Source: Candidatus Tenderia sp. (lineage in GTDB: Bacteria; Pseudomonadota; Gammaproteobacteria; Tenderiales; Tenderiaceae). From it: a stretch of DNA of 43,731 nucleotides. The translations under genes and the position numbers were made by a program. Positions 1-43,731 of this stretch are shown piece by piece (the first letter of the stretch is position 1; the number at the start of each line of letters is the position of its first letter). A model generated the notes under the pieces. It did no database searches. It saw nothing but the letters and a program-made list of their open reading frames with translations, and was not told the origin of the DNA. Where the stretch lies: positions 1 to 43,731 of the forward strand of contig JAYUTP010000253.1 in assembly GCA_043755075.1 (NCBI GenBank), in the 5' to 3' direction.

Positions 1-605
1 GCGCGCTCTGTATTCAACGTACCCAAAAACTTATCGGCAACCGCGATCATGGAAGCAGCACCAGTAGAGGTGGTAACATTATTGGTAGAGAGTGCCACCC
101 GAGTGGTAGCTGTTGAGAGGTTGGTAGTTTTAATACCGATGGTTTCGCCCTTGTCAGCACCTACTTGGAAGTTGAAGGTGGCGGCGCTAGCGCCAATGAT
201 CGCCTTACCGTTGAACTTAGTGCCGATGATACGCACGATTTCGCTCTTGAGCTCGGTGACTTCAGTATTTATCGCTGAACGGTCCGTGGTACTGTTCGAG
301 GCATTGACTGATTGAACGGCCAATTCACGTATACGCTGTACGTTGGTAGTAATCTCCTTTAACGAGCCTTCCGCAGTTTGTGCCAAAGAGATGGCATCGG
401 CAGAGTTACGGGCAGCTTGATTCAACCCGCGGATCTGGGCAGTAAAACGCTCAGAAATCGCCATACCGGCAGCGTCATCCTTGGCGCTATTGATGCGCAT
501 ACCAGAAGAGAGACGTTGCAATGCAGTCGACATCGCTGAATTGGTGTTATTCAGGTTACGCTGTGCATTGAGCGACATAATATTGGTGTTTATTGTTTGT
601 GCCAT
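1..605 (-). CDS. fliC: Flagellin, N-terminal 201 codons (3' end lies beyond the window edge)
   Basis: Absent from the ORF track because it is open at the window edge. Reverse-strand ATG at 605-603, with GGAG (rc of 614-617) 8 nt upstream. My translation: [82 protein letters not shown]..., the canonical flagellin D0/D1 N-terminus. No stop down to base 1. Confidence 0.9.
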
Positions 606-714
606 GATAACTACTCCTAGTACTTTGAGGCGACCTGTCAACTTTATGGCATGTCAGCCCACTCACTTGTAGCGGATATACTTCATTTAGAAATATTCAC
701 CGCTCCCATACTGT

Positions 715-742
715 TTATCGGCCCACTGAGCAGCGAACTTTA
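715..742 (-). promoter_or_regulatory. Sigma-28 (FliA) type promoter for fliC
   Basis: rc of 715-742 = TAAAGTTC-gctgctcagtgg-GCCGATAA. It has a perfect GCCGATAA -10 box and a TAAAG -35 box. The spacer is one nt longer than the E. coli consensus. It lies about 110 nt upstream of the fliC ATG. Confidence 0.6.
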
Positions 743-784
743 ATCAGATTCAGCATCATCCATACAGACCAGAGTTATGCTTAA

Positions 785-800
785 TGGCATCTATATTGCT
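785..800 (+). promoter_or_regulatory. Candidate sigma-54 promoter in front of the first maf gene
   Basis: TGGCAT-ctata-TTGCT matches TGGCAC-N5-TTGCW. The -12 GC sits only about 15 nt before the ATG at 814. The mRNA would then be nearly leaderless, unless translation starts at the second Met (835). Confidence 0.4.
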
Positions 801-813
801 ACTACCTTAGTCT

Positions 814-3378
814 ATGTCAACGGATGTCAAGACAATGACTAATCACCACACAGGTTCCATATCAAACAAAGCACTGCATGCCCACCTGCCAGTAAAAGAG
901 AATCGGTTTGGAGATCTGTATATTGAAGCGTTGGTCGGCACAACATTTGAGTCAGTGAGCGCCACAGAAGAGTTCCAGATGCGTTTCGGGGGTGCCCTCT
1001 TCCATGAACAGACTCTCTACATCATCGTAGGTAGCGATTCTGGCCTACTGCCAAAATATATTATTAACCATGGGCTGCCACGCGGCAGTCGCTATCTATT
1101 TGTGGAGCCCTATGAGATCAGGAATCATCTTGACGAGGATATGATTTCCGCTGAGTTGGCCAATAGAATCACCATCAGTGATGAAGCCCATTGGGTCGAA
1201 CATGCGCATGAGCTAGCGCTGCTAAATTATACTTACTCTGGAAAGATCAGCTACGTTCGCTCATGTGCCGCCCAACAAAATATCCACCCCGATTACCTAG
1301 TTCTCTCCCAAACACTTGATAGGGATCTACGCCATCTGTTCTGGCTCTTTACAACCCAGTTTGACAGCCATATTTTTATCAATAGCCAACTGGCTAATCT
1401 GGCGGAGAACCGCACTCCTGCCATCTGTTTGAAAGAGTGCTTCAAAGGAAAGAGCGCCATTATTCTGGGAGCAGCGCCATCTCTCGATGGCTTGATCCCG
1501 TGGATCAAGAAACATTGTAATGAAGTGATTATTATTGCTGTTTCGAGGATATCGGAACGGCTGCTACAGGTAGGAATCGAGCCCGACATAGTTGTTTCAG
1601 TCGATCCACAAAACGTTAGCTTCTCGGTAAGCAAGGGCATGCTAAACCTAGGAAACAGAACACTTCTCGTCAATGGCAGTCACGCCACACCACTGTTGGT
1701 TGGGCAATGGCCGAACCGCAGTGTATTTTTAGGCCCACGATTACCATGGCATGACGAAGGATTTAACAACTTTTCAACTATTGCCCCAACCGTCACCAAT
1801 AATGCAATTCTTCTGGCACAAGAGTTAGGCTGTAACCAAATAATACTTGCAGGCGTTGATCTCTGTTACAGCGCAAATGGCTACACGCACGCACAAGGAA
1901 CGGCAGAGCGTACCGCTGGAGCGATGATCGGGAAGTTTGATTTTATTGTCACAACAAATTCAGGCACAGCAGCTGATACCAACAAGGGCTATTACGAAGC
2001 GATCAGTGAAATATGTAAACAAGCACAGAAGGCCTTGATTAACGGCTGTAAAATCATAAATCTGGCGGAAACTGCTGCTAAAATAGAAGGCGTTGAGTAT
2101 ATCCATCCTGAAAAAATCATCATCACCCATCCACTTACTGAACCTGCGTTTGATACAATTTCATCACTGCTCGATAAAGATACAGTCGAGGATCGATGCA
2201 GTCACTACAACGCAACAATAAAGCAGATCGACAAAGCCACCAAAGAATTAAGAAACATCATAAGACTCGCCACTGTAGCGCTTAATTGCAATGCAAAAAT
2301 GGAAAAATTATTAAAAACTCCAGATTATTCAAAATACAAAATACAGATGGATAAAATTGAAAGAAAGCTCAATCTCCGCTATGAAGTGATGAGCACCGTT
2401 GTTAAATCTTATAACTCCAGTGGTTTTTCAAAAATCATCACTGCCGATACTGGTGACGACTGGACTTCTGGCGAGCTCTTTGACAAAACAAAAACCTATT
2501 ACGATGAATATATCCACGGATCATCTGTTTTACTGGGACATATCCATGACTCAAAAAAAAGACTTTTAAACCGTCTTGAAGAAGAGAGCCCATCACCAAA
2601 ATTCGAGCGTATGTTTATACAATGGCAACAAGATATTGAATTTGGCCGGGCGATGATATGGAAAGAACGCCATCCAGACATCTATAAAAAATCGTTAGCG
2701 CAAATAAATCAGCACATGAATACCCTGACGAATCAGTTCAACTCATTACTCGATACTGACAACAAAAATTTCGACAACGCCATCCAGAGCCACTTTGCAG
2801 ACCCAAACACTTATGGAAAAATTGTAGAGAATGCTATAGCCCATCATGCCAAAGGTGATGAGGATGGATTAGTACGGTTATCTGAAGGCTTGCTTGAACG
2901 CACTGAAGAACTCTCAGTCCAGACTCTCTTATTGGTCAATGGGCTTATAAGCGAGTTGAAAAATAACTATAAAAAGGCCGAAGATACCTACTACTCAATA
3001 GATCCCAAGGTCAGTCTCGATCTAAAACAGATTGCACTTGAACGGATTGTTAATTTTTCATTGGTGAAAGAAGATTACAAAACAGTACTGCCCGCATTAA
3101 AGCAGCTCTCAGAGATAAGGGTAAGCTATAGACCTTTTTATGCAAGATTTCTCGCGCTTGCAGGAGAAGTTGTGGAAGCGATTGAAGTATATACCCAGCA
3201 TCTTCAATATCAACCTCGTGATATAGATACTTTAGTTGAACTTGGTATGTTGCTAGCGGCGGCTGGTGCAAGAGAGGCCGCCGAAAGTATATTGAACCAA
3301 ATTAGCGAGGCAGATCCAACTCATTCAGGCATTGATAATCTAACGCAGGCACTGGAGACTAACTTGTCTCAACATTAA
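814..3378 (+). CDS. maf: Motility-associated factor (Maf, DUF115/MptE-like) putative flagellin nonulosonate glycosyltransferase with long C-terminal helical/TPR-like extension
   Basis: 854 aa. Central block ...SAIILGAAPSLDGLIPWIKKHCNEVIIIAVSRISERLLQVGIEPDIVVSVDPQ... and ...ILAGVDLCY... are typical of the Maf/DUF115 fold. The C-terminal approx 400 aa are helical, with TPR-like repeats at the end (EDYKTVLPALKQL..., AIEVYTQHLQYQPRDIDTLVELGMLLAAAG). Divergent from fliC. The alternative start is Met8 at 835. Confidence 0.8.
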   Translation: MSTDVKTMTNHHTGSISNKALHAHLPVKENRFGDLYIEALVGTTFESVSATEEFQMRFGGALFHEQTLYIIVGSDSGLLPKYIINHGLPRGSRYLFVEPYEIRNHLDEDMISAELANRITISDEAHWVEHAHELALLNYTYSGKISYVRSCAAQQNIHPDYLVLSQTLDRDLRHLFWLFTTQFDSHIFINSQLANLAENRTPAICLKECFKGKSAIILGAAPSLDGLIPWIKKHCNEVIIIAVSRISERLLQVGIEPDIVVSVDPQNVSFSVSKGMLNLGNRTLLVNGSHATPLLVGQWPNRSVFLGPRLPWHDEGFNNFSTIAPTVTNNAILLAQELGCNQIILAGVDLCYSANGYTHAQGTAERTAGAMIGKFDFIVTTNSGTAADTNKGYYEAISEICKQAQKALINGCKIINLAETAAKIEGVEYIHPEKIIITHPLTEPAFDTISSLLDKDTVEDRCSHYNATIKQIDKATKELRNIIRLATVALNCNAKMEKLLKTPDYSKYKIQMDKIERKLNLRYEVMSTVVKSYNSSGFSKIITADTGDDWTSGELFDKTKTYYDEYIHGSSVLLGHIHDSKKRLLNRLEEESPSPKFERMFIQWQQDIEFGRAMIWKERHPDIYKKSLAQINQHMNTLTNQFNSLLDTDNKNFDNAIQSHFADPNTYGKIVENAIAHHAKGDEDGLVRLSEGLLERTEELSVQTLLLVNGLISELKNNYKKAEDTYYSIDPKVSLDLKQIALERIVNFSLVKEDYKTVLPALKQLSEIRVSYRPFYARFLALAGEVVEAIEVYTQHLQYQPRDIDTLVELGMLLAAAGAREAAESILNQISEADPTHSGIDNLTQALETNLSQH

Positions 3379-3412
3379 AAATAATAAGAGAACCAGATCC
3401 ATTATAAAAAAA

Positions 3413-3679
3413 TCAGGCATAAGCGCCAAGCGCACTGTTTGGCAGCATGTACTCCAGAAGATCAGCAACAAAAATATAATCACCGCGCTGTTGCGCCGCA
3501 ACAACAAGATTTAGCAGCTCTTCCTCATTTTTACCAAGAGCAGCGGAATTTTTCGCCAATAGCGGTTCCAAACAATCCATCAGTCGCATCAAGGAATCAT
3601 TGCCGCGGCTCTCCATGCCCAGTCGAAAGGCCTCAACAGCCTCCACCCTATAGATATCACATTTTTTTTTCTCCGCCAT
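3413..3679 (-). CDS. Hypothetical 88-aa acidic helical protein, last gene of the island operon
   Basis: The ORF lies 10 nt downstream of maf2 on the same strand. I recognise no family. Helical-looking sequence (..LMRLMDCLEPLLAKNSAALGKNEEELLNLVVAAQQRGDYIFVADLLEYML). Confidence 0.45.
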   Translation of the reverse strand: MAEKKKCDIYRVEAVEAFRLGMESRGNDSLMRLMDCLEPLLAKNSAALGKNEEELLNLVVAAQQRGDYIFVADLLEYMLPNSALGAYA

Positions 3680-3689
3680 AAATAAGTCC

Positions 3690-4979
3690 TCAAATAGAGT
3701 CTGGATAATCTGTCCCGGTAATCAATGCCCCTGAACGACTGGCATTGATAAAAGTGACCTGAGGATGCTGGGCGATGTAGCGCTCCAAGTCACGCATATA
3801 GCCACGCAGGTTTTTTGAGGTCAACACCTGATGGCCATGGCCATCCTCCAACCACTCCTGATACCCCAGCTGATCGGTAGCGACTTCAAAGACGGCGCCA
3901 GCAACATGGGTTCTGCTGCCCGGAAACGAGAAGTCACCCCCCATCAGCCAAAGCTGACGACTGCCCATCTTTACCGCTAGATCAACCGCAGCGTGAAACA
4001 CGGTGCCGGAGGCGTAGAGTATGCCTCTGGGATGTTGCAGCGCCAGTTGCTCATAGAGCGGGCTATTAGAGTAAGCGGCGTAACGCGGTCCTGGCCAATG
4101 CTCCATCACGGCACGATGCACAATCGGAAAGTAGACCAATGGCGTATTCGCCAGCAAGGAGAGATCAACATCAAAAAGTTTTATGATGTGGTCAGGTGCG
4201 CCATCGATAGTCACTACCACATCAGGAACGATACCGTTCTGCATTAGCGGTTTGAGCGCTGCATCAACCGCAAACAGATAGATGCCAGACTTGCGCTCAC
4301 GGAGCCGTTGATAGTGTTCACTCAATGATGGCCCGGCGCCCGCCACATAACAGCGCTGGTTTCCATAGCGACCAAAGAGTGAATCAACATCACCATCGGA
4401 TTTAACAAGTTCGACACTCGAAGCTATCTGCTGCTGGAATAGCGGATTACTCCTGACCCTGGCGTTGATATAGTCGGTATCAAGTTCCAGCACAATTTGA
4501 TCGCGCACTTTAGCCGCCATTGGATCAACAATTTTGAGACACGCTGGCACCACCGCAAACGGAACACGAATATCGGTGCGCGCAGTTGCCTGTGTCAGCC
4601 TGACGCGGTGATCTGCCAACCAATCACTCTGATCAAAATAATGCAGACAACTTCTGAAGAGTTCCAGATTCAGTATTACCACATCGAGCTGCTGCAACGG
4701 CTGACGTTGTAATAGTTCACGCTGTAAATCACCTGTCGCCACGCCATAGATCCATGCCGACGACGCGCCCTCCGCCACCCGAGTGGCCTGGAGTCTCGCC
4801 TCACGTTTGCTATCAAAACAACTGCTCAGGTGAATGCCATCCACCAGCAGGGTGGGCGCTTCCGTTTCACTGACAAAATGGGCTCGTTCTGCCGAATCAA
4901 GCAGGATGAGCGACTGATATAAGACCGGCCAGCGTCGTTCGATAATCGTCAGGTTACGCTGCAAAAATCCGCTGTCCAT
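3690..4979 (-). CDS. maf: Second Maf (DUF115/MptE-like) protein, short form lacking the C-terminal helical domain
   Basis: 429 aa. Maf-type N-terminus (FLQRNLTIIERRWPVLYQSL) and core CYVAGAGPSLSEHYQRL..IYLFAVDAALKPLMQNGIVPDVVVTIDG ... LWLMGGDFSF. Confidence 0.8.
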   Translation of the reverse strand: MDSGFLQRNLTIIERRWPVLYQSLILLDSAERAHFVSETEAPTLLVDGIHLSSCFDSKREARLQATRVAEGASSAWIYGVATGDLQRELLQRQPLQQLDVVILNLELFRSCLHYFDQSDWLADHRVRLTQATARTDIRVPFAVVPACLKIVDPMAAKVRDQIVLELDTDYINARVRSNPLFQQQIASSVELVKSDGDVDSLFGRYGNQRCYVAGAGPSLSEHYQRLRERKSGIYLFAVDAALKPLMQNGIVPDVVVTIDGAPDHIIKLFDVDLSLLANTPLVYFPIVHRAVMEHWPGPRYAAYSNSPLYEQLALQHPRGILYASGTVFHAAVDLAVKMGSRQLWLMGGDFSFPGSRTHVAGAVFEVATDQLGYQEWLEDGHGHQVLTSKNLRGYMRDLERYIAQHPQVTFINASRSGALITGTDYPDSI

Positions 4980-4985
4980 ACTCCC

Positions 4986-6953
4986 CTACTCCGCTGGCCT
5001 AAGTGTAAAAAAGAATCCCGGTAACTCACCGCCATCGCAGAATGATTCATCCAGTTCCGCTAGCGAAAAGACAATCTGCGTCAACGCGGTGGGTGAGCAC
5101 TCGCGATGATAGAGCATCGGAAATGCTGCACAGGCGGATGGCTGCCAATCGATCACCAGTCCCACCTGCTTATCCTTCACCGTAATTGAGCCGCTCTCTC
5201 CGCCTAATCCGTTAGTGACCGAGACCAACGTCGAAGCCGAGTGGGTATGAAATACATCGCGGTCGATCGCAAAAGACTCTACCAACTTGCCGCCATTGCG
5301 CGTCTGCACCGTTACTGCGCCAGAAAACGCCTCGGGCAAAAGGGTGATGAAGCCAGTTCTCACTGTGCCATAAGGACGTTTCCAGCCGGGAAATTCAACA
5401 CCACAGCCGACCTCTTCACCTGCCCGCGCGATACGTAGATGCTTGATAATATCACCCTCTTTAGTGGTCACTGCGGCACGCAGATAGAGGTAGCGGTCAT
5501 CGTAACGAATGTGCGCTTCAACACGCTCAAGATCAGTGATCCGTTTATGTTGCGTGACCTGTTCAATCACCGTGTTGGCGCTGTAAAAATCAGCGCCAAG
5601 ATCAATGGATGTGAAGTAGCCGTGAGGCAACGTACCAATAATTGGTGTCCAACCATGCCGTTTAAAAGCAAGGGCATCAATCGCCATGCCACGCCGCAGG
5701 TTCAGCCGCAATCGTAGTGTGGCGGTCGCAATGTCCAACATTATCCCTTCCGGGTCACGCGTCACTGTCACACCTTCACAGAGCCCTTGTGACGTTCCCA
5801 CCACCGGAAAAGCTTCATGCACACCGCCATCAAAATGGCTGTCGCTGCCCAACGCCGACAACAACCGCTGCACCTGATCACGCGCCTCGCCCCAACGTGT
5901 TGCGGTGATATGAGTACGAATATCACTTGCCCACAACTCGCAGAGTGTGCGCCACTTAGACTGATTCACACTGCCCCTCAAGCGCTGATAGAGGCGATGG
6001 CACATCGTATTGATCCACAAATCATCACGTCCGGTAATGGCCCAGCGGCTGACATTATATTTGGCCTGTTTTTTTACCACGATCGGCTGTGATACTGAGG
6101 TGAGGCAGAGCATTTCGCCAGAACTATGCGCCAGATGTTGATTCAGTGCTGTCGTGGGTAATACAAGTTCAATCGGGTAGTCATCTGCGAGTTTTTCGAT
6201 CAGCCCCGTTAAGCGCCGCCATTCACCTTCAGGATGAAGCTTCGATTCGACGTCATAACGGCCTGGTCGGTAATCAAATACCTCGGCATCATTGCAATAG
6301 AGCGCCAGCGGTACTCGATTGGTGGCCAGCCGCTTTTCGAAATAATCAAGATAGTCCACTAGGCGAATATCGCCGTGCATGTAGCGCTGAAGTTTCTGAA
6401 ATAGAATCGAATCAGACCAAAGCACTGGCAGCGTGATATTGCCTTCGTGATCACTGGCATGACTCGGCAGGTTCTCCGCATCCCAACTGCGACCATGGGC
6501 CAACGTCACATTATCGCGATCCATGATGATGCCCGCATAGCCGACATCCTGATACAGCTCTAGCATGCCGCTCGAATAAGCCATTTCGTTGACCAGCACC
6601 AGCGTCGGTTTTACACCTAGCAGTTCTGTATAAGTCTCCAAGCCGAGGTATTGATTCCACTGATTGACCTCAAAGGGAATCAACGGGCCAATGATCTGAC
6701 TGTAACCACTGCCAATCAACTCTGTACGCCCCTGCGCCAGCGCCGTTTTGAAACGTGTCACCCATTCAGGTGCCAGAGTATTTATCTGTAATAACGTCCA
6801 GCCGGTCAGTTCGATACCGATTTTAAAATCATGCTGCTCGATCAATTCAAGCAATGGTATATAACACGTCTTTATCACCGTCAGGCGTTGTTCTTCCGCG
6901 ATGGAGGAGTAAGCAAGATTGAGATGGAATATGGTAAACGCTTGTTTCATCAT
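4986..6953 (-). CDS. GH57-like glycoside hydrolase-fold protein (function unknown in this context)
   Basis: Strings resembling the GH57 conserved regions: FHLNLAYSS (HQP region), GRTELIGSGYSQIIGPL (GQLEI region), LVNEMAYS (nucleophile Glu region), YCNDAEVFDY (HDDGEKFG acid/base region), WASDIRTH. I trimmed the start to ATG 6953 (MMKQAF..), which forms an ATGA overlap with the stop of the upstream gene. The 26 codons upstream in the track ORF overlap that gene. Confidence 0.55.
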   Translation of the reverse strand: MMKQAFTIFHLNLAYSSIAEEQRLTVIKTCYIPLLELIEQHDFKIGIELTGWTLLQINTLAPEWVTRFKTALAQGRTELIGSGYSQIIGPLIPFEVNQWNQYLGLETYTELLGVKPTLVLVNEMAYSSGMLELYQDVGYAGIIMDRDNVTLAHGRSWDAENLPSHASDHEGNITLPVLWSDSILFQKLQRYMHGDIRLVDYLDYFEKRLATNRVPLALYCNDAEVFDYRPGRYDVESKLHPEGEWRRLTGLIEKLADDYPIELVLPTTALNQHLAHSSGEMLCLTSVSQPIVVKKQAKYNVSRWAITGRDDLWINTMCHRLYQRLRGSVNQSKWRTLCELWASDIRTHITATRWGEARDQVQRLLSALGSDSHFDGGVHEAFPVVGTSQGLCEGVTVTRDPEGIMLDIATATLRLRLNLRRGMAIDALAFKRHGWTPIIGTLPHGYFTSIDLGADFYSANTVIEQVTQHKRITDLERVEAHIRYDDRYLYLRAAVTTKEGDIIKHLRIARAGEEVGCGVEFPGWKRPYGTVRTGFITLLPEAFSGAVTVQTRNGGKLVESFAIDRDVFHTHSASTLVSVTNGLGGESGSITVKDKQVGLVIDWQPSACAAFPMLYHRECSPTALTQIVFSLAELDESFCDGGELPGFFFTLRPAE

Positions 6954-8707
6954 TCTCTCCTCAACAACGCCATCACGCGGGAGGCGAGTTTCACTGCGCC
7001 ATCGCAACCGTTCATTTTTTCTCCCGCACAAACAGCCAATTTTTTTGCGCTATTGGCATTCGTCATCAACTCCACCAATCCCTCCACCGCGCCTTCTGTA
7101 TTCAACGCTAATCTCGCCACATCCGCCGCTTTAAATGCCGCCATCTCCGCCTGTTGAGCATCAACGGGATGATAGGAAACCACCGGTTTTCCCAGCTTTA
7201 ATAGTTCAAACAGCGTAACGCCATAAGGGGTGATGGCGTAGTCGGATTCCATCATCAACTGCGATAAATTTTCTGGTGCTTGTTTAAGTTGCCAACTCAA
7301 ACGCGGTTTGGCTGGCAAGCTTGGAGATTTTGCATAAGGTCCTTGCACCCAAGTGATATTTGCTGTTGTTGGTAACAAACGGTCAAGCATCGCGGGCCAC
7401 AACTCGCCCAGGCCGTAATGATCACTGCCACCGGTCATAACAATCACTCGATTACCCTCGCTCCATTCGCGTGAGTTGAATGCCGGATCGATGAAGTAGT
7501 GATCCCAACCAAACGTTACTTTATTTACGCCCGCTTGTTTTAAATGACTGGGAGTGACATAAAACGAGGGAATATAAATCAGATCGAGCAGATCATGTTG
7601 TTCAAACAAACCATCCACAGCAACCGTGACAATCTGCTGCTGACGGAGTTGCGAAAGCAGCGCCGCAATATTGCCCGGCAGACGATCAACGGCAACATCA
7701 AACACTACCGCCTCAGGACGATAGGCCTCCATTCTTTTCAATAGCGTTTCACTGAATTTTTGCGGCGCAACAAAGGTGTGTGGCAGCAACGCTAATCCAG
7801 GGAGCGCCACCTCTCCGCCCACAATCATCAGCTCAACCCCGGCAGAGAAGTGATCTTGCAACGCCCGCGCCAGCCGCGTGGTTCTGCGCAGATGGCCTAG
7901 GCCAACCGCCTCGCCACACTGCGTCAGCAGCAGAATTTTTGCCGATTTATCCATGACGCCCTTCTGCCGCACCTGTTGATTGATCAGGCGCAACGGCTCA
8001 TCACGCTGTAACTCATCAATCACCCACGCCAATGAGACAATGGAATCATCTGCATGATGCTGATACCAACGTCGATAGACCTCCGCCATGAACTGATAGT
8101 CAGAGGGGGTATCGACAGAGATGCGCTGTTCGATGCGAGAGTAGATCTCGTCATCGTCAACCGTCACCACGGTCAGCGCCGTCGCCTTTTTCAGTGAGCT
8201 GCCGACATGCTCACGATCACTCGGCTCAGTCGCCAGCTCAACAAGCCGGTTCCAGGTCTTGAGTGGGTAAGGCATGAACCCTTCGTGCATTGTGCGATTT
8301 TCTGGGCTAGTAAATTTTAAGGAGACAACATCAGCCTCTGGTGCCATGAGCAGACCGTTGATCATGCGCGAGACAATGGTCGGCTCGATCAACGGTGAGT
8401 CACCGCAAAAATAGACGACGATCTGTGGTTGATATTGTTTGACGATGGCATCGACACGCCCCACTAGATCATTCACATCCCCGGCAAAGGCAAACACTGT
8501 TTTACCTGTTTGCCGCGCCCACTGCACCAGTGGCTGGTTGTACTCATCGGCAGTGGTGGCCAGCACAATCGCATCGAGTTCCGGGATCTTTTCCAGCCGT
8601 TCAAAGAGGCGAGCGATCAACGGCTTGTCGGCCAGGTCAAGCAGATGTTTACCCGGCAAACGGCTGGAGTTAAGACGGGCACCGATAACACCTAATACCT
8701 TGCTCAT
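6950..8707 (-). CDS. Fusion protein: SpsF/PseF-like cytidylyltransferase (N-terminal) + PseG/SpsG-like UDP-sugar hydrolase, GT28-type (C-terminal)
   Basis: The N-terminus VLGVIGARLNSSRLPGKHLLDLADKPLIARL is the ARxxSxRLPGK cytidylyltransferase signature. From about aa 255, KILLLTQCGEAVGLGHLRRTTRLARAL resembles the PseG N-terminal G-x-G-H-x-x-R motif. The C-terminal half is Rossmann-like. It is a single uninterrupted 585-aa ORF. Confidence 0.7.
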   Translation of the reverse strand: MSKVLGVIGARLNSSRLPGKHLLDLADKPLIARLFERLEKIPELDAIVLATTADEYNQPLVQWARQTGKTVFAFAGDVNDLVGRVDAIVKQYQPQIVVYFCGDSPLIEPTIVSRMINGLLMAPEADVVSLKFTSPENRTMHEGFMPYPLKTWNRLVELATEPSDREHVGSSLKKATALTVVTVDDDEIYSRIEQRISVDTPSDYQFMAEVYRRWYQHHADDSIVSLAWVIDELQRDEPLRLINQQVRQKGVMDKSAKILLLTQCGEAVGLGHLRRTTRLARALQDHFSAGVELMIVGGEVALPGLALLPHTFVAPQKFSETLLKRMEAYRPEAVVFDVAVDRLPGNIAALLSQLRQQQIVTVAVDGLFEQHDLLDLIYIPSFYVTPSHLKQAGVNKVTFGWDHYFIDPAFNSREWSEGNRVIVMTGGSDHYGLGELWPAMLDRLLPTTANITWVQGPYAKSPSLPAKPRLSWQLKQAPENLSQLMMESDYAITPYGVTLFELLKLGKPVVSYHPVDAQQAEMAAFKAADVARLALNTEGAVEGLVELMTNANSAKKLAVCAGEKMNGCDGAVKLASRVMALLRRE

Positions 8708-8711
8708 AATC

Positions 8712-9926
8712 TCACTGCATTTCGATAATCACGGCGTCGATCACCGCTTGGGCACGGGCCACCGCCTCAGCCCGATCGCCCCCTAGGGTGATGACAAAAC
8801 CGGCGCGTTTGGTGTGATCACTCATCGTGCCAATACGCTCGCCGGGCTCGACAAAAAATCCGAGGCGATGAACCCATGGCTTAGTCGCAAATTCAGCAAC
8901 GCGATGAATCGTCTTCACTACCCCCGGCTCGGGAAAGAAATAACGGATTGCCACGCCCTTGTGCTGTGCTGGCAATAACATACTGGGATCGGGTGTTTCA
9001 CCCAACGCCAGCTGAATCGCCGCGCCGATCAGATCAACCTCAGTCCCGAGCGGCACTTGGTCGCTGGAAAACCAACCACCCGAGAGGCGTGCTGCAATTT
9101 CAATCACCTTCGGCCCCTCGGCCGTCATCACCATATCACCCTTGGCGATACCATTCATAATGCCCATAGAACGCCCAGCCTGCTCCGCCAGCGCGATGAT
9201 CGCTTGGCGCTCACTGCTGCTCAGGCGTGTGGGTTGTTCACCGCCATTCTCGATAATGTAAGGTGAAAAACGCTCCAAATATTCATAGTTGCGATCGACA
9301 AAACCCGAGGTGTAACCCACGCCACCCACCATCACACTCTCACTACTCACCTGCGGTCCGGTCAGATACTCCTCCACCATAACTCGGCCGGTGGCTGATT
9401 GTGATTTGGCATGTTGGTAGGCCCAGCTCAGATCAATAGATTCATTCAACAGCAACACGCCACGGGCTCCACGACTATCGACAGGTTTGATAACAAGTCG
9501 CGGGCCGCGCTCTTGCATGAACTGCTGCAACTGTTGCAGCGACAGTACTTGACTGAACCAGGGAATGGCGATGCCATCACGCGCGAAACGTTGCTTCATC
9601 AGCAGCTTGTCGGCGGCGAGATGGGCCGTCTCCAAACTCAGCCCCGGCAATCCCAAGGCATCCGCGACCGAGGCCACGGTCAACGGCACATCAGCAGCCA
9701 TGCAGATAACGCCATCAAGTTTGCAGCAAGTGTGATGATAGTCGCGAGCAATAGTAATCGTCTGTTCCACATCGTAGGTGCTGGCGATCAGGCGATCATC
9801 GGCAAACTCAAAGCCAGGCGCATCGGGGTTCATATCACTCACCACCACACGCAGTCCCATCGCCTTGGCACGTTTGATCCCTGGTACCGCCTCAGTACCG
9901 CCGCTGACTACCATTAAAGTTTTCAT
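8712..9926 (-). CDS. ATP-grasp family carboxylate-amine ligase
   Basis: 404 aa. Pre-ATP-grasp Rossmann region (MKTLMVVSGGTEAVPGIKRAKAMGLRVVVSD), LVIKPVDSRGARGV, VMVEEYLTGPQVS, VIEIAARLSGG. These match the ATP-grasp layout. Confidence 0.75.
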   Translation of the reverse strand: MKTLMVVSGGTEAVPGIKRAKAMGLRVVVSDMNPDAPGFEFADDRLIASTYDVEQTITIARDYHHTCCKLDGVICMAADVPLTVASVADALGLPGLSLETAHLAADKLLMKQRFARDGIAIPWFSQVLSLQQLQQFMQERGPRLVIKPVDSRGARGVLLLNESIDLSWAYQHAKSQSATGRVMVEEYLTGPQVSSESVMVGGVGYTSGFVDRNYEYLERFSPYIIENGGEQPTRLSSSERQAIIALAEQAGRSMGIMNGIAKGDMVMTAEGPKVIEIAARLSGGWFSSDQVPLGTEVDLIGAAIQLALGETPDPSMLLPAQHKGVAIRYFFPEPGVVKTIHRVAEFATKPWVHRLGFFVEPGERIGTMSDHTKRAGFVITLGGDRAEAVARAQAVIDAVIIEMQ

Positions 9927-9947
9927 TCTTGATTTGTACTCAGCTAT

Positions 9948-11036
9948 TTAAGCTACACACCTGGCATATAAAACATAATCGAATGGACTTTGCCTGTGAT
10001 GCGCAAAATAGCAACGATAATCTGGGTTAATAGCATGGATCATCAATGGTACTTGCCACATATCATCGGGTTCATGATAGGCGCTAATTATCAGCCTTGG
10101 CCGATCACGCATCAAGGTTTCAGCCGCCCCTGCCAAGGCATTAACCTCAGAGCCCTCTATGTCCATCTTTATTACATCAACCTTCAAGCCTCGCTCTCGG
10201 GAAAAATCATCGATGCTGGTGACAGCTATTTTTTTATCACCGCTGTCTGAAACATGATATTGCATACTATTTTCAAGTGCGGTAGTAAAACTCAATGTAG
10301 TCGTCTCTTTCCACATTCCAAATTGACATGGAACTACCACTGAGTTTAATTTTTCCGCCTCGATAGTTACCAGCAATCTCTGATAATTATCGGCCTCCGG
10401 CTCGAATGAGTAGATAGTGCAATTTTTATCTAGCCCATGGGAAAATTCCAGAGCGCTATCCCCAGACCAGGCACCACCGTCGAGAATGACATCGCCTCTC
10501 TCTAGCGACACCAGTGGATGGTAATACTGTGGAAATTCAGCAGGGATAAAAAACTCGGAATCGAGGGTAAGGCGATATTTAAGCAAGGCCCGATAAGTGG
10601 CGCGTGATGACTCATCTGACATCAATGCATAAGCCGCTTCTATCTGCTCCGCCGCACCCAGTATCTGCTCCGGGACATAGTGTTTCTTCCATCGCTCAAA
10701 ATCAAAAGCAAATCCAAGATAAAAATATTTGACGCCCAATTGTTGCAGCTGTCTGCCAATATCCATACCCCAATCACTGGCCACAAACACAATAGTGTTT
10801 TGATAGTCTCGTAACTGTTCTGGGGCGATAATTGGAATGCCAGAGATGAGGCCACCCTGCCTTTGCCGGTCATTATCACAGACACAGACAATGGTGATGC
10901 CAAAGGATTGCAGTACGCGTATCGCATGCGTTCCACTACCTCCGGCACCAAAAACAATTGCCTGGCTAACATCACATAGGACATCATCTATCGCTAAAAA
11001 ACGATGCGAAATTTCTTCTAACAATTCACTTAGCAT
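9948..11036 (-). CDS. FkbM-family SAM-dependent methyltransferase with N-terminal Rossmann-like module
   Basis: C-terminal half: GDVILDGGAWSGDSALEF...IYSFEPEADNYQRL...VDVIKMDIEGSEVNALAGA (FkbM hallmark). N-terminal half: IVFGAGGSGTHAIRVLQSFGITIVCVCDNDRQRQGGLISGIPIIAPEQL. Confidence 0.75.
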   Translation of the reverse strand: MLSELLEEISHRFLAIDDVLCDVSQAIVFGAGGSGTHAIRVLQSFGITIVCVCDNDRQRQGGLISGIPIIAPEQLRDYQNTIVFVASDWGMDIGRQLQQLGVKYFYLGFAFDFERWKKHYVPEQILGAAEQIEAAYALMSDESSRATYRALLKYRLTLDSEFFIPAEFPQYYHPLVSLERGDVILDGGAWSGDSALEFSHGLDKNCTIYSFEPEADNYQRLLVTIEAEKLNSVVVPCQFGMWKETTTLSFTTALENSMQYHVSDSGDKKIAVTSIDDFSRERGLKVDVIKMDIEGSEVNALAGAAETLMRDRPRLIISAYHEPDDMWQVPLMIHAINPDYRCYFAHHRQSPFDYVLYARCVA

Positions 11037-11106
11037 TTATTTAAATATCCCTTTAAAAAACTATCCATTCCAATCTCTCGTTTTTTACAATTATCTTATC
11101 CAGTCA

Positions 11107-12819
11107 TCAACGAGACCACATCTGATCCAATGTCTGGCCTGCCAGAAGCATCGGCGTTATATCTTCCTCTTCATCAATGACACAGTGAACCAACGCCGGG
11201 CCATGATGGGCAAATGCCTCTTGCAGCGTCGCCTCCACTGCCCCACTCTCACGTATCGTGAAGGCACGAATACCATACCCTTCGGCAATCACAGCGAAGT
11301 CTGGATTCCACTTGTTACCGGTGGTGGGATCATCTTGCCAGTTAAAATTCTGAAACTGCGAGACGATGCCGAGTCGGTGATTATCAAGCACGATAATTTT
11401 CACCGGCAGATTGTGTTCCGCCACGGCGCCCAGCTCCTGCATGTTCATCTGCAACGATCCATCACCGACAAAACAGAGCACCAATGCATCCTTGTCCTGT
11501 AGCTGTGCACCCACTGCACTCGGCAAATCGTAACCCATCGCGCCGTGGCCACCCGATGTCAACAGTGCGCGCCGTGGATAATCAAAGCTGAAGTGGCGCG
11601 CCACCCAGTGTTGATGAGAACCGACGCCAGTGACAGCCAGCACGCGCTGGCCACGACTCAGACGATCAGCTGTTTCCACCACCCACTGCGGTTTGAATCG
11701 GCTGTGTTGGTCATAGCTCAGGGCGTACTCTTGCCGCCAGGCATCAATCTGTTGAAGCCATGCTGACCACTGTGGCAGTTTCACTGTTTTCAATTCCGGC
11801 AGCAGTGGCAGCAGCGCCAGCAACGCCGCTTTGGCATCGGCATTGATCAACAAGTCGGTGCGTACCCGGCCATGTTTTGCCTCATTGGCATCAAGGTCGA
11901 TACGCACAATCCTGGCACCCGGTGCAAAACGGTCAAACTGATTGCCGGTCTGGCGCACATCGAGACGCGAGCCAATTGCGATGACCAGATCGGCATTCTG
12001 GATCGCCTTGCCCGCATACTGATTGCCGGTGTGACCGTGGAAGCCCAAGGACAACTCTGAATCGGATGGCATCGCCCCCAGCCCGAGCAGCGAGTGGGAA
12101 ACGGGGATGCTATAAGTGGTCGCCAGCATGCGCAACTCTTCATGCGCCTGTGCCAGCAATACCCCCTGGCCAGCGATAATGATCGGGCGCTGCGCGTTAT
12201 TCAGCCATGCAGCTAGCTGCGCGATGCCAGAGAAGATGCCAGCGAGATCGCTATCCTGTTGCTGCATTTTCAATATTGGCAGCACTACGGCAGGAGCCGA
12301 TAGTTCACCACGCTGCACATTCATCGGCATGTCGATCAGCACCGGGCCAAAGCGGCCACTGCTGGCGATATAAAATGCCTGATCCATCACCCGTGCCAGA
12401 TCGTCCTGATGCTCGACCAAAAACTGCGCCTTGGTGATTGATGCCATCAGGGCACAACTATCGACCTCCTGAAAGCCGCGCTGCCGTACTGGCAGGTCAC
12501 GTTTGAGATCGCCGGTTCCAACCTGACCCGTAATCACGATCAACGGCGTATTGTCAAAATAGGCGTCAGCCACGGCGGTTATAAGATTGGTGACACCCGG
12601 CCCGGAGGTGACCATCACTACCTGCGGTTGCATTCTCAGCCGCGATACCGCCAATGCCGCGTAACCCGCCCCCTGTTCGTGACGGCCACAAAAAATATCC
12701 AGCCCTCTATTTTTAGCCTCGTGAAGAATCGGTGCGATAGTGCCACCTGGATAAACATAGAGCCGTTCACAGTCGTGGCGAACGAACGCATCAACAATAA
12801 CTTCAACACCTGTTGTCAT
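11107..12819 (-). CDS. Thiamine-diphosphate-dependent enzyme, acetolactate synthase large-subunit-like
   Basis: 570 aa. N-terminal Pyr domain (YVYPGGTIAPILHE...RHEQGAGYAALAVSRL...TSGPGVTNL). C-terminal ThDP motif GDGSLQMNMQELGAVAEHNLPVKIIVLDN (GDG-X-N type). Confidence 0.85.
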   Translation of the reverse strand: MTTGVEVIVDAFVRHDCERLYVYPGGTIAPILHEAKNRGLDIFCGRHEQGAGYAALAVSRLRMQPQVVMVTSGPGVTNLITAVADAYFDNTPLIVITGQVGTGDLKRDLPVRQRGFQEVDSCALMASITKAQFLVEHQDDLARVMDQAFYIASSGRFGPVLIDMPMNVQRGELSAPAVVLPILKMQQQDSDLAGIFSGIAQLAAWLNNAQRPIIIAGQGVLLAQAHEELRMLATTYSIPVSHSLLGLGAMPSDSELSLGFHGHTGNQYAGKAIQNADLVIAIGSRLDVRQTGNQFDRFAPGARIVRIDLDANEAKHGRVRTDLLINADAKAALLALLPLLPELKTVKLPQWSAWLQQIDAWRQEYALSYDQHSRFKPQWVVETADRLSRGQRVLAVTGVGSHQHWVARHFSFDYPRRALLTSGGHGAMGYDLPSAVGAQLQDKDALVLCFVGDGSLQMNMQELGAVAEHNLPVKIIVLDNHRLGIVSQFQNFNWQDDPTTGNKWNPDFAVIAEGYGIRAFTIRESGAVEATLQEAFAHHGPALVHCVIDEEEDITPMLLAGQTLDQMWSR

Positions 12820-12835
12820 GATTCAAATTCCATCT

Positions 12836-14092
12836 TTAATAACGTGATGTTCTGTCATAGAGCGCGATGATTCTTGATTCTGCCACTCCCTTCTCCTGCA
12901 ACACATTGAGCAGGCTTTCCTGGCCACCATAAGTGGAAATCACTATCGGAAAGCTGTCGCTGCACCACGCCTGCTCCGGGATCTGTTCGGGCGACAACAC
13001 CGGCAACGAATGGTAGTGGTGCCCCTGCTTCAGCGGATCACTATCCACCAGAACATAACTGGCATCCAGATCAAACAGGCGCGTCAGCAGTGCCAGATAT
13101 TCAGTGTGCTGCCCTGCGCCCCAGATCATGATCTGCCGCGCACTATGCAAATTTTCGATGCGGCGTCTCACCAGTTCTACGTTGTTTTTCCACACATCAA
13201 GATAGGTGCGTGCCGCAACCAAACCGCTGGCATCATGGCCAACATCTGCCTGAATCTGACCATGCTCTGCCACCACCCGCCAGCCGTTGTAGCCCTCCAT
13301 CGCCTCGCCATGAACAATGCGCCAACCATTTTTTGCCAGCAGTCGTTTCAGCGAGGTCTTACTAAAATGCGTGAGATGCTGCACGGTGAAGAAGCCAACA
13401 ATATCGCGATCCTGTAACTCGGCGGCACGATCCACCACCGGCACCTCGATCACCAACGCAACAGAATGCTTCGACAAGCTGTGAAGCTGGGCCAGAAAGC
13501 CATCGGGATCGGGCAGGTGTTCAAGTACGTGAAACATGGTGATCACATCCACCTGCGGCAGACTCTCCAAGCCATTAAAATCGCAGCGCGTAAAGTTGAT
13601 GCCGGGGGCATCGTGCGCCACGTTGCTAAGCGTTTGTTCATCGACATCAATACCGTAACGCGACAATGTCTGCGGCAGCGCCTTGAGCAGATCGCCATTC
13701 CCACACCCCACATCCATCAGTGATTCTGCCGCTGGGAAGCGTTCACTCAACCACGTCACCTGTTCACCGATGCGCCCGGCGGTGTGGCCATAACTGCAAC
13801 CCGCCTTGTCAAACAGCACCTGAAACCCTGTTGGGGTGTAACAAGGATTGGTGTAGATCAGGCCACACTGTTGGCAACAGACCACGCGATGATCGGCGCG
13901 ATTGCGGCCATCCTGGTCGGTAAAAAACTGAAAATCGTTCAGGGCGAAGAGTTCATCTTCAGCACTGCTCTGACATAAGGGGCAGTGACGAAACGTTTGT
14001 AGTGGCTCACTGCTGGCACTGCGCTGTAAACGCATTACCTTGGTCCATGGCAACTCATTCATATTTATCATCTCGCCATTATCTTGCATCAT
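12836..14092 (-). CDS. Class I SAM-dependent methyltransferase with N-terminal Cys4 zinc ribbon and C-terminal Rossmann-like module (sugar C-/N-methyltransferase-like architecture)
   Basis: CPLCQS...CCQQCGLIYTNP (zinc ribbon), LMDVGCGNGDLLKAL (SAM motif I), VDVITMFHVLEHLPDP, then IMIWGAGQHTEYLALL...DSDPLKQGHHYHSLPVLSPEQI. The first ATG overlaps the upstream stop (ATGA). A downstream Met start is also possible. Confidence 0.7.
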   Translation of the reverse strand: MMQDNGEMINMNELPWTKVMRLQRSASSEPLQTFRHCPLCQSSAEDELFALNDFQFFTDQDGRNRADHRVVCCQQCGLIYTNPCYTPTGFQVLFDKAGCSYGHTAGRIGEQVTWLSERFPAAESLMDVGCGNGDLLKALPQTLSRYGIDVDEQTLSNVAHDAPGINFTRCDFNGLESLPQVDVITMFHVLEHLPDPDGFLAQLHSLSKHSVALVIEVPVVDRAAELQDRDIVGFFTVQHLTHFSKTSLKRLLAKNGWRIVHGEAMEGYNGWRVVAEHGQIQADVGHDASGLVAARTYLDVWKNNVELVRRRIENLHSARQIMIWGAGQHTEYLALLTRLFDLDASYVLVDSDPLKQGHHYHSLPVLSPEQIPEQAWCSDSFPIVISTYGGQESLLNVLQEKGVAESRIIALYDRTSRY

Positions 14093-15156
14093 CTTGAAGG
14101 TACCGACATTCCGTTTCGCGGCAGAGGAAAATTAATTTCAGTGCCCCCTTGTTGCTGGGAGTGGTAGAAAGCGAGCGCCATTTCCAGTGCGGTGCGTGCC
14201 TCTTTTGCAGTTGATGCCACACGCAGGCACTCTTTATTTCCGAGCAACGCCGCCACTGCGGAATCCCAGGCAGTTCCCTCATAGGCAGAGGGTGGCATGT
14301 TAATCGTGGTCGGTAGCAATTCATCAAAGCCACTCATGCGTGCGCTTGAGGCAGGACGATAAAGCGAGAGGCCGTCATTACCGATTCTGATCCGCCCTTT
14401 AGTGGCGACGATATCGAACTCGAAGATGAAGTAATTCTTTACCTGTCCTTCGATAGTAGCGACTACACCATTGGCAAAGTAAAACTGCCCGACACCGCCA
14501 GCATCGGCCAATTTTTTAGCGCTGTAACGATAACCGCTCTGCTTATCTTTTTTGGCTTTGATGACCACCCTTCCCTGCGCCGCCAGCGGCTCACCAAACC
14601 ACCAGTGCAATACATCAAAGGCATGGGTACCGGTGTGAATCAGACTGCCGGAGAAGAGCACGTTGACGGAAAGAACGCGGCCAATGGTCTCGTTGTCGAT
14701 CATCCACTTCACCTGCTGGTAATCGTTGGACCAGCGCCGCATGTGGCCGGTAACAAGCAGGGTCTTACTCTTGGCGAGTGCATCCACCATCTCATCCGCC
14801 TGCTCCAGCGATGTCGCCAATGCTTTTTCACAGAAGATGGCCGGTATTTTGTGATTGATCGCTGCCATCACCATCTCGTGGCGCTCGGTGGCATAAGCCG
14901 AGATGCTGAGCAGATCAATCCGTTCCTCTGCCAGCATCTGGCGGTAATCATGATAAAGCGCATCAACACCATAACGTTCGGCAAACTCGCGACGCGCCTT
15001 CTCATCCACATCACTGCCGGTCTGAATCCGGCAACCATGTTTGAGATAGCCACCGACATGGGTACAGGGTTTAACGCGTAATAGATCATTTTCCATTCGC
15101 CAAGCGATGCGACCCAGTCCGATGATTGCTGCGTGTGGTTCATCATTCATCCTCAT
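14089..15156 (-). CDS. Gfo/Idh/MocA-family NAD(P)-dependent oxidoreductase
   Basis: AAIIGLGRIAWRM..., ...YHDYRQMLAEERIDLLSISAYATERHEMVMAAINHKIPAIFCEKALATSLEQADEMV is the typical EKP-type motif region. 4-nt overlaps with both neighbours. Confidence 0.8.
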   Translation of the reverse strand: MRMNDEPHAAIIGLGRIAWRMENDLLRVKPCTHVGGYLKHGCRIQTGSDVDEKARREFAERYGVDALYHDYRQMLAEERIDLLSISAYATERHEMVMAAINHKIPAIFCEKALATSLEQADEMVDALAKSKTLLVTGHMRRWSNDYQQVKWMIDNETIGRVLSVNVLFSGSLIHTGTHAFDVLHWWFGEPLAAQGRVVIKAKKDKQSGYRYSAKKLADAGGVGQFYFANGVVATIEGQVKNYFIFEFDIVATKGRIRIGNDGLSLYRPASSARMSGFDELLPTTINMPPSAYEGTAWDSAVAALLGNKECLRVASTAKEARTALEMALAFYHSQQQGGTEINFPLPRNGMSVPSR

Positions 15157-15917
15157 CCCATGTACAACCCACCGTTGATGTTGAGTGTTTGACCGGTGAT
15201 GTAGCTCGCCTTGTCCGAGAGCAGATAGGCAATGGCATTGGCCACCTCCTGCGCTTCTCCAGCACGGGCCAGTGGTACATGCAGAGCGATTTTGTCGCGA
15301 CCGACATCGGAATTTAGTTCGCCTTGAGTCATCTCGGTGACGATCAAACCGGGTGAAACACAGTTGGCGCGAATAGCATTGGCCGCACCAACCCGTGCCA
15401 GCGATTTAGTCAGCGCGATAATGCCTGCTTTGGTAACGGCGTAATGCACGGCCAACATACCACCGAGCTGTCCACCCGATGAGGCGACATTGACGATTAC
15501 GCCGCCCTTTCCCACCATGCGCACCATGATTTCCTGCGAACAGATAAAGGCCCCTTTGAGATTGACATCGATCATGCGATCCCAATCTTCATCGGTAATA
15601 GTGGCGAAGGGTTTTTGTTGCAAAATGCCCGCGTTATTCACCAGCCCATGGATGGCACCGCAACGTTGCATTGCGACATCCATTGCCCCTTGCACCTGCT
15701 GGCGATCAACGATATTAACCTGACGGCAGACCAGCGGGACTGCAAACTGCTGCAACTGCGCTGCTGCACTCTCGGCATCAGACTTGCGACTGTTGTACCA
15801 AAGTTCCAGAGCGTAGCCCTGTGCCGCTAGAACTTTGGCCGTGGCAAGACCAATGCCACGTGTTCCGCCCGTAATGATGACCAGTGCTGGTGATTGCTCC
15901 ATTGCATTACTCTCCAT
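15153..15917 (-). CDS. Short-chain dehydrogenase/reductase (FabG-like)
   Basis: VIITGGTRGIGLATAKVLA (TGxxxGxG), NNAGI, and a catalytic S...YxxxK pattern (ASSGG...YAVTKAG). Confidence 0.85.
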   Translation of the reverse strand: MESNAMEQSPALVIITGGTRGIGLATAKVLAAQGYALELWYNSRKSDAESAAAQLQQFAVPLVCRQVNIVDRQQVQGAMDVAMQRCGAIHGLVNNAGILQQKPFATITDEDWDRMIDVNLKGAFICSQEIMVRMVGKGGVIVNVASSGGQLGGMLAVHYAVTKAGIIALTKSLARVGAANAIRANCVSPGLIVTEMTQGELNSDVGRDKIALHVPLARAGEAQEVANAIAYLLSDKASYITGQTLNINGGLYMG

Positions 15918-15924
15918 TCAGGGT

Positions 15925-16791
15925 TTAACGCTGTTGCCACTCGTCGCGAATATTCTGTAGCGGCCGCAATCCATCCTTGGGATCGGCGCGCCAATCGCGA
16001 TCAGCCAACTCGGCGACTGACGGCACTTTGCAACCATCACCATCCGCCGTGAGACCACGTTTTAGGGTAGTGATAACCTCGGCCATCTGCGCTGGCAACC
16101 AACAGTGTCCCGCCGCGTACTCCGCTCCCTTGGCATCGAGATCGAGGTGAAATTCGATCAACTCAGCAGCCCAATGATAGATGGCGCGATAGATCACGGC
16201 GGGATCGACGGTGTGATCAGACCAACCGACTGTACACGCGGCGGCGTCACGAATCGTGGCGATAGCCGCCAGATTGCAATCCTTGGCCAGCGTTGGATAG
16301 GCAGAGACGCAGTGCAGCAGCGCCAACTCCTTACCGCCCGCATTGCGCATCACCTGCATGGCATGGCTAATCTCAGGCAGGATCGCCATGCCGGTGGAGA
16401 GGATGACGGGTTTGCCGGTATCGACACACTTGACCAGCAACTCATCCCACAGCAGTTCATAAGAGGCGATCTTGTAAAAATCAACATAAGGCAGCAGCTC
16501 ATCAACGGCTTCAAGATAGAAGGGTGTACAGCTAAATTCTATTTTTTTCTGTTGGCAGCGTTCATAAAGTTTCGGCAGGAATTCTAGCGGCAACTCCCAC
16601 TCCTGGCGTTTGCGATGGGCCTCACTCTTGGCCAGGATCACCGGGGCAAAGAGTTGATCGATCTTGAAGAGCTGGAATTTAACGGCATCGCAGCCAATCT
16701 CGGCAGCGGCATCGATGAAGTCAAGGCAACGAATCAGATCACGACTATGGTTGCTGGAGACCTCGGCAATAAATTTTGGCATCTGTTTCAT
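15925..16791 (-). CDS. NeuB/PseI-family nonulosonate (sialic-acid-type) synthase homologue, TIM-barrel domain only (no SAF domain)
   Basis: FIAEVSSNHSRDLIRCLDFIDAAAEIGCDAVKFQLF, YKIASYE, GKPVILSTGMA, LLHCVSAYP and GWSDHT match the NeuB barrel. The protein ends at 288 aa, without the approx 60-aa C-terminal SAF/antifreeze-like domain. Confidence 0.7.
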   Translation of the reverse strand: MKQMPKFIAEVSSNHSRDLIRCLDFIDAAAEIGCDAVKFQLFKIDQLFAPVILAKSEAHRKRQEWELPLEFLPKLYERCQQKKIEFSCTPFYLEAVDELLPYVDFYKIASYELLWDELLVKCVDTGKPVILSTGMAILPEISHAMQVMRNAGGKELALLHCVSAYPTLAKDCNLAAIATIRDAAACTVGWSDHTVDPAVIYRAIYHWAAELIEFHLDLDAKGAEYAAGHCWLPAQMAEVITTLKRGLTADGDGCKVPSVAELADRDWRADPKDGLRPLQNIRDEWQQR

Positions 16792-17924
16792 GATACTGCC
16801 TCATCCTTTACCGCAGTGATTACTTCTTCCACCTGAACATCACTCATCCCTGGATAAATCGGCAGTGATAAAAGTTCGGTAAAAACCTGCTCCGCGACAG
16901 GACACTGACCGGCATGTGCACCAAAACGTTCGCGATAAAAGCGATGCAGATTAAGTGGCAGATAGTGGACGTTGACGCCAATATCACGCTGGCGCAGCGC
17001 CGTAAATAACTCATCACGGGTTTTTCCAAACTGGCTGACATCAACCCGAATCGCATAGAGATGGTAGCCATGAGACACCCCCGCTCGGGTGGCCAGCGGC
17101 GTAACTCCAGCAACTGCGGCAAAGGCGTTGTCGTACTGCGCTGCAATCTGCTGGCGCCGTTTAATCCAGCCATCAAGCTTGTTCAGCTGCGAAATACCCA
17201 GGGCACAGAGGATATCGGAGATGCGGTAGTTGTAACCCAGCGAAACCATTTCATAGAACCACTGCCCGGCTGCTTCACGCTGGCGGCTATCGTTGTCGAT
17301 GCCGTGATTACGGAAACGGCGCATGGCGCGCCATAACGACTCATCATCGGTGACAATCATGCCACCCTCGCCAGTGGTGATGGGCTTTACTGGATGAAAA
17401 CTGAATGTGGTTAAATCGGCTAACTGCCCAACCTTGCCAAACTCAGACGAGGCACCGAGTGAGTGGCTGGCATCGGCCACTAATATCAGGTTGTGGCGAT
17501 TGGCGATGGTTTTCAACGCCGCGTAGTCACACGGCTGACCGGCGTAATCAACGGCGATAATCGCCTTGGTCTTTGACGTAATTTTTGACTCTACCGAAGC
17601 GGGATCGATCAGCAGAGTGTCGCGTTCAACATCGGCAAAGACTGGGGTGCCATTCTGAAAGACAACGGCATTAGCCGTCGCCACGAAGGTGATGGCAGGC
17701 ACGATCACCTCGTCACCGGGGCCAATCCCGGCTGCCACGGCGGCACAGTGCAGAGCGGCAGTACCGTTGCAAACTGCCAGGGCATGACGGGTACCGACAT
17801 AAGCGGCAACATTATGTTCGAACTCATCCACCTTGGGACCGGTAGTCAACCAATCCGATTCCAATGTTGCGGTGACCGCAGCCACATCATCGCCGCTGAT
17901 GGATTGGCGGCCATAGGGGATCAC
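16788..17924 (-). CDS. pseC: UDP-4-amino-4,6-dideoxy-N-acetyl-beta-L-altrosamine transaminase (DegT/PseC family)
   Basis: MIPYGRQSI..D..AV...L.SDWLTTGPKV..FE plus FSFHPVKPITTGEGGMIVTDDESLWRAMRRFRNHGI. These closely parallel the Helicobacter/Campylobacter PseC motifs, including the PLP lysine. Confidence 0.85.
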   Translation of the reverse strand: MIPYGRQSISGDDVAAVTATLESDWLTTGPKVDEFEHNVAAYVGTRHALAVCNGTAALHCAAVAAGIGPGDEVIVPAITFVATANAVVFQNGTPVFADVERDTLLIDPASVESKITSKTKAIIAVDYAGQPCDYAALKTIANRHNLILVADASHSLGASSEFGKVGQLADLTTFSFHPVKPITTGEGGMIVTDDESLWRAMRRFRNHGIDNDSRQREAAGQWFYEMVSLGYNYRISDILCALGISQLNKLDGWIKRRQQIAAQYDNAFAAVAGVTPLATRAGVSHGYHLYAIRVDVSQFGKTRDELFTALRQRDIGVNVHYLPLNLHRFYRERFGAHAGQCPVAEQVFTELLSLPIYPGMSDVQVEEVITAVKDEAVS

Positions 17925-18919
17925 AATCCCAGCTCCCGATTTAGCTCAACTAGCTGTGGTACTGTCAGGAATTCAGCGTTGTTGCCGGAGCTGTAGTAAA
18001 ACCCCTGCTCCACAATTTTGCCCTTCTCGCCCATACGATTAGTTTCAAAATTGACACTTCTGAACATCTGGATGGTGGGACAGATGACGTAGTGGTCGCC
18101 AAAGTCGAGTGTCAGATGAGAATCATCAGCGGGACACATTATTTCGTGCAGTTTTTCGCCGGGACGGATGCCAACAAATTCGGCCGGCATGCCGGGTGCA
18201 ATCGACTCCGCCAGATCCATAATCCTGATCGACGGGATCTTCGGCACAAAGAGTTCGCCACCCTGCATGCGCTGGAAATTTTTCAACACAAAATCGACTC
18301 CCTGTTGCAGGGTAATCCAGAAACGGGTCATACGTTCATCGGTAATCGGCAGTGCGTGTGCCCCCTCGGCAATAATTTTTCTAAAGAATGGCACGACTGA
18401 ACCACGAGACCCCACGACATTGCCATAACGCACCACTGAAAAGCGGCACTGGCGCGAACCGACGATGTTGTTGGCGGCAATAAACAGTTTGTCCGAGGCG
18501 AGTTTGGTGGCTCCATAGAGGTTGACCGGGTTGGCGGCCTTGTCGGTAGAAAGAGCGATTACCTTCTCGACGTTATTTTCCAACGCGGCCTCGATCACAT
18601 TCTGGGCACCGTGAATATTAGTCTTGATGCACTCCATCGGATTATATTCAGCCGCAGGTACATGTTTGAGGGCGGCGGCGTGGATAATAAAGTCGACATT
18701 ACGCGTCGCCTGTTTAAGGCGGTCGCCATCACGGACATCACCGATAAAGTAGCGCATCATCGGGCCGTTGTAGTGCTGCTGCATCTCGTACTGCTTCAGT
18801 TCATCACGAGAGTAGATGATCAACCTAGCGGGCTTGTAGCGTTCAAGCAGGGTTTTGATATAACGCTGGCCAAAGGAACCCGTGCCACCGGTGATTAGTA
18901 TCGATTTTCCATTAAACAT
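17921..18919 (-). CDS. pseB: UDP-N-acetylglucosamine 4,6-dehydratase (inverting), PseB/FlaA1
   Basis: SILITGGTGSFGQ, IIYSRDELKQYEM, YFIGDVRD, HAAALKHVPAAEYNP, STDKAANPVNLYGATKLASDKLF. This is the PseB signature set. Confidence 0.9.
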   Translation of the reverse strand: MFNGKSILITGGTGSFGQRYIKTLLERYKPARLIIYSRDELKQYEMQQHYNGPMMRYFIGDVRDGDRLKQATRNVDFIIHAAALKHVPAAEYNPMECIKTNIHGAQNVIEAALENNVEKVIALSTDKAANPVNLYGATKLASDKLFIAANNIVGSRQCRFSVVRYGNVVGSRGSVVPFFRKIIAEGAHALPITDERMTRFWITLQQGVDFVLKNFQRMQGGELFVPKIPSIRIMDLAESIAPGMPAEFVGIRPGEKLHEIMCPADDSHLTLDFGDHYVICPTIQMFRSVNFETNRMGEKGKIVEQGFYYSSGNNAEFLTVPQLVELNRELGL

Positions 18920-18955
18920 TTTTGAGTGCCCACCCAGTTGTCGTATGGGTAGTCA

Positions 18956-18971
18956 TACAATATCCATGCCA
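18956..18971 (-). promoter_or_regulatory. Weak candidate sigma-54 promoter for the pseB operon
   Basis: rc = TGGCAT-ggata-TTGTA. The -24 box is good, but the -12 box reads GT instead of GC. It lies 37 nt upstream of the pseB ATG. Confidence 0.3.
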
Positions 18972-19251
18972 CAGAATATCTGAAGATGGTGCTGGCTAAA
19001 TACCAAGGCCTCACACAAAGGAAGAGCACTGAAAACAAGGATGGCACGCCAGTGGATCATGCAGAAATTAACTTATGAGCGGTATTGAAGGCTGCTCTAT
19101 AACCGCGAGGGATGAAAGCAAATCAACTTACTTCATTGAGTTTTGTTAATAGCAAATAGTCAATTAAATGGCAGTGATCTCTCACCCTAAATTAACGATG
19201 GCAATTCGTTGACGTAACAGGCTGCCCGCCAAAGGCGGCTCAAATAATCGT

Positions 19252-20154
19252 TTATAGGTAATTGAACAACGACAAACTCTGTATTTTTTGGAACGACTGC
19301 TGCGCCGCCTGAAGACCAGTGAGCTGCAAATTGAGACGACCTATCGCCTCGGCATAATCGAGATCCTGAATATCAGAAAGCATTCCTTTGAGCTGCACAG
19401 TATATTGATCATTGCTACCCCTTTGGCTATCGATGGCATTGATACGTCCGCCTATCTCGGCCCTGACGCTGGATATTTTATCCATCGCCGTATCAAGATC
19501 ACTCAGCGTCTCACCTAGTGGGGTATTGTTATTCAGTGCAGTGGCGAAATCATAGACCGTTTTAAAAATATTCTGGGTACCACCACCACTGTAAGGCAAG
19601 TCCGCAAAAATGGCCGAGCCTGGATCAGAGGTGGCGATCTGTCGGGTTGGGCTGATCTGTAACGCACGTTGCCCTTGATCCCCCTGGTAGTTATAGACGC
19701 CTGGCGCGGCGTTGACGAAGGCCGGAGTATTGCCCTGAAAACCGGAGAACAGATACTCGCCGCTACCATCCTTGCTATTGGCCATATCAAATAGCTCATC
19801 CAAACGTTGCCACACCTCTACTGCGATTGCGTCACGCGCTCCCTGTGACAAAGAGCCATTTTCCCCTTGTATCGCCAGCTCCCGAATACGCTGTAACGAA
19901 TTTCCCGCCGCGATTAAGAGGGTCTCCTCCGATTCTAAGCGGGAAACCGCGCGGCCTGCATTCGTCTGATATTGCTCGGTAATGCCCAGCTTTTGGCTCG
20001 CCGTCAACGCCTGCGTCGCGCCTGTCGGATCATCAGCGGGAGTTTGTATTCTCCGCCCAGTCGCCAGCTGCTGCTGTGTCTGACTCAGGGTCGTTTGTCG
20101 ATCAAGAATCGAGTTGACCGCCAATCGTTGTATCATTTGAGTTGAGATACGCAT
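19252..20154 (-). CDS. flgL: Flagellar hook-associated protein 3
   Basis: MRISTQMIQRLAVNSILDRQTTLSQTQQQLATGRRIQTPADDPTG. Flagellin-like N- and C-termini. Positioned after flgK. Confidence 0.9.
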   Translation of the reverse strand: MRISTQMIQRLAVNSILDRQTTLSQTQQQLATGRRIQTPADDPTGATQALTASQKLGITEQYQTNAGRAVSRLESEETLLIAAGNSLQRIRELAIQGENGSLSQGARDAIAVEVWQRLDELFDMANSKDGSGEYLFSGFQGNTPAFVNAAPGVYNYQGDQGQRALQISPTRQIATSDPGSAIFADLPYSGGGTQNIFKTVYDFATALNNNTPLGETLSDLDTAMDKISSVRAEIGGRINAIDSQRGSNDQYTVQLKGMLSDIQDLDYAEAIGRLNLQLTGLQAAQQSFQKIQSLSLFNYL

Positions 20155-20157
20155 AGA

Positions 20158-22068
20158 TTACCCTCGCAGTGCCGCTATTAGAGACTGGAACATGGTATTG
20201 GTGACAACAAAAATTTGCGAGGCAGCCTGATATGCCTGCTGAAACTTCATCAGATTAGCCGCCTCTTCGTCCAAATTAACCCCCGACAATGCATCCCTGG
20301 CATTCTGCGCCTGATCCATCAGACGCGACTGTGACTCCTTAACAATCTGGGCCTGATTAGTTTTGATGCCAATATCCGCCACCATGCCGCCATAAAATTC
20401 GTCATAACTGGCGTTACCATTGTCGAGCTGGCGCAGTGTTTGCAGTTTTCCCAATAACAATGAATTACGGTTATCACCAATACCATTGGTATTATCACCA
20501 ATCGTGAATGTATCGCCATTGGCAGGCGCACCACTGATTGCCACCTTAATGCCGGTGCCATCACCGGGGTCATTGAGCAGGATTGTGCCGCCATTCACGT
20601 AGGGGACAGAAGCAGGTAGCGCGCCAGTAATCAAAACATTCCCGGCGTTGTAGGTCAGCGTAATGCCTCCACCCAAGGGCAAAGTTGCTGTATTGGTAAC
20701 CGCACCGGCCGATATCGCACCTGAGCCACTGTTACCAATTGTCTTCTGCGCCAGAATAGGCGAGGCCGCTGCCACCTCTCTGGGATTAGTGATTTTCAGA
20801 TCAATAAATGAAGCCCCAGTTTTGCCCGGTCTAATCGCATAACTATCGCCAATGGCTGCCCCCGCCGTAATGGTCAGGCTAAAACCATCCACCGCCGGAG
20901 TGGTGTAGGGAGAAGCTCCGCCAGTATTAAAGGTAAAAGATTGTTTGTCAGAGTCACGAATCATGGTGTAGTTGTTGCCACCATTAAAACGCAACAGATA
21001 CTCATCTTTGGTTAGCTGTTTTGAGTCCGCTAGGTTGGCTACCACTGCCCCAGGGGCACCAACACTCGGCAATACTTGCAGACTAGAGGTTTTGAAAAAA
21101 TCAGCGCCCAGTGCACCATTAATATCCTGCCCCAAGCGGTGCTGCGTATTAAAGGTGTCACTGATGCCAATCGCCAGTGCTCCCAGTGAATTCTGTGCGG
21201 GCGTCAGTACATTCTGGCGAAAATCAAGCAGGGCACCGAGCTTGCCACCCGTGATCTGCCCCGATACCTCCTGATTACCACTCACACCTGTATCGATACT
21301 GATTTCAAGCTGGCTAATATCATAGCTATTACGGGTCACAGCCAAATTACTAGCATCAAAATTGAGTACCAGCGGCTGGCCTTTACCGATAAAGACGCTC
21401 ACGGCACCATTATCCTGCATCACCGTACTGATAGAGACCCGCTCGGAAAGCTGAGCGAGCAAATTGTCACGGCTATCAAGCAAGTCATTGGGCGGGGTAC
21501 TGCCTGTCGCCAAAACGATATTGCGGTTGACTGCAGCCAGCGCCTTTGCCAGCCCATTGACCTCAGAAACATTGCTTCCGATCTGCTGGTTTACCTTGCT
21601 GCGCATATCCTCATAGCGTTGGTTCATATTCTTAAACCGATCTACTAAAGTTTCACCTTGAGTGATCATCGCCTGGCGCGCTGGCAGAGATGAGGGGTCA
21701 TTGGACACTCCCTGAACCGCACCAAAAAAATCCTGCACCACAGGCATCAGTCCAGTCTTCGGATCAGCCAGCATCTCGTCAATCGAGGTGGCATAAGATG
21801 CATAAGTATCGGCCTGATTAAAAGATGAGGTGTAGGCCTGTACCTGTCCGACCAAAAAACCATCGTAACTGCGGCTGACGTTATAAATAGTCACCCCGGT
21901 GCCAAGATAACTGCCACCAGTAAACTGTGGCGGCTGGGTGCCAAGTTCAACCCGCTGACGGCTATAACCCTCGGTATTGGCATTGGCGATGTTATGGCTA
22001 ACCGTCTGCAGGCTGCGTTGATACGCCAACAGTCCAGAAACCCCTACACCCAACATTCCTGACGCCAT
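20158..22068 (-). CDS. flgK: Flagellar hook-associated protein 1
   Basis: GVSGLLAYQRSLQTVSHNIANANTEGYSRQRVEL N-terminus. C-terminal SGVNLDEEAANLMKFQQAYQAASQ. Confidence 0.9.
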   Translation of the reverse strand: MASGMLGVGVSGLLAYQRSLQTVSHNIANANTEGYSRQRVELGTQPPQFTGGSYLGTGVTIYNVSRSYDGFLVGQVQAYTSSFNQADTYASYATSIDEMLADPKTGLMPVVQDFFGAVQGVSNDPSSLPARQAMITQGETLVDRFKNMNQRYEDMRSKVNQQIGSNVSEVNGLAKALAAVNRNIVLATGSTPPNDLLDSRDNLLAQLSERVSISTVMQDNGAVSVFIGKGQPLVLNFDASNLAVTRNSYDISQLEISIDTGVSGNQEVSGQITGGKLGALLDFRQNVLTPAQNSLGALAIGISDTFNTQHRLGQDINGALGADFFKTSSLQVLPSVGAPGAVVANLADSKQLTKDEYLLRFNGGNNYTMIRDSDKQSFTFNTGGASPYTTPAVDGFSLTITAGAAIGDSYAIRPGKTGASFIDLKITNPREVAAASPILAQKTIGNSGSGAISAGAVTNTATLPLGGGITLTYNAGNVLITGALPASVPYVNGGTILLNDPGDGTGIKVAISGAPANGDTFTIGDNTNGIGDNRNSLLLGKLQTLRQLDNGNASYDEFYGGMVADIGIKTNQAQIVKESQSRLMDQAQNARDALSGVNLDEEAANLMKFQQAYQAASQIFVVTNTMFQSLIAALRG

Positions 22069-22139
22069 ATTTTTGCCTCATCACGTTCAACATGGCTACT
22101 GCGTCTGCGCAAGCAACCGATTGATGCAGATACTCCCCG

Positions 22140-23153
22140 CTAGGTTAACGGCCCTTGCGTTAATTTCTGCAACCTAGCCGTTGCATCACCCAAAAGATCA
22201 CCCTTCATCAGTGTATTGATTTTGGTCGAATAGTTAGGATCTGTGGCATAACCTGCCTCATGCAAAGCATTGATAAAGGCCGGGCCATTGTTTGTCTGAC
22301 CTAAGGCCTGCTGATAACGCGGGTTTGACTTCAGAAACGCCACATAGTCCCTGAAACTTGCTTCAAAATCGGGATAGGCGCGGAAAGCCGCCTGCTGCTG
22401 CACAGCACTACCTTTTTCATATTCCAGCGTCTTCACCGTCACCTGCGCTCCGCTCCAACGTTTATCAGCTTTGATATTAAAAAGATTGTTGCTGCTAATA
22501 CCGTTGGCATCACGACTGACACTTCTCCCCCAGCCAGTCTCCAGCGCCGACTGCGCCAACAACACCTTCGGCTCAACCCCGAGTTCAGTGCCATACTTCT
22601 CTGCCAGTGCATAGAGTTTTTCAACAAAATCGGCGGGCGAATCAAAGCCAACATTAGTGATAGGTGCTGAATTAGAAGGGAGCTGTGTAACAGTAGCCGG
22701 GGTAGCAGCAGCCAGCGTAGACGGCGCAGTAGTAAGTGATACGGCCGACACCGCCAATGGCATTGTCGGCAAACGCTGAAATTGAGCAGATAATCTCAGC
22801 CGTTCCATATCAAGCTTCAGACCTTTCTGTGGTTCCGCCACTGGCGCGCCTTGATCTTTACTTAACTGTTTCACCAACATGTCGGCAATCCCGATTTGGC
22901 GCTTCTTGGCCATATTAATGGAGATCTGCTGATCGAACATATCCTGGTAGAAACGGCTCTGATCACTGTCAAACATTCCATCACCACTTGATGTCTGACG
23001 CATCGATTTGAGCATCATCTGCAGGAAAATCGCCTCAAACTGCTCTGCCGTCTTTTTTAATGCCTCAGGCGATCCCTGCGCAGCATCACGTTTGAGATTG
23101 CGCAACGAAGAGACATCAGTATAGACATCACCGCTGTTGACCGGAATCGACAT
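22140..23153 (-). CDS. flgJ: Flagellar rod assembly protein / peptidoglycan hydrolase
   Basis: N-terminal rod-binding motif FEAIFLQMMLKSMR. C-terminal glucosaminidase domain (LLAQSALETGWGRS...NNLFNIKA). The start overlaps the flgI stop (TGATG). Confidence 0.9.
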   Translation of the reverse strand: MSIPVNSGDVYTDVSSLRNLKRDAAQGSPEALKKTAEQFEAIFLQMMLKSMRQTSSGDGMFDSDQSRFYQDMFDQQISINMAKKRQIGIADMLVKQLSKDQGAPVAEPQKGLKLDMERLRLSAQFQRLPTMPLAVSAVSLTTAPSTLAAATPATVTQLPSNSAPITNVGFDSPADFVEKLYALAEKYGTELGVEPKVLLAQSALETGWGRSVSRDANGISSNNLFNIKADKRWSGAQVTVKTLEYEKGSAVQQQAAFRAYPDFEASFRDYVAFLKSNPRYQQALGQTNNGPAFINALHEAGYATDPNYSTKINTLMKGDLLGDATARLQKLTQGPLT

Positions 23154-24262
23154 CAGATAATCACCAACTCAGCACGCAAGGCACCGGCCTCTTTTAATGC
23201 TTCAAGAATCGCGACCAAATCCCCCGGTGCGGCACCCACATTGTTGATTGCCTGCACAATATCGCCAAGTGAAACGCCTGGTTCAAACAAGAACATTTTG
23301 CTGTTCTCCTGGGTCACTTTGATATCGGTGGTGGGAACCACCACCGTATTGCCACCGGCCAATGCGCCAGGCTGACTGACGGCGGCTTTTTCAGTGATCG
23401 TCACCGTCAAACTGCCATGTGTCACTGCCGCCGAAGTCACGCGCACATGGCGGCCGATCACCACCGTACCGGTACGAGCATTAATAATGATACGCGCGGA
23501 TGCCTCGCCCGGCTCCAGTGTCAAATTTTCGATCATCGAAAGATAAGCAACACGCTGTCCCGGATCACGCGGGGCATGCACCAGAATCGAGGAGCCATCC
23601 ATCGCCTCCGCCGTGCCCATGCCGATCTTTTCGTTAATGGCATCAGCCAGTCGATTGGTTGTGGTGAAATCAGGAATAAAGAGATTCAGCACAAAACTAT
23701 TCTCGCCACCAAATACCGTCGGTGCGGGACGTTCGACCATTGCACCGCCGGGAATACGACCCACACCCGGAATATTAATGGATATCTTGGAACCATCACC
23801 GCCACCGACCCCCAGACCGCCAACCACCAAACTACCTTGAGCGATGGCATAGACCTGATTGTCAGCCCCCTTCAGCGGTGCCATCAGCAGACTACCGCCA
23901 CGCAAGCTCTTGGCATTACCAAGTGATGAAACGGTGATATCGATGCGTTGCCCGGGTTTAGCAAAGGCGGGCAGATCGGCATGAATCGAGACTGCCGCCA
24001 CGTTCTTCAATTGTGGATTAACGTTAGGCGGAATCTGCACACCAAACTGCGCCAACATGGTCTTGACGCTTTGTACTGTGAAGGGTGTCTGAGTGGTTTG
24101 ATCGCCCGTGCCATCAAGCCCCACCACGATGCCATAACCGATCAGCTGATTGCTACGCACCCCTGCTACCGCGGCCAGATCCTTGACCCGTTCGGCGTAG
24201 GCGCCTTGCGCCCATAGCAGTGTGGCCAACATGGCCAACAGCAGCATTTTTTTGCTTATCAT
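23153..24262 (-). CDS. flgI: Flagellar P-ring protein
   Basis: Signal peptide, then [31 protein letters not shown]-terminal [17 protein letters not shown]. Confidence 0.95.
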
Positions 24263-24283
24263 TATCGCAATAACTCCTGGCCG

Positions 24284-24985
24284 TTAAAACGGCCACCACT
24301 TGCCATTAAAGAATCGCGCCAACCAACCCTGGTTATTCACATCCGCTACCATACCTTCACCTATATAGGCGATATTGGTATCAGCCACCTTGGTAGAGAG
24401 CACCGAGTTATCGGGATTGATGTCCGCTGCGCGGACAATGCCGGAGAACTGCACATACTCATCTCCTTGATTAATGGTGAGGCGCTTTTGTCCCTTCACA
24501 AACAGATTTCCATTTGGCAACACTTCAGCCACCGTGACAGTTATGCTACCAGTCAAGCTATTGCTCTGGGCCGAATCGCCCGCGCCGGTAAAACTATTGC
24601 TGCTACCCAGTGATGCTGCCAGTGTTGAATCTGAGCGCGGAAATCCCAGCGAAAATCCGCGCCCAAAGAGCGTCGGATTTTCAATGTTAACCGAAGTATC
24701 CTTGGCGGTATTGGTCGCCGCTTTTTTCGAAGCATTGGTCTTTTCAGTCAGGATGATAGTAAGGATATCGCCCACCCGCCGCGCCCGCATATCTTCATAA
24801 AGCGATACTTCATACCCCGCCTGAAAGATAGCGCCATTCTGTGATGGCGGCGGACTATAGTAGGTAGGACGAGACGCCTCAAAACCATCAGAGATTGAGC
24901 GCACGGGTGTGGTCGAACACCCCACCATCATAGCGCCACTCAGCAGCGCCACTATCGCTGAAAAATACTTATCGTTAGACGTCAT
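24284..24985 (-). CDS. flgH: Flagellar L-ring lipoprotein
   Basis: Lipobox LLSGAMMVGC. SLYEDMRARRVGDILTIIL and GEGMVADVNNQGWLARFF motifs. Confidence 0.95.
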   Translation of the reverse strand: MTSNDKYFSAIVALLSGAMMVGCSTTPVRSISDGFEASRPTYYSPPPSQNGAIFQAGYEVSLYEDMRARRVGDILTIILTEKTNASKKAATNTAKDTSVNIENPTLFGRGFSLGFPRSDSTLAASLGSSNSFTGAGDSAQSNSLTGSITVTVAEVLPNGNLFVKGQKRLTINQGDEYVQFSGIVRAADINPDNSVLSTKVADTNIAYIGEGMVADVNNQGWLARFFNGKWWPF

Positions 24986-25000
24986 TAAGAGTTACCTCGC

Positions 25001-25789
25001 TTAGAGGTTCTGAGCAGCATACTGCAACATCTGATCAACGGTAGAGATTGCTTTGGAATTCATCTCATAGGCGCGTTGCGCCTCTATCATACCGACCATC
25101 TCTTCCACCACGTTGACATTGGAGCTCTCCAATGCCCCCTGCGCAACACTACCGAGACCATTCAGGCCAGGCGTTCCTGCCTGTGGTGCGCCACTGGCAG
25201 CTGTTTCGAGAAATAGATTTTCACCCACTGGCTGTAAGCCGCTGGGGTTAATAAAATCGGCGAGTTGGATAGCACCTACTTGAGCTGGGGCGGTCTGCCC
25301 CGGTTGTAATGCCGAGATCACACCATCAGTACCAATGGTGATTGAGAGCGCATCAGCGGGCAGTGTGACGGCGGGTTGAACCAGATAACCGCTTGACGTC
25401 ACCAACTGCCCTTGAGCATCCACTTGAAAACTACCATCACGTGAATAACCGAGCGATCCATCAGGACGCAATACCTGAAAAAAACCACGCCCCTGAATGG
25501 CAAGATCAAGTGCATTATCAGTCTGCTGATTATTGCCCTGAGTAAATATTTTTTCAGTCGCCACTGTCCTGACACCCGTACCAAGCATCAACCCCGAAGG
25601 TAATACTGTGTCCTGCGATGATTGTCCTCCTGCCTGTCTAACGTTTTGATAAAGAAGATCCTCAAACACCGCGCGGCTCTGTTTGTAGCCCGTGGTATTA
25701 ACGTTCGCCATGTTGTTGGATATTACCGTCATGCGGGTCTGCTGTGCATCAAGACCGGTTTTTGCTACCCATAGTGCTGAATTCATCAT
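25001..25789 (-). CDS. flgG: Flagellar distal rod protein
   Basis: [32 protein letters not shown] ... [28 protein letters not shown]. Confidence 0.95.
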
Positions 25790-25830
25790 TAACTCCTTGC
25801 TGGATGATTTATAAAATCACCCATCTTGAT

Positions 25831-26574
25831 CTAGCTCAATTTCATTATCTGTTGTGAAGCGCCATCCAGCTCGTTGGCCTTCTCCATCACCTTAATCTGC
25901 ATTTCAAATTTTTTCGCCAGCTCCATCATCGTTACCATGCTCTTTACTACATTGACATTACTGGTCTCGAGCATGCCGGACGTCAAAGCAACACCACCAT
26001 TGGCCACCGCTGTGGCACCATCATTCATCCTGAAGAGGCCATCTGCCCTTTTACTGATGTTGATGTCATCCGGCCGTACCAATTTAATACGATCGACCAC
26101 TGCCAGCGTTGCCGGCGACTGACCTACGGGCCGGATTGAGATTGTGCCATCGGCACCAATATCGATTTTTTCATAAGGTGGAATAGTAATTGGAGAACCA
26201 CTATTACCCATCACCGGATGCCCTACCGCCGTGGTTAACAATCCGGTAGGCGTAATGCGCAGATCACCGGCACGGGTATAGGCTTCACTACCATCTGCCC
26301 CTTGAACCGCAATCCATCCTTTACCGTTGATCGCCACATCGAGTTCATTCCCGGTACTCATCAATGAACCGGCGGTCACATCCGAACCTGATCCTTGAGT
26401 GATGGCGTAAACACGACTGTCATGCCCTTGACCATATACTGGCAGGCTCTTGGCATAAGCAAGATCCTCCTTAAAACCAACCGTATTGGCATTGGCCAGA
26501 TTGTTGGCATTTTGTGTCTGGGCATACATAATTTCTTTGCCTGCGCTACTAGCCAGATACAAGACTTTATCCAT
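25831..26574 (-). CDS. flgF: Flagellar proximal rod protein
   Basis: Rod-family N- and C-termini (NNLANANTVGFK ... LETSNVNVVKSMVTMMELAKKFE). Positioned before flgG. GAGGTG RBS. Confidence 0.9.
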   Translation of the reverse strand: MDKVLYLASSAGKEIMYAQTQNANNLANANTVGFKEDLAYAKSLPVYGQGHDSRVYAITQGSGSDVTAGSLMSTGNELDVAINGKGWIAVQGADGSEAYTRAGDLRITPTGLLTTAVGHPVMGNSGSPITIPPYEKIDIGADGTISIRPVGQSPATLAVVDRIKLVRPDDINISKRADGLFRMNDGATAVANGGVALTSGMLETSNVNVVKSMVTMMELAKKFEMQIKVMEKANELDGASQQIMKLS

Positions 26575-26628
26575 GGTTCACCTCACTACAATTTATTTGA
26601 CACCATTAGTGTCCTTACTTGATTAGAT

Positions 26629-26644
26629 TGCAAGCAGAGTGCCA
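26629..26644 (-). promoter_or_regulatory. Sigma-54 promoter for flgF (flgFGHIJ... unit)
   Basis: rc = TGGCAC-tctgc-TTGCA, a perfect match to the RpoN -24/-12 consensus. It lies 55 nt upstream of the flgF ATG. Confidence 0.7.
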
Positions 26645-26745
26645 ACAGCATTCTCTTTTAAAATTCATACAACTATTGCAGGGATTAAAGCGTTACACCA
26701 AGAGCAGCGGAAAAAATGTGCCGCTATTGCGGCAAAAATTGGGGC

Positions 26746-26772
26746 AAAAAAAGGGAGAGCCAAAGCTCTCCC
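26746..26772 (-). terminator. Rho-independent terminator after flgE
   Basis: Minus strand reads GGGAGAGC-tttg-GCTCTCCC followed by TTTTTTT. Perfect 8-bp GC-rich stem, about 25 nt after the flgE stop. Confidence 0.7.
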
Positions 26773-26796
26773 CGAGTTGAAAAAACTTTATTAATG

Positions 26797-28053
26797 CTAA
26801 CGAATATTAATGATCGTCTGCGTCACTGTATCGGCGGTACTGATCACCTGAGCGTTGGCCTGAAAATTACGCTGAGCGGTAATAAGATTCACCAACTGAG
26901 CAGCAATATCAACATTCGATGATTCAAGGGCACCCGATTGCATCAAACCAAAACTCGCTGTCCCAGCCTCTCCAAGCACCAGATCACCAGCAGCAAAGGT
27001 CTCACCCCATACGGTATTTCCTTGCGGACTCAACCCTTGCGGATTGGCGACATTTGCCAACGCCACTTTTCCAAGGATCTGCGACTGGCCGTTAGTGTAA
27101 CGGGCCGAAATAACCCCCTGAGCATCAATATTAATGCCACTCAAACGCCCCGTTGCGTAACCTGTCTGCTGCAATGAACTCACTGCAAAAGAGCTACCGT
27201 ATTGTGTCAACTGAGACATATCCAAATCAAGAGCGATCTCAGCAGCCCCTGTCGCCGCAGAGATGGCAGTTGTCGGTCCCATGGGCAGCACTCCATTGGC
27301 ACCAGAACTCAAAGCAGAATCTAGAAGCCCCTGGTTGTTAAAAATCAGACTCGCCGGTGAACCTGCGACAGTCTCCCCATTGATCTTCAGATAGACACTC
27401 CAGTCATTGGGATTGTTTTTAACGAAATACTGAGTGGCTGAATGCTGCGCCCCCAATGAGTCATAAACAGTTAATGTGGTAGAGCTGTTATAGGACGCCG
27501 GATCCGGAATGGCCAGTGCCGGATTATAGGCCACCAACGGCGTAATCTCCGATGCATCGAGATTCAATCTTGAAATAAGACGGTCTGTTGCCTTCGGCGT
27601 ACCCTCGTTGGTCGAGAGTTGCAAGTCAGCAAGACGCCCAGTATCAAAGGTGGTGCCGCTGGCGGCAACAGAGGCCGGAAATACCTGTAGACGCTGGGCA
27701 CTGCTGTTGACCACATAACCTTCACGGTTAGCGCTGAAAGCACCCGCACGACTGAGGACCCGTGCCCCACTGTCGCTCAAGACAAAAAAACCCTGACCAT
27801 TAACAGCAAGATCAAGGTTGTTGTCGGTGAAATCGACATTCCCCTGCGAAAACTGCTGACTGACAGCAGCAAGACGAACACCACCACCAATGGCGGTTGA
27901 AGATATGCCGCCATAACCGACGGCAAAGAGATCTACAAATTCAGTGCGTGATGACTTGAAGCCGGTGGTACTGGCATTGGCGATATTATTGCCAGTCGCC
28001 TTTAAGTCTGCAGTGGCCGCATTTAATCCACTAAGCGCTATACGAAATGGCAT
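26797..28053 (-). CDS. flgE: Flagellar hook protein
   Basis: MPFRIALSGLNAATADLKATGNNIANASTTGFK ... LESSNVDIAAQLVNLITAQRNFQANAQ. Confidence 0.9.
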   Translation of the reverse strand: MPFRIALSGLNAATADLKATGNNIANASTTGFKSSRTEFVDLFAVGYGGISSTAIGGGVRLAAVSQQFSQGNVDFTDNNLDLAVNGQGFFVLSDSGARVLSRAGAFSANREGYVVNSSAQRLQVFPASVAASGTTFDTGRLADLQLSTNEGTPKATDRLISRLNLDASEITPLVAYNPALAIPDPASYNSSTTLTVYDSLGAQHSATQYFVKNNPNDWSVYLKINGETVAGSPASLIFNNQGLLDSALSSGANGVLPMGPTTAISAATGAAEIALDLDMSQLTQYGSSFAVSSLQQTGYATGRLSGINIDAQGVISARYTNGQSQILGKVALANVANPQGLSPQGNTVWGETFAAGDLVLGEAGTASFGLMQSGALESSNVDIAAQLVNLITAQRNFQANAQVISTADTVTQTIINIR

Positions 28054-28076
28054 AACTATTCTCCTCGATTACTCAA

Positions 28077-28751
28077 TTACATTATCTGCTTGACGTCGGA
28101 CAGCTTGATTCTGCCAATTCCAACCGCATTCACAGTCAGGTCTGTTCCAGGCCTACCCATAATCACACTATCTACTGGCACCACTGTGTTGGTTGTGATC
28201 GATTCAAATTCACCGCCAATATTGGCAAGCGCTTCAATCGAATATTTACCTGGGGCATATACATTGCCATTGCCATCACCACCATCCCAACTAAAGTTGA
28301 CCACGCCCTTCTCCTGACGGCCCAAGTCAATCTGCTTAATCGTCTGGCCACTACTGTCCTTAATTGAGACCATTACCTGACTTGAGGAGGAAGGCACTTC
28401 GACAGAGCCCGCCATTCCACTATCCTTCCAGAGACTTCCCTGATCACTTGAAACCATGACCCAACGCCCCACCAGTGATGACGCCTGAAGCGCCTGATTG
28501 GACTGAAATGTACCCGCCATTGCATCAACTGATTTCCTCAAATCATCAATTCCAGTCACCGATTGAAATTGAGCTAACTGACTCAGAAAAGCACCATTCT
28601 CCATTGGCTTCATCGGGTCCTGATTTTGCAGCTGGGCAATCACCAACTTCAAAAAAACATCCTGCCCCATCTCAGTATTAGGGCCAGGTGTTTTTACGGG
28701 TGTCGACAAACCAAGTCCAGCGAGAACCGTTGAATCAACATGCATTGACAT
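28077..28751 (-). CDS. flgD: Flagellar hook capping/assembly protein
   Basis: FLKLVIAQLQNQDPMKPMENGAFLSQLAQFQSVTG is the FlgD N-terminal motif. Positioned between flgC and flgE. Confidence 0.9.
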   Translation of the reverse strand: MSMHVDSTVLAGLGLSTPVKTPGPNTEMGQDVFLKLVIAQLQNQDPMKPMENGAFLSQLAQFQSVTGIDDLRKSVDAMAGTFQSNQALQASSLVGRWVMVSSDQGSLWKDSGMAGSVEVPSSSSQVMVSIKDSSGQTIKQIDLGRQEKGVVNFSWDGGDGNGNVYAPGKYSIEALANIGGEFESITTNTVVPVDSVIMGRPGTDLTVNAVGIGRIKLSDVKQIM

Positions 28752-28768
28752 GACTTATCTCCCCGCTA

Positions 28769-29176
28769 TTAACGCCCAAGATTCAAGGTCGCCATCAGCA
28801 ATTGTTTTGAAGTATTGAAGACTTCAACATTATTTTGATAGGAGCGTGAGGCCGACATCATATTAGCCATCTCCTCCACCATATCGATATTGGGTGCATA
28901 AACATTTCCCTGCGCATCGGCAAGCGGATGGTTGGGCTCGTAACGCACTAGTGCAGGCGCCTGACTCTCAACAACCTCCTTCACCTGCACACCTGTCGCA
29001 CCTTGTGTATTACCCACCGCCTGCAACAACTCCGAAAAAATAGGGTGTTTGGCTTTATAGATCTGATCTGGGCTACTACTAAGAGTGTCAGCGTTTGCCA
29101 GATTACTGGCGACAGTATTCAGGCGAACGCTCTGGGCATTCATGGCCGATCCTGAAATTTCAAATATGTTAAACAT
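28769..29176 (-). CDS. flgC: Flagellar basal-body rod protein
   Basis: MNAQSVRLNTVASNLANADT ... VEEMANMMSASRSYQNNVEV. Confidence 0.95.
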   Translation of the reverse strand: MFNIFEISGSAMNAQSVRLNTVASNLANADTLSSSPDQIYKAKHPIFSELLQAVGNTQGATGVQVKEVVESQAPALVRYEPNHPLADAQGNVYAPNIDMVEEMANMMSASRSYQNNVEVFNTSKQLLMATLNLGR

Positions 29177-29178
29177 AA

Positions 29179-29589
29179 TTATTCACTCCCCTTAATAGCA
29201 TGCATCAAGCCTTTTGATTTTCCGCCCAGAAACTGAAGGGTCGCCTGATACTCCACCGCATTTTTAGCAAATGCAGCCTGTTCAATATGAGTCTCAACAG
29301 TATTTCCATCGAGTGCTGGTTGGTGTGGCACACGGTACTTTATCCATGAGTCCAAGCCACCATTTGATAGATTTTGAATATGACCTGAGTGCGTGGTACG
29401 CATCGTGGCAGCCTCTTCACCACCACCCTTTGTAGCGCTTCTCATGGCGGCCTCAAAGTCGATATCTTTCGCTTTATATCCAGGGGTGTCCGCATTGGCC
29501 AAATTAGAGGCCAGCAGCTCTGTACGTTGCGCACGAAGCTTTAGCGCTTGTTCATGAACCCCGAAAACATTATCAAGACTGATTGCCAT
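29179..29589 (-). CDS. flgB: Flagellar basal-body rod protein
   Basis: LKLRAQRTELLASNLANADTPGYKAKDIDF. First gene of the rod operon. Confidence 0.95.
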   Translation of the reverse strand: MAISLDNVFGVHEQALKLRAQRTELLASNLANADTPGYKAKDIDFEAAMRSATKGGGEEAATMRTTHSGHIQNLSNGGLDSWIKYRVPHQPALDGNTVETHIEQAAFAKNAVEYQATLQFLGGKSKGLMHAIKGSE

Positions 29590-29644
29590 AACATCACCTT
29601 GTCACCTACTGCTGTTGCAGTGTTGTAATCCTGATTTTCAACAA

Positions 29645-29660
29645 TGCAAGGTAAATGCCA
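29645..29660 (-). promoter_or_regulatory. Sigma-54 promoter for flgB operon
   Basis: rc = TGGCAT-ttacc-TTGCA, 56 nt upstream of the flgB ATG. The geometry matches the flgF promoter. Confidence 0.65.
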
Positions 29661-29763
29661 ACGAAAAAATCACATGAATTTAACGGGGAGAAATGATATT
29701 TTTATTTAAGCCACCAGAGAAAGCGGCAAATAATTGCCGGTGTATACGGCAAACGACTGGTAT

Positions 29764-29796
29764 CAGAAAAATATAAAAGGGCATTCAGCCCCTTTT
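29764..29796 (-). terminator. Probable intrinsic terminator after cheR
   Basis: Minus strand AAAAGGGGC-tgaat-GCCCTTTT followed by ATATTTTT. It starts 28 nt after the cheR stop. Confidence 0.5.
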
Positions 29797-29823
29797 GTAC
29801 AATCACACAAATAATTATGAGTT

Positions 29824-30714
29824 TTATATTTTTGGTAACGCTGACGGCGCCCAAGATGGACGTGTCACCGCCTGTTCTGTGCGCGCTTTCAATTGATAAA
29901 CGATCCCACCCTCATGACGTACTGTTTCAAAATCGTCTGAATAACTGGCCAATGTTTCAGTTGACCCCAAAAATAGGTAACCACCGGGCACCAGTGCTTG
30001 AGATATGCGGCGGAGAATATCTTTTTTCAAATCTGCGGCGAAGTAGATCAGAACGTTACGGCAAAATATGACATCAAATTTACCCATAGAGGTGTAGTTA
30101 TTCATTAGGTTTATTTCTGTAAAACGAACCCGCTTTCTCACCTCTTCTTTCACCTCCCACAAATCATCTATTTTATTAAAGAAACGCTGTTTTCGCTCGG
30201 GGGAGAGTCCGCGTGAAAGTGCCAAGGCATCATATTTTGCACTGCGGCACTGCGCCAGCATAGTGGGCGATATATCGGTGCCAACGATATCAACGTTATT
30301 CACCAAGCTGCCAGGTCTTGATTGCATATACTCCTGAATAATCATGCTAATTGAGTAAGGCTCCTGCCCCGATGAGCAGGCTGCCGACCAGATGCGTAAT
30401 TGATTTTGGCGCTTCTTGGCAATCTCTGGAATAACCAGCTCTTTTAATAATGCATAGGGATGATTATCACGAAACCAGAAGGTTTCGTTGGTGGTCATAG
30501 CGTCAATAATCCGTTCTCGTATGCCTGAGCGTGGCTGCTTTTGCATGGCTTCGATCAGTTCACCTACCGATACCAGTTCAAGTTCTTTGAGTAGGCGGTT
30601 CAGACGGCTGGCGACAAGATAGTGTTTGTTATCGCCCAGCACTATTCCGCACGCCTCCTCGAGAAAGGTGCGGAAAGAGTCATAATCCCGGCTTGATATT
30701 GAGTGATTAACCAC
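29824..30714 (-). CDS. cheR: Chemotaxis protein methyltransferase
   Basis: TTNETFWFRD, RIWSAACSSGQEPYSI, FDVIFCRNVLIYF. These are CheR signatures. Confidence 0.9.
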   Translation of the reverse strand: MVNHSISSRDYDSFRTFLEEACGIVLGDNKHYLVASRLNRLLKELELVSVGELIEAMQKQPRSGIRERIIDAMTTNETFWFRDNHPYALLKELVIPEIAKKRQNQLRIWSAACSSGQEPYSISMIIQEYMQSRPGSLVNNVDIVGTDISPTMLAQCRSAKYDALALSRGLSPERKQRFFNKIDDLWEVKEEVRKRVRFTEINLMNNYTSMGKFDVIFCRNVLIYFAADLKKDILRRISQALVPGGYLFLGSTETLASYSDDFETVRHEGGIVYQLKARTEQAVTRPSWAPSALPKI

Positions 30715-30747
30715 GTTCGTCCTTGAATGCTTTTGTTGTGATTGACT

Positions 30748-31698
30748 TCATTCGCCACGTTTTGACAAGGAAAATTCCCTGACACGCTCAAGCACTACCG
30801 TTGCCAATTCATCAGGTTTAAATTTAGGCACAAATTTATCTGCGCCAACCCGTTGCACCATTGCATGGTTAAACGTTCCGCTCAACGAAGTATGCAGGAG
30901 AACAAAAATCCCCGCTAGTCGTGGATCACGACGGATCTCCGTCGTCAAAGTATAACCATCCATCTCTGGCATTTCGATGTCCGACAACACGATGGCTAGG
31001 TGATCCAGCTTAGTATCATTACTATCTGCCCACGCTTTCAATATTTTTAAGGCCTCGCGACCATTGCAGGCCATAGTGCATTCTATGCCTAATTGATCCA
31101 GTGTACGCCTCACCTGATTACGCGCGACACCCGAATCATCCGCCACCAGCACATGGTGTTGGCGAATATCATCTTCAAGATTATCGGTAATACTCTTAGA
31201 AACATCAGCAGATACATTAGAAACCTCAGACAGCACCCGCTCAACATCTATAATCTCGACCAGTTCATTGTCGATTTTAGTAACAGCGGTTAGATAACTG
31301 TTTTTTCCGGAACCTTTAGGTGGTGGCTGTATGTCTGACCAGGTAAGGTTAACAATGCGTTCGACGGAGCCGACCAAAAAACCCTGAATAGAGCGGTTAT
31401 ATTCCGTAACAATCATGAAACCACCCGCAGTATCACCCATCGCTGGCCCGCCAATCGCCATACTCATATCGATGACCGGAATAGTTCCGCCACGCATGGT
31501 GGCAACACCACGTACCACCGAGTGCGAATGGGGGATATGGGTCAGCCGCGGACATTGCACAATTTCCTGAATCTTGAAGACATTAATGCCAAAACGTTGC
31601 CTTCCCACCAGACGGAAGGTGAGCAACTCCAGGCGATTGTTACCCGCCAGCTGAGTTCGCTGATTCACCGCATCCATCACACTGGCCATACCCACCAT
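30748..31698 (-). CDS. cheV: CheW-like coupling protein fused to receiver domain
   Basis: The N-terminal CheW-like domain (LELLTFRLVGRQRFGINVFKIQEIV) is followed by a REC domain (VLVADDSGVARNQV...VLSDIEMPEMDG). Met4 (31689) is an equally plausible start. Confidence 0.9.
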   Translation of the reverse strand: MVGMASVMDAVNQRTQLAGNNRLELLTFRLVGRQRFGINVFKIQEIVQCPRLTHIPHSHSVVRGVATMRGGTIPVIDMSMAIGGPAMGDTAGGFMIVTEYNRSIQGFLVGSVERIVNLTWSDIQPPPKGSGKNSYLTAVTKIDNELVEIIDVERVLSEVSNVSADVSKSITDNLEDDIRQHHVLVADDSGVARNQVRRTLDQLGIECTMACNGREALKILKAWADSNDTKLDHLAIVLSDIEMPEMDGYTLTTEIRRDPRLAGIFVLLHTSLSGTFNHAMVQRVGADKFVPKFKPDELATVVLERVREFSLSKRGE

Positions 31699-31737
31699 TC
31701 CCCCGTTTGTTTATTCACATTTTTCTCAATATTGACT

Positions 31738-31764
31738 CTATCGACCATGAGTACAACTTCTTGA
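31738..31764 (-). promoter_or_regulatory. Candidate sigma-28 promoter for cheV-cheR
   Basis: rc = TCAAGAAG-ttgtactcatg-GTCGATAG (6/8 to GCCGATAA, 11-nt spacer). It lies about 40 nt upstream of cheV. Confidence 0.35.
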
Positions 31765-31775
31765 GAACAGAACGT

Positions 31776-31791
31776 GGGCATATTAATTGCT
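31776..31791 (+). promoter_or_regulatory. Candidate sigma-54 promoter for flgA
   Basis: GGGCAT-attaa-TTGCT (correct GG-N10-GC spacing). It lies about 50 nt upstream of the trimmed flgA start. Confidence 0.45.
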
Positions 31792-31841
31792 TGTTTATAA
31801 CGCATGTTTTTCTGAGTTATTTTGAGACAAATACTGTAAAG

Positions 31842-32552
31842 ATGGGATACAAACAACATACCTTTATTGTTAGCTGCATATTCAACCTGCTGACTCTGGC
31901 GACAGAGGTGGAAGCAGGTGATTTCCAGTCACTGGATGAAATTCGTAAAACTGCTGGGGCATTTGCCGCCCAGCAGATCAACGGATCAGCTCAGCACCAC
32001 CGCATTGAAACAGGCTACCTTGACTCTCGCCTACATCTGCCACGTTGCAACCGGCCTCTTGAGGTTGAACTACTTGGGCAACAGCGCAATACTCCAAATA
32101 TCACCGTGACAATAAAGTGCCAGGGCGCAAAACCCTGGAGCGTTCATGTGCCCGTGAAAGTTTCTATCTTTGCACAGATCTTCGTCACCAACCGCCCATT
32201 GCCTCGTGGCCTCGCCATCCAACGCACCGACCTGCGCCAAGAGCAGCGTGATACCAGCATGCTCAGAAACGGTTATTTTGAGAATGCAGAAGCAGTCGTA
32301 GGCCGTATTCCAAAACGATCCCTCCCACAAGGAATGGCCATCGCCCCCAGCGACCTGGATCTCAACCGGATTATTCAACGCGGCAGTAAAGTCACCATTT
32401 TTGCAAGCCGTGGTGGCATCAGCGTCAATATGCCTGGTAAAGCACTTGCCGATGCTGCTGAGGGTGAGGTCATCAAAGTGGAGAACCTCTCATCAAAGCG
32501 AGTGATCGAGGCGGTGGCTCTACGACCTGGCGTTGTCGAGGTGCAGATGTAA
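31842..32552 (+). CDS. flgA: Flagellar P-ring assembly chaperone
   Basis: Start trimmed to MGYKQHTFIVSCIFNLLTLATEVEA, which is signal-peptide-like. The SAF/FlgA-type C-terminal half reads RGSKVTIFASRGGISVNMPGKALADAAEGEVIKVENLSSKRVIEAVA. Divergent from cheV, upstream of flgM. Confidence 0.8.
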   Translation: MGYKQHTFIVSCIFNLLTLATEVEAGDFQSLDEIRKTAGAFAAQQINGSAQHHRIETGYLDSRLHLPRCNRPLEVELLGQQRNTPNITVTIKCQGAKPWSVHVPVKVSIFAQIFVTNRPLPRGLAIQRTDLRQEQRDTSMLRNGYFENAEAVVGRIPKRSLPQGMAIAPSDLDLNRIIQRGSKVTIFASRGGISVNMPGKALADAAEGEVIKVENLSSKRVIEAVALRPGVVEVQM

Positions 32553-32596
32553 TTCACACTTATCACAATCGACTCACTCAAACAATGGAATACAGT

Positions 32597-32624
32597 TCAA
32601 GAGTCACAACCCTTTGACCGATAT
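32597..32624 (+). promoter_or_regulatory. Candidate sigma-28 promoter for flgM-flgN
   Basis: TCAAGAGT-cacaaccctttg-ACCGATAT, with the same 12-nt spacer as the fliC promoter. It lies 35 nt upstream of the flgM ATG. Confidence 0.45.
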
Positions 32625-32658
32625 TTAATTGAATGAACTACTGCAGGAGAAAACAAAA

Positions 32659-32988
32659 ATGAAGATTGATAACTCTGGCGTGATTATCAGCCAGACGACA
32701 GGCAAAACAGAGAGTGCCAAATCACAGCAACCCCAGACAACAAATAGCGATACACCGCAACAAATTACCAAAACAGGCCCCGTTGATCTGGTGACTTTAA
32801 CCGCTGCTGCCACTCGCATGCAGCAGTTGGAGCAAACGATTAAAGATACTCCTATCGTTGACAGCCATCGTGTCGAACGCGCTCAACAGGTCGTTAGCGC
32901 TGGCAGCATGAGTATTGAGCCTAATCAATTGGCCGCCAAAATACTCAGCTTTGAAGGCGCATTAAACCGTTCCAGAAACGGAGTATAA
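32659..32988 (+). CDS. flgM: Anti-sigma-28 factor
   Basis: Start trimmed to MKIDNSG, with GGAG 9 nt upstream. Low-complexity N-terminus. The C-terminal TPIVDSHRVERAQQVVSAGSMSIEPNQLAAKIL is FlgM-like. Positioned between flgA and flgN. Confidence 0.8.
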   Translation: MKIDNSGVIISQTTGKTESAKSQQPQTTNSDTPQQITKTGPVDLVTLTAAATRMQQLEQTIKDTPIVDSHRVERAQQVVSAGSMSIEPNQLAAKILSFEGALNRSRNGV

Positions 32989-32994
32989 TTAACT

Positions 32995-33483
32995 ATGGTT
33001 CCTGACACAGCACAAAAACTCGGAGCGTTGCTGCAACAGCAGATCCAAAACGCGGAACAGCTAAAGCAGATTTTACAAAACGAAACAGATGCCTTGATAA
33101 CGCGTGATCTTGGCGCCATTCAGCACCTCAGCCAAGAGAAGAGCGAACAGAGCAGCACCTTGGAGAAACTCAGTCAACCGCAACAACAACTATTACAAGC
33201 TGCTGGCCTCCCCTATACCGCCGAAGGAATGAAGCGTTTCATAGAGAGCCAACCCTCCAATTGGGCCATACCACTACGCAAACAGCAATTACACTTACAA
33301 ACATTACTTGAGTCATGCCAAAAACAGAACTTGATCAACGGCAACATTATCACCGCCAACAGATATTCTGCCGAAACAGCATTGACCATCCTGCGCGGCC
33401 AGTTTATGCCAGACAACCTTGTTTACAGTGCTGATGGAAAGGCAGCGACTAGCTCATCATCAACGTCACTCATAAAAGCTTGA
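32995..33483 (+). CDS. flgN: Flagellar export chaperone for FlgK/FlgL
   Basis: Helical, Q/L-rich N-terminus (LLQQQIQNAEQLKQILQNETDALITRDLGAIQHL). The size and the position after flgM fit FlgN. Confidence 0.75.
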   Translation: MVPDTAQKLGALLQQQIQNAEQLKQILQNETDALITRDLGAIQHLSQEKSEQSSTLEKLSQPQQQLLQAAGLPYTAEGMKRFIESQPSNWAIPLRKQQLHLQTLLESCQKQNLINGNIITANRYSAETALTILRGQFMPDNLVYSADGKAATSSSSTSLIKA

Positions 33484-33571
33484 AAAATGAATCCAAGGGT
33501 TAGTATTCTACCTACTTGCTCATCAACCAGATCATGGCCCACTCCAATAAAAAGAATCCGCTCTTGAAGTT

Positions 33572-34276
33572 ATGGAGAAATTAACAGACACAGCTCGGAT
33601 CGTCGGACTACTCAAAAGAGTGCTGGAGCAGCGTGTTTTATTGAGCGCCACCATCGAGAATCACTCGCAGGAATTCACCACAGCCATCATCAATACCTCC
33701 CCTGCTGAAGGCTATCTCATGCTTGATGAGCTTAAACCTGAAAATGGCCAAGCACTTCTCAAGCAGAACCAAACTTTAAAGCTCAAAGCACAAATGGATG
33801 GGGTATTAATGGTGTTCAGCACCACAGTCATGGAAATCGGTGAGCAAGACGCAATCGCTTACTACAAAATACAGATCCCAGCACAGATGGACTATCACCA
33901 ACGCCGTCAGAGTGTGCGGATACCGGCGAGTGCCACCAAATCACTGCCAATTACACTGAAATCAAAAAATGACCTGATACTGACTGGCAGCATGGCCGAT
34001 CTTTCAATCGGTGGTGTACGTATTCGCTTTGACAGCGATCTACCTTCAATACTGGAAGTTGGCCAACAACTAGACTGTAGTTTTCCGCTACCCCCAGATA
34101 ACAAACAGCTACTCCTCTGTAACTTAGCTATTAAGGTCATCAAACGTCAGCATGAACCTTTTAAAGCGGCCTACCTCGGTGGCCAGTTCATCGATATTAC
34201 CAAGCCACAAGAGCGCCAGATTGAACGCACGGTAATGCTGTTACAACGGGCCGTACAGCAAAACCGTAACAGTTGA
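33572..34276 (+). CDS. flgZ: PilZ-domain c-di-GMP receptor, YcgR/FlgZ-type flagellar brake protein
   Basis: A YcgR-like N-domain is followed by a PilZ domain with intact RRQSVR (RxxxR) and DLSIGG (DxSxxG) motifs. It follows flgN, as flgZ does in Pseudomonas. Confidence 0.75.
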   Translation: MEKLTDTARIVGLLKRVLEQRVLLSATIENHSQEFTTAIINTSPAEGYLMLDELKPENGQALLKQNQTLKLKAQMDGVLMVFSTTVMEIGEQDAIAYYKIQIPAQMDYHQRRQSVRIPASATKSLPITLKSKNDLILTGSMADLSIGGVRIRFDSDLPSILEVGQQLDCSFPLPPDNKQLLLCNLAIKVIKRQHEPFKAAYLGGQFIDITKPQERQIERTVMLLQRAVQQNRNS

Positions 34277-34346
34277 TTTCCTCATCTGCGCTGCAACTTG
34301 CTATACTTCGCCGCTGTATCGTAGCGTTATGGTACCAACACTCAAA

Positions 34347-34422
34347 GCCCCGGTAGCTCAGCGTATAGAGCAATCCCCTCCTAAGGGATAGGTCGCAGGT
34401 TAGATTCCAGCCCGGGGCACCA
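34347..34422 (+). tRNA. tRNA-Arg (anticodon CCT), atypical D/T loops
   Basis: Manual cloverleaf: acceptor GCCCCGG/CCGGGGC; D stem GCTC/GAGC; anticodon stem ATCCC/GGGAT with loop CTCCTAA; T stem GCAGG/CCAGC (one A-A mismatch); T loop TTAGATT; encoded CCA. The anticodon arm resembles E. coli argW. Confidence 0.75.
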
Positions 34423-34596
34423 CATCGCTGATTACCCATAGCATCACCCTCTTTATATAAATAGATGATATAGATTATAAAAAGCATTTAATTTATCTTA
34501 TATAAAAAAGCCCCTATCTTAGCGTTGGCGGTCATTATAATTTTAGTGATGACCAACAAATCAGCAAACTGACATAACCAAGACAAGCAGATAAGC

Positions 34597-36315
34597 ATGA
34601 GCCAAATTCAAAATAGGGTCCCCGCAGAGAAAACCCTCTCCGCCCATACCCAGCGCCCCGGCATGTACATCTACGACCAGCACGACCAGCGGCTGGTCGA
34701 TGAACGTGTCACCCAGTTCCGCGAGCAGACCCGCCGCTATCTGGCCGGTGAGCTGGACGCTGACGAATTTATCGCGCTACGCCTGATGAATGGTCTCTAC
34801 ATCCAACGCCATGCGCCGATGCTGCGCATTGCCATCCCTTATGGCCTTTTTTCATCAGACCAGATGCGGATGCTGGCTCATATCGCCCGTAAATATGACA
34901 AGGGTTATGGCCACTTCACCACTCGCCAAAACATTCAGTTCAACTGGCCGAAGCTGGAGACGGTACCCGATATCCTCGCCGACCTCGCCTCGATACAGAT
35001 GCACGCCATCCAGACCAGCGGCAACTGCATCCGCAATACCACCACTGACCCGCTGGCAGGTGTTGCTGGCGATGAGCTCGAAGATCCACGCCCCTACTGC
35101 GAAATCATCCGCCAGTGGAGCACCCTCCACCCCGAATTCGCCTATCTGCCGCGCAAGTTCAAGATCGCCGTAACTGGCGCCAGCCGCGACCGCGCCGCCA
35201 CTCTAGTCCACGATATCGGTCTGCGGCTAGTGAAAAATGCCACTGGTGAAATAGGCTTTCACGTCACGGTTGGCGGCGGCCTAGGTCGCACCCCGGTAAT
35301 TGCCCAAACCATTCGCCCCTTCCTTGAGAAACAGCACTTGCTCTCCTATTTAGAAGCTATTGTGCGCATCTACAACCTCAAGGGACGCCGCGATAACAAA
35401 TACAAGGCGCGCATCAAAATCCTCGTCACCGCCATGGGAATAGACGCATTTCGTGAGCTGGTGGAGGCCGAGTGGCAGCGAATCAAAGACAAGCTGCCGC
35501 TCGATGAGACCGAGATCAATCGCGTCAAAGGTTTTTTCACCCCGCTCGTTTATGATGCTAACGCCGCACACGACAAACATCATGAAGGGCACGCCAGCAA
35601 TAACCAAGAGTTTTTCCGCTGGCTCAAATACAACACCTCTGACCACAAGGTCAGCGGCTATCGAGTGGTCTTCATCTCACTCAAGGCGCCGGGCATCGCG
35701 CCGGGTGACATCACTGACCAGCAGATGGATCTGGTTGCCGAACTTGCCGACCGTTACAGCGCTGGCCTGATTCGCAGCACCTATGAACAGAACCTGGTGC
35801 TCAGCGACATCAGGCAGGGCGACCTCTATCCACTCTGGCAATCACTGCATCAGCATGGTTTGGCGACGCCCACCATCGGCACTATCAATGACATGATCTG
35901 CTGCCCCGGGCTCGACTTCTGTGATCTGGCCAACGCCAGCTCCATCGACGTCGCCGACATGATCCAGCGCCGTTTCGAGGATCTTGATTATCTCTATGAC
36001 CTTGGCGAAATCAGACTCAAAATGTCCGGCTGCATGAATGGCTGTGCCCATCACGCTATCGGCCACATCGGTATTCTCGGCGTCGATAAGAAAGGTGAAG
36101 AGTGGTACCAACTGACGCTGGGCGGCTATGCCGAAACCACTGCTGAACTGGGCCACCGTCTCGGTCGTGCCGTTGCCAAAGACGAAGTCGCCGATGCCGT
36201 CGAGAAGATCGTTCGTGTCTACGTCGATCAGCGCATCGAAGGTGAGCAATTTATCGACACCTTCCAACGTGTCGGAATCGAACCCTTTCAAGAGCGTGTC
36301 TATGCAAATAATTAA
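34597..36315 (+). CDS. cysI: Assimilatory sulfite (nitrite/sulfite family) reductase hemoprotein, Pseudomonas CysI type
   Basis: NiR/SiR ferredoxin-like repeats (TTRQNIQFNW). The siroheme/4Fe-4S cysteine cluster is CPGLDFC ... SGCMNGC. It is followed by a DUF934 gene, as in pseudomonads. Confidence 0.85.
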   Translation: MSQIQNRVPAEKTLSAHTQRPGMYIYDQHDQRLVDERVTQFREQTRRYLAGELDADEFIALRLMNGLYIQRHAPMLRIAIPYGLFSSDQMRMLAHIARKYDKGYGHFTTRQNIQFNWPKLETVPDILADLASIQMHAIQTSGNCIRNTTTDPLAGVAGDELEDPRPYCEIIRQWSTLHPEFAYLPRKFKIAVTGASRDRAATLVHDIGLRLVKNATGEIGFHVTVGGGLGRTPVIAQTIRPFLEKQHLLSYLEAIVRIYNLKGRRDNKYKARIKILVTAMGIDAFRELVEAEWQRIKDKLPLDETEINRVKGFFTPLVYDANAAHDKHHEGHASNNQEFFRWLKYNTSDHKVSGYRVVFISLKAPGIAPGDITDQQMDLVAELADRYSAGLIRSTYEQNLVLSDIRQGDLYPLWQSLHQHGLATPTIGTINDMICCPGLDFCDLANASSIDVADMIQRRFEDLDYLYDLGEIRLKMSGCMNGCAHHAIGHIGILGVDKKGEEWYQLTLGGYAETTAELGHRLGRAVAKDEVADAVEKIVRVYVDQRIEGEQFIDTFQRVGIEPFQERVYANN

Positions 36316-36793
36316 GAATCGTCAGATTATTGAAGATAGCTGGCAGCATATCGCTGATGATGCCGATGTCGATCAGCTTCCGGTCGGCAACATCATTGTG
36401 CCGTTTACAATGTGGCTGGCCAACAAAGAACAGCTCCTGCAACGCCAGGGGCAACTGGGGGTTCAGTTGAGTGGTGATAATGACGTCACTGAAATTGCCG
36501 CAGACCTAACACACTTCAGCGTGATTGCCCTGCAGTTCCCTGGTTTCCGCGATGGCCGCAGTTACTCAATCGCCAGAGCCCTGCGCCAACACCACCACTA
36601 CAGCGGCGAGCTGCGCGCTGTGGGCAACGTATTACGTGATCAGGTCGGTTACATGGAACGGGTTGGAATTGATGCCTTCGAAGTCGACTCAAAACAGAAG
36701 ATCCAAGATGCACTGAAGGCCTTCAACGAGATCAGCGTCAAGTACCAATCTTCATCAGATGAACCGCTGCCCATCTATAGACGCCGCGCTTGA
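36302..36793 (+). CDS. DUF934-family protein (sulfite-reductase-associated)
   Basis: Start trimmed to MQIIKNRQIIEDSWQHI, overlapping the cysI end by 14 nt. Conserved-looking FPGFRDGRSYSIARALR...GELRAVGNVLRDQ. Confidence 0.7.
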   Translation: MQIIKNRQIIEDSWQHIADDADVDQLPVGNIIVPFTMWLANKEQLLQRQGQLGVQLSGDNDVTEIAADLTHFSVIALQFPGFRDGRSYSIARALRQHHHYSGELRAVGNVLRDQVGYMERVGIDAFEVDSKQKIQDALKAFNEISVKYQSSSDEPLPIYRRRA

Positions 36794-36804
36794 TTTACTA
36801 CAAA

Positions 36805-36831
36805 GGTGTGCCAACATTGCATTGGCACACC
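36805..36831. terminator. Perfect 10-bp hairpin between convergent DUF934 gene and dsbC (likely bidirectional terminator)
   Basis: GGTGTGCCAA-cattgca-TTGGCACACC. The minus-strand reading is followed by TTTGTAGTAAA. There is no clean T-run on the plus strand. Confidence 0.55.
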
Positions 36832-36841
36832 ACACTAACTG

Positions 36842-37561
36842 TTACTCTTTTCCATCCAGCGCTGCCGCCAGCCGTGCTGCCGGTATGTAGCCGGGGATCA
36901 TGCTGCCATCTTCTAGGATCATGGAAGGGGTACCGGTAATACCTAGCTTTTCAACCAACGCCATATGCTTATCAATGGGGTTGTCACAGGTTTTGTTGGG
37001 CAGACTCTTGCCCGCTTTAGCATCGGTCATGGCCTGCTGGCGATTGGCTGAACACCACACTGTCACCGCCTTATCGTAAGATTTCGAACCCACGCCCGCA
37101 CGTGGGAAAAACAGATAGCGAACCTCAATGCCCAGCTTATTTATCTCCTCGATCTCCTGATGCATTCGACGGCAATATTGGCAATCAATATCAGTAAAAA
37201 CCGTGATGCGATGTTTTACCTCTTTTGGACTAAAGGTAATCATCGATTTTTCATCAACCCCGGAGATTAGTTTGAGGCGTCCTTGGCCACGCTTATCTTC
37301 AGTCAGATTTTTGCCACTCTTGAGATCGACCACGTTGCCATTGAACAAGTAACGACCATCACTCGAAACATAGATGACCTCAGCGCCATAGGTCACTTCA
37401 TAAAAACCCGGCACGCTACTCTTCACAATTGAGTCTGGTGCCATCCCCGGTACAATTTTGCTCACCGCAGCACGTACCTGAGCCATATCATCGGCGGCCC
37501 ATAACGGATTAAACATCGCCAACCCCAACAGGGCGATAAGTACCAGAACTCTAGATTTCAT
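36842..37561 (-). CDS. dsbC: Periplasmic thiol:disulfide interchange protein
   Basis: Signal peptide, DsbC N-terminal dimerisation region (PGFYEV...IYVSSDGRYLFNG), and thioredoxin-fold active site CQYC. Confidence 0.85.
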   Translation of the reverse strand: MKSRVLVLIALLGLAMFNPLWAADDMAQVRAAVSKIVPGMAPDSIVKSSVPGFYEVTYGAEVIYVSSDGRYLFNGNVVDLKSGKNLTEDKRGQGRLKLISGVDEKSMITFSPKEVKHRITVFTDIDCQYCRRMHQEIEEINKLGIEVRYLFFPRAGVGSKSYDKAVTVWCSANRQQAMTDAKAGKSLPNKTCDNPIDKHMALVEKLGITGTPSMILEDGSMIPGYIPAARLAAALDGKE

Positions 37562-37634
37562 CCAACCATTCCTTATTCAAATAGATAACGTTGTGAGTGC
37601 ATTATACCTAAGGAGTTCAATTCCATTGGGCAAA

Positions 37635-38564
37635 TTAGCCCCGTGGATGATGCCGGGCATGCATCGATTTCAGCCGTTCACGCGCCACGTGGGTATAGAT
37701 CTGCGTCGTCGATAGATCACTATGCCCCAGCAACATCTGTAAAACACGCAAATCGGCACCATGATTCAAGAGGTGGGTGGCAAAGGCGTGGCGTAACGTA
37801 TGCGGCGAGAGTGGTTTATCAATGCCCGCCACCAGCGCATAACGTTTGATCAGATACCAGAATGCTTGGCGAGTCATGGCGTCACCACGGCGTGTGACAA
37901 ACATCGCTTCACTACGATGTTCTCCCAACAGCTCAAGACGACCATGCCGCAGGTAACGCTCCAGCCACTCAAGGCTCTCCTCGCCCATCGGCACCAGGCG
38001 CTCCTTGCCGCCCTTACCGAAGATGCGTACCACCCCTTGGTTCAGACTTACCTCTCCCAATTTCAGCCCCACCAGTTCCGAAACGCGCAGGCCGCAGGCG
38101 TAAAGCAACTCTAGCATTGCACGATCTCGCAGCCCCAGTGCTTCTTCAAACGCGGGGGCCGCCAGCAGCGCCTCAACATCGCTCTCGGTTAATGATTTGG
38201 GTAGTGATCGCCCCAGCTTGGGTGCCTCGATCAGGGCCGTGGGATCTTCTGCGATTCGTCCTTCGCGCAGTAGATAGCGATAGAAGCGCCGCAGCGACGA
38301 GAGCATTCGTGCCGTCGTGCGTGGCCGTGTGCCCTCCTGCACCCGCTTAGCGAGATAGGTCAGTAGATCTTCACGCCGTGCATCGCGCAAACGTCGCCCG
38401 GATAAAGCCGTTAAACTCTCAGCCAATCCACGCAGATCACTACCATAGGCACTCAGGGTATTGTCACTGACGCCACGCTCAACCCAGAGGTTATCGAGGA
38501 AGCGGTCAATCAGGGCCAAGTCCTCAGGGTTAGGCGGCTCACGTTGAGGCATCACACTCTGCAT
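37635..38564 (-). CDS. xerD: Site-specific tyrosine recombinase XerD
   Basis: LIDRFLDNLWVERGVSDNTLSAYGSDL, catalytic HTLRHAFATHLL and LLGHSDLSTTQIYTHV. Start trimmed to Met64; Met68 at 38552 is equally possible. The track ORF's first approx 63 codons overlap ogt. Adjacent to dsbC, as in pseudomonads. Confidence 0.85.
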   Translation of the reverse strand: MQSVMPQREPPNPEDLALIDRFLDNLWVERGVSDNTLSAYGSDLRGLAESLTALSGRRLRDARREDLLTYLAKRVQEGTRPRTTARMLSSLRRFYRYLLREGRIAEDPTALIEAPKLGRSLPKSLTESDVEALLAAPAFEEALGLRDRAMLELLYACGLRVSELVGLKLGEVSLNQGVVRIFGKGGKERLVPMGEESLEWLERYLRHGRLELLGEHRSEAMFVTRRGDAMTRQAFWYLIKRYALVAGIDKPLSPHTLRHAFATHLLNHGADLRVLQMLLGHSDLSTTQIYTHVARERLKSMHARHHPRG

Positions 38565-39051
38565 TCTGCTGTTCGTGTTGCAACAACCACGTCTTAATAG
38601 AGATTTCATCACCCGCTCGATGCCCCATGAATCCCCCCACGCCAGTGGCAGCCACAATACGATGGCACGGCACAATAAGAGGGATGGGATTAGCACGGCA
38701 AGCGCCACCCACCGCGCGCGCCGACGACTCCAGACGCCAGGCCAGCTGACCATAGGTCAGTGTGGTGCCGACTGGAATCTCTCGCAGGGCCTGCCAGACT
38801 CGTTGCTGAAAGTCACTGCCCTGTAACTGCAAGCGCAGATCAAATGGCCAATGTGGATTACGGAAATAGAGTTCTAGCTGAGCAACCGCGTAGGCCGCGG
38901 CATCACTCTGCGGGGCAATCAAGGATTCGGTTGCAGCAACAAAATCGAGGCCAACGAGTGATTCACCGGAGAGTTTGATCGCCAGCTTATAGCCAGGAAT
39001 GGGGGCGGCTATCACGGCGCGGTCAGTAGCAATATTCCCGTGCTGGGACAT
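38539..39051 (-). CDS. ogt: Methylated-DNA--protein-cysteine methyltransferase
   Basis: TLTYGQLA...ARAVGGACRANPIPLIVPCHRIV (PCHR active site). Confidence 0.85.
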   Translation of the reverse strand: MSQHGNIATDRAVIAAPIPGYKLAIKLSGESLVGLDFVAATESLIAPQSDAAAYAVAQLELYFRNPHWPFDLRLQLQGSDFQQRVWQALREIPVGTTLTYGQLAWRLESSARAVGGACRANPIPLIVPCHRIVAATGVGGFMGHRAGDEISIKTWLLQHEQQNAECDAST

Positions 39052-39065
39052 GAAAGTGGCGATAA

Positions 39066-40889
39066 TTAACGCTGCGCCGAATGACGCTGGATCTCGCGTT
39101 GCAGCAGGGCGCGGCGTTCGGGATCATCAACGACAGTCAACAGTGAACGATAAATATCCAGGCCATCGGTGACCACTCCCGCGTTAATCAGCGCTAGCGC
39201 TGCCTGATAACGGGCCGCCTGTGCCCAGCCATCCATGGTGTCGGCGCCAACCAGCATGGCGGAGCGGAGATAGAGGCGGGCGGCTTCAAGAGAGTTCCCC
39301 TGAGCCATGCGCAAATCGGCCATCCAGTAAAGCACCTCACGATGCAGATTCATATCTGGCAACTTGGACTGGAGCGCCGTCAATACCTCATAGGCCAGTT
39401 CCGGCTGATTGGCGTTTTGCAGATCGAAGATCACCGTCAGCAGGTAGCGGATCTGCACCTTACCCAGCTGCTGACCGTTAACCAGCTCCAGTAGCAGATT
39501 GCCACCCACTACCGGCGCACTGGCCAGGATCTGGAGCCGGGCGCGGCGGAGCTGCCACCCCACCAAGTCAACGCCTTGCGGCGCAACCACCTGACTCATC
39601 AGCTGCGTGGCTTGGGCTAGATCACCCTGGCTCAGCGCTACATCTATTAATTGGTAGGTAACCGCCAGAGGCACTGTTCTGAAATCGGTATATTGCGAGG
39701 AGGAGAGGTAGAGCGTTCGCAACAGCTCATCCCCTTGCGGCTGCGAGTACAGCAGTGCGACGAATTGCTCATGCGCCTTAGCCTTAAGTTCATCGCTCTC
39801 CAGATGCAACGTCAACCAGACATAGAGCGCCCCGGCCTGTAGCGCTGAAGTGGCCTGCAGACGTTCAGCCGCCTCAAACCAGGCTGAGAAATCACCCACC
39901 AGCAGTTGCAGGCGGTTAGCGACCTCTTGTCCATGTTCACTATAGGCATGCCAGAGCCCGTCAACGGCTGCTGTAATCCGCACGGCGCTAACATCCCGCA
40001 CCATCAGCAACTGTTGTAGCGCTGTAATGCGTTCGGCCCACACAGGCATGACGACCACCTTATCCAATGCTGCAACAAAGAGCTCCTGGCGCAATATCTG
40101 GCCAAGCTGCATATTGCTGAGCGCCGCTATGGCATCGCTAAGTAACTGCTCATCCATGACGGCATAACCTTTGAGACGAGCCAGTGCATAGACCGCTCTC
40201 CCTTCTGGCTCATTGCTCGCTACAGCAATTAATGCGGCATCATCGGGCTGTCCATCGGCGATCATCACCCACGCCTTGGTGGCGATCCAGCTATCATCGA
40301 CGCTATCGCTGTAATCCTGCTCATAGCGGAGCATAGCGCTATGAGCATCACCTTGGCGTCCATCCACTAGATAGCTCATCACCACTAGTCGACGCAGCGC
40401 CATCAAGTCACCGTGTTCGCGATCGTTGCCACCCCAAATCAGTGGCAACAACAGATCACGCGCCGATTCACCACTCCCCTGCCCCAAATAGGCTTCGACG
40501 ACCAAGTGCTGCAACCATGAGTGGTAGGCCATTGGTGCCCCAGCAGGCACGAGATCATACTCGTCAATAATGCGCTGCCACGCTCCCCGCTGTTTGAAAA
40601 TGGCAATCTTCTGTTGCTGCCATCTCAGCCAACCATCCGGGTCCACGCTGAGTGCGGGTTGATCCCGCGCCAACAAAACAAGGCTGAAATCAACCATACC
40701 GCCCTGCGCCAATACATTCAGTTCATCAAACTCGGAATCGGAACCGGTTTGAGCCATGACAGAAAGCGGCAATAGGGACAGCGCTGAAAAAAGTACCGCA
40801 GCACCAAGGCGCTGCAGAGTAATAAAAGCAGAAGGGGCACACAAACCAGCCGACTGGTTTGGCGCCCCCCTGGTCATCACTGACGTCAC
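39066..40889 (-). CDS. Hypothetical secreted all-helical (TPR/Sel1-like) repeat protein
   Basis: 607 aa. Signal-peptide-like LGAAVLFSALSLLPLSVMA-QTG. The remainder is Leu/Ala-rich helical repeat sequence with no catalytic motif I recognise. It begins 14 nt after rplS. Confidence 0.5.
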   Translation of the reverse strand: MTSVMTRGAPNQSAGLCAPSAFITLQRLGAAVLFSALSLLPLSVMAQTGSDSEFDELNVLAQGGMVDFSLVLLARDQPALSVDPDGWLRWQQQKIAIFKQRGAWQRIIDEYDLVPAGAPMAYHSWLQHLVVEAYLGQGSGESARDLLLPLIWGGNDREHGDLMALRRLVVMSYLVDGRQGDAHSAMLRYEQDYSDSVDDSWIATKAWVMIADGQPDDAALIAVASNEPEGRAVYALARLKGYAVMDEQLLSDAIAALSNMQLGQILRQELFVAALDKVVVMPVWAERITALQQLLMVRDVSAVRITAAVDGLWHAYSEHGQEVANRLQLLVGDFSAWFEAAERLQATSALQAGALYVWLTLHLESDELKAKAHEQFVALLYSQPQGDELLRTLYLSSSQYTDFRTVPLAVTYQLIDVALSQGDLAQATQLMSQVVAPQGVDLVGWQLRRARLQILASAPVVGGNLLLELVNGQQLGKVQIRYLLTVIFDLQNANQPELAYEVLTALQSKLPDMNLHREVLYWMADLRMAQGNSLEAARLYLRSAMLVGADTMDGWAQAARYQAALALINAGVVTDGLDIYRSLLTVVDDPERRALLQREIQRHSAQR

Positions 40890-40903
40890 GCGGAAAAAAC
40901 CGA

Positions 40904-41248
40904 TTAAAGCTTTTCCTTAATACGCGCAGCCTTACCCTGCAGATCACGCAGGTAATAGAGCTTGGCACGACGGACATCACCGCGACGCTTTACGCTGATG
41001 GAATCGATAATCGGGCTGTGGGTCTGGAAAACACGCTCAACACCTTCGCCATGAGAAATCTTACGCACGGTAAAGGCAGAGTTCAGACCACGATTACGTT
41101 TGGCAATTACGATGCCTTCGAAAGTCTGCAGACGCTCACGCTCACCCTCTTTTACCTTCACATGAACAGTGACGGTATCGCCTGGGCCAAACACGGGTAT
41201 TTCACGGTTCATCTGTTCCGCTTCCAGCTGGTCGATGATATTGCTCAT
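40904..41248 (-). CDS. rplS: 50S ribosomal protein L19
   Basis: [13 protein letters not shown]...[48 protein letters not shown]. Confidence 0.95.
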
Positions 41249-41307
41249 GACACTTTCCTCAACTAAACGATCTTAAAAAATCCACGCGCGGGAAACCCCG
41301 CCCACTT

Positions 41308-42066
41308 TCAATTCTGCTGCGCTTCATATTCCCGGATAAATTCATCCAAAAAGCGCTGCTGCTCACTATCCAGTTCGATATGCGCCAACACATCAGGCCG
41401 CCTCAGCCATGTCCGGCCAAGGGACTGCTTCAACCGCCAGCGACGAATCGCCTCGTGATCACCACTCAACAACACCGGTGGCACCCGCTTATCCCCACAC
41501 ACCCCCTCATATATCTCAGGGCGCGTGTAGTGAGAGCAATCCAGCAGGCCGTTACTAAACGAGTCCTGAGCTGCCGACTCCTGATGCCCCAAGGCTCCCG
41601 GCAAGAGCCTTGTGACCGCATCAATAACCACCATGGCGGCCATCTCACCACCGCTGAGCACGTAATCGCCGATGGACAACTCCTCGTCGATCTCAATCTC
41701 AATCAGACGTTCATCGATACCTTCGTAACGGCCCGCCACCAAAATCAATCCTGGGCGCTGAGCCAGCTCTCTTGCTGCCGCCTGATCAAACTGTCGCCCT
41801 TGAGGTGACATGTAAACCACTCGGCTCCGCGGATTAGCCTGCCGCGCTCCTTGGATCGCCTGACGCAGCGGCTCAATCATCATCAACATCCCCGGGCCAC
41901 CGCCGTAAGGGCGATCATCCACGGTGCGGTGGCGATCCTGAGTATAATCTCGAGGATTCCACGTCCCCAGCTCAAATAGACCGGACTCACACGCCCGGCC
42001 TGTCACACCATAACCAACAAGACCAAGAATCATCTGAGGGAACAACGTAACAACGTCGATCCGCAT
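41308..42066 (-). CDS. trmD: tRNA (guanine37-N1)-methyltransferase
   Basis: Start trimmed to [12 protein letters not shown], 2 nt after the rimM stop. ...[13 protein letters not shown]..., [11 protein letters not shown]. Confidence 0.95.
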
Positions 42067-42068
42067 TA

Positions 42069-42581
42069 TTAAAACTCGGGATCCCAATCTACTCGCATAG
42101 TGCCCGCATCAAGATCAATCTCGTGCACATACTGACCACGCACAAAAGGAATTAACCGCTCCCGATCCCCCTGCACCACCAACACATCATTAGCGCCGGT
42201 ATCCATCAGGTGATCTACGTTGCCCAGCGCCATTCCATCAAGAGTGGTCACCTGCAGACCAATCAGATCAGCCCAGTAATACTCACCCACAGCGGGTTTG
42301 GGCAACTGGCTTCTCAATACCCCAATCTCAGCACCAATAAAGAGGCGTGCCTGCTCACGATCACTGCATCCGTCCAGTTGTGCTACCAGCCCTTTACCCT
42401 GGGTGCGCCCAGAGAGAACCCTTATCGGTCGCCACTGCCCGCCAATCTGCGCCAGCCATGGAGCATAACGGAAAATATTATCTTTTGGGTCGGTGTGTGA
42501 AAACACTTTGACCCAACCGTGGACTCCGTAAAGGCCCACAATTTTACCCACCACCATCCGGCCCTGCTCTGTACCACTCAT
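42069..42581 (-). CDS. rimM: Ribosome maturation factor RimM
   Basis: [28 protein letters not shown]... PRC-barrel C-terminus. Positioned rpsP-rimM-trmD. Confidence 0.9.
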
Positions 42582-42643
42582 ATTGCTAGCAGAACCCTTG
42601 ACTCAATGGCGTACAAGGGAGAAACCGTTCAAGACCAACAGCA

Positions 42644-42886
42644 TTATGCTGCGATCTGTTTAACCAGCTTAGCAACACGGTCTGATGGCTGAGCACCCTG
42701 ACTGATCCAGTAAGTAACACGCTCTTGATCAAAGCGCAGCTTCTCTTCCTGGCCAGTGGCAACTGGATTATAGAATCCCAGGCGCTCAATGTAACGACCA
42801 TCGCGGCGATTACGGGAGTCAGTTACCACGATATGATAAAAGGGACGCTTTTTGGCACCACCACGAGCTAAACGAATCGTTACCAT
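42644..42886 (-). CDS. rpsP: 30S ribosomal protein S16
   Basis: [41 protein letters not shown]. Confidence 0.95.
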
Positions 42887-43008
42887 CTCAGCTAAATCCT
42901 CTGTCGAATCTAAAAAACAATCAGACCACCCGAATTGGGTGCCCGTAAAAATGCGCGTATTTTACGCGAATCGAAAAAAAAAGAAACCCTTCACCCACTG
43001 AATTCAGG

Positions 43009-43731
43009 CTAAAAATGGGACATCCCCGGCGGCATACGCCCCTTTAAGGCACGCATCATCTTAGCCATTCCGCCCTTTTGGAACTGCTTCATCATTTTTT
43101 GCATCTGAGTAAACTGCTTCAAAAGACGGTTCACATCCTGCACTTCCACCCCCGAGCCAGCAGCGATACGGCGCTTGCGCGAACCTTTGATAATATCAGG
43201 ATTATGCCGCTCCTGCATGGTCATGGAGCTGATAATCACCTCCAGTCGCTTGAACTCCTTATCATTCACCTGTTCTTTTGGCATCCCTCCCATCCCAGGC
43301 AACTTATCCATTAAGGAGGCGACCCCTCCCATATTCCCCATCTGCTGCAATTGTGAGCGAAAGTCCTCTAGATCGAAGCCTTTGCCCTTTTTCATCTTCT
43401 GGGCAAGTTTTTCCGCTTCATCGCGATCGATAGAACGTTCAGCCTGCTCAACCAGACTCAATACGTCGCCCATACCCAAGATACGAGAGGCGACACGGTC
43501 GGGATGGAACGCTTCCAGCGCGGCCGTCTTTTCACCTACTCCGAGGAATTTGATCGGTTTACCGGTGATCTGTCGGATAGAAAGTGCGGCACCACCACGC
43601 GCATCGCCATCGGTCTTGGTCAAAATCACGCCGGTCAATGGTAGCGCCTCGTTAAAGGCTTTGGCGGTATTAGCTGCATCTTGGCCAGTCATGCTGTCGA
43701 CCACAAAGAGCGTCTCGATCGGTTTGATGGC
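43009..43731 (-). CDS. ffh: Signal recognition particle protein Ffh, C-terminal 240 codons (5' end beyond the window)
   Basis: The frame is open to the window edge. G-domain end (LTGVILTKTDGDARGGAALSIRQITGKPIKFLGVGEK) and Met-rich M domain (MGNMGGVASLMDKLPGMGGMP). Confidence 0.95.
   Translation of the reverse strand, partial: AIKPIETLFVVDSMTGQDAANTAKAFNEALPLTGVILTKTDGDARGGAALSIRQITGKPIKFLGVGEKTAALEAFHPDRVASRILGMGDVLSLVEQAERSIDRDEAEKLAQKMKKGKGFDLEDFRSQLQQMGNMGGVASLMDKLPGMGGMPKEQVNDKEFKRLEVIISSMTMQERHNPDIIKGSRKRRIAAGSGVEVQDVNRLLKQFTQMQKMMKQFQKGGMAKMMRALKGRMPPGMSHF

Follow-up and report, generated by a model that had tools for sequence, protein, structure and literature searches.

The canonical CMP-Pse5Ac7Ac pathway of Campylobacter and Helicobacter consists of PseB, PseC, PseH, PseG, PseI and PseF, together with transferases of the Maf, PseD and PseE types. 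In Shewanella oneidensis MR-1, the locus SO_3259-SO_3273 holds maf-2, glfM, sfmABCDE, SO_3269, pseC, pseB and maf-1; PseB and PseC are present, but clear orthologues of PseH, PseG, PseI and PseF are absent (PMC3765264). This gene set produces a glycan of 510-538 Da on flagellin serines, which mass spectrometry resolved into a 274 Da mono-N-acetyl pseudaminic acid (Pse) and C9H16O7 with zero to two O-methyl groups (PMC3765264). Deletion of any of sfmA-D lowers the flagellin mass to roughly that of the unmodified protein, and deletion of sfmE leads to a somewhat smaller mass shift (PMC3765264). Two flagellin sialyltransferase systems have also been described, a bipartite one with Maf-1 and a tripartite one with Maf-2 and GlfM (Unay, Kint and Viollier, bioRxiv 2023, 10.1101/2023.12.03.569772). 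The S. oneidensis Maf-1 has a C-terminal TPR, and Maf-2 is followed by an 89-aa GlfM in which F24, R25, D77 and E80 are strictly conserved (bioRxiv 10.1101/2023.12.03.569772).

The window analyzed here, a stretch of DNA of 43,731 nucleotides in all, comes from an uncultured Tenderia-like gammaproteobacterium. The region between its flagellin gene and flgL is probably (at a probability of roughly 0.8) a flagellin O-glycosylation island of the S. oneidensis MR-1 (SO_3259-SO_3273) type, and its product should be a heavily modified pseudaminic acid on the flagellum. Families were assigned with Pfam and NCBIfam, applying the NCBIfam equivalog cut-offs per model. The features are as follows:

<1-605, minus: flagellin gene, 5' part, first 201 codons, exiting the window (translation)
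715-742, minus: sigma-28 (FliA) type promoter upstream of the flagellin gene, exact match to the consensus TAAAG-N15-GCCGATAA
814-3378, plus: Maf-1-type flagellin glycosyltransferase, 854 aa, Maf core and long C-terminal extension ending in TPR
3413-3679, minus: GlfM-like adaptor, 88 aa, immediately downstream of maf-2
3690-4979, minus: Maf-2-type flagellin glycosyltransferase, 429 aa, without TPR extension (PF01973, 116 bits, aa 192-353)
4986-6953, minus: GH57-like protein, 654 aa from the ATG at 6953 (PF03065, 48.5 bits)
6950-8707, minus: fusion of a PseF-like cytidylyltransferase (N-terminal) and a PseG-like UDP-sugar hydrolase, 585 aa
8712-9926, minus: ATP-grasp carboxylate-amine ligase, 404 aa, SfmE-like by description (ATP-grasp_3, LAL_C2)
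9948-11036, minus: FkbM-family methyltransferase with NeuD/PglD-like N-terminal domain, 362 aa, accessory (PF05050, 62.7 bits)
11037-11106, no strand: spacer of 70 nt, 26% G+C, 5' of the FkbM gene, the operon's single long gap
11107-12819, minus: AHAS-like ThDP-dependent carboligase, 570 aa, SfmB-like by description (all three TPP_enzyme domains)
12836-14092, minus: class I SAM methyltransferase, 418 aa, SfmD-like by description (Methyltransf_23, 73.8 bits, aa 106-261)
14089-15156, minus: Gfo/Idh/MocA NAD(P) oxidoreductase, 355 aa, accessory (PF01408, PF22725, PF02894)
15153-15917, minus: FabG-like short-chain dehydrogenase/reductase (SDR), 254 aa, SfmC-like by description (adh_short_C2, 196.8 bits)
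15925-16791, minus: short NeuB-family nonulosonate synthase, 288 aa, SfmA/'PseI'-like by description (PF03102, 193 bits)
16788-17924, minus: PseC aminotransferase, 378 aa, GTG start (TIGR03588)
17921-18919, minus: PseB inverting UDP-GlcNAc 4,6-dehydratase, 332 aa, first gene of the operon (TIGR03589)
19252-20154, minus: flgL, hook-filament junction protein, island boundary (TIGR02550, 291.7 bits against a cut-off of 127.2)

For this island the sequence analysis itself shows the gene families, the operon structure, the conservation and the synteny. Fourteen genes, 13 on the minus strand and one on the plus strand, lie between the flagellin gene and flgL, and the same 14 came from gene calling done independently on the contigs of the source metagenome. 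The preliminary description had counted 16 open reading frames, 15 of them on the minus strand, but the gaps are too small for further genes; part of the over-count may be explained by the cytidylyltransferase and PseG being a single 585-aa fusion. The minus-strand block runs unbroken and co-directional from pseB to the 88-aa ORF, while the divergent plus-strand gene is a Maf gene and not flagellin, which falls outside 814-18919. Five ATGA-type overlaps had been reported. Four of them are indeed 4-nt ATGA start/stop overlaps at the coordinates given (16788-16791, 15153-15156, 14089-14092 and 6950-6953), but the one at 17921-17924 is GTGA because the pseC start codon is GTG. All remaining intergenic gaps measure 4-21 nt, with the sole exception, as previously recognized, of the AT-rich 70-nt gap. 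The sigma-28 consensus gave 0 matches in 100 dinucleotide shuffles. The whole island is syntenic gene for gene, between flgL and fliC, in three related genomes (L007-L009, Tenderia and Chromatiaceae-type MAGs), so this is not a chance arrangement. The flagellin adjoining the equivalent island in L008 and L009 is 82% identical to that of the window, which is predicted to be the acceptor protein of the glycan.

In common with the canonical pathway, the island encodes equivalog-level PseB (549.3 bits, cut-off 407.75) and PseC (450.9 bits, cut-off 423.5), PseG-like, NeuB-family and cytidylyltransferase domains, and Maf-family transferases adjoining flagellin. Unlike that pathway, it has no GNAT/PseH-type acetyltransferase within its bounds, as had been noted before, although PseH could be encoded outside the window, elsewhere in the genome. 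In addition, its PseG-like part is fused to the cytidylyltransferase, its synthase departs from canonical PseI, and it carries seven extra tailoring genes. The synthase lacks a C-terminal SAF domain and scored about 162 bits on each of the PseI and NeuB equivalogs, under both cut-offs; one PDB relative is 6ncs (290 aa), and copies with 60-68% identity occur in 39 of the 80 loci surveyed below. In the fusion protein, CTP_transf_3 matched aa 6-130 (80.5 bits) and TIGR03590 matched aa 257-521 (48 bits, under the cut-off of 153.55); in Methanothrix locus L022 each part has a gene of its own. The PseG, PseI and PseF assignments are all below equivalog cut-offs.

The family calls of the preliminary description were upheld throughout by the profile searches, including the ATP-grasp, ThDP, SDR, Gfo/Idh/MocA and GH57-like proteins, the two methyltransferases and the two Mafs. 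The ThDP carboligase has the full three-domain architecture of the IlvB/IlvI AHAS large subunit, scored slightly under cut-off on TIGR00118 (492.7 against 538.35 bits), and comes closest in the PDB to acetohydroxyacid synthases (E about 1e-99). Unlike IlvB/IlvI, it has no small regulatory subunit gene adjoining and is embedded in a sugar operon, and in related loci a split transketolase takes its place. The SDR fell under every NCBIfam equivalog cut-off, and for the 418-aa methyltransferase the PDB comparison returned no near relative. The ATP-grasp ligase, with L-amino acid ligase 3vot as its top PDB relative, has more than 3216 homologues, and identity across phyla is 60-66%. The AF2 model of the GH57-like protein (pLDDT 87) shows the (beta/alpha)7 barrel, helical region and C-terminal beta-sandwich of the GH57 4-alpha-glucanotransferase/GH38 alpha-mannosidase fold, its best Foldseek matches being 4-alpha-glucanotransferase 1k1x and GH38 mannosidases, and the family's invariant E122 and D221 line up with E123 and D214 of 1k1w. 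However, identity to GH57/GH38 is only 12%, there is no alpha-glucan context, and these proteins form a family of their own, tightly linked to the ATP-grasp ligase and pse genes, with at least 1727 homologues, every one unnamed or 'hypothetical'. An alternative in-frame TTG at 7031 would give a protein of 681 aa.

A survey of 80 genomes or loci (labelled with L-numbers) revealed [ThDP carboligase]-SDR-ATP-grasp-GH57-like as a conserved cassette adjoining pse genes in many phyla, archaea included; by label, its lineages include Methanothrix, a Marine Group I thaumarchaeote, Flavobacteriaceae and Chloroflexia. The SDR is present in 66 of the 80 loci, mostly directly upstream of the ATP-grasp gene, and the GH57-like gene in 68, nearly always directly downstream of it. 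For the ThDP step, 23 loci have an AHAS-like enzyme and 32 a split transketolase-like one, and the two types alternate, with only 1 of 62 loci having both. Across genomes the tailoring core is very common. A flagellin, FlgL, FlgK or Maf match was found within 10 kb at only 29 of the 80 loci, and since the cassette adjoins pseB, pseC and neuB in other phyla too, it is linked to the nonulosonate and not to one particular acceptor. ThDP, ATP-grasp, GH57-like, Maf-2 and GlfM proteins do all occur together in L019, a more distant gammaproteobacterium.

The two Maf proteins are 24% identical, confined to the core. The 854-aa Maf (PF01973 MptE-like, 143 bits, aa 191-353; TPR_19, aa 782-844; weak PseD match) agrees with the published Maf-1 architecture (bioRxiv 10.1101/2023.12.03.569772), including the C-terminal TPR of the bipartite system, whereas the C-terminus of the second follows directly after the Maf core. 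As in the tripartite system, a small gene lies directly 3' of this short Maf. Its 88-aa product had no Pfam or NCBIfam match, and a profile search placed it in a family of 240 members in which F18-R19 and D73-x-x-E76 are invariant. It thus carries the FR...D..E signature of the 89-aa Shewanella GlfM, likewise helical, with 55 residues between FR and D..E against 53 in GlfM. The AF2 model has four helices (pLDDT 83), the last long one carrying the conserved Asp, and its top fold neighbours were FliS, as weak matches; the four predicted helices, the place of the Asp and the resemblance to FliS are all shared with GlfM. By description, the two Mafs and the 88-aa ORF appear to correspond to the published Maf-1(TPR) and Maf-2/GlfM systems.

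The preliminary description had held the enzyme combination to be unknown from characterized flagellin glycan pathways. This does not hold; by description, the set of NeuB-only synthase, IlvB-like ThDP enzyme, FabG-like SDR, SAM methyltransferase and ATP-grasp ligase is that of the published sfmABCDE operon. Lengths in Shewanella and in the window are close for SfmA (NeuB-only, 290 and 288 aa), SfmB (TPP/IlvB, 581 and 570 aa), SfmC (3-oxoacyl-ACP reductase, 255 and 254 aa), SfmD (SAM methyltransferase, 395 and 418 aa) and SfmE (ATP-grasp, 412 and 404 aa) (PMC3765264). The correspondence is drawn from what has been published on domains, protein lengths and gene order, and from four conserved GlfM residues, not from alignments. 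An oversized cytidylyltransferase is common to both loci (SO_3269 in Shewanella, the PseG fusion in the window), and each lies within a polar flagellar gene cluster. However, the gene order is not that of Shewanella, and the island occupies the flgL-fliC interval whereas the Shewanella locus lies beside the flg cluster. The published descriptions consulted are silent on the products of SO_3266-SO_3268, and the GH57-like, FkbM and Gfo/Idh/MocA genes are therefore without a confirmed Shewanella counterpart.

The breadth of the SDR-ATP-grasp-GH57-like cassette, found in archaea, Flavobacteriaceae and Chloroflexia and near flagellar or Maf genes at a minority of loci, would fit tailoring genes that serve a pathway of their own, for surface polysaccharide, LPS or S-layer glycan, with flagellin receiving only a simple Pse derivative. 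We consider this very unlikely. Tailoring and core genes are interleaved (pseB-pseC-neuB-SDR-GFO-MT...ATP-grasp-pseF/G-GH57L-maf2-glfM) and translationally coupled by 4-nt overlaps, which is at odds with a pathway that merely adjoins the pse genes, as the preliminary description had allowed for. Furthermore, Pfam searches found no polysaccharide glycosyltransferase, flippase or polymerase genes in the island, the cassette adjoins pseB, pseC and neuB in other phyla, and deletion of the described counterparts changes the flagellin mass in S. oneidensis. A backbone of another nonulosonate, whether legionaminic acid, an 8-epi form or a sugar of the neuraminic type, is unlikely as well. The NeuB and PseI models give the short synthase equal scores, some Shewanella strains have Leg genes at the equivalent locus, and the SDR and Gfo/Idh/MocA pair could in principle epimerize a hydroxyl via oxidation and reduction. 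However, PseB scored 549 bits against 69 for LegB and PseC 451 against 249 for LegC, a PseG-like domain is present, and neither a NeuC/LegG 2-epimerase nor a LegX/PtmE-type nucleotidyltransferase was detected in the island with Pfam and NCBIfam.

The most doubtful of the alternatives has the ThDP enzyme working directly on the sugar nucleotide, branching the 4-keto intermediate from PseB by two carbons, so that a branched or chain-extended ulosonic acid would result in place of a Pse with an added group. The alternating AHAS-like and split transketolase-like enzymes each transfer activated two-carbon units, and YerE of yersiniose synthesis is an AHAS-like sugar-branching enzyme. CMP-ulosonic acids with extended backbones have also been reported from Magnetospirillum (bioRxiv 10.64898/2026.04.20.719630). 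Against this, an equivalog-level PseC would act at the same 4-keto position, the inner 274-Da unit of S. oneidensis matches an ordinary C9 mono-N-acetyl Pse both in composition and in the way it fragments, and the extra C9H16O7 is a separate, readily lost unit.

The island of the Shewanella type is thus the reading that we follow, and its flagellin O-glycosylation assignment, PseB/PseC core, two Mafs, missing PseH and large tailoring set bear out the preliminary description. From the published work on Shewanella we infer, by analogy, what kind of glycan is made, that it is transferred by two routes and that the tailoring genes take part in flagellin modification. PseB and PseC would convert UDP-GlcNAc to UDP-4-amino-4,6-dideoxy-L-AltNAc, and with no PseH present the 4-amino group, which becomes N7 in the final sugar, would stay unacetylated. 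The PseG domain would take off UDP, the short NeuB-type synthase would then add PEP, and the cytidylyltransferase domain would yield the CMP-sugar. The AHAS-like ThDP carboligase, FabG-like reductase, methyltransferases, ATP-grasp ligase and GH57-like protein, with the Gfo/Idh/MocA oxidoreductase and FkbM methyltransferase as local extras, would make a large polyhydroxy substituent, nitrogen-free and O-methylated, and attach it; the Shewanella one is C9H16O7 plus 0-2 CH2. The earlier proposal, a nonulosonate of the Pse type whose substituent is hydroxylated, methylated and not an acetyl group, agrees with the Shewanella mass spectrometry (PMC3765264). The finished CMP-sugar would be transferred to flagellin Ser/Thr in the cytoplasm by two routes, one through Maf-1, binding flagellin via its own TPR domain, and one through Maf-2, dependent on the 88-aa GlfM adaptor.

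Both local extras are accessory genes. The Gfo/Idh/MocA gene, with inositol-dehydrogenase-like proteins among its PDB relatives, is present in only 4 of the 80 surveyed loci. The FkbM gene, whose product also matched TIGR01444, PF22674 and, at its N-terminus, NeuD_NnaD (aa 26-86), is found in L009 and L049 and missing from L007 and L008; its G+C is 0.45, against 0.52-0.56 in neighbouring genes. The 70-nt spacer borders this gene of variable presence among relatives.

Fourteen genes separate the flagellin gene from flgL, one on the plus strand (814-3378) and 13 on the minus strand, from pseB down to an 88-aa ORF. The preliminary description had counted 16; the gene map of the window gives 14, and the same 14 were called on metagenome contigs bearing an identical ThDP protein. 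Its description of the junctions, with 4-nt overlaps, short gaps and a single long AT-rich gap, held apart from one overlap motif: the overlaps at 16788, 15153, 14089 and 6950 are ATGA and that at 17921 is GTGA, the other gaps are 4-21 nt long, and the exception is a 70-nt gap at 11037-11106 with 26% G+C. The features placed by coordinates were:

<1-605, minus strand: flagellin gene, of which only the first 201 codons lie within the window (gene map)
715-742: sigma-28 consensus TAAAG-N15-GCCGATAA, exact match, upstream of the flagellin gene
814-3378, plus strand: Maf-1-type protein, 854 aa, PF01973 with C-terminal TPR
3413-3679, minus strand: 88-aa GlfM-like ORF, 10 nt downstream of the 429-aa Maf gene
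4986-6953, minus strand: GH57-like protein, 654 aa (Pfam PF03065)
9948-11106 including the spacer, minus strand: FkbM methyltransferase with a NeuD/PglD-like N-terminal domain (Pfam, NCBIfam)
17921-18919, minus strand: PseB, inverting UDP-GlcNAc 4,6-dehydratase (TIGR03589)
19252-20154: flgL (TIGR02550, above cut-off)

The sigma-28 consensus was matched in none of 100 shuffled sequences. The island sits in a flagellar gene cluster, because flgL is followed by flgK, more ORFs and then cheR, cheV, flgA, flgM, flgN and a YcgR-like PilZ gene. Within the window, Maf genes lie beside flagellin and nonulosonate synthesis genes, an arrangement repeated in the nearest relatives with a syntenic island (L007-L009). 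The 814-3378 ORF was also considered as a flagellin gene, which was rejected as the profile search shows a Maf.

Pfam and NCBIfam profile searches bore out every protein family named in the preliminary description. PseB scored 549.3 bits against TIGR03589 (cut-off 407.75) and PseC, the C4 aminotransferase, 450.9 bits against TIGR03588 (cut-off 423.5). The candidate for the pseudaminic acid synthase PseI, which combines NeuB and SAF domains, is a 288-aa NeuB-domain protein (193 bits) without a SAF domain, which reached 162 bits with TIGR03586 (PseI) vs. a cut-off of 340.25 and also ~162 bits with the NeuB equivalog, again below cut-off. The 585-aa protein is a fusion of an N-terminal cytidylyltransferase and a C-terminal PseG-like domain; its part resembling PseF, a CMP-sugar synthetase, matched positions 2-125 of 217 of CTP_transf_3 (80.5 bits, above the Pfam cut-off) and no equivalog model, and its part resembling PseG, a UDP-sugar hydrolase, matched TIGR03590 across 265 residues (48.2 bits, cut-off 153.55). 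No GNAT or left-handed beta-helix acetyltransferase domain was found by Pfam and NCBIfam in any of the 14 island proteins, and the closest thing to an acetyltransferase is the N-terminal, non-catalytic NeuD-like domain on the FkbM protein. PseH is the GNAT enzyme that acetylates the 4-amino group; with none in the island, one amine of the pseudaminic acid (Pse) would stay unacetylated. A PseH concealed in the 585-aa fusion was considered and rejected, the leftover unassigned stretch being too short.

The tailoring enzymes include a FabG-like short-chain dehydrogenase/reductase (SDR; Pfam adh_short_C2), a Gfo/Idh/MocA oxidoreductase (Pfam), a 418-aa class I SAM methyltransferase (Pfam Methyltransf_23) and an ATP-grasp ligase with a LAL_C2 domain, whose nearest PDB entry is the L-amino acid ligase 3vot. 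A three-domain ThDP enzyme matches acetohydroxyacid synthases (AHAS) in the PDB with E ~1e-99. Its TIGR00118 score of 492.7 bits is below the cut-off of 538.35 and there is no ilvN/ilvH-like gene in the island, which departs from what is expected of a biosynthetic AHAS. The FkbM gene has 45% G+C vs. 52-56% in its neighbors, and directly upstream of it is the 70-nt spacer (26% G+C), the one long AT-rich gap in the island. It is missing in two of the nearest relatives (L007 and L008) and present in the third (L009) and in one further locus (L049). The gene and its upstream spacer are an insertion/deletion polymorphism, and the gene has the look of an accessory methyltransferase acquired recently.

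Both Maf proteins contain the MptE-like/DUF115 (MAF_flag10) core, with PF01973 scores of 143.2 and 116 bits (cut-off 34.6), and as putative flagellin nonulosonate transferases they would place the sugar of a CMP-nonulosonate on Ser/Thr of flagellin. They share 24% identity in the core only, and the longer Maf carries ~420 additional C-terminal residues: its core ends near aa 435 and a TPR_19 domain (31.6 bits) was found at aa 782-844. The 429-aa protein, of Maf-2 type (PF01973), lacks this extension, and a PDB sequence search with it returned marginal MptE matches only. In Shewanella oneidensis, Maf-1 (SO_3273) binds flagellin via its C-terminal TPR domain, and Maf-2 (SO_3259) depends on GlfM (SO_3260), a four-helix protein of 89 aa that is encoded in cis, as a rule downstream of maf-2 (Unay, Kint and Viollier, bioRxiv 10.1101/2023.12.03.569772). 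The Maf-1 gene of the window has 43% G+C vs. 51-56% in the rest of the island, and among close relatives its product shows the lowest conservation of all island proteins (58-63% identity vs. 66-93% for the others).

No Pfam or NCBIfam match was obtained for the 88-aa protein. In GlfM orthologues F24, R25, D77 and E80 are strictly conserved, and D77, located in the last helix, is essential (bioRxiv 10.1101/2023.12.03.569772). Six members of the 88-aa protein family share invariant F18, R19, D73 and E76 (motif F18-R19, D73-L-L-E76), with the same D-x-x-E spacing as S. oneidensis GlfM and an FR-to-D distance of 55 vs. 53 in GlfM. An AlphaFold (AF2) model (pLDDT 83, pTM 0.74) predicted helices at residues 2-19, 23-43, 50-65 and 68-81 and a short terminal turn at 83-87, placing D73 in the fourth helix. 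The top Foldseek matches of the model were FliS structures (5maw_E, 6gow_E; weak, E ~0.5), which agrees with the likening of GlfM to FliS/FliT in the same preprint. Position, size, predicted fold and signature residues together suggest that the 88-aa ORF is a probable GlfM-family member, matched by description. A full HMMER profile search gave a family of 240 members, and the FR...D..E signature was present in 99 of 149 profile matches; filtering of the GlfM-family profile matches for F24/R25/D77/E80 at exactly these positions recovered none. A word-indexed search with the 88-aa protein returned 11 close relatives only, and a cluster look-up of 10 GlfM-family matches yielded metagenome proteins and one Tenderia protein.

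The preliminary description did not recognize the enzyme combination from any characterized flagellin glycan pathway; a published counterpart does exist, by domain and length, in the sfmABCDE operon of S. oneidensis MR-1 (Bubendorfer et al. 2013, PMC3765264). This operon encodes SfmA (290 aa, NeuB domain only), SfmB (581 aa, TPP-binding, annotated ilvB), SfmC (255 aa, 3-oxoacyl-ACP reductase), SfmD (395 aa, SAM methyltransferase) and SfmE (412 aa, ATP-grasp) (PMC3765264). Their counterparts in the window have 288, 570, 254, 418 and 404 aa, respectively, matched by published domain and length, not by alignment. S. oneidensis has PseB and PseC and is without clear PseH, PseG, PseI and PseF orthologues; deletion of any of sfmA-D lowers flagellin to approximately its unmodified mass, and deletion of sfmE leads to a somewhat smaller mass shift (PMC3765264). 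The Shewanella locus is flanked by Maf-1 (SO_3273) and Maf-2 (SO_3259) and contains an unusually large cytidylyltransferase, SO_3269 (bioRxiv 10.1101/2023.12.03.569772). The window likewise has a TPR-bearing Maf of 854 aa, a second Maf of 429 aa with the 88-aa ORF behind it, and a 585-aa cytidylyltransferase, whose extra length is the fused PseG-like domain. By analogy with these published descriptions, on which the comparison rests as Shewanella was absent from the best 80 of 285 ATP-grasp loci, the island is assigned to the flagellin glycosylation islands of the Shewanella sfm/Maf-1/Maf-2-GlfM type. The window extends the gene set described for Shewanella to another order of the Gammaproteobacteria. 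When the literature was searched for more recent studies of the sfm enzymes, or for Pse flagellin islands with ThDP/acetolactate-synthase-like enzymes, the 2013 paper was the only one to emerge.

Flagellin serines in Shewanella carry a 274-Da mono-N-acetyl Pse and a further unit of 236, 250 or 264 Da (PMC3765264). High-resolution MS assigned the inner unit, with the oxonium ion C11H19N2O6+, to a mono-N-acetyl Pse with a basic group, and the outer, easily lost unit to C9H16O7, C10H18O7 or C11H20O7 with at least one O-methyl (PMC3765264). The gene content of the island, with no PseH, with methyltransferases and with enzymes that may build and attach a carbon chain, fits this glycan by analogy, and in this respect the kind of product proposed in the preliminary description, a Pse-type sugar with a non-acetyl, methylated substituent, appears to be right. 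Going by the formula alone, C9H18O8 could be a 1-deoxy-nonulose formed from hydroxyethyl-ThDP (from pyruvate) and a heptose, a reduced 3,9-dideoxy-nonulosonic acid, or a C7 keto-deoxy acid carrying an AHAS-type addition and then reduced, three options that the data do not tell apart. A related precedent for an O-methylated polyhydroxy appendage is the flagellin glycan of Treponema denticola, a Pse-type sugar with a 2-methoxy-4,5,6-trihydroxyhexanoyl group (PMC13439194).

Homologs of the ATP-grasp protein are numerous (>3216 at E ≤ 1e-10, many 60-66% identical). A scan of one genome per species with this protein as query gave 285 loci, and the best 80 were examined. The three closest of these (L007-L009, from a Candidatus Tenderia sp., a Chromatiaceae MAG and a Gammaproteobacteria MAG; ATP-grasp identity 82-83%) carry this island between flgL and fliC with its gene order unchanged.

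Presence of window proteins by tblastn among the best 80 of 285 ATP-grasp loci
GH57-like: 68/80
SDR: 66/80
Short NeuB: 39/80
PseF/G: 38/80
PseC: 29/80
PseB: 28/80
AHAS-like ThDP: 28/80
418-aa methyltransferase: 27/80
FkbM: 12/80
Maf-2: 8/80
Maf-1: 6/80
GlfM: 4/80
Gfo/Idh/MocA: 4/80 (the close relatives and one other locus)

A gene order recurs on a single strand, [ThDP]-SDR-ATP-grasp-GH57-like. Where the AHAS-like gene is missing, Pfam searches showed that a split transketolase replaces it, e.g., at 6608-9244 of L037, one of the surveyed loci, about 3 kb upstream of the ATP-grasp gene. In 62 loci the sequence extended 5 kb or more upstream of the ATP-grasp gene; of these, the AHAS-like gene was present in 23, a transketolase-like pair in 32, one or the other in 54 and both in only one. 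The two enzymes look like interchangeable donors of a two-carbon unit, and the fact that they almost never occur together suggests that the conserved chemistry is the transfer of such a unit in activated form. There was no clear correlation between ThDP type and methyltransferase type across the loci.

Host labels include Acidobacteriota, Chloroflexia, Gemmatimonadota, Desulfobacterota, Alphaproteobacteria, Bacteroidota, Methanothrix and a Marine Group I thaumarchaeote, among others. Candidate carriers in culture are Geoalkalibacter ferrihydriticus, Plasticicumulans acidivorans DSM 23606 and Desulfuromonas sp. CSMB_57. A flagellin, FlgL, FlgK or Maf match within 10 kb was found at only 29 of the 80 loci, so that the cassette goes with the pse genes rather than with flagella. 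The pse/ATP-grasp cassette was also observed in archaeal bins (L022, a Methanothrix MAG; L041, the Marine Group I thaumarchaeote) and in bins of usually non-flagellated lineages (L085, a Flavobacteriaceae MAG; L054, a Pedobacter MAG). The Pedobacter bin has a flagellin-like match with 51% identity, which raises the question of mis-binning.

The GH57-like protein belongs to a family of at least 1727 homologs, all unnamed, whose members are almost always encoded directly downstream of the ATP-grasp ligase and beside pse genes. Over its full length, the AlphaFold model of the protein (pLDDT 87, pTM 0.89) matches the GH57 4-alpha-glucanotransferase of Thermococcus litoralis as well as GH38 alpha-mannosidases, and a profile alignment places the invariant E122 and D221 on E123 and D214 of 1k1w, the GH57 nucleophile and acid/base. 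The full-length fold match and these aligned residues suggest that the protein is probably catalytically active, as a glycosidase or transglycosylase of the retaining type. The pse-operon context, with no alpha-glucan context, argues for a substrate other than alpha-glucan.

Taken together, we consider it about an even bet (probability near 0.5) that the block [ThDP carboligase (AHAS-like or split transketolase)]-SDR-ATP-grasp-GH57-like is an uncharacterized biosynthetic cassette, spread across many bacterial and some archaeal lineages, that decorates a 7-N-unacetylated Pse with a nitrogen-free, chain-extended polyhydroxy unit. If so, an AHAS-type enzyme and a GH57-fold enzyme whose catalytic residues are intact would both perform new reactions, and the window would be a flagellar example of an unsolved sugar chemistry that is widespread. 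Nonulosonate glycans on flagellin have a controlling role in filament assembly, in recognition by phages and in immune detection. The mass of the Shewanella-type glycan has been known since 2013. The survey reveals no new kind of system; it shows the tailoring core to be a conserved and widespread cassette in which the alternation of two ThDP enzymes is informative, and yields concrete hypotheses and many orthologue sets for reconstitution.

Scans of positions 1-19999 gave 18 sigma-70 promoter-like sites vs. 20.7 expected and 28 intrinsic terminator-like sites vs. 19.9 ± 4.5 expected, none of either at an operon boundary. The operon promoter must be in the 332-nt region between flgL and pseB (18920-19251), in which neither an exact sigma-28 consensus nor a sigma-70-like site was found on the operon strand. 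A GC-rich hairpin, GCCGCCTTTGGCGGGC, lies in this region immediately after the flgL stop. Farther along the window, a 607-aa ORF with a GTG start and no Pfam match (39066-40889, minus strand) is flanked by a tyrosine recombinase gene at 37635-38753 and by further ORFs. Genes for a sulfite/nitrite reductase haemoprotein, a DsbC-like protein and this XerC/D-type recombinase directly follow flgN and the PilZ gene (34597-36315, plus strand; 36842-38753, minus strand) and are ordinary chromosomal context.

Follow-up and report, generated by a model that had tools for sequence, protein, structure and literature searches.

The decoration of flagellin with nonulosonates governs assembly of the filament, recognition by phage and the properties of the surface. 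In the canonical route to pseudaminic acid (Pse) the product of the aminotransferase PseC is N-acetylated by PseH, a GNAT enzyme, ahead of PseG and PseI. We have analysed a 43,731-nt stretch of DNA from a Candidatus Tenderia species (the window), in which a flagellar gene island encodes PseC and an ATP-grasp ligase, with no evident PseH. What, then, becomes of the amine made by PseC? The original prediction was that the ligase acylates this nitrogen with a free acid, replacing the route from acetyl-CoA.

An ATP-grasp protein of the L-amino acid ligase type

The ATP-grasp gene (8712..9926, minus strand) has an ATG start and encodes a protein of 404 amino acids. Its TGA stop codon is followed by the four nucleotides gatt, and then by the ATG of a gene for a 585-amino acid fusion protein (6950..8707, minus strand) with cytidylyltransferase and PseG-like GT-B domains. 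The ATP-grasp protein matches the Pfam families LAL_C2 (60.3 bits, cut-off 29.4, residues 328-403) and ATP-grasp_3 (41.3 bits, cut-off 23.2). Its AlphaFold2 model has a mean pLDDT of 94.8, and the closest fold is that of the L-amino acid ligase BL00235 (PDB 3VOT), with TM = 0.84-0.87. There are 560 PDB matches to the model at E ≤ 0.001, and the best 50 of the 560 are all ATP-grasp enzymes. K147, E185, D264, E276 and R280 are invariant in an alignment of 40 homologues, their nucleotide and Mg roles being assigned by analogy. More than 3000 homologues were found, and seven metagenome contigs carry an identical protein inside the same island. Taken together, sequence and model indicate that this is a real ATP-dependent ligase of the L-amino acid ligase type. 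The original placing of such a ligase 4 nt upstream of the fusion gene agrees with the ORF coordinates, the Pfam matches and the fold.

The L-amino acid ligases BL00235, BacD/YwfE and RizA provide the best matches in structure and sequence (phmmer E = 1.7e-13), and have the LAL_C2 C-terminal domain in common with the window protein. However the identity is only 14-21%, and these enzymes join two free amino acids. Among ATP-grasp enzymes, PurT GAR transformylase and PurD GAR synthetase use a small carboxylic acid to acylate an amine that is attached to a sugar phosphate. PurT compares with the window protein at TM = 0.78-0.79, but PurT and PurD are only 14-18% identical to it, belong to the purine pathway and lack the LAL_C2 context. 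The ATP-grasp protein CDR20291_0245 in the type B flagellin glycan locus of C. difficile is genetically required for a terminal peptidylamido-sugar (PMC5207246). Likened by description, it too is an ATP-grasp protein encoded within a flagellin glycosylation locus, close to the gene for a sugar aminotransferase, but the sugar concerned is an amino sugar of the hexose type, carried on a trisaccharide, whereas the window pathway is that of a nonulosonate.

The island departs from the canonical pathway after PseC

The island has 14 genes, not the 16 originally counted, and all except one are on the minus strand. Types are named below after the sfm genes of Shewanella oneidensis MR-1. PseB, the inverting UDP-GlcNAc 4,6-dehydratase (17921..18919), scores 549 bits against NCBIfam TIGR03589 (cut-off 407.75). 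PseC (16788..17924), the aminotransferase responsible for the 4-amino group (the future N7), scores 450.9 bits against TIGR03588 (cut-off 423.5). Both clear their equivalog cut-offs. The PseI-, PseG- and PseF-like parts match broader Pfam families only. The short NeuB-family synthase of the SfmA type (15925..16791; 288 amino acids, without a SAF domain) has 193 bits for Pfam NeuB, but its 162 bits fall below the equivalog cut-offs of PseI (340.25) and NeuB (400). The fusion protein is of the SO_3269 type. It matches CTP_transf_3 over residues 6-130 (80.5 bits), and residues 257-521 give a weak match to PseG (TIGR03590) of 48 bits, against a cut-off of 153.55. The score for the PseF equivalog is 15.9 bits (cut-off 205.7). 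Since PseB and PseC are canonical, and the NeuB-, PseG- and PseF-like parts fall far below their cut-offs, it is precisely at the PseH step that the pathway appears to depart from the canonical one.

The other enzymes include a FabG-like short-chain dehydrogenase of the SfmC type (15153..15917; Pfam adh_short_C2, 196.8 bits), a GFO/IDH/MocA oxidoreductase (14089..15156; Pfam GFO_IDH_MocA), a 418-amino acid SAM-dependent methyltransferase of the SfmD type (12836..14092; Pfam Methyltransf_23) and an acetolactate-synthase-like ThDP enzyme of the SfmB type (11107..12819). The last has all three TPP_enzyme domains, and its score of 492.7 bits is under the acetolactate synthase equivalog cut-off of 538. 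An FkbM-family methyltransferase (9948..11036; Pfam Methyltransf_21, NCBIfam fkbM_fam) has a NeuD-like Rossmann N-domain, which is also labelled C2185-like_N. A GH57-like three-domain protein of 654 amino acids (4986..6950) has 48.5 bits for Pfam Glyco_hydro_57. A short Maf flagellin glycosyltransferase of the Maf-2 type (3690..4979; Pfam MptE-like, 116 bits) is adjacent to an 88-amino acid GlfM-like Maf-2 helper (3413..3679), the function of GlfM being taken from bioRxiv 10.1101/2023.12.03.569772. The single gene on the plus strand (814..3378) encodes a long Maf of the Maf-1 type with a C-terminal TPR (Pfam MptE-like, 143 bits, plus TPR_19). flgL adjoins the island, and the same contigs also carry flagellin, FlaG and FliD downstream. 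Inspection by eye revealed no clear sigma-28-type promoter upstream of pseB.

Search for an acetyltransferase

Pfam (E ≤ 0.01) detects no GNAT or hexapeptide acyltransferase in the 14 island proteins, and neither does NCBIfam in the 13 that were also scanned with it, the exception being the Maf-TPR protein (E ≤ 1e-5 only). Both families are likewise missing from another 84 ORFs (stop to stop, 60 amino acids or longer) in the six frames of positions 1-19.3 kb of the window, whose sole match is a flagellin fragment, and from the 16 flanking genes that were scanned. We considered whether the FkbM protein might be a hidden NeuD-type acetyltransferase, but its NeuD/PglD match is confined to the Rossmann-like N-domain (profile positions 2-65 of 202) and there is no beta-helix. 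The proposal that the island is missing PseH has therefore stood up to Pfam, NCBIfam and six-frame scans, and the absence is conserved in related loci. The ATP-grasp protein is the sole amide-forming enzyme type in the island, and so is still the only candidate for N-acylation there. It is predicted to act on the same nitrogen as would PseH (TIGR03585), the 4-amino group made by PseC. However PseH is a GNAT that transfers acetyl from acetyl-CoA, whereas the ATP-grasp protein has an unrelated fold and would ligate a free acid in an ATP-dependent manner through an acyl phosphate.

Relation to the sfm cluster of Shewanella oneidensis

Sequence comparison places the island as a relative of the sfm cluster of S. 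oneidensis MR-1 (SO_3259-SO_3273), not a new kind of system. Counterparts exist in MR-1 for 12 of the 14 genes. The ATP-grasp protein is 47% identical to SfmE (SO_3265; P0143, 412 amino acids) over 398 amino acids, with E = 6e-124. Identities with SfmA, SfmB and SfmC are 61% for the NeuB-family synthase, 46% for the ThDP enzyme and 39% for the short-chain dehydrogenase respectively; the match of the SAM-dependent methyltransferase to SfmD is the weakest of this set (25%, E = 1.7e-15). PseB is 72% and PseC 38% identical to the MR-1 proteins. The corresponding values are 38% for the GH57-like protein (SO_3268 in MR-1), 35% for the fusion protein (574 amino acids in MR-1), 35% for the short Maf with SO_3259, and 29% over 69 amino acids (E = 1.8e-5) for the GlfM-like protein with SO_3260, which is next to the short Maf in both organisms. 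The long Maf-TPR has the layout of SO_3273 and was assigned by domains and position, Maf-1 being outside the compared MR-1 set.

The two islands have in common the short NeuB, ThDP enzyme, short-chain dehydrogenase, methyltransferase, ATP-grasp, GH57-like and fusion proteins together with PseC and PseB. Both are flanked by Maf-2/GlfM and Maf-1, both lie inside a flagellar cluster, and neither locus has PseH. They differ in that the window has the GFO/IDH/MocA oxidoreductase, with no MR-1 counterpart, and the extra FkbM methyltransferase, but lacks two additional methyltransferases of MR-1. The ATP-grasp gene is followed by the fusion gene in the window, whereas in MR-1 it is followed by two reversed methyltransferase genes and then the GH57-like gene. 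The window host is a Tenderia/Chromatiaceae-like gammaproteobacterium rather than S. oneidensis. MR-1 SfmE was found by protein search and its locus by exact look-up; contig searches using the window protein, a Cellvibrionaceae relative, an S. electrica relative and a Shewanella alignment gave nine other Shewanella loci and did not recover S. oneidensis.

In 2013 Bubendorfer et al. (PMC3765264) presented SfmE, of the sfmABCDE operon, as a putative carboxylate-amine ligase without which flagellin is not fully modified, so the system is not new, contrary to the original view of the enzyme solution. This was the only paper that we found linking ATP-grasp proteins to nonulosonic acids, and the SugarBase preprint has no Shewanella data. 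A study of Plesiomonas shigelloides flagellin was uninformative as a comparison; the strain used has a standard legionaminic acid cluster.

The inner sugar of MR-1 flagellin is a mono-N-acetyl Pse of 274 Da (C11H18N2O6). The outer unit is nitrogen-free with C9-C11 (C9H16O7 plus 0-2 O-methyl groups; 236-264 Da), gives no oxonium ion and is easily lost in the ion source (PMC3765264). Cryo-EM of the MR-1 filament has visible glycan density, the glycan not being modelled. According to the 2013 study, the MR-1 genome has no clear PseH. Deletion of any of sfmA-D leads to loss of all flagellin modification, whereas on deletion of sfmE the filament is retained, with flagellin of intermediate mass that keeps part of the glycan (PMC3765264). 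This argues that SfmE, unlike PseH, on which the downstream steps depend, need not act ahead of PseG and PseI. Given that only part of the sugar is removed by deleting the matching ligase, the window enzyme probably decorates the flagellin sugar, and does not replace an essential early step. Thus the part of the original prediction that concerns a missing PseH agrees with the mono-N-acetyl glycan of MR-1, while an obligatory replacement of the acetyl-CoA route is not supported by the sfmE deletion. It was also suggested that the free acid could be an amino acid or a hydroxy acid. There is no sign of an amino acid in the main MR-1 glycoforms, which are without extra nitrogen (PMC3765264), and this argues against an amino acid as substrate.

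Related loci and the GH57-like neighbour

The same module is present in 37 loci, the window among them, spanning the Gammaproteobacteria, Alphaproteobacteria, Desulfobacterota, Gemmatimonadota, Acidobacteriota, Marinimicrobia, Margulisbacteria and others, and no GNAT or hexapeptide family is recurrent among them. The usual neighbours of the ATP-grasp gene encode a short-chain dehydrogenase or methyltransferase and the GH57-like protein, which adjoins the ligase in 24 of the 37. In most of these loci it is the GH57-like gene and not the fusion gene that follows the ATP-grasp gene, and the 4-nt coupling is therefore lineage-specific. The GFO/IDH/MocA oxidoreductase is found in only five of the 37. 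The SfmC-type dehydrogenase co-varies with the C-C bond-forming enzyme, but the ATP-grasp protein does not, retaining 88% identity across an exchange of the ThDP/reductase cassette. This weakens the case that the ligase is tuned to the product of the cassette, the earlier suggestion having been that the free acid is possibly made by the ThDP/reductase block.

The AlphaFold2 model of the GH57-like protein has a pLDDT of 87.9, and Foldseek matches it to a GH57 4-alpha-glucanotransferase and GH38 mannosidases. Its invariant E122 and D221 align with Glu123 and Asp214 of 1K1W. The ligase is thus accompanied by a conserved GH57-like glycosidase that is apparently catalytically competent, making glycosidic attachment of the outer unit possible. 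We considered the alternative that this protein generates the mono-acetyl state by acting as a CE4-like de-N-acetylase, but rejected it on the basis of the GH57/GH38 fold and sequence and the invariant catalytic Glu and Asp.

The role of the ligase

The best explanation for the ATP-grasp protein, to which we give a probability of about 0.45, is a late, ATP-dependent N-acylation of the PseC-derived amine. Judging from the family scores, PseB and PseC generate UDP-4-amino-4,6-dideoxy-beta-L-AltNAc. With PseH missing the 4-amino group would not be acetylated, so that the divergent PseG-like, short NeuB and cytidylyltransferase enzymes would carry forward mono-N-acetyl Pse. Other enzymes of the island may build a nitrogen-free, hydroxylated and O-methylated acid. 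The ATP-grasp protein would convert its carboxylate into an acyl phosphate and join the acid to the free amine, the future N7. The sfmE deletion in S. oneidensis suggests that ligation would occur late, on the free or CMP-activated nonulosonate and not on the UDP-sugar.

A number of observations support N-acylation: the ATP-grasp fold, the invariant motifs for nucleotide and Mg, the C-domain of LAL type, the acylation of sugar-borne amines by the structural relatives PurT and PurD, the absence of a GNAT or left-handed beta-helix protein from the island and of a recurrent one from the 37 loci, and the divergence of every enzyme later than PseB and PseC. Orthology to the MR-1 sfm genes, with the intermediate mass and retained filament of the sfmE deletion, points the same way, as does the genetic precedent of CDR20291_0245 in C. 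difficile (PMC5207246). Mono-N-acetyl Pse with a nitrogen-free unit in MR-1 is consistent with the absence of PseH and with ligation of an acid to the amine left free. A simple scheme of making the acid and then ligating it does not, however, predict that sfmB-D deletions abolish all modification while that of sfmE does not, and the retention of 88% identity after cassette exchange also counts against late N-acylation. The easily lost outer unit of MR-1 suits a glycosidic or ester bond, although lactonisation might reconcile this with an amide.

The GH57-like protein, with its intact Glu and Asp and glucanotransferase-like fold, could add the outer unit in the form of a sugar. It is rather unlikely that this protein or the PseG-like GT-B does so, with the PseC amine left free or otherwise handled. 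The ATP-grasp protein would then have another role, in making the outer unit, in modifying a carboxylate (such as the attachment of an amino acid to minor glycoforms) or in ester formation. By our own arithmetic C9H16O7 is also compatible with a deoxynonose or methylated octose residue, and the ready loss in MS and the insensitivity of the ligase to the cassette swap would be accounted for. Later MS masses of 595 and 581 Da are +57 over 538 and 524, which in our reading is compatible with a glycine amide. Yet the lack of an outer-unit oxonium ion would be unusual for a glycosyl residue, and most of the mass disappears on deletion of sfmE, which is not expected if the enzyme acts on minor glycoforms. 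The main glycoforms hold only the two Pse nitrogens, and any amide there must therefore involve a Pse amine. To our knowledge ester formation by ATP-grasp enzymes is confined to peptide macrocyclases.

Could the ligase instead, as originally proposed, replace PseH directly on UDP-4-amino-4,6-dideoxy-AltNAc, the downstream enzymes handling a bulky N-acyl sugar? The 4-nt spacing to the fusion gene, and the divergent PseG-, PseI- and PseF-like enzymes and SAF-less NeuB, would suit such an unusual substituent. However loss of an early step that is obligatory would be expected to abolish modification, like the loss of sfmA, whereas the filament and partly modified flagellin remain without sfmE; with the fusion gene displaced by the GH57-like gene after the ligase in most related loci, we consider this improbable. 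We regard as similarly improbable a normal Pse5Ac7Ac made by a GNAT encoded elsewhere, with the ATP-grasp protein and its neighbours adding an unrelated decoration. GNATs are numerous in bacterial genomes, the genes for Pse are in some cases dispersed, and the window covers 43.7 kb of this genome. But the MR-1 inner sugar has one acetyl group and not two, the complete MR-1 genome has no clear PseH (PMC3765264), the NeuB-, PseG- and PseF-like enzymes are all non-canonical, and no acetyltransferase family recurs in the 37 loci.

Wider occurrence

We tentatively suggest, at a little short of even odds, that the SfmE family are nonulosonate N-acyl ligases of a widespread PseH-independent Pse branch, using ATP to load the PseC-derived amine with custom polyhydroxy and methoxy acids made by exchangeable C-C bond-forming cassettes. 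The cassettes envisaged are acetolactate-synthase-like, split transketolase and transaldolase/FSA, with short-chain dehydrogenases and methyltransferases. SfmE-family homologues number thousands, in at least eight phyla. Because the PseH-less module is conserved across phyla, solving the function of SfmE would give an annotation to the thousands of genes that at present carry the label 'ATP-grasp domain-containing protein' or 'biotin carboxylase'. N-acylation of the sugar by the ligase, if it occurs, would offer a new means of diversifying sialic-acid-like sugars, and the enzyme a tool for producing non-natural Pse derivatives. It would also bear on the structure and biosynthesis of the 538-Da flagellin glycan of S. 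oneidensis, known since 2013.

Relationship to the sfm locus of Shewanella oneidensis MR-1

Genes of the flagellin-sugar island were assigned from the ORF list together with Pfam and NCBIfam scans. The original prediction counted 16 island proteins, and our count is 14. In transcription order, with identities to the MR-1 counterparts, these are PseB (72%), PseC (38%), a short NeuB (15925-16791, minus strand; 61%), an SDR (39%), a GFO/IDH/MocA oxidoreductase, a SAM methyltransferase (25%), an ALS-like ThDP enzyme (46%), an FkbM methyltransferase, the ATP-grasp protein (8712-9926, minus strand; 47% to SfmE over 398 residues, ungapped), a cytidylyltransferase/PseG-like fusion (6950-8707, 585 aa; 35%), a GH57-like protein (4986-6950, minus strand; 38%), a short Maf (35%), an 88-aa protein (3413-3679, minus strand; 29% over 69 aa to GlfM, SO_3260) and a divergently transcribed long Maf with TPR. 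The last of these was paired with Maf-1 (SO_3273) from its domain layout and position only, as the Maf-1 gene ran past the end of the MR-1 locus. Counterparts are therefore present for 12 of the 14 genes, making the island a new member of the sfm type. The exceptions are the GFO oxidoreductase and the FkbM methyltransferase, in place of which MR-1 has two other methyltransferases. The best matches, in Candidatus Tenderia and Chromatiaceae MAGs (83% and 82% identity), place the host among their relatives.

The one relevant paper that a literature search on ATP-grasp and pseudaminic acid yielded (Bubendorfer et al. 2013, PMC3765264) had already described the system genetically. The MR-1 operon sfmABCDE encodes a 290-aa NeuB (SfmA), a 581-aa ThDP enzyme (SfmB), a FabG-like reductase (SfmC), a 395-aa methyltransferase (SfmD) and a 412-aa ATP-grasp protein (SfmE), the last 'suggesting a carboxylate-amine ligase' to its authors. 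GlfM is an adaptor enabling Maf-2 to bind and glycosylate flagellin (bioRxiv 10.1101/2023.12.03.569772). Given the 88-aa GlfM homologue beside the short Maf, the window therefore holds both a tripartite (Maf-2, GlfM, flagellin) and a bipartite (Maf-1 with TPR) system.

The ATP-grasp gene and its predicted product

The ATP-grasp ORF encodes 404 aa. Between its TGA stop and the ATG of the fusion gene lie the four bases gatt, confirming the 4-nt spacing between ligase and fusion noted earlier. Pfam LAL_C2 (60.3 bits) and ATP-grasp_3 (41.3 bits) both exceed their cut-offs, and NCBIfam gives sub-threshold matches only (purD, purT, Ddl, dapdiamide synthase and BacD). Among proteins of solved structure, the nearest in sequence is BL00235 (3VOT; E 1.7e-13), an L-amino acid ligase from Bacillus licheniformis. 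An AlphaFold2 model calculated with 40 homologues has a mean pLDDT of 94.8, and superimposes best on 3VOT (TM 0.84-0.87), BacD (0.80) and PurT (0.79). Residues K147, E185, D264, E276 and R280 are invariant in a 40-sequence alignment and occupy the usual ATP-grasp motifs. Seven metagenome contigs carry an identical protein in the same island, and the family is very large: of the candidates scored, 3216 proteins reached E<=1e-10. The ORF is a genuine and conserved gene.

Departure from the canonical Pse pathway

At E<=0.01, Pfam scans of the 14 island proteins and NCBIfam scans of 13 of them gave no GNAT or hexapeptide match. Across window 1-19.3 kb, 84 more stop-to-stop ORFs of 60 aa or longer, taken from all frames, yielded a lone Pfam match, to a flagellin fragment. 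The island thus lacks a PseH acetyltransferase, as originally proposed. We considered the FkbM protein as a NeuD-like acyltransferase and rejected it; the signal arises from the Rossmann N-domain alone, and not from an acyltransferase helix. No acyltransferase was found among the flanking genes scanned in 19252-43731. This region comprises a flagellar part (flgL, flgK, flgJ, flgI, flgH and a rod protein, spanning flgL to flgG, then flgA, flgM, flgN and a YcgR-like PilZ protein) and, after it, a housekeeping part (sulfite/nitrite reductase, DUF934, DsbC, trmD, rimM and the end of ffh).

PseB and PseC pass their NCBIfam equivalog cut-offs (549 vs 407.75 and 450.9 vs 423.5 respectively). The later enzymes fall far below theirs: the short NeuB scores 162 against 340 for PseI, PseF reaches 15.9 against 205.7, and the PseG-like region of the fusion 48 bits against 153.55. 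Within the fusion the cytidylyltransferase domain spans residues 6-130 and the weak PseG-like region residues 257-521. Since PseB and PseC are canonical and all later enzymes lie below cut-off, divergence begins exactly at the PseH step. This fits a 4-amino sugar that is kept free or bears a different acyl group.

The short NeuB (288 aa) has no SAF domain and is the only NeuB-family protein of the island; the structure of a relative of about the same size is available (6NCS). Counterparts in most related loci from other phyla share 58-65% identity with the short NeuB. It scores far below the PseI and NeuB equivalog cut-offs and forms a synthase subfamily of its own, which is highly conserved. 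One island closely related to this one, in the Gammaproteobacteria MAG ND3_Bin_17 (L007, 1-3170), carries three additional genes immediately upstream of the short NeuB; they encode a full-length NeuB of 353 aa, an Fe-alcohol dehydrogenase and a small protein with a ThDP domain. The full-length NeuB hints that the short form may not always be the sole synthase.

Possible role of the ligase

The main flagellin modification of MR-1 is 538 Da, with minor forms of 524 and 510 Da (PMC3765264). The inner residue is C11H18N2O6 (274 Da) with a single N-acetyl group, and the nitrogen-free outer unit is C9H16O7 plus up to two O-methyl groups, giving no oxonium ion and being easily lost (PMC3765264). The 2023 preprint confirmed the masses, listed the neighbors as 'proteins of unknown function' and SO_3269 as an oversized cytidylyltransferase (bioRxiv 10.1101/2023.12.03.569772). 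A single N-acetyl group is expected if the UDP-GlcNAc-derived acetamido (the future N5) is retained and PseH is absent. As all the nitrogen of the main glycoforms lies in Pse, an amide left there by SfmE has to be one between a Pse amine and an outer-unit carboxylate. Taken as an acyl increment, the published C9H16O7 equates by calculation to C9H18O8 as the free acid, whose single degree of unsaturation corresponds to an acyclic polyhydroxy acid. If such an acyl group left as a neutral lactone, this could account for the lability of the outer unit as well as for the missing oxonium ion.

An in-frame deletion of sfmE keeps the filament and some motility, and its flagellin runs between the wild-type and unmodified species, whereas deletion of sfmA-D gives flagellin of unmodified mass (PMC3765264). 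SfmE is therefore dispensable for making, activating and transferring the inner sugar. This points to a late decoration, or to downstream enzymes able to accept an unsubstituted amine. A plain scheme of making the acid and then ligating it does not foresee that the sfmE deletion should differ from the sfmB-D deletions; dead-end intermediates could be the cause.

We tentatively favor, with a probability around 0.45, a late reaction in which the ATP-grasp enzyme would join a nitrogen-free hydroxy or methoxy acid to the amine otherwise acetylated by PseH. PurD and PurT are ATP-grasp enzymes that acylate sugar-borne amines. There is also genetic precedent in C. difficile CDR20291_0245, an ATP-grasp protein for a peptidylamido-sugar on flagellin (PMC5207246). 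ATP-dependent N-acylation as originally hypothesized is reasonable. Its placement before PseG and PseI is contradicted by the filament and intermediate flagellin of the sfmE deletion, and the partly modified flagellin likewise makes a true early replacement of PseH, acting on the UDP-sugar, improbable (PMC3765264). PseH, PseG, PseI and PseF have no clear orthologues in the MR-1 genome according to the same authors; we regard an unlinked PseH plus an unrelated decoration as slightly more improbable again.

Alternatively the outer unit might be attached glycosidically, with the ligase acting elsewhere. C9H16O7 also fits a deoxynonose or methyl-octose residue, and the GH57-like partner has a glycosidase fold. 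Its confident three-domain model (pLDDT 87.9) matches GH57 4-alpha-glucanotransferase and GH38 mannosidases, and its invariant E122 and D221 fall at the positions of Glu123 and Asp214, the nucleophile and the acid/base of the T. litoralis 4-alpha-glucanotransferase (1K1W). Fold and aligned residues therefore open a glycosidic route, which we rate as less likely than the late ligation but more likely than either of the two PseH readings above. The GH57-like protein would place a glycosidase or transglycosylase in a nonulosonate pathway. The ORF list starts this gene at a TTG at 7031 (82-nt overlap with the fusion gene), and gene calls on the identical contigs at an ATG at 6950 (1-nt overlap, 654 aa).

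Conservation and variation in related loci

We compared 37 loci, nine of them from Shewanella; they were retrieved through ATP-grasp homologues and are therefore not independent of that gene. Sources include Gamma- and Alphaproteobacteria, Desulfobacterota, Gemmatimonadota, Acidobacteriota, Marinimicrobia, Margulisbacteria, Planctomycetota, SAR86 and a Syntrophomonas MAG. The GH57-like gene is present in 35, the fusion in 32, the SDR in 31, the short NeuB in 30 and the SfmD-type methyltransferase in 29; PseC (24) and PseB (23) have counts limited by the 10-kb flanks. The downstream neighbor of the ATP-grasp gene is the GH57-like gene in 24 loci, and the upstream neighbor the methyltransferase in 14 and the SDR in 10. 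Pfam scans of 99 and then 80 unmatched ORFs, plus 20 in-cluster ORFs individually, revealed methyltransferases, transketolase halves, aminotransferases, Fe-ADH, aldo-keto reductase and pyruvyl transferase, and no GNAT or hexapeptide protein among the families listed (down to 2-3 members), which leaves room for isolated single occurrences. Absence of a dedicated acetyltransferase is conserved as a feature of the module.

The C-C bond-forming enzyme is exchangeable. It is ALS-like in 17 loci, and elsewhere a split transketolase (usually with FkbM) or a transaldolase/FSA (variation seen in L046 vs L047; L011, L013, L015, L030, L044, L045, L051, L054, L068; L012, L020). Between S. electrica and Shewanella sp. 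ES07-05 a split transketolase plus FkbM replaces the ALS-like gene; across this swap the SDR falls to 54% identity, while the ATP-grasp is at 88% and other genes at 72-96%. In the two Shewanella loci L046 and L047 the SDR (54%) co-varies with the C-C enzyme, and the ATP-grasp, NeuB and methyltransferase remain at 80-89%. On these comparisons the SDR goes with the C-C enzyme, and cassette type makes no difference to the ligase. The window is unusual in combining an ALS-like enzyme with FkbM and the GFO oxidoreductase.

Some loci from Shewanella and Glaciecola (L047, 14834-16528; L051; L061) have one more ATP-grasp gene, whose 366-aa product is only distantly related (26% identity); a methyltransferase of 196 aa is encoded after it. 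In a Phaeodactylibacter MAG and an actinomycete MAG (L027, L029), distant ATP-grasp homologues of 28-31% identity directly adjoin DegT-type aminotransferases and 4,6-dehydratase-like genes, and the NeuB, SDR and GH57 partners are absent. This context suggests a wider pairing of sugar aminotransferases with ATP-grasp ligases.

Follow-up and report, generated by a model that had tools for sequence, protein, structure and literature searches.

The flagellar operon described here is best explained as an sfm-type, PseH-less route that supplies flagellin with a substituted pseudaminic acid, in which an AHAS-like ThDP enzyme probably helps to build an unusual side chain on the sialic-acid-like flagellin sugar. 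In the form we favour, with a rough probability of one half, a gene cassette builds a hydroxy-acid side chain and an ATP-grasp ligase joins that acid to N7 of pseudaminic acid. The window, which means the whole stretch of 43,731 nucleotides analysed, is positions 1 to 43,731 of the forward strand of contig JAYUTP010000253.1 from Candidatus Tenderia sp. (GCA_043755075.1). It contains the following genes.

17921-18919, minus strand: PseB, inverting UDP-GlcNAc 4,6-dehydratase (TIGR03589, 549 bits vs cutoff 408)
16788-17924, minus strand: PseC, aminotransferase leading to UDP-4-amino-4,6-dideoxy-L-AltNAc (TIGR03588, 451 bits vs cutoff 423.5)
15925-16791, minus strand: short NeuB (NeuBs), 288 aa (PF03102, E 7.5e-57)
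15153-15917, minus strand: SDR (adh_short_C2, E 5e-58; alternative start 15902)
14089-15156, minus strand: Gfo/Idh/MocA oxidoreductase (PF01408, E 4e-16; alternative start 15150)
12836-14092, minus strand: ZnMT, three-domain methyltransferase (Methyltransf_23, E 2e-20; zinc ribbon about 13865-13984)
11107-12819, minus strand: AHAS-like ThDP enzyme (three TPP domains, E 1e-30 to 1e-45)
9948-11036, minus strand: FkbM-family methyltransferase (PF05050, E 6e-17; N-terminal C2185-like_N/PglD_N-like domain, PF22674)
8712-9926, minus strand: ATP-grasp carboxylate-amine ligase, L-amino-acid-ligase type (LAL_C2, E 2e-16; ATP-grasp_3)
6950-8707, minus strand: fusion of CTP_transf_3 (CMP-sugar synthetase) and PseG-like UDP-sugar hydrolase (PF02348, E 2e-22)
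4986-6950, minus strand: GH57/GH38-fold protein, 654 aa (PF03065, E 3e-12)
3690-4979, minus strand: Maf-2-like flagellin nonulosonate glycosyltransferase without TPR domain (MptE-like, E 2e-33)
3413-3679, minus strand: 88-aa ORF directly 3' of the Maf-2-like gene, candidate GlfM-type adaptor
814-3378, plus strand: Maf-1-like glycosyltransferase with C-terminal TPR domain (MptE-like, E 9e-42; TPR_19)

According to ORF calls and domain matches, the SDR, Gfo/Idh/MocA, ZnMT and ThDP genes all lie on the minus strand within one flagellar operon. PseB is its first gene, separated from flgL upstream by a 332-nt intergenic region and overlapping PseC by 4 nt. The original prediction placed an SDR, a Gfo/Idh/MocA oxidoreductase, a Cys4 zinc-ribbon methyltransferase and a ThDP enzyme, in this order, between a NeuB-like and an FkbM gene of a nonulosonate operon. 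All of these are ORFs at the coordinates above, each with strong domain matches, and PseB, PseC and the short NeuB are found in the same minus-strand operon. As for the junctions, the 4-nt overlap between the Gfo and methyltransferase genes and the gap of 16 nt that separates the latter from the ThDP gene were correctly described, but the SDR/Gfo overlap depends on the choice of start: the 4 nt (ATGA) are shared by the longest ORFs only, and public gene callers start SDR 5 codons and Gfo 2 codons later, which leaves a 2-nt gap between them. A chance arrangement is excluded, since the same genes occur in conserved order in unrelated genomes. By their equivalog-level scores, PseB and PseC are confidently predicted to make UDP-4-amino-4,6-dideoxy-L-AltNAc.

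Judged by sequence, the ThDP enzyme is a distinct paralogue of acetolactate synthase. With biosynthetic AHAS large subunits (IlvB/IlvI/IlvG; PDB 1N0H, 1YBH, 6LPI) it has in common the three-domain ThDP fold, the catalytic Glu in HEQG, the GDGS...N Mg-ThDP motif, the FQE motif and the Arg equivalent to R380 of yeast AHAS, a residue that binds the acceptor carboxylate. Glu48, G452-D-G-S455 (GDGS at 11455-11466) and N480 (in L478-D-N480; LDN at 11380-11388) are invariant across the subfamily, so the protein does look active, as expected from its cofactor motif. Relative to yeast AHAS, Lys251 is replaced by Met166, Trp586 by Phe489 and Asp379 by Val288. Unlike AHAS, the subfamily is marked by an Arg-rich six-residue insertion before the FQE motif, within residues 103-114 (12478-12513), in which R112 and R114 are invariant, and its genes are embedded in nonulosonate clusters (in one locus, L091, Pse genes are absent within 10 kb).

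That a housekeeping branched-chain amino acid AHAS (ilvB/ilvI/ilvG) merely happens to be located in the operon has practically no probability, even though it is biosynthetic AHAS large subunits that match the enzyme best, by family as well as by structure. The enzyme shares 31-41% identity with 71 IlvB proteins against a mean of 59% inside its own subfamily, and, when tested, it does not cluster with ilvB. Its score against TIGR00118 is 492.7 (cutoff 538.35), and it falls far under every AHAS equivalog cutoff. Of the 71 IlvB loci, about 60 encode a regulatory small subunit directly downstream, whereas no locus of the subfamily does. Synteny with Pse genes is conserved across phyla, and in Shewanella flagellin modification depends on the counterpart enzyme, the deletion of which leaves growth unaffected. 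Together, these observations effectively refute the housekeeping identity.

The SDR carries TGxxxGxG, NNAG and YxxxK motifs, which assign it on sequence to the classical FabG/BudC-like ketoreductases of small-molecule type, and it adjoins or lies near a ThDP or transketolase gene in every locus. Gfo is a lineage-specific accessory gene; among related loci, a homologue occurs only in L089, the 83%-identical close relative. FkbM, whose only other occurrences are in L089 and Geoalkalibacter (L093), is an optional add-on and probably a recent insertion: its GC is 0.450 and its GC3 0.421, compared with 0.51-0.56 and 0.54-0.62 in neighbours, and it is flanked by gaps of 70 and 21 nt.

ZnMT consists of a Cys4 zinc ribbon (C37-x2-C40...C73-x2-C76, cysteines at least 90% conserved in 37 homologues), a class I SAM domain and a C-terminal Rossmann-like domain (C2185-like_N/Methyltransf_14-like), and its AF2 model (pLDDT 92.6) indicates that it has the three-domain fold of NDP-ketosugar C-methyltransferases. 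The top 18 Foldseek matches are MtmC, TcaB9 and KijD1 over their full length (E 1e-21 to 2e-17), and beyond these the methyltransferase core alone is covered (E about 1e-11). Profile alignment of the family to MtmC spans positions 27-379 (E 4.8e-10). With these C-3-methyltransferases ZnMT shares the full-length architecture, the zinc site and a nucleotide-binding-type C-terminal domain. His239 is invariant and is aligned to the His in the 'EH' motif of MtmC, a residue that we take to be the equivalent of catalytic His225 in TcaB9, and a C-terminal D-x-D-x2-K-x-G motif is conserved. However, identity to the three enzymes is only 16-20%, Pfam Methyltransf_13 and Methyltransf_14 gave no match in ZnMT, the Glu of the 'EH' motif is Gln, and the Tyr that precedes this Glu by two positions in MtmC is not conserved. 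ZnMT, rather than the ThDP enzyme, gives the strongest hint of action on nucleotide sugars.

Within the PDB, the ATP-grasp protein matches the L-amino acid ligase BL00235 best. No related locus lacks it, not even those that have no ThDP gene, and it is presumed to be the side-chain ligase, the counterpart of Shewanella SfmE. NeuBs is a TIM barrel only, without a SAF domain, and scores 162 bits (PseI cutoff 340, NeuB cutoff 400); with 46-65% identity across all related loci, it is presumed to be the nonulosonate synthase corresponding to Shewanella SfmA/'PseI'. In the fusion protein, TIGR03590 (PseG) matches residues 257-521 with E 1e-12, under the cutoff. The AF2 model of the GH57-like protein (pLDDT 85.6) is best matched in Foldseek by the T. 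litoralis 4-alpha-glucanotransferase (5e-21), followed by GH38 mannosidases; identity is 37-53% in related loci and 73% in L089. This constant protein has no part in the side-chain model, which is a point against it. The 88-aa ORF, without match in a Pfam search, is called as a gene in public contigs and kept in L089, and its position makes it a candidate GlfM-type adaptor.

Across about 17 loci from seven lineages (Gemmatimonadota, Actinomycetota, Alpha- and Gammaproteobacteria, Aerophobetes, Chlorobiaceae and one Methanothrix-like archaeon), the ThDP enzyme travels with SDR, ATP-grasp, NeuBs, the GH57-like protein, PseB and PseC, and the ThDP, SDR and ATP-grasp genes are contiguous or nearly so. 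The four-gene block is hence not the functional unit as first delimited: Gfo and FkbM are accessory, and the partners that are constant (ATP-grasp, short NeuB, GH57-like protein and CTP-transferase/PseG-like fusion) lie outside 11107-15917. L091 contains a five-gene SDR-MT-ThDP-ATP-grasp-GH57 sub-module. In the cultured Methylotuvimicrobium sp. KM2 and Geoalkalibacter ferrihydriticus, a split transketolase occupies the ThDP position and the remaining genes are orthologous, while in a Gallionella MAG a pyruvyl transferase and a Gfo stand in for the ThDP-SDR pair. The ATP-grasp protein of the window is 62% identical to that of Geoalkalibacter and 42% to that of Methylotuvimicrobium, both from transketolase loci, and 37-38% to those of Rhizomicrobium with AHAS-like variants.

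By gene content, architecture and published lengths, with sequences unaligned, the locus matches the sfm type of S. oneidensis MR-1, whose flagellin modification operon sfmABCDE (SO_3261-SO_3265; Bubendorfer et al. 2013, PMC3765264) encodes a NeuB-domain protein (290 aa), a TPP enzyme (581 aa), an SDR (255 aa), a methyltransferase (395 aa) and an ATP-grasp protein (412 aa). The sfm genes are needed for flagellin modification there. Deletion of SO_3261, the NeuB-domain protein, abolishes glycosylation, PseC is required, and the ThDP enzyme and methyltransferase are as essential as the synthase: loss of either leaves no filament and no modification at all. The predicted effect of ThDP loss on flagellin is therefore already published, for a locus matched by architecture only. 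When the ligase is lost, filament and swimming are kept and flagellin is slightly heavier. The Shewanella glycan consists of a 274 Da mono-N-acetyl Pse and a nitrogen-free C9H16O7 unit (236 Da), and the methylated 250 and 264 Da forms carry O-methyl groups. The core ion, C11H19N2O6+, is exactly that of unbranched mono-N-acetyl Pse, and the H3/H4 NMR signals are Pse-like. The free form of the 236 Da unit, C9H18O8, has by arithmetic one degree of unsaturation, as expected of a polyhydroxy acid that is acyclic and saturated and that might be lost in lactone form.

In the favoured route, the ThDP enzyme would decarboxylate pyruvate and add the activated C2 unit to a carboxylate-bearing carbonyl acceptor, the SDR would reduce the new ketone, and methyltransferases would methylate the product, with a further redox step by the extra Gfo in the Tenderia lineage. 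The ATP-grasp enzyme would then couple the completed hydroxy acid to the sugar's 4-amino group, later N7 of the nonulosonate; the PseG-like domain, short NeuB and CTP-transferase domain would complete CMP-Pse5Ac7(acyl), and both Maf proteins would transfer this sugar to flagellin. ThDP and SDR would therefore form one interchangeable tailoring cassette setting the far end of the side chain. This explanation is supported by the match to the sfmABCDE operon and the composition of its glycan, by the close grouping of ThDP, SDR and ATP-grasp genes in so many lineages, by the absence of any GNAT or PseH gene from the window and from the Pfam-annotated related loci, read as replacement of PseH, by the cassette swaps, by the retained Glu, GDGS...N and Arg of the ThDP enzyme together with a small-molecule SDR and an L-amino-acid-ligase-type ATP-grasp, and by the T. 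denticola precedent of a hydroxy acid amide-linked to N7. Of the two options offered originally, an acid built for the ligase or direct branching of the sugar skeleton, the former is the better supported: ThDP and SDR are always next to the ATP-grasp gene, and the L091 sub-module without Pse genes and the Shewanella composition both favour it. Its simplest version is opposed by the Shewanella mutants, which differ although a ThDP enzyme solely feeding the ligase predicts that they be alike; an extra assumption is needed, e.g. that a mis-acylated dead-end intermediate forms. The ZnMT architecture, that of enzymes acting on nucleotide-linked ketosugars and not on free acids, also counts against it.

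Both difficulties are eased if the ATP-grasp enzyme first puts a small carbonyl-bearing acid on the nucleotide-linked 4-amino sugar, and the N-acyl chain, still nucleotide-linked, is then extended by ThDP, reduced by SDR and methylated by ZnMT. Ligase loss would then give the bare 274 Da core (mild) and ThDP loss possibly a stranded intermediate (severe), in agreement with the Shewanella phenotypes. The ZnMT fold with its conserved motif and His239, the same type of accessory domain on FkbM and the invariant arginines inserted beside the FQE active-site motif point in this direction as well, and how similar the ATP-grasp proteins are does not follow the type of cassette. We nevertheless regard this order of events as unlikely: the SDR is of the 250-aa classical type, the extended type being usual for nucleotide sugars, the O-methyl groups of Shewanella do not indicate C-methyltransferase chemistry, and we know of no precedent for an AHAS-like enzyme acting on the N-acyl chain of a nucleotide sugar.

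Direct branching, in which a YerE/YerF-type ThDP enzyme attaches an acyl branch of two carbons to the PseB 4-keto product or another ketosugar and the SDR reduces it to give a branched-chain nonulosonate, seems quite improbable. Acyl-branched sugars are indeed made by YerE-like enzymes that have a reductase adjoining them, together with an aldolase and, in some cases, a methyltransferase, and the locus holds a comparable set (ThDP enzyme, reductase, methyltransferase and PEP-aldol-type enzyme); the likeness of ZnMT to NDP-4-ketosugar C-methyltransferases, the proposal of split transketolases as ketosugar-branching enzymes and the synthase-like essentiality of the Shewanella ThDP enzyme and methyltransferase would also suit it. 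But the Shewanella core is unbranched, and PseC, conserved everywhere, uses up the C4 ketone by transamination. The YerE analogy is itself weak: the ThDP protein scores 337 bits to AHAS vs 205 bits to the YerE-like JanthE (PDB 8RPH), and with the acceptor-carboxylate Arg kept, it probably acts on an acceptor that bears a carboxylate, not on an isolated ketone as in the YerE/YerF type. Replacement of the cassette by a pyruvyl transferase and Gfo, and the L091 sub-module, argue further against branching.

Among known systems, the YerE/YerF pathways (YpYerE, ErwE, MMAR_2332, JanthE) resemble the Tenderia locus in that a surface-glycan cluster encodes a ThDP carboligase and, after it, an NAD(P)H reductase, in many cases accompanied by an aldol-type enzyme and a methyltransferase, and in that a 4-keto nucleotide sugar is available; in contrast, an ATP-grasp ligase is an obligatory partner in Tenderia-type loci, and the products are branched, unlike the Shewanella core. 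TcaB9, KijD1 and MtmC perform C-methylation, whereas the Shewanella data show O-methyl and not C-methyl groups. The flagellin nonulosonate of Treponema denticola bears an amide-linked 2-methoxy-4,5,6-trihydroxyhexanoyl group on N7, that is, an O-methylated polyhydroxy acid of the product class predicted for Tenderia. Its HOCH2-CHOH-CHOH end is what a transketolase and a ketoreductase would yield, whereas an AHAS-like enzyme would leave the chain methyl-terminated. Compared with sfmABCDE, the Tenderia locus has another gene order and additionally holds Gfo/Idh/MocA and FkbM, and both lack a clear PseH. They share a short NeuB-domain protein, an IlvB-like TPP enzyme, a FabG-like SDR, a SAM methyltransferase of ~400 aa and an ATP-grasp ligase. 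Both are set in the flagellar cluster alongside pseB and pseC, and the flanking genes are two Mafs, one TPR-bearing and one TPR-less, the latter next to a small ORF. The arrangement is thus unusual for a flagellin glycan, as proposed, but not unprecedented, being known genetically as sfmABCDE in S. oneidensis.

The four genes of interest belong to an operon on the minus strand, which runs from PseB through PseC, a short NeuB-family synthase, an SDR, a Gfo/Idh/MocA oxidoreductase, a Cys4 zinc-ribbon SAM methyltransferase (ZnMT), the ThDP enzyme, an FkbM methyltransferase, an ATP-grasp ligase, a CTP-transferase/PseG-like fusion and a GH57-like protein to a Maf gene and an 88-aa ORF. The members referred to by position are:

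17921-18919, minus strand, PseB, first gene of the operon, 332 nt downstream of flgL
15925-16791, minus strand, short NeuB-family synthase, 288 aa
15153-15917, minus strand, SDR
14089-15156, minus strand, Gfo/Idh/MocA oxidoreductase
12836-14092, minus strand, ZnMT
11107-12819, minus strand, ThDP enzyme
9948-11036, minus strand, FkbM methyltransferase
8712-9926, minus strand, ATP-grasp ligase
6950-8707, minus strand, fusion of CMP-sugar synthetase and PseG-like hydrolase domains, 585 aa
4986-6950, minus strand, GH57-like protein, 654 aa, public gene calls starting at ATG 6950
3413-3679, minus strand, 88-aa ORF

The genes flgA, cheV, cheR, flgB-L, flgM and flgN were found upstream of the operon, and a TPR-bearing Maf gene lies convergently on the opposite strand, just past the last operon gene. 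The promoter and terminator scan gave no counts over shuffled expectation that would split the operon. The original prediction had placed the SDR, Gfo, ZnMT and ThDP genes at these coordinates, and each has a strong domain match there. Their junctions are also as it described, except that the 4-nt overlap between SDR and Gfo hinges on the start codon, the public gene calls leaving a 2-nt gap. The 88-aa ORF, which has no Pfam match, immediately follows the gene for the TPR-less Maf and is also conserved in a relative; by its position, it may be a candidate for GlfM, the adaptor needed by Shewanella Maf-2. The far end of the window (34597-43704) is housekeeping (sulfite/nitrite reductase, DUF934, DsbC, XerD-like integrase, Ogt, TrmD, RimM, Ffh), and a 607-aa ORF at 39066-40889 has no Pfam match.

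The pathway of the window departs from the canonical PseB, C, H, G, I, F route. PseB (549 bits vs a cutoff of 408) and PseC (451 bits vs 423.5) are recognized at equivalog level. For PseH, none of the ORFs scanned in the 43.7-kb window has a GNAT or acetyltransferase domain, and an acetyltransferase is also absent from the annotated related loci. The remaining steps fall below equivalog level: the short NeuB scores 162 bits vs the PseI cutoff of 340 and is without the C-terminal SAF domain, the PseG-like domain scores 48 bits vs 153.6, and in place of PseF there is a generic CTP_transf_3 match only. The fusion of these last two activities recurs in several relatives, and they are encoded by separate genes in four other related loci (L085, L086, L092 and L094).

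To our knowledge, the enzymes behind the large side-chain diversity of nonulosonic acids are mostly unknown. Our module survey covered about 17 loci with a member of the ThDP subfamily (the AHAS-like ThDP proteins related to that of the window), found in Gemmatimonadota, Actinomycetota, Rhizomicrobium and other Alphaproteobacteria, Glaciecola, Aerophobetes, Chlorobiaceae and a Methanothrix-like archaeon. SDR and ATP-grasp genes lie beside or near the ThDP gene in every surveyed locus. The short NeuB (46-65% identical) and the GH57-like protein (37-53%) accompany it in nearly all of them, and PseB, PseC, a CTP-transferase, a PseG-like protein and one or two methyltransferases are nearly always present. 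The Gfo gene occurs only in the window and its 83%-identical relative (L089), and FkbM is found elsewhere only in that relative and in Geoalkalibacter. A 65%-identical locus in an O-antigen context keeps the window gene order exactly, without Gfo and FkbM, and another (L091) has an SDR-MT-ThDP-ATP-grasp-GH57 set with zero Pse genes within 10 kb. As a functional unit, the four-gene block of the original prediction has to be rejected, since Gfo and FkbM are not constant and the ThDP gene is accompanied by genes outside the block. The module stands in Maf-type and alphaproteobacterial (FlaF/FlbT) flagellar clusters, in LPS loci and in an archaeal glycan locus, which shows that it is biosynthetic and not flagellum-specific.

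Several single loci deserve description. The window FkbM gene has a GC of 0.45 and a GC3 of 0.42 (neighbours 0.51-0.56 and 0.54-0.62). The gaps on its two sides (70 and 21 nt) are unusually long, and the gene looks like a recent insertion. In L089 (GCA_021731365.1), four additional genes lie between PseC and the short NeuB gene (2890-6039), namely an Fe-alcohol dehydrogenase, ORFs of 171 and 155 aa, and a full-length 353-aa NeuB. The second small ORF only has a weak TPP_enzyme_C match, and the pair is possibly a split ThDP decarboxylase. With two NeuB-family genes, this locus may make a second or different nonulosonate. The JGI metagenome contigs L086/L087 (cluster member P0127 is named Methanothrix sp.) are of archaeal type. 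The module is complete there, its ThDP protein shows 60% identity, and it is bordered by further glycan genes, one of them of the Polysacc_synt family (flippase-type). Such a setting speaks for a use beyond flagella, and for either great age or transfer between domains.

To place the ThDP protein, we compared it with known families. All three domains (PF02776, PF00205 and PF02775) match, and the cofactor motif reported by the original prediction is kept (G452-D-G-S455 and N480 of L478-D-N480), as is the catalytic Glu48; these residues are invariant among relatives. The best matches are biosynthetic AHAS large subunits, with PDB AHAS structures at 320-338 bits (E 1e-94 to 1e-99), while the YerE-like enzymes, represented by JanthE (8RPH), reach 205 bits (E 2e-59); glyoxylate carboligase, AlsS and Xsc are all well behind AHAS. 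The protein nevertheless stays below the equivalog cutoffs (492.7 bits vs 538.35 on TIGR00118; 355-451 bits vs 738-1084 on the PRK AHAS models). A genome-collection scan was run with the subfamily alignment, one of whose two patterns also hits IlvB, and 9 of the 80 loci listed were true subfamily. The subfamily is populous and tight (more than 100 clusters at 55-84% identity), with a mean identity of 59% within it and only 31-41% to 71 IlvB proteins from genome loci, so the comparison with housekeeping ilvB proposed along with the original prediction separates the two. Of the 71 IlvB loci, about 60 have a gene for an ACT-domain regulatory small subunit (about 163 aa) directly downstream. The window and all subfamily loci lack it there and continue instead with FkbM, ATP-grasp or SDR. 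On these scores, identities and the missing regulatory subunit, a housekeeping AHAS is effectively excluded.

Besides, the subfamily has a six-residue insertion immediately N-terminal to the FQE motif, followed by invariant R112, Q113 and R114. Aligned to yeast AHAS, the window protein keeps Glu139, Phe201, Gln202 and Arg380, while Lys251, Asp379 and Trp586 are replaced by Met, Val and Phe, respectively. In AHAS, Arg380 (Arg289 of the window protein) binds the acceptor carboxylate. Because of the separate subfamily, the insertion, the lack of a small subunit and the kept and changed active-site residues, the ThDP protein is, judged by its sequence, a specialised AHAS paralogue. It probably adds a decarboxylated 2-keto acid to a carboxylate-bearing acceptor, as AHAS does.

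The strongest evidence on the role of the ThDP and SDR genes comes from loci where they are exchanged, which we sampled through the other module genes. In Methylotuvimicrobium sp. KM2 (CP150634.1; 12054-13873 of L092) and Geoalkalibacter ferrihydriticus (5665-7442 of L093), a split transketolase (an N-terminal subunit of 268-280 aa and a 322-aa pyrimidine/C-terminal subunit) is found where the ThDP gene would be, with the methyltransferases on one side and the SDR on the other. The ATP-grasp ligase there is 62% (Geoalkalibacter) and 42% (Methylotuvimicrobium) identical to that of the window, the short NeuB 63-65%, the SDR 43-46%, ZnMT 35-37% and FkbM 41% (Geoalkalibacter), and both loci carry an orthologue of the GH57-like gene. 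In a Gallionella MAG (4392-8122 of L095), a polysaccharide pyruvyl transferase and an unrelated 418-aa Gfo/Idh/MocA protein flank the ATP-grasp gene and replace ThDP and SDR, neither of which is present in this module. These swaps beside a constant ligase indicate that the conserved need is a C2 (or C3) addition and then a redox step, and that ThDP and SDR belong, as a cassette, to tailoring and not to the sugar core.

ZnMT gave only a generic class I domain in single-sequence PDB and Pfam searches, and neither Methyltransf_13 (zinc) nor Methyltransf_14 (C-terminal) was found in it at E up to 5. Its link to TcaB9, MtmC and KijD1 is visible only by family profile and predicted structure. The predicted structure (pLDDT 92.6) has full-length Foldseek matches only to these three (E 1e-21 to 2e-17; about 420-435 columns, TM 0.62-0.67), further matches near E 1e-11 covering the methyltransferase core only, and the family profile aligns with MtmC from position 27 to 379 (E 4.8e-10), taking in both the zinc ribbon and the C-terminal domain. 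The predicted Cys4 site (C37/C40/C73/C76) is borne out, being at least 90% conserved. The catalytic residues of TcaB9 are Tyr76, His181, Tyr222, Glu224 and His225. In ZnMT, the invariant H192 and H239 align with the 'AH' and 'EH' histidines of MtmC, the probable Glu position is Gln238, and the probable Tyr222 position is variable. ZnMT shares three domains with nucleotide-ketosugar C-methyltransferases (Cys4 zinc ribbon, SAM and C-terminal nucleotide-sugar-binding), and this architecture in the model suggests a nucleotide-linked substrate. The methyls of the Shewanella glycan are O-methyl, and C-methylation is no more than a possibility. Some ZnMT homologues have PF22674 (C2185-like_N) as a C-terminal annotation, and the N-terminal domain of FkbM is of this type as well.

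For the GH57-like protein, the longest ORF (4986-7031, minus strand) has a TTG start and an 82-nt overlap with the upstream gene, and the 654-aa ATG version was used. Its model (pLDDT 85.6) resembles T. litoralis GH57 4-alpha-glucanotransferase and GH38 mannosidases, and by eye the sequence seems to keep GH57 regions III and IV, as NEMAY and NDAEVF. The family is uniform at about 650 aa, mostly annotated hypothetical, with 1624 relatives at E <= 1e-20, and it goes with the module in an archaeon as well as in bacteria. None of the models below gives this protein a step, which is a gap in each.

Functional data exist for a similar gene set, sfmABCDE of Shewanella oneidensis (SO_3261-3265), which encodes a NeuB-domain protein (290 aa), an IlvB-like TPP enzyme (581), an SDR (255), a SAM methyltransferase (395) and an ATP-grasp protein (412) (PMC3765264). 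In-frame deletions of sfmA-D returned flagellin to the unmodified size; filaments were missing in the sfmA, sfmB and sfmD mutants and partial in the sfmC mutant, and the sfmE (ATP-grasp) mutant kept its filament with a slightly smaller flagellin shift (PMC3765264). The Shewanella glycan consists of a 274 Da mono-N-acetyl pseudaminic acid (oxonium C11H19N2O6+) and a nitrogen-free C9H16O7 unit of 236 Da, whose 250 and 264 Da forms bear O-methyl groups and whose structure was left unidentified in the 2023 and 2025 Shewanella papers. By formula arithmetic, C9H18O8 has one degree of unsaturation. This agrees with a saturated, acyclic polyhydroxy acid, whose possible loss as a lactone during fragmentation would account for the free 275 ion. 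The isomers of C9H18O8 are many (3,9-dideoxynononic, O-methyl-3-deoxyoctonic and O-methyl-8-deoxyoctonic acids included), and the formula selects no structure among them.

Our preferred reading, to which we give a probability of about 0.5, is that the cassette makes a hydroxy acid which the ATP-grasp ligase attaches to the 4-amino group, replacing PseH. It is also the better supported of the two alternatives in the original prediction, the other being branching of the sugar skeleton. For the substrates, the step order and the amide linkage, we infer the following scheme. The ThDP enzyme would add a pyruvate-derived C2 unit to a carbonyl acceptor bearing a carboxylate, the SDR would reduce the new ketone, and the methyltransferases would methylate the product, Gfo and FkbM being extra steps in the window lineage. 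The ligase would then join the acid to the 4-amino group, and the PseG-like domain, the short NeuB and the CMP-transferase domain would complete the donor for the two Mafs. The main difficulty for this reading is that Shewanella suffers more from losing the ThDP enzyme or the methyltransferase than from losing the ATP-grasp protein. Ligation first, followed by tailoring on the nucleotide sugar, accounts for that phenotype pattern and for the ZnMT fold, and we consider it an unlikely competitor. YerE-type branching is improbable: an SDR adjacent to or near the ThDP gene and a PseB making a UDP-4-ketosugar agree with it and equally with the other explanations, while it is disfavoured because the Shewanella core is unbranched, PseC is present throughout, the ThDP sequence is AHAS-like (JanthE being the far weaker match) and the cassette can be swapped. 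The retained Arg289 also argues against an isolated sugar ketone as acceptor.

Extending the acid-ligation reading to all loci, we tentatively propose a widespread unrecognised route, in which a constant PseH-less core (PseB, PseC, ATP-grasp, short NeuB, PseG-like, GH57-like and CMP-transferase) and interchangeable C-C/C-O cassettes (AHAS-like ThDP with SDR, split transketolase with SDR, or pyruvyl transferase with Gfo) might build long polyhydroxy methylated N7-acyl chains on sialic-acid-like sugars. The chain would end in a methyl group with ThDP and in a hydroxymethyl group with transketolase, which predicts a mass difference of +16 Da for the CH2OH end vs the CH3 end. If true, a new family of AHAS paralogues and the uncharacterised GH57-like family would each obtain a function for the first time, and the 236 Da unit of the Shewanella flagellin glycan would be explained. 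Cells carry nonulosonic acids on flagella, pili, capsules and S-layers, where these sugars affect motility, recognition by the immune system and the attachment of phages, and a ThDP carboligase dedicated to tailoring sialic-acid-like sugars would be of interest to biocatalysis and to glyco-engineering with promiscuous Maf transferases. The comparison of loci also delimits the true module, reveals its cross-domain distribution and probable great age, and provides cultured carriers of the transketolase variant.

In conclusion, the original prediction concerned a real system and read it correctly at domain level. The only paper we found that ties pseudaminic acid to acetolactate synthase, thiamine or ATP-grasp showed, 13 years ago, that Shewanella needs the module to modify its flagellin, and the role of the ThDP enzyme and the 236 Da substituent are now testable. 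To this, we add the AHAS paralogue family, its displacement by transketolase or pyruvyl transferase, the TcaB9-like methyltransferase and the GH57-like partner. The T. denticola glycan is a precedent for the predicted product class. The window counterparts of SfmA to SfmE have 288, 570, 254, 418 and 404 aa, and both loci are surrounded by a flagellar cluster, pseB, pseC, TPR Maf-1, non-TPR Maf-2 and a small adaptor ORF (glfM, here assigned by position). No Shewanella name is among the loci of the ThDP scan or the homologue matches listed, and the proposed equivalence is one of architecture, protein lengths and context. The locus is in this sense a Shewanella sfm-type system with two extra tailoring genes, Gfo and FkbM, and not a new type of system.
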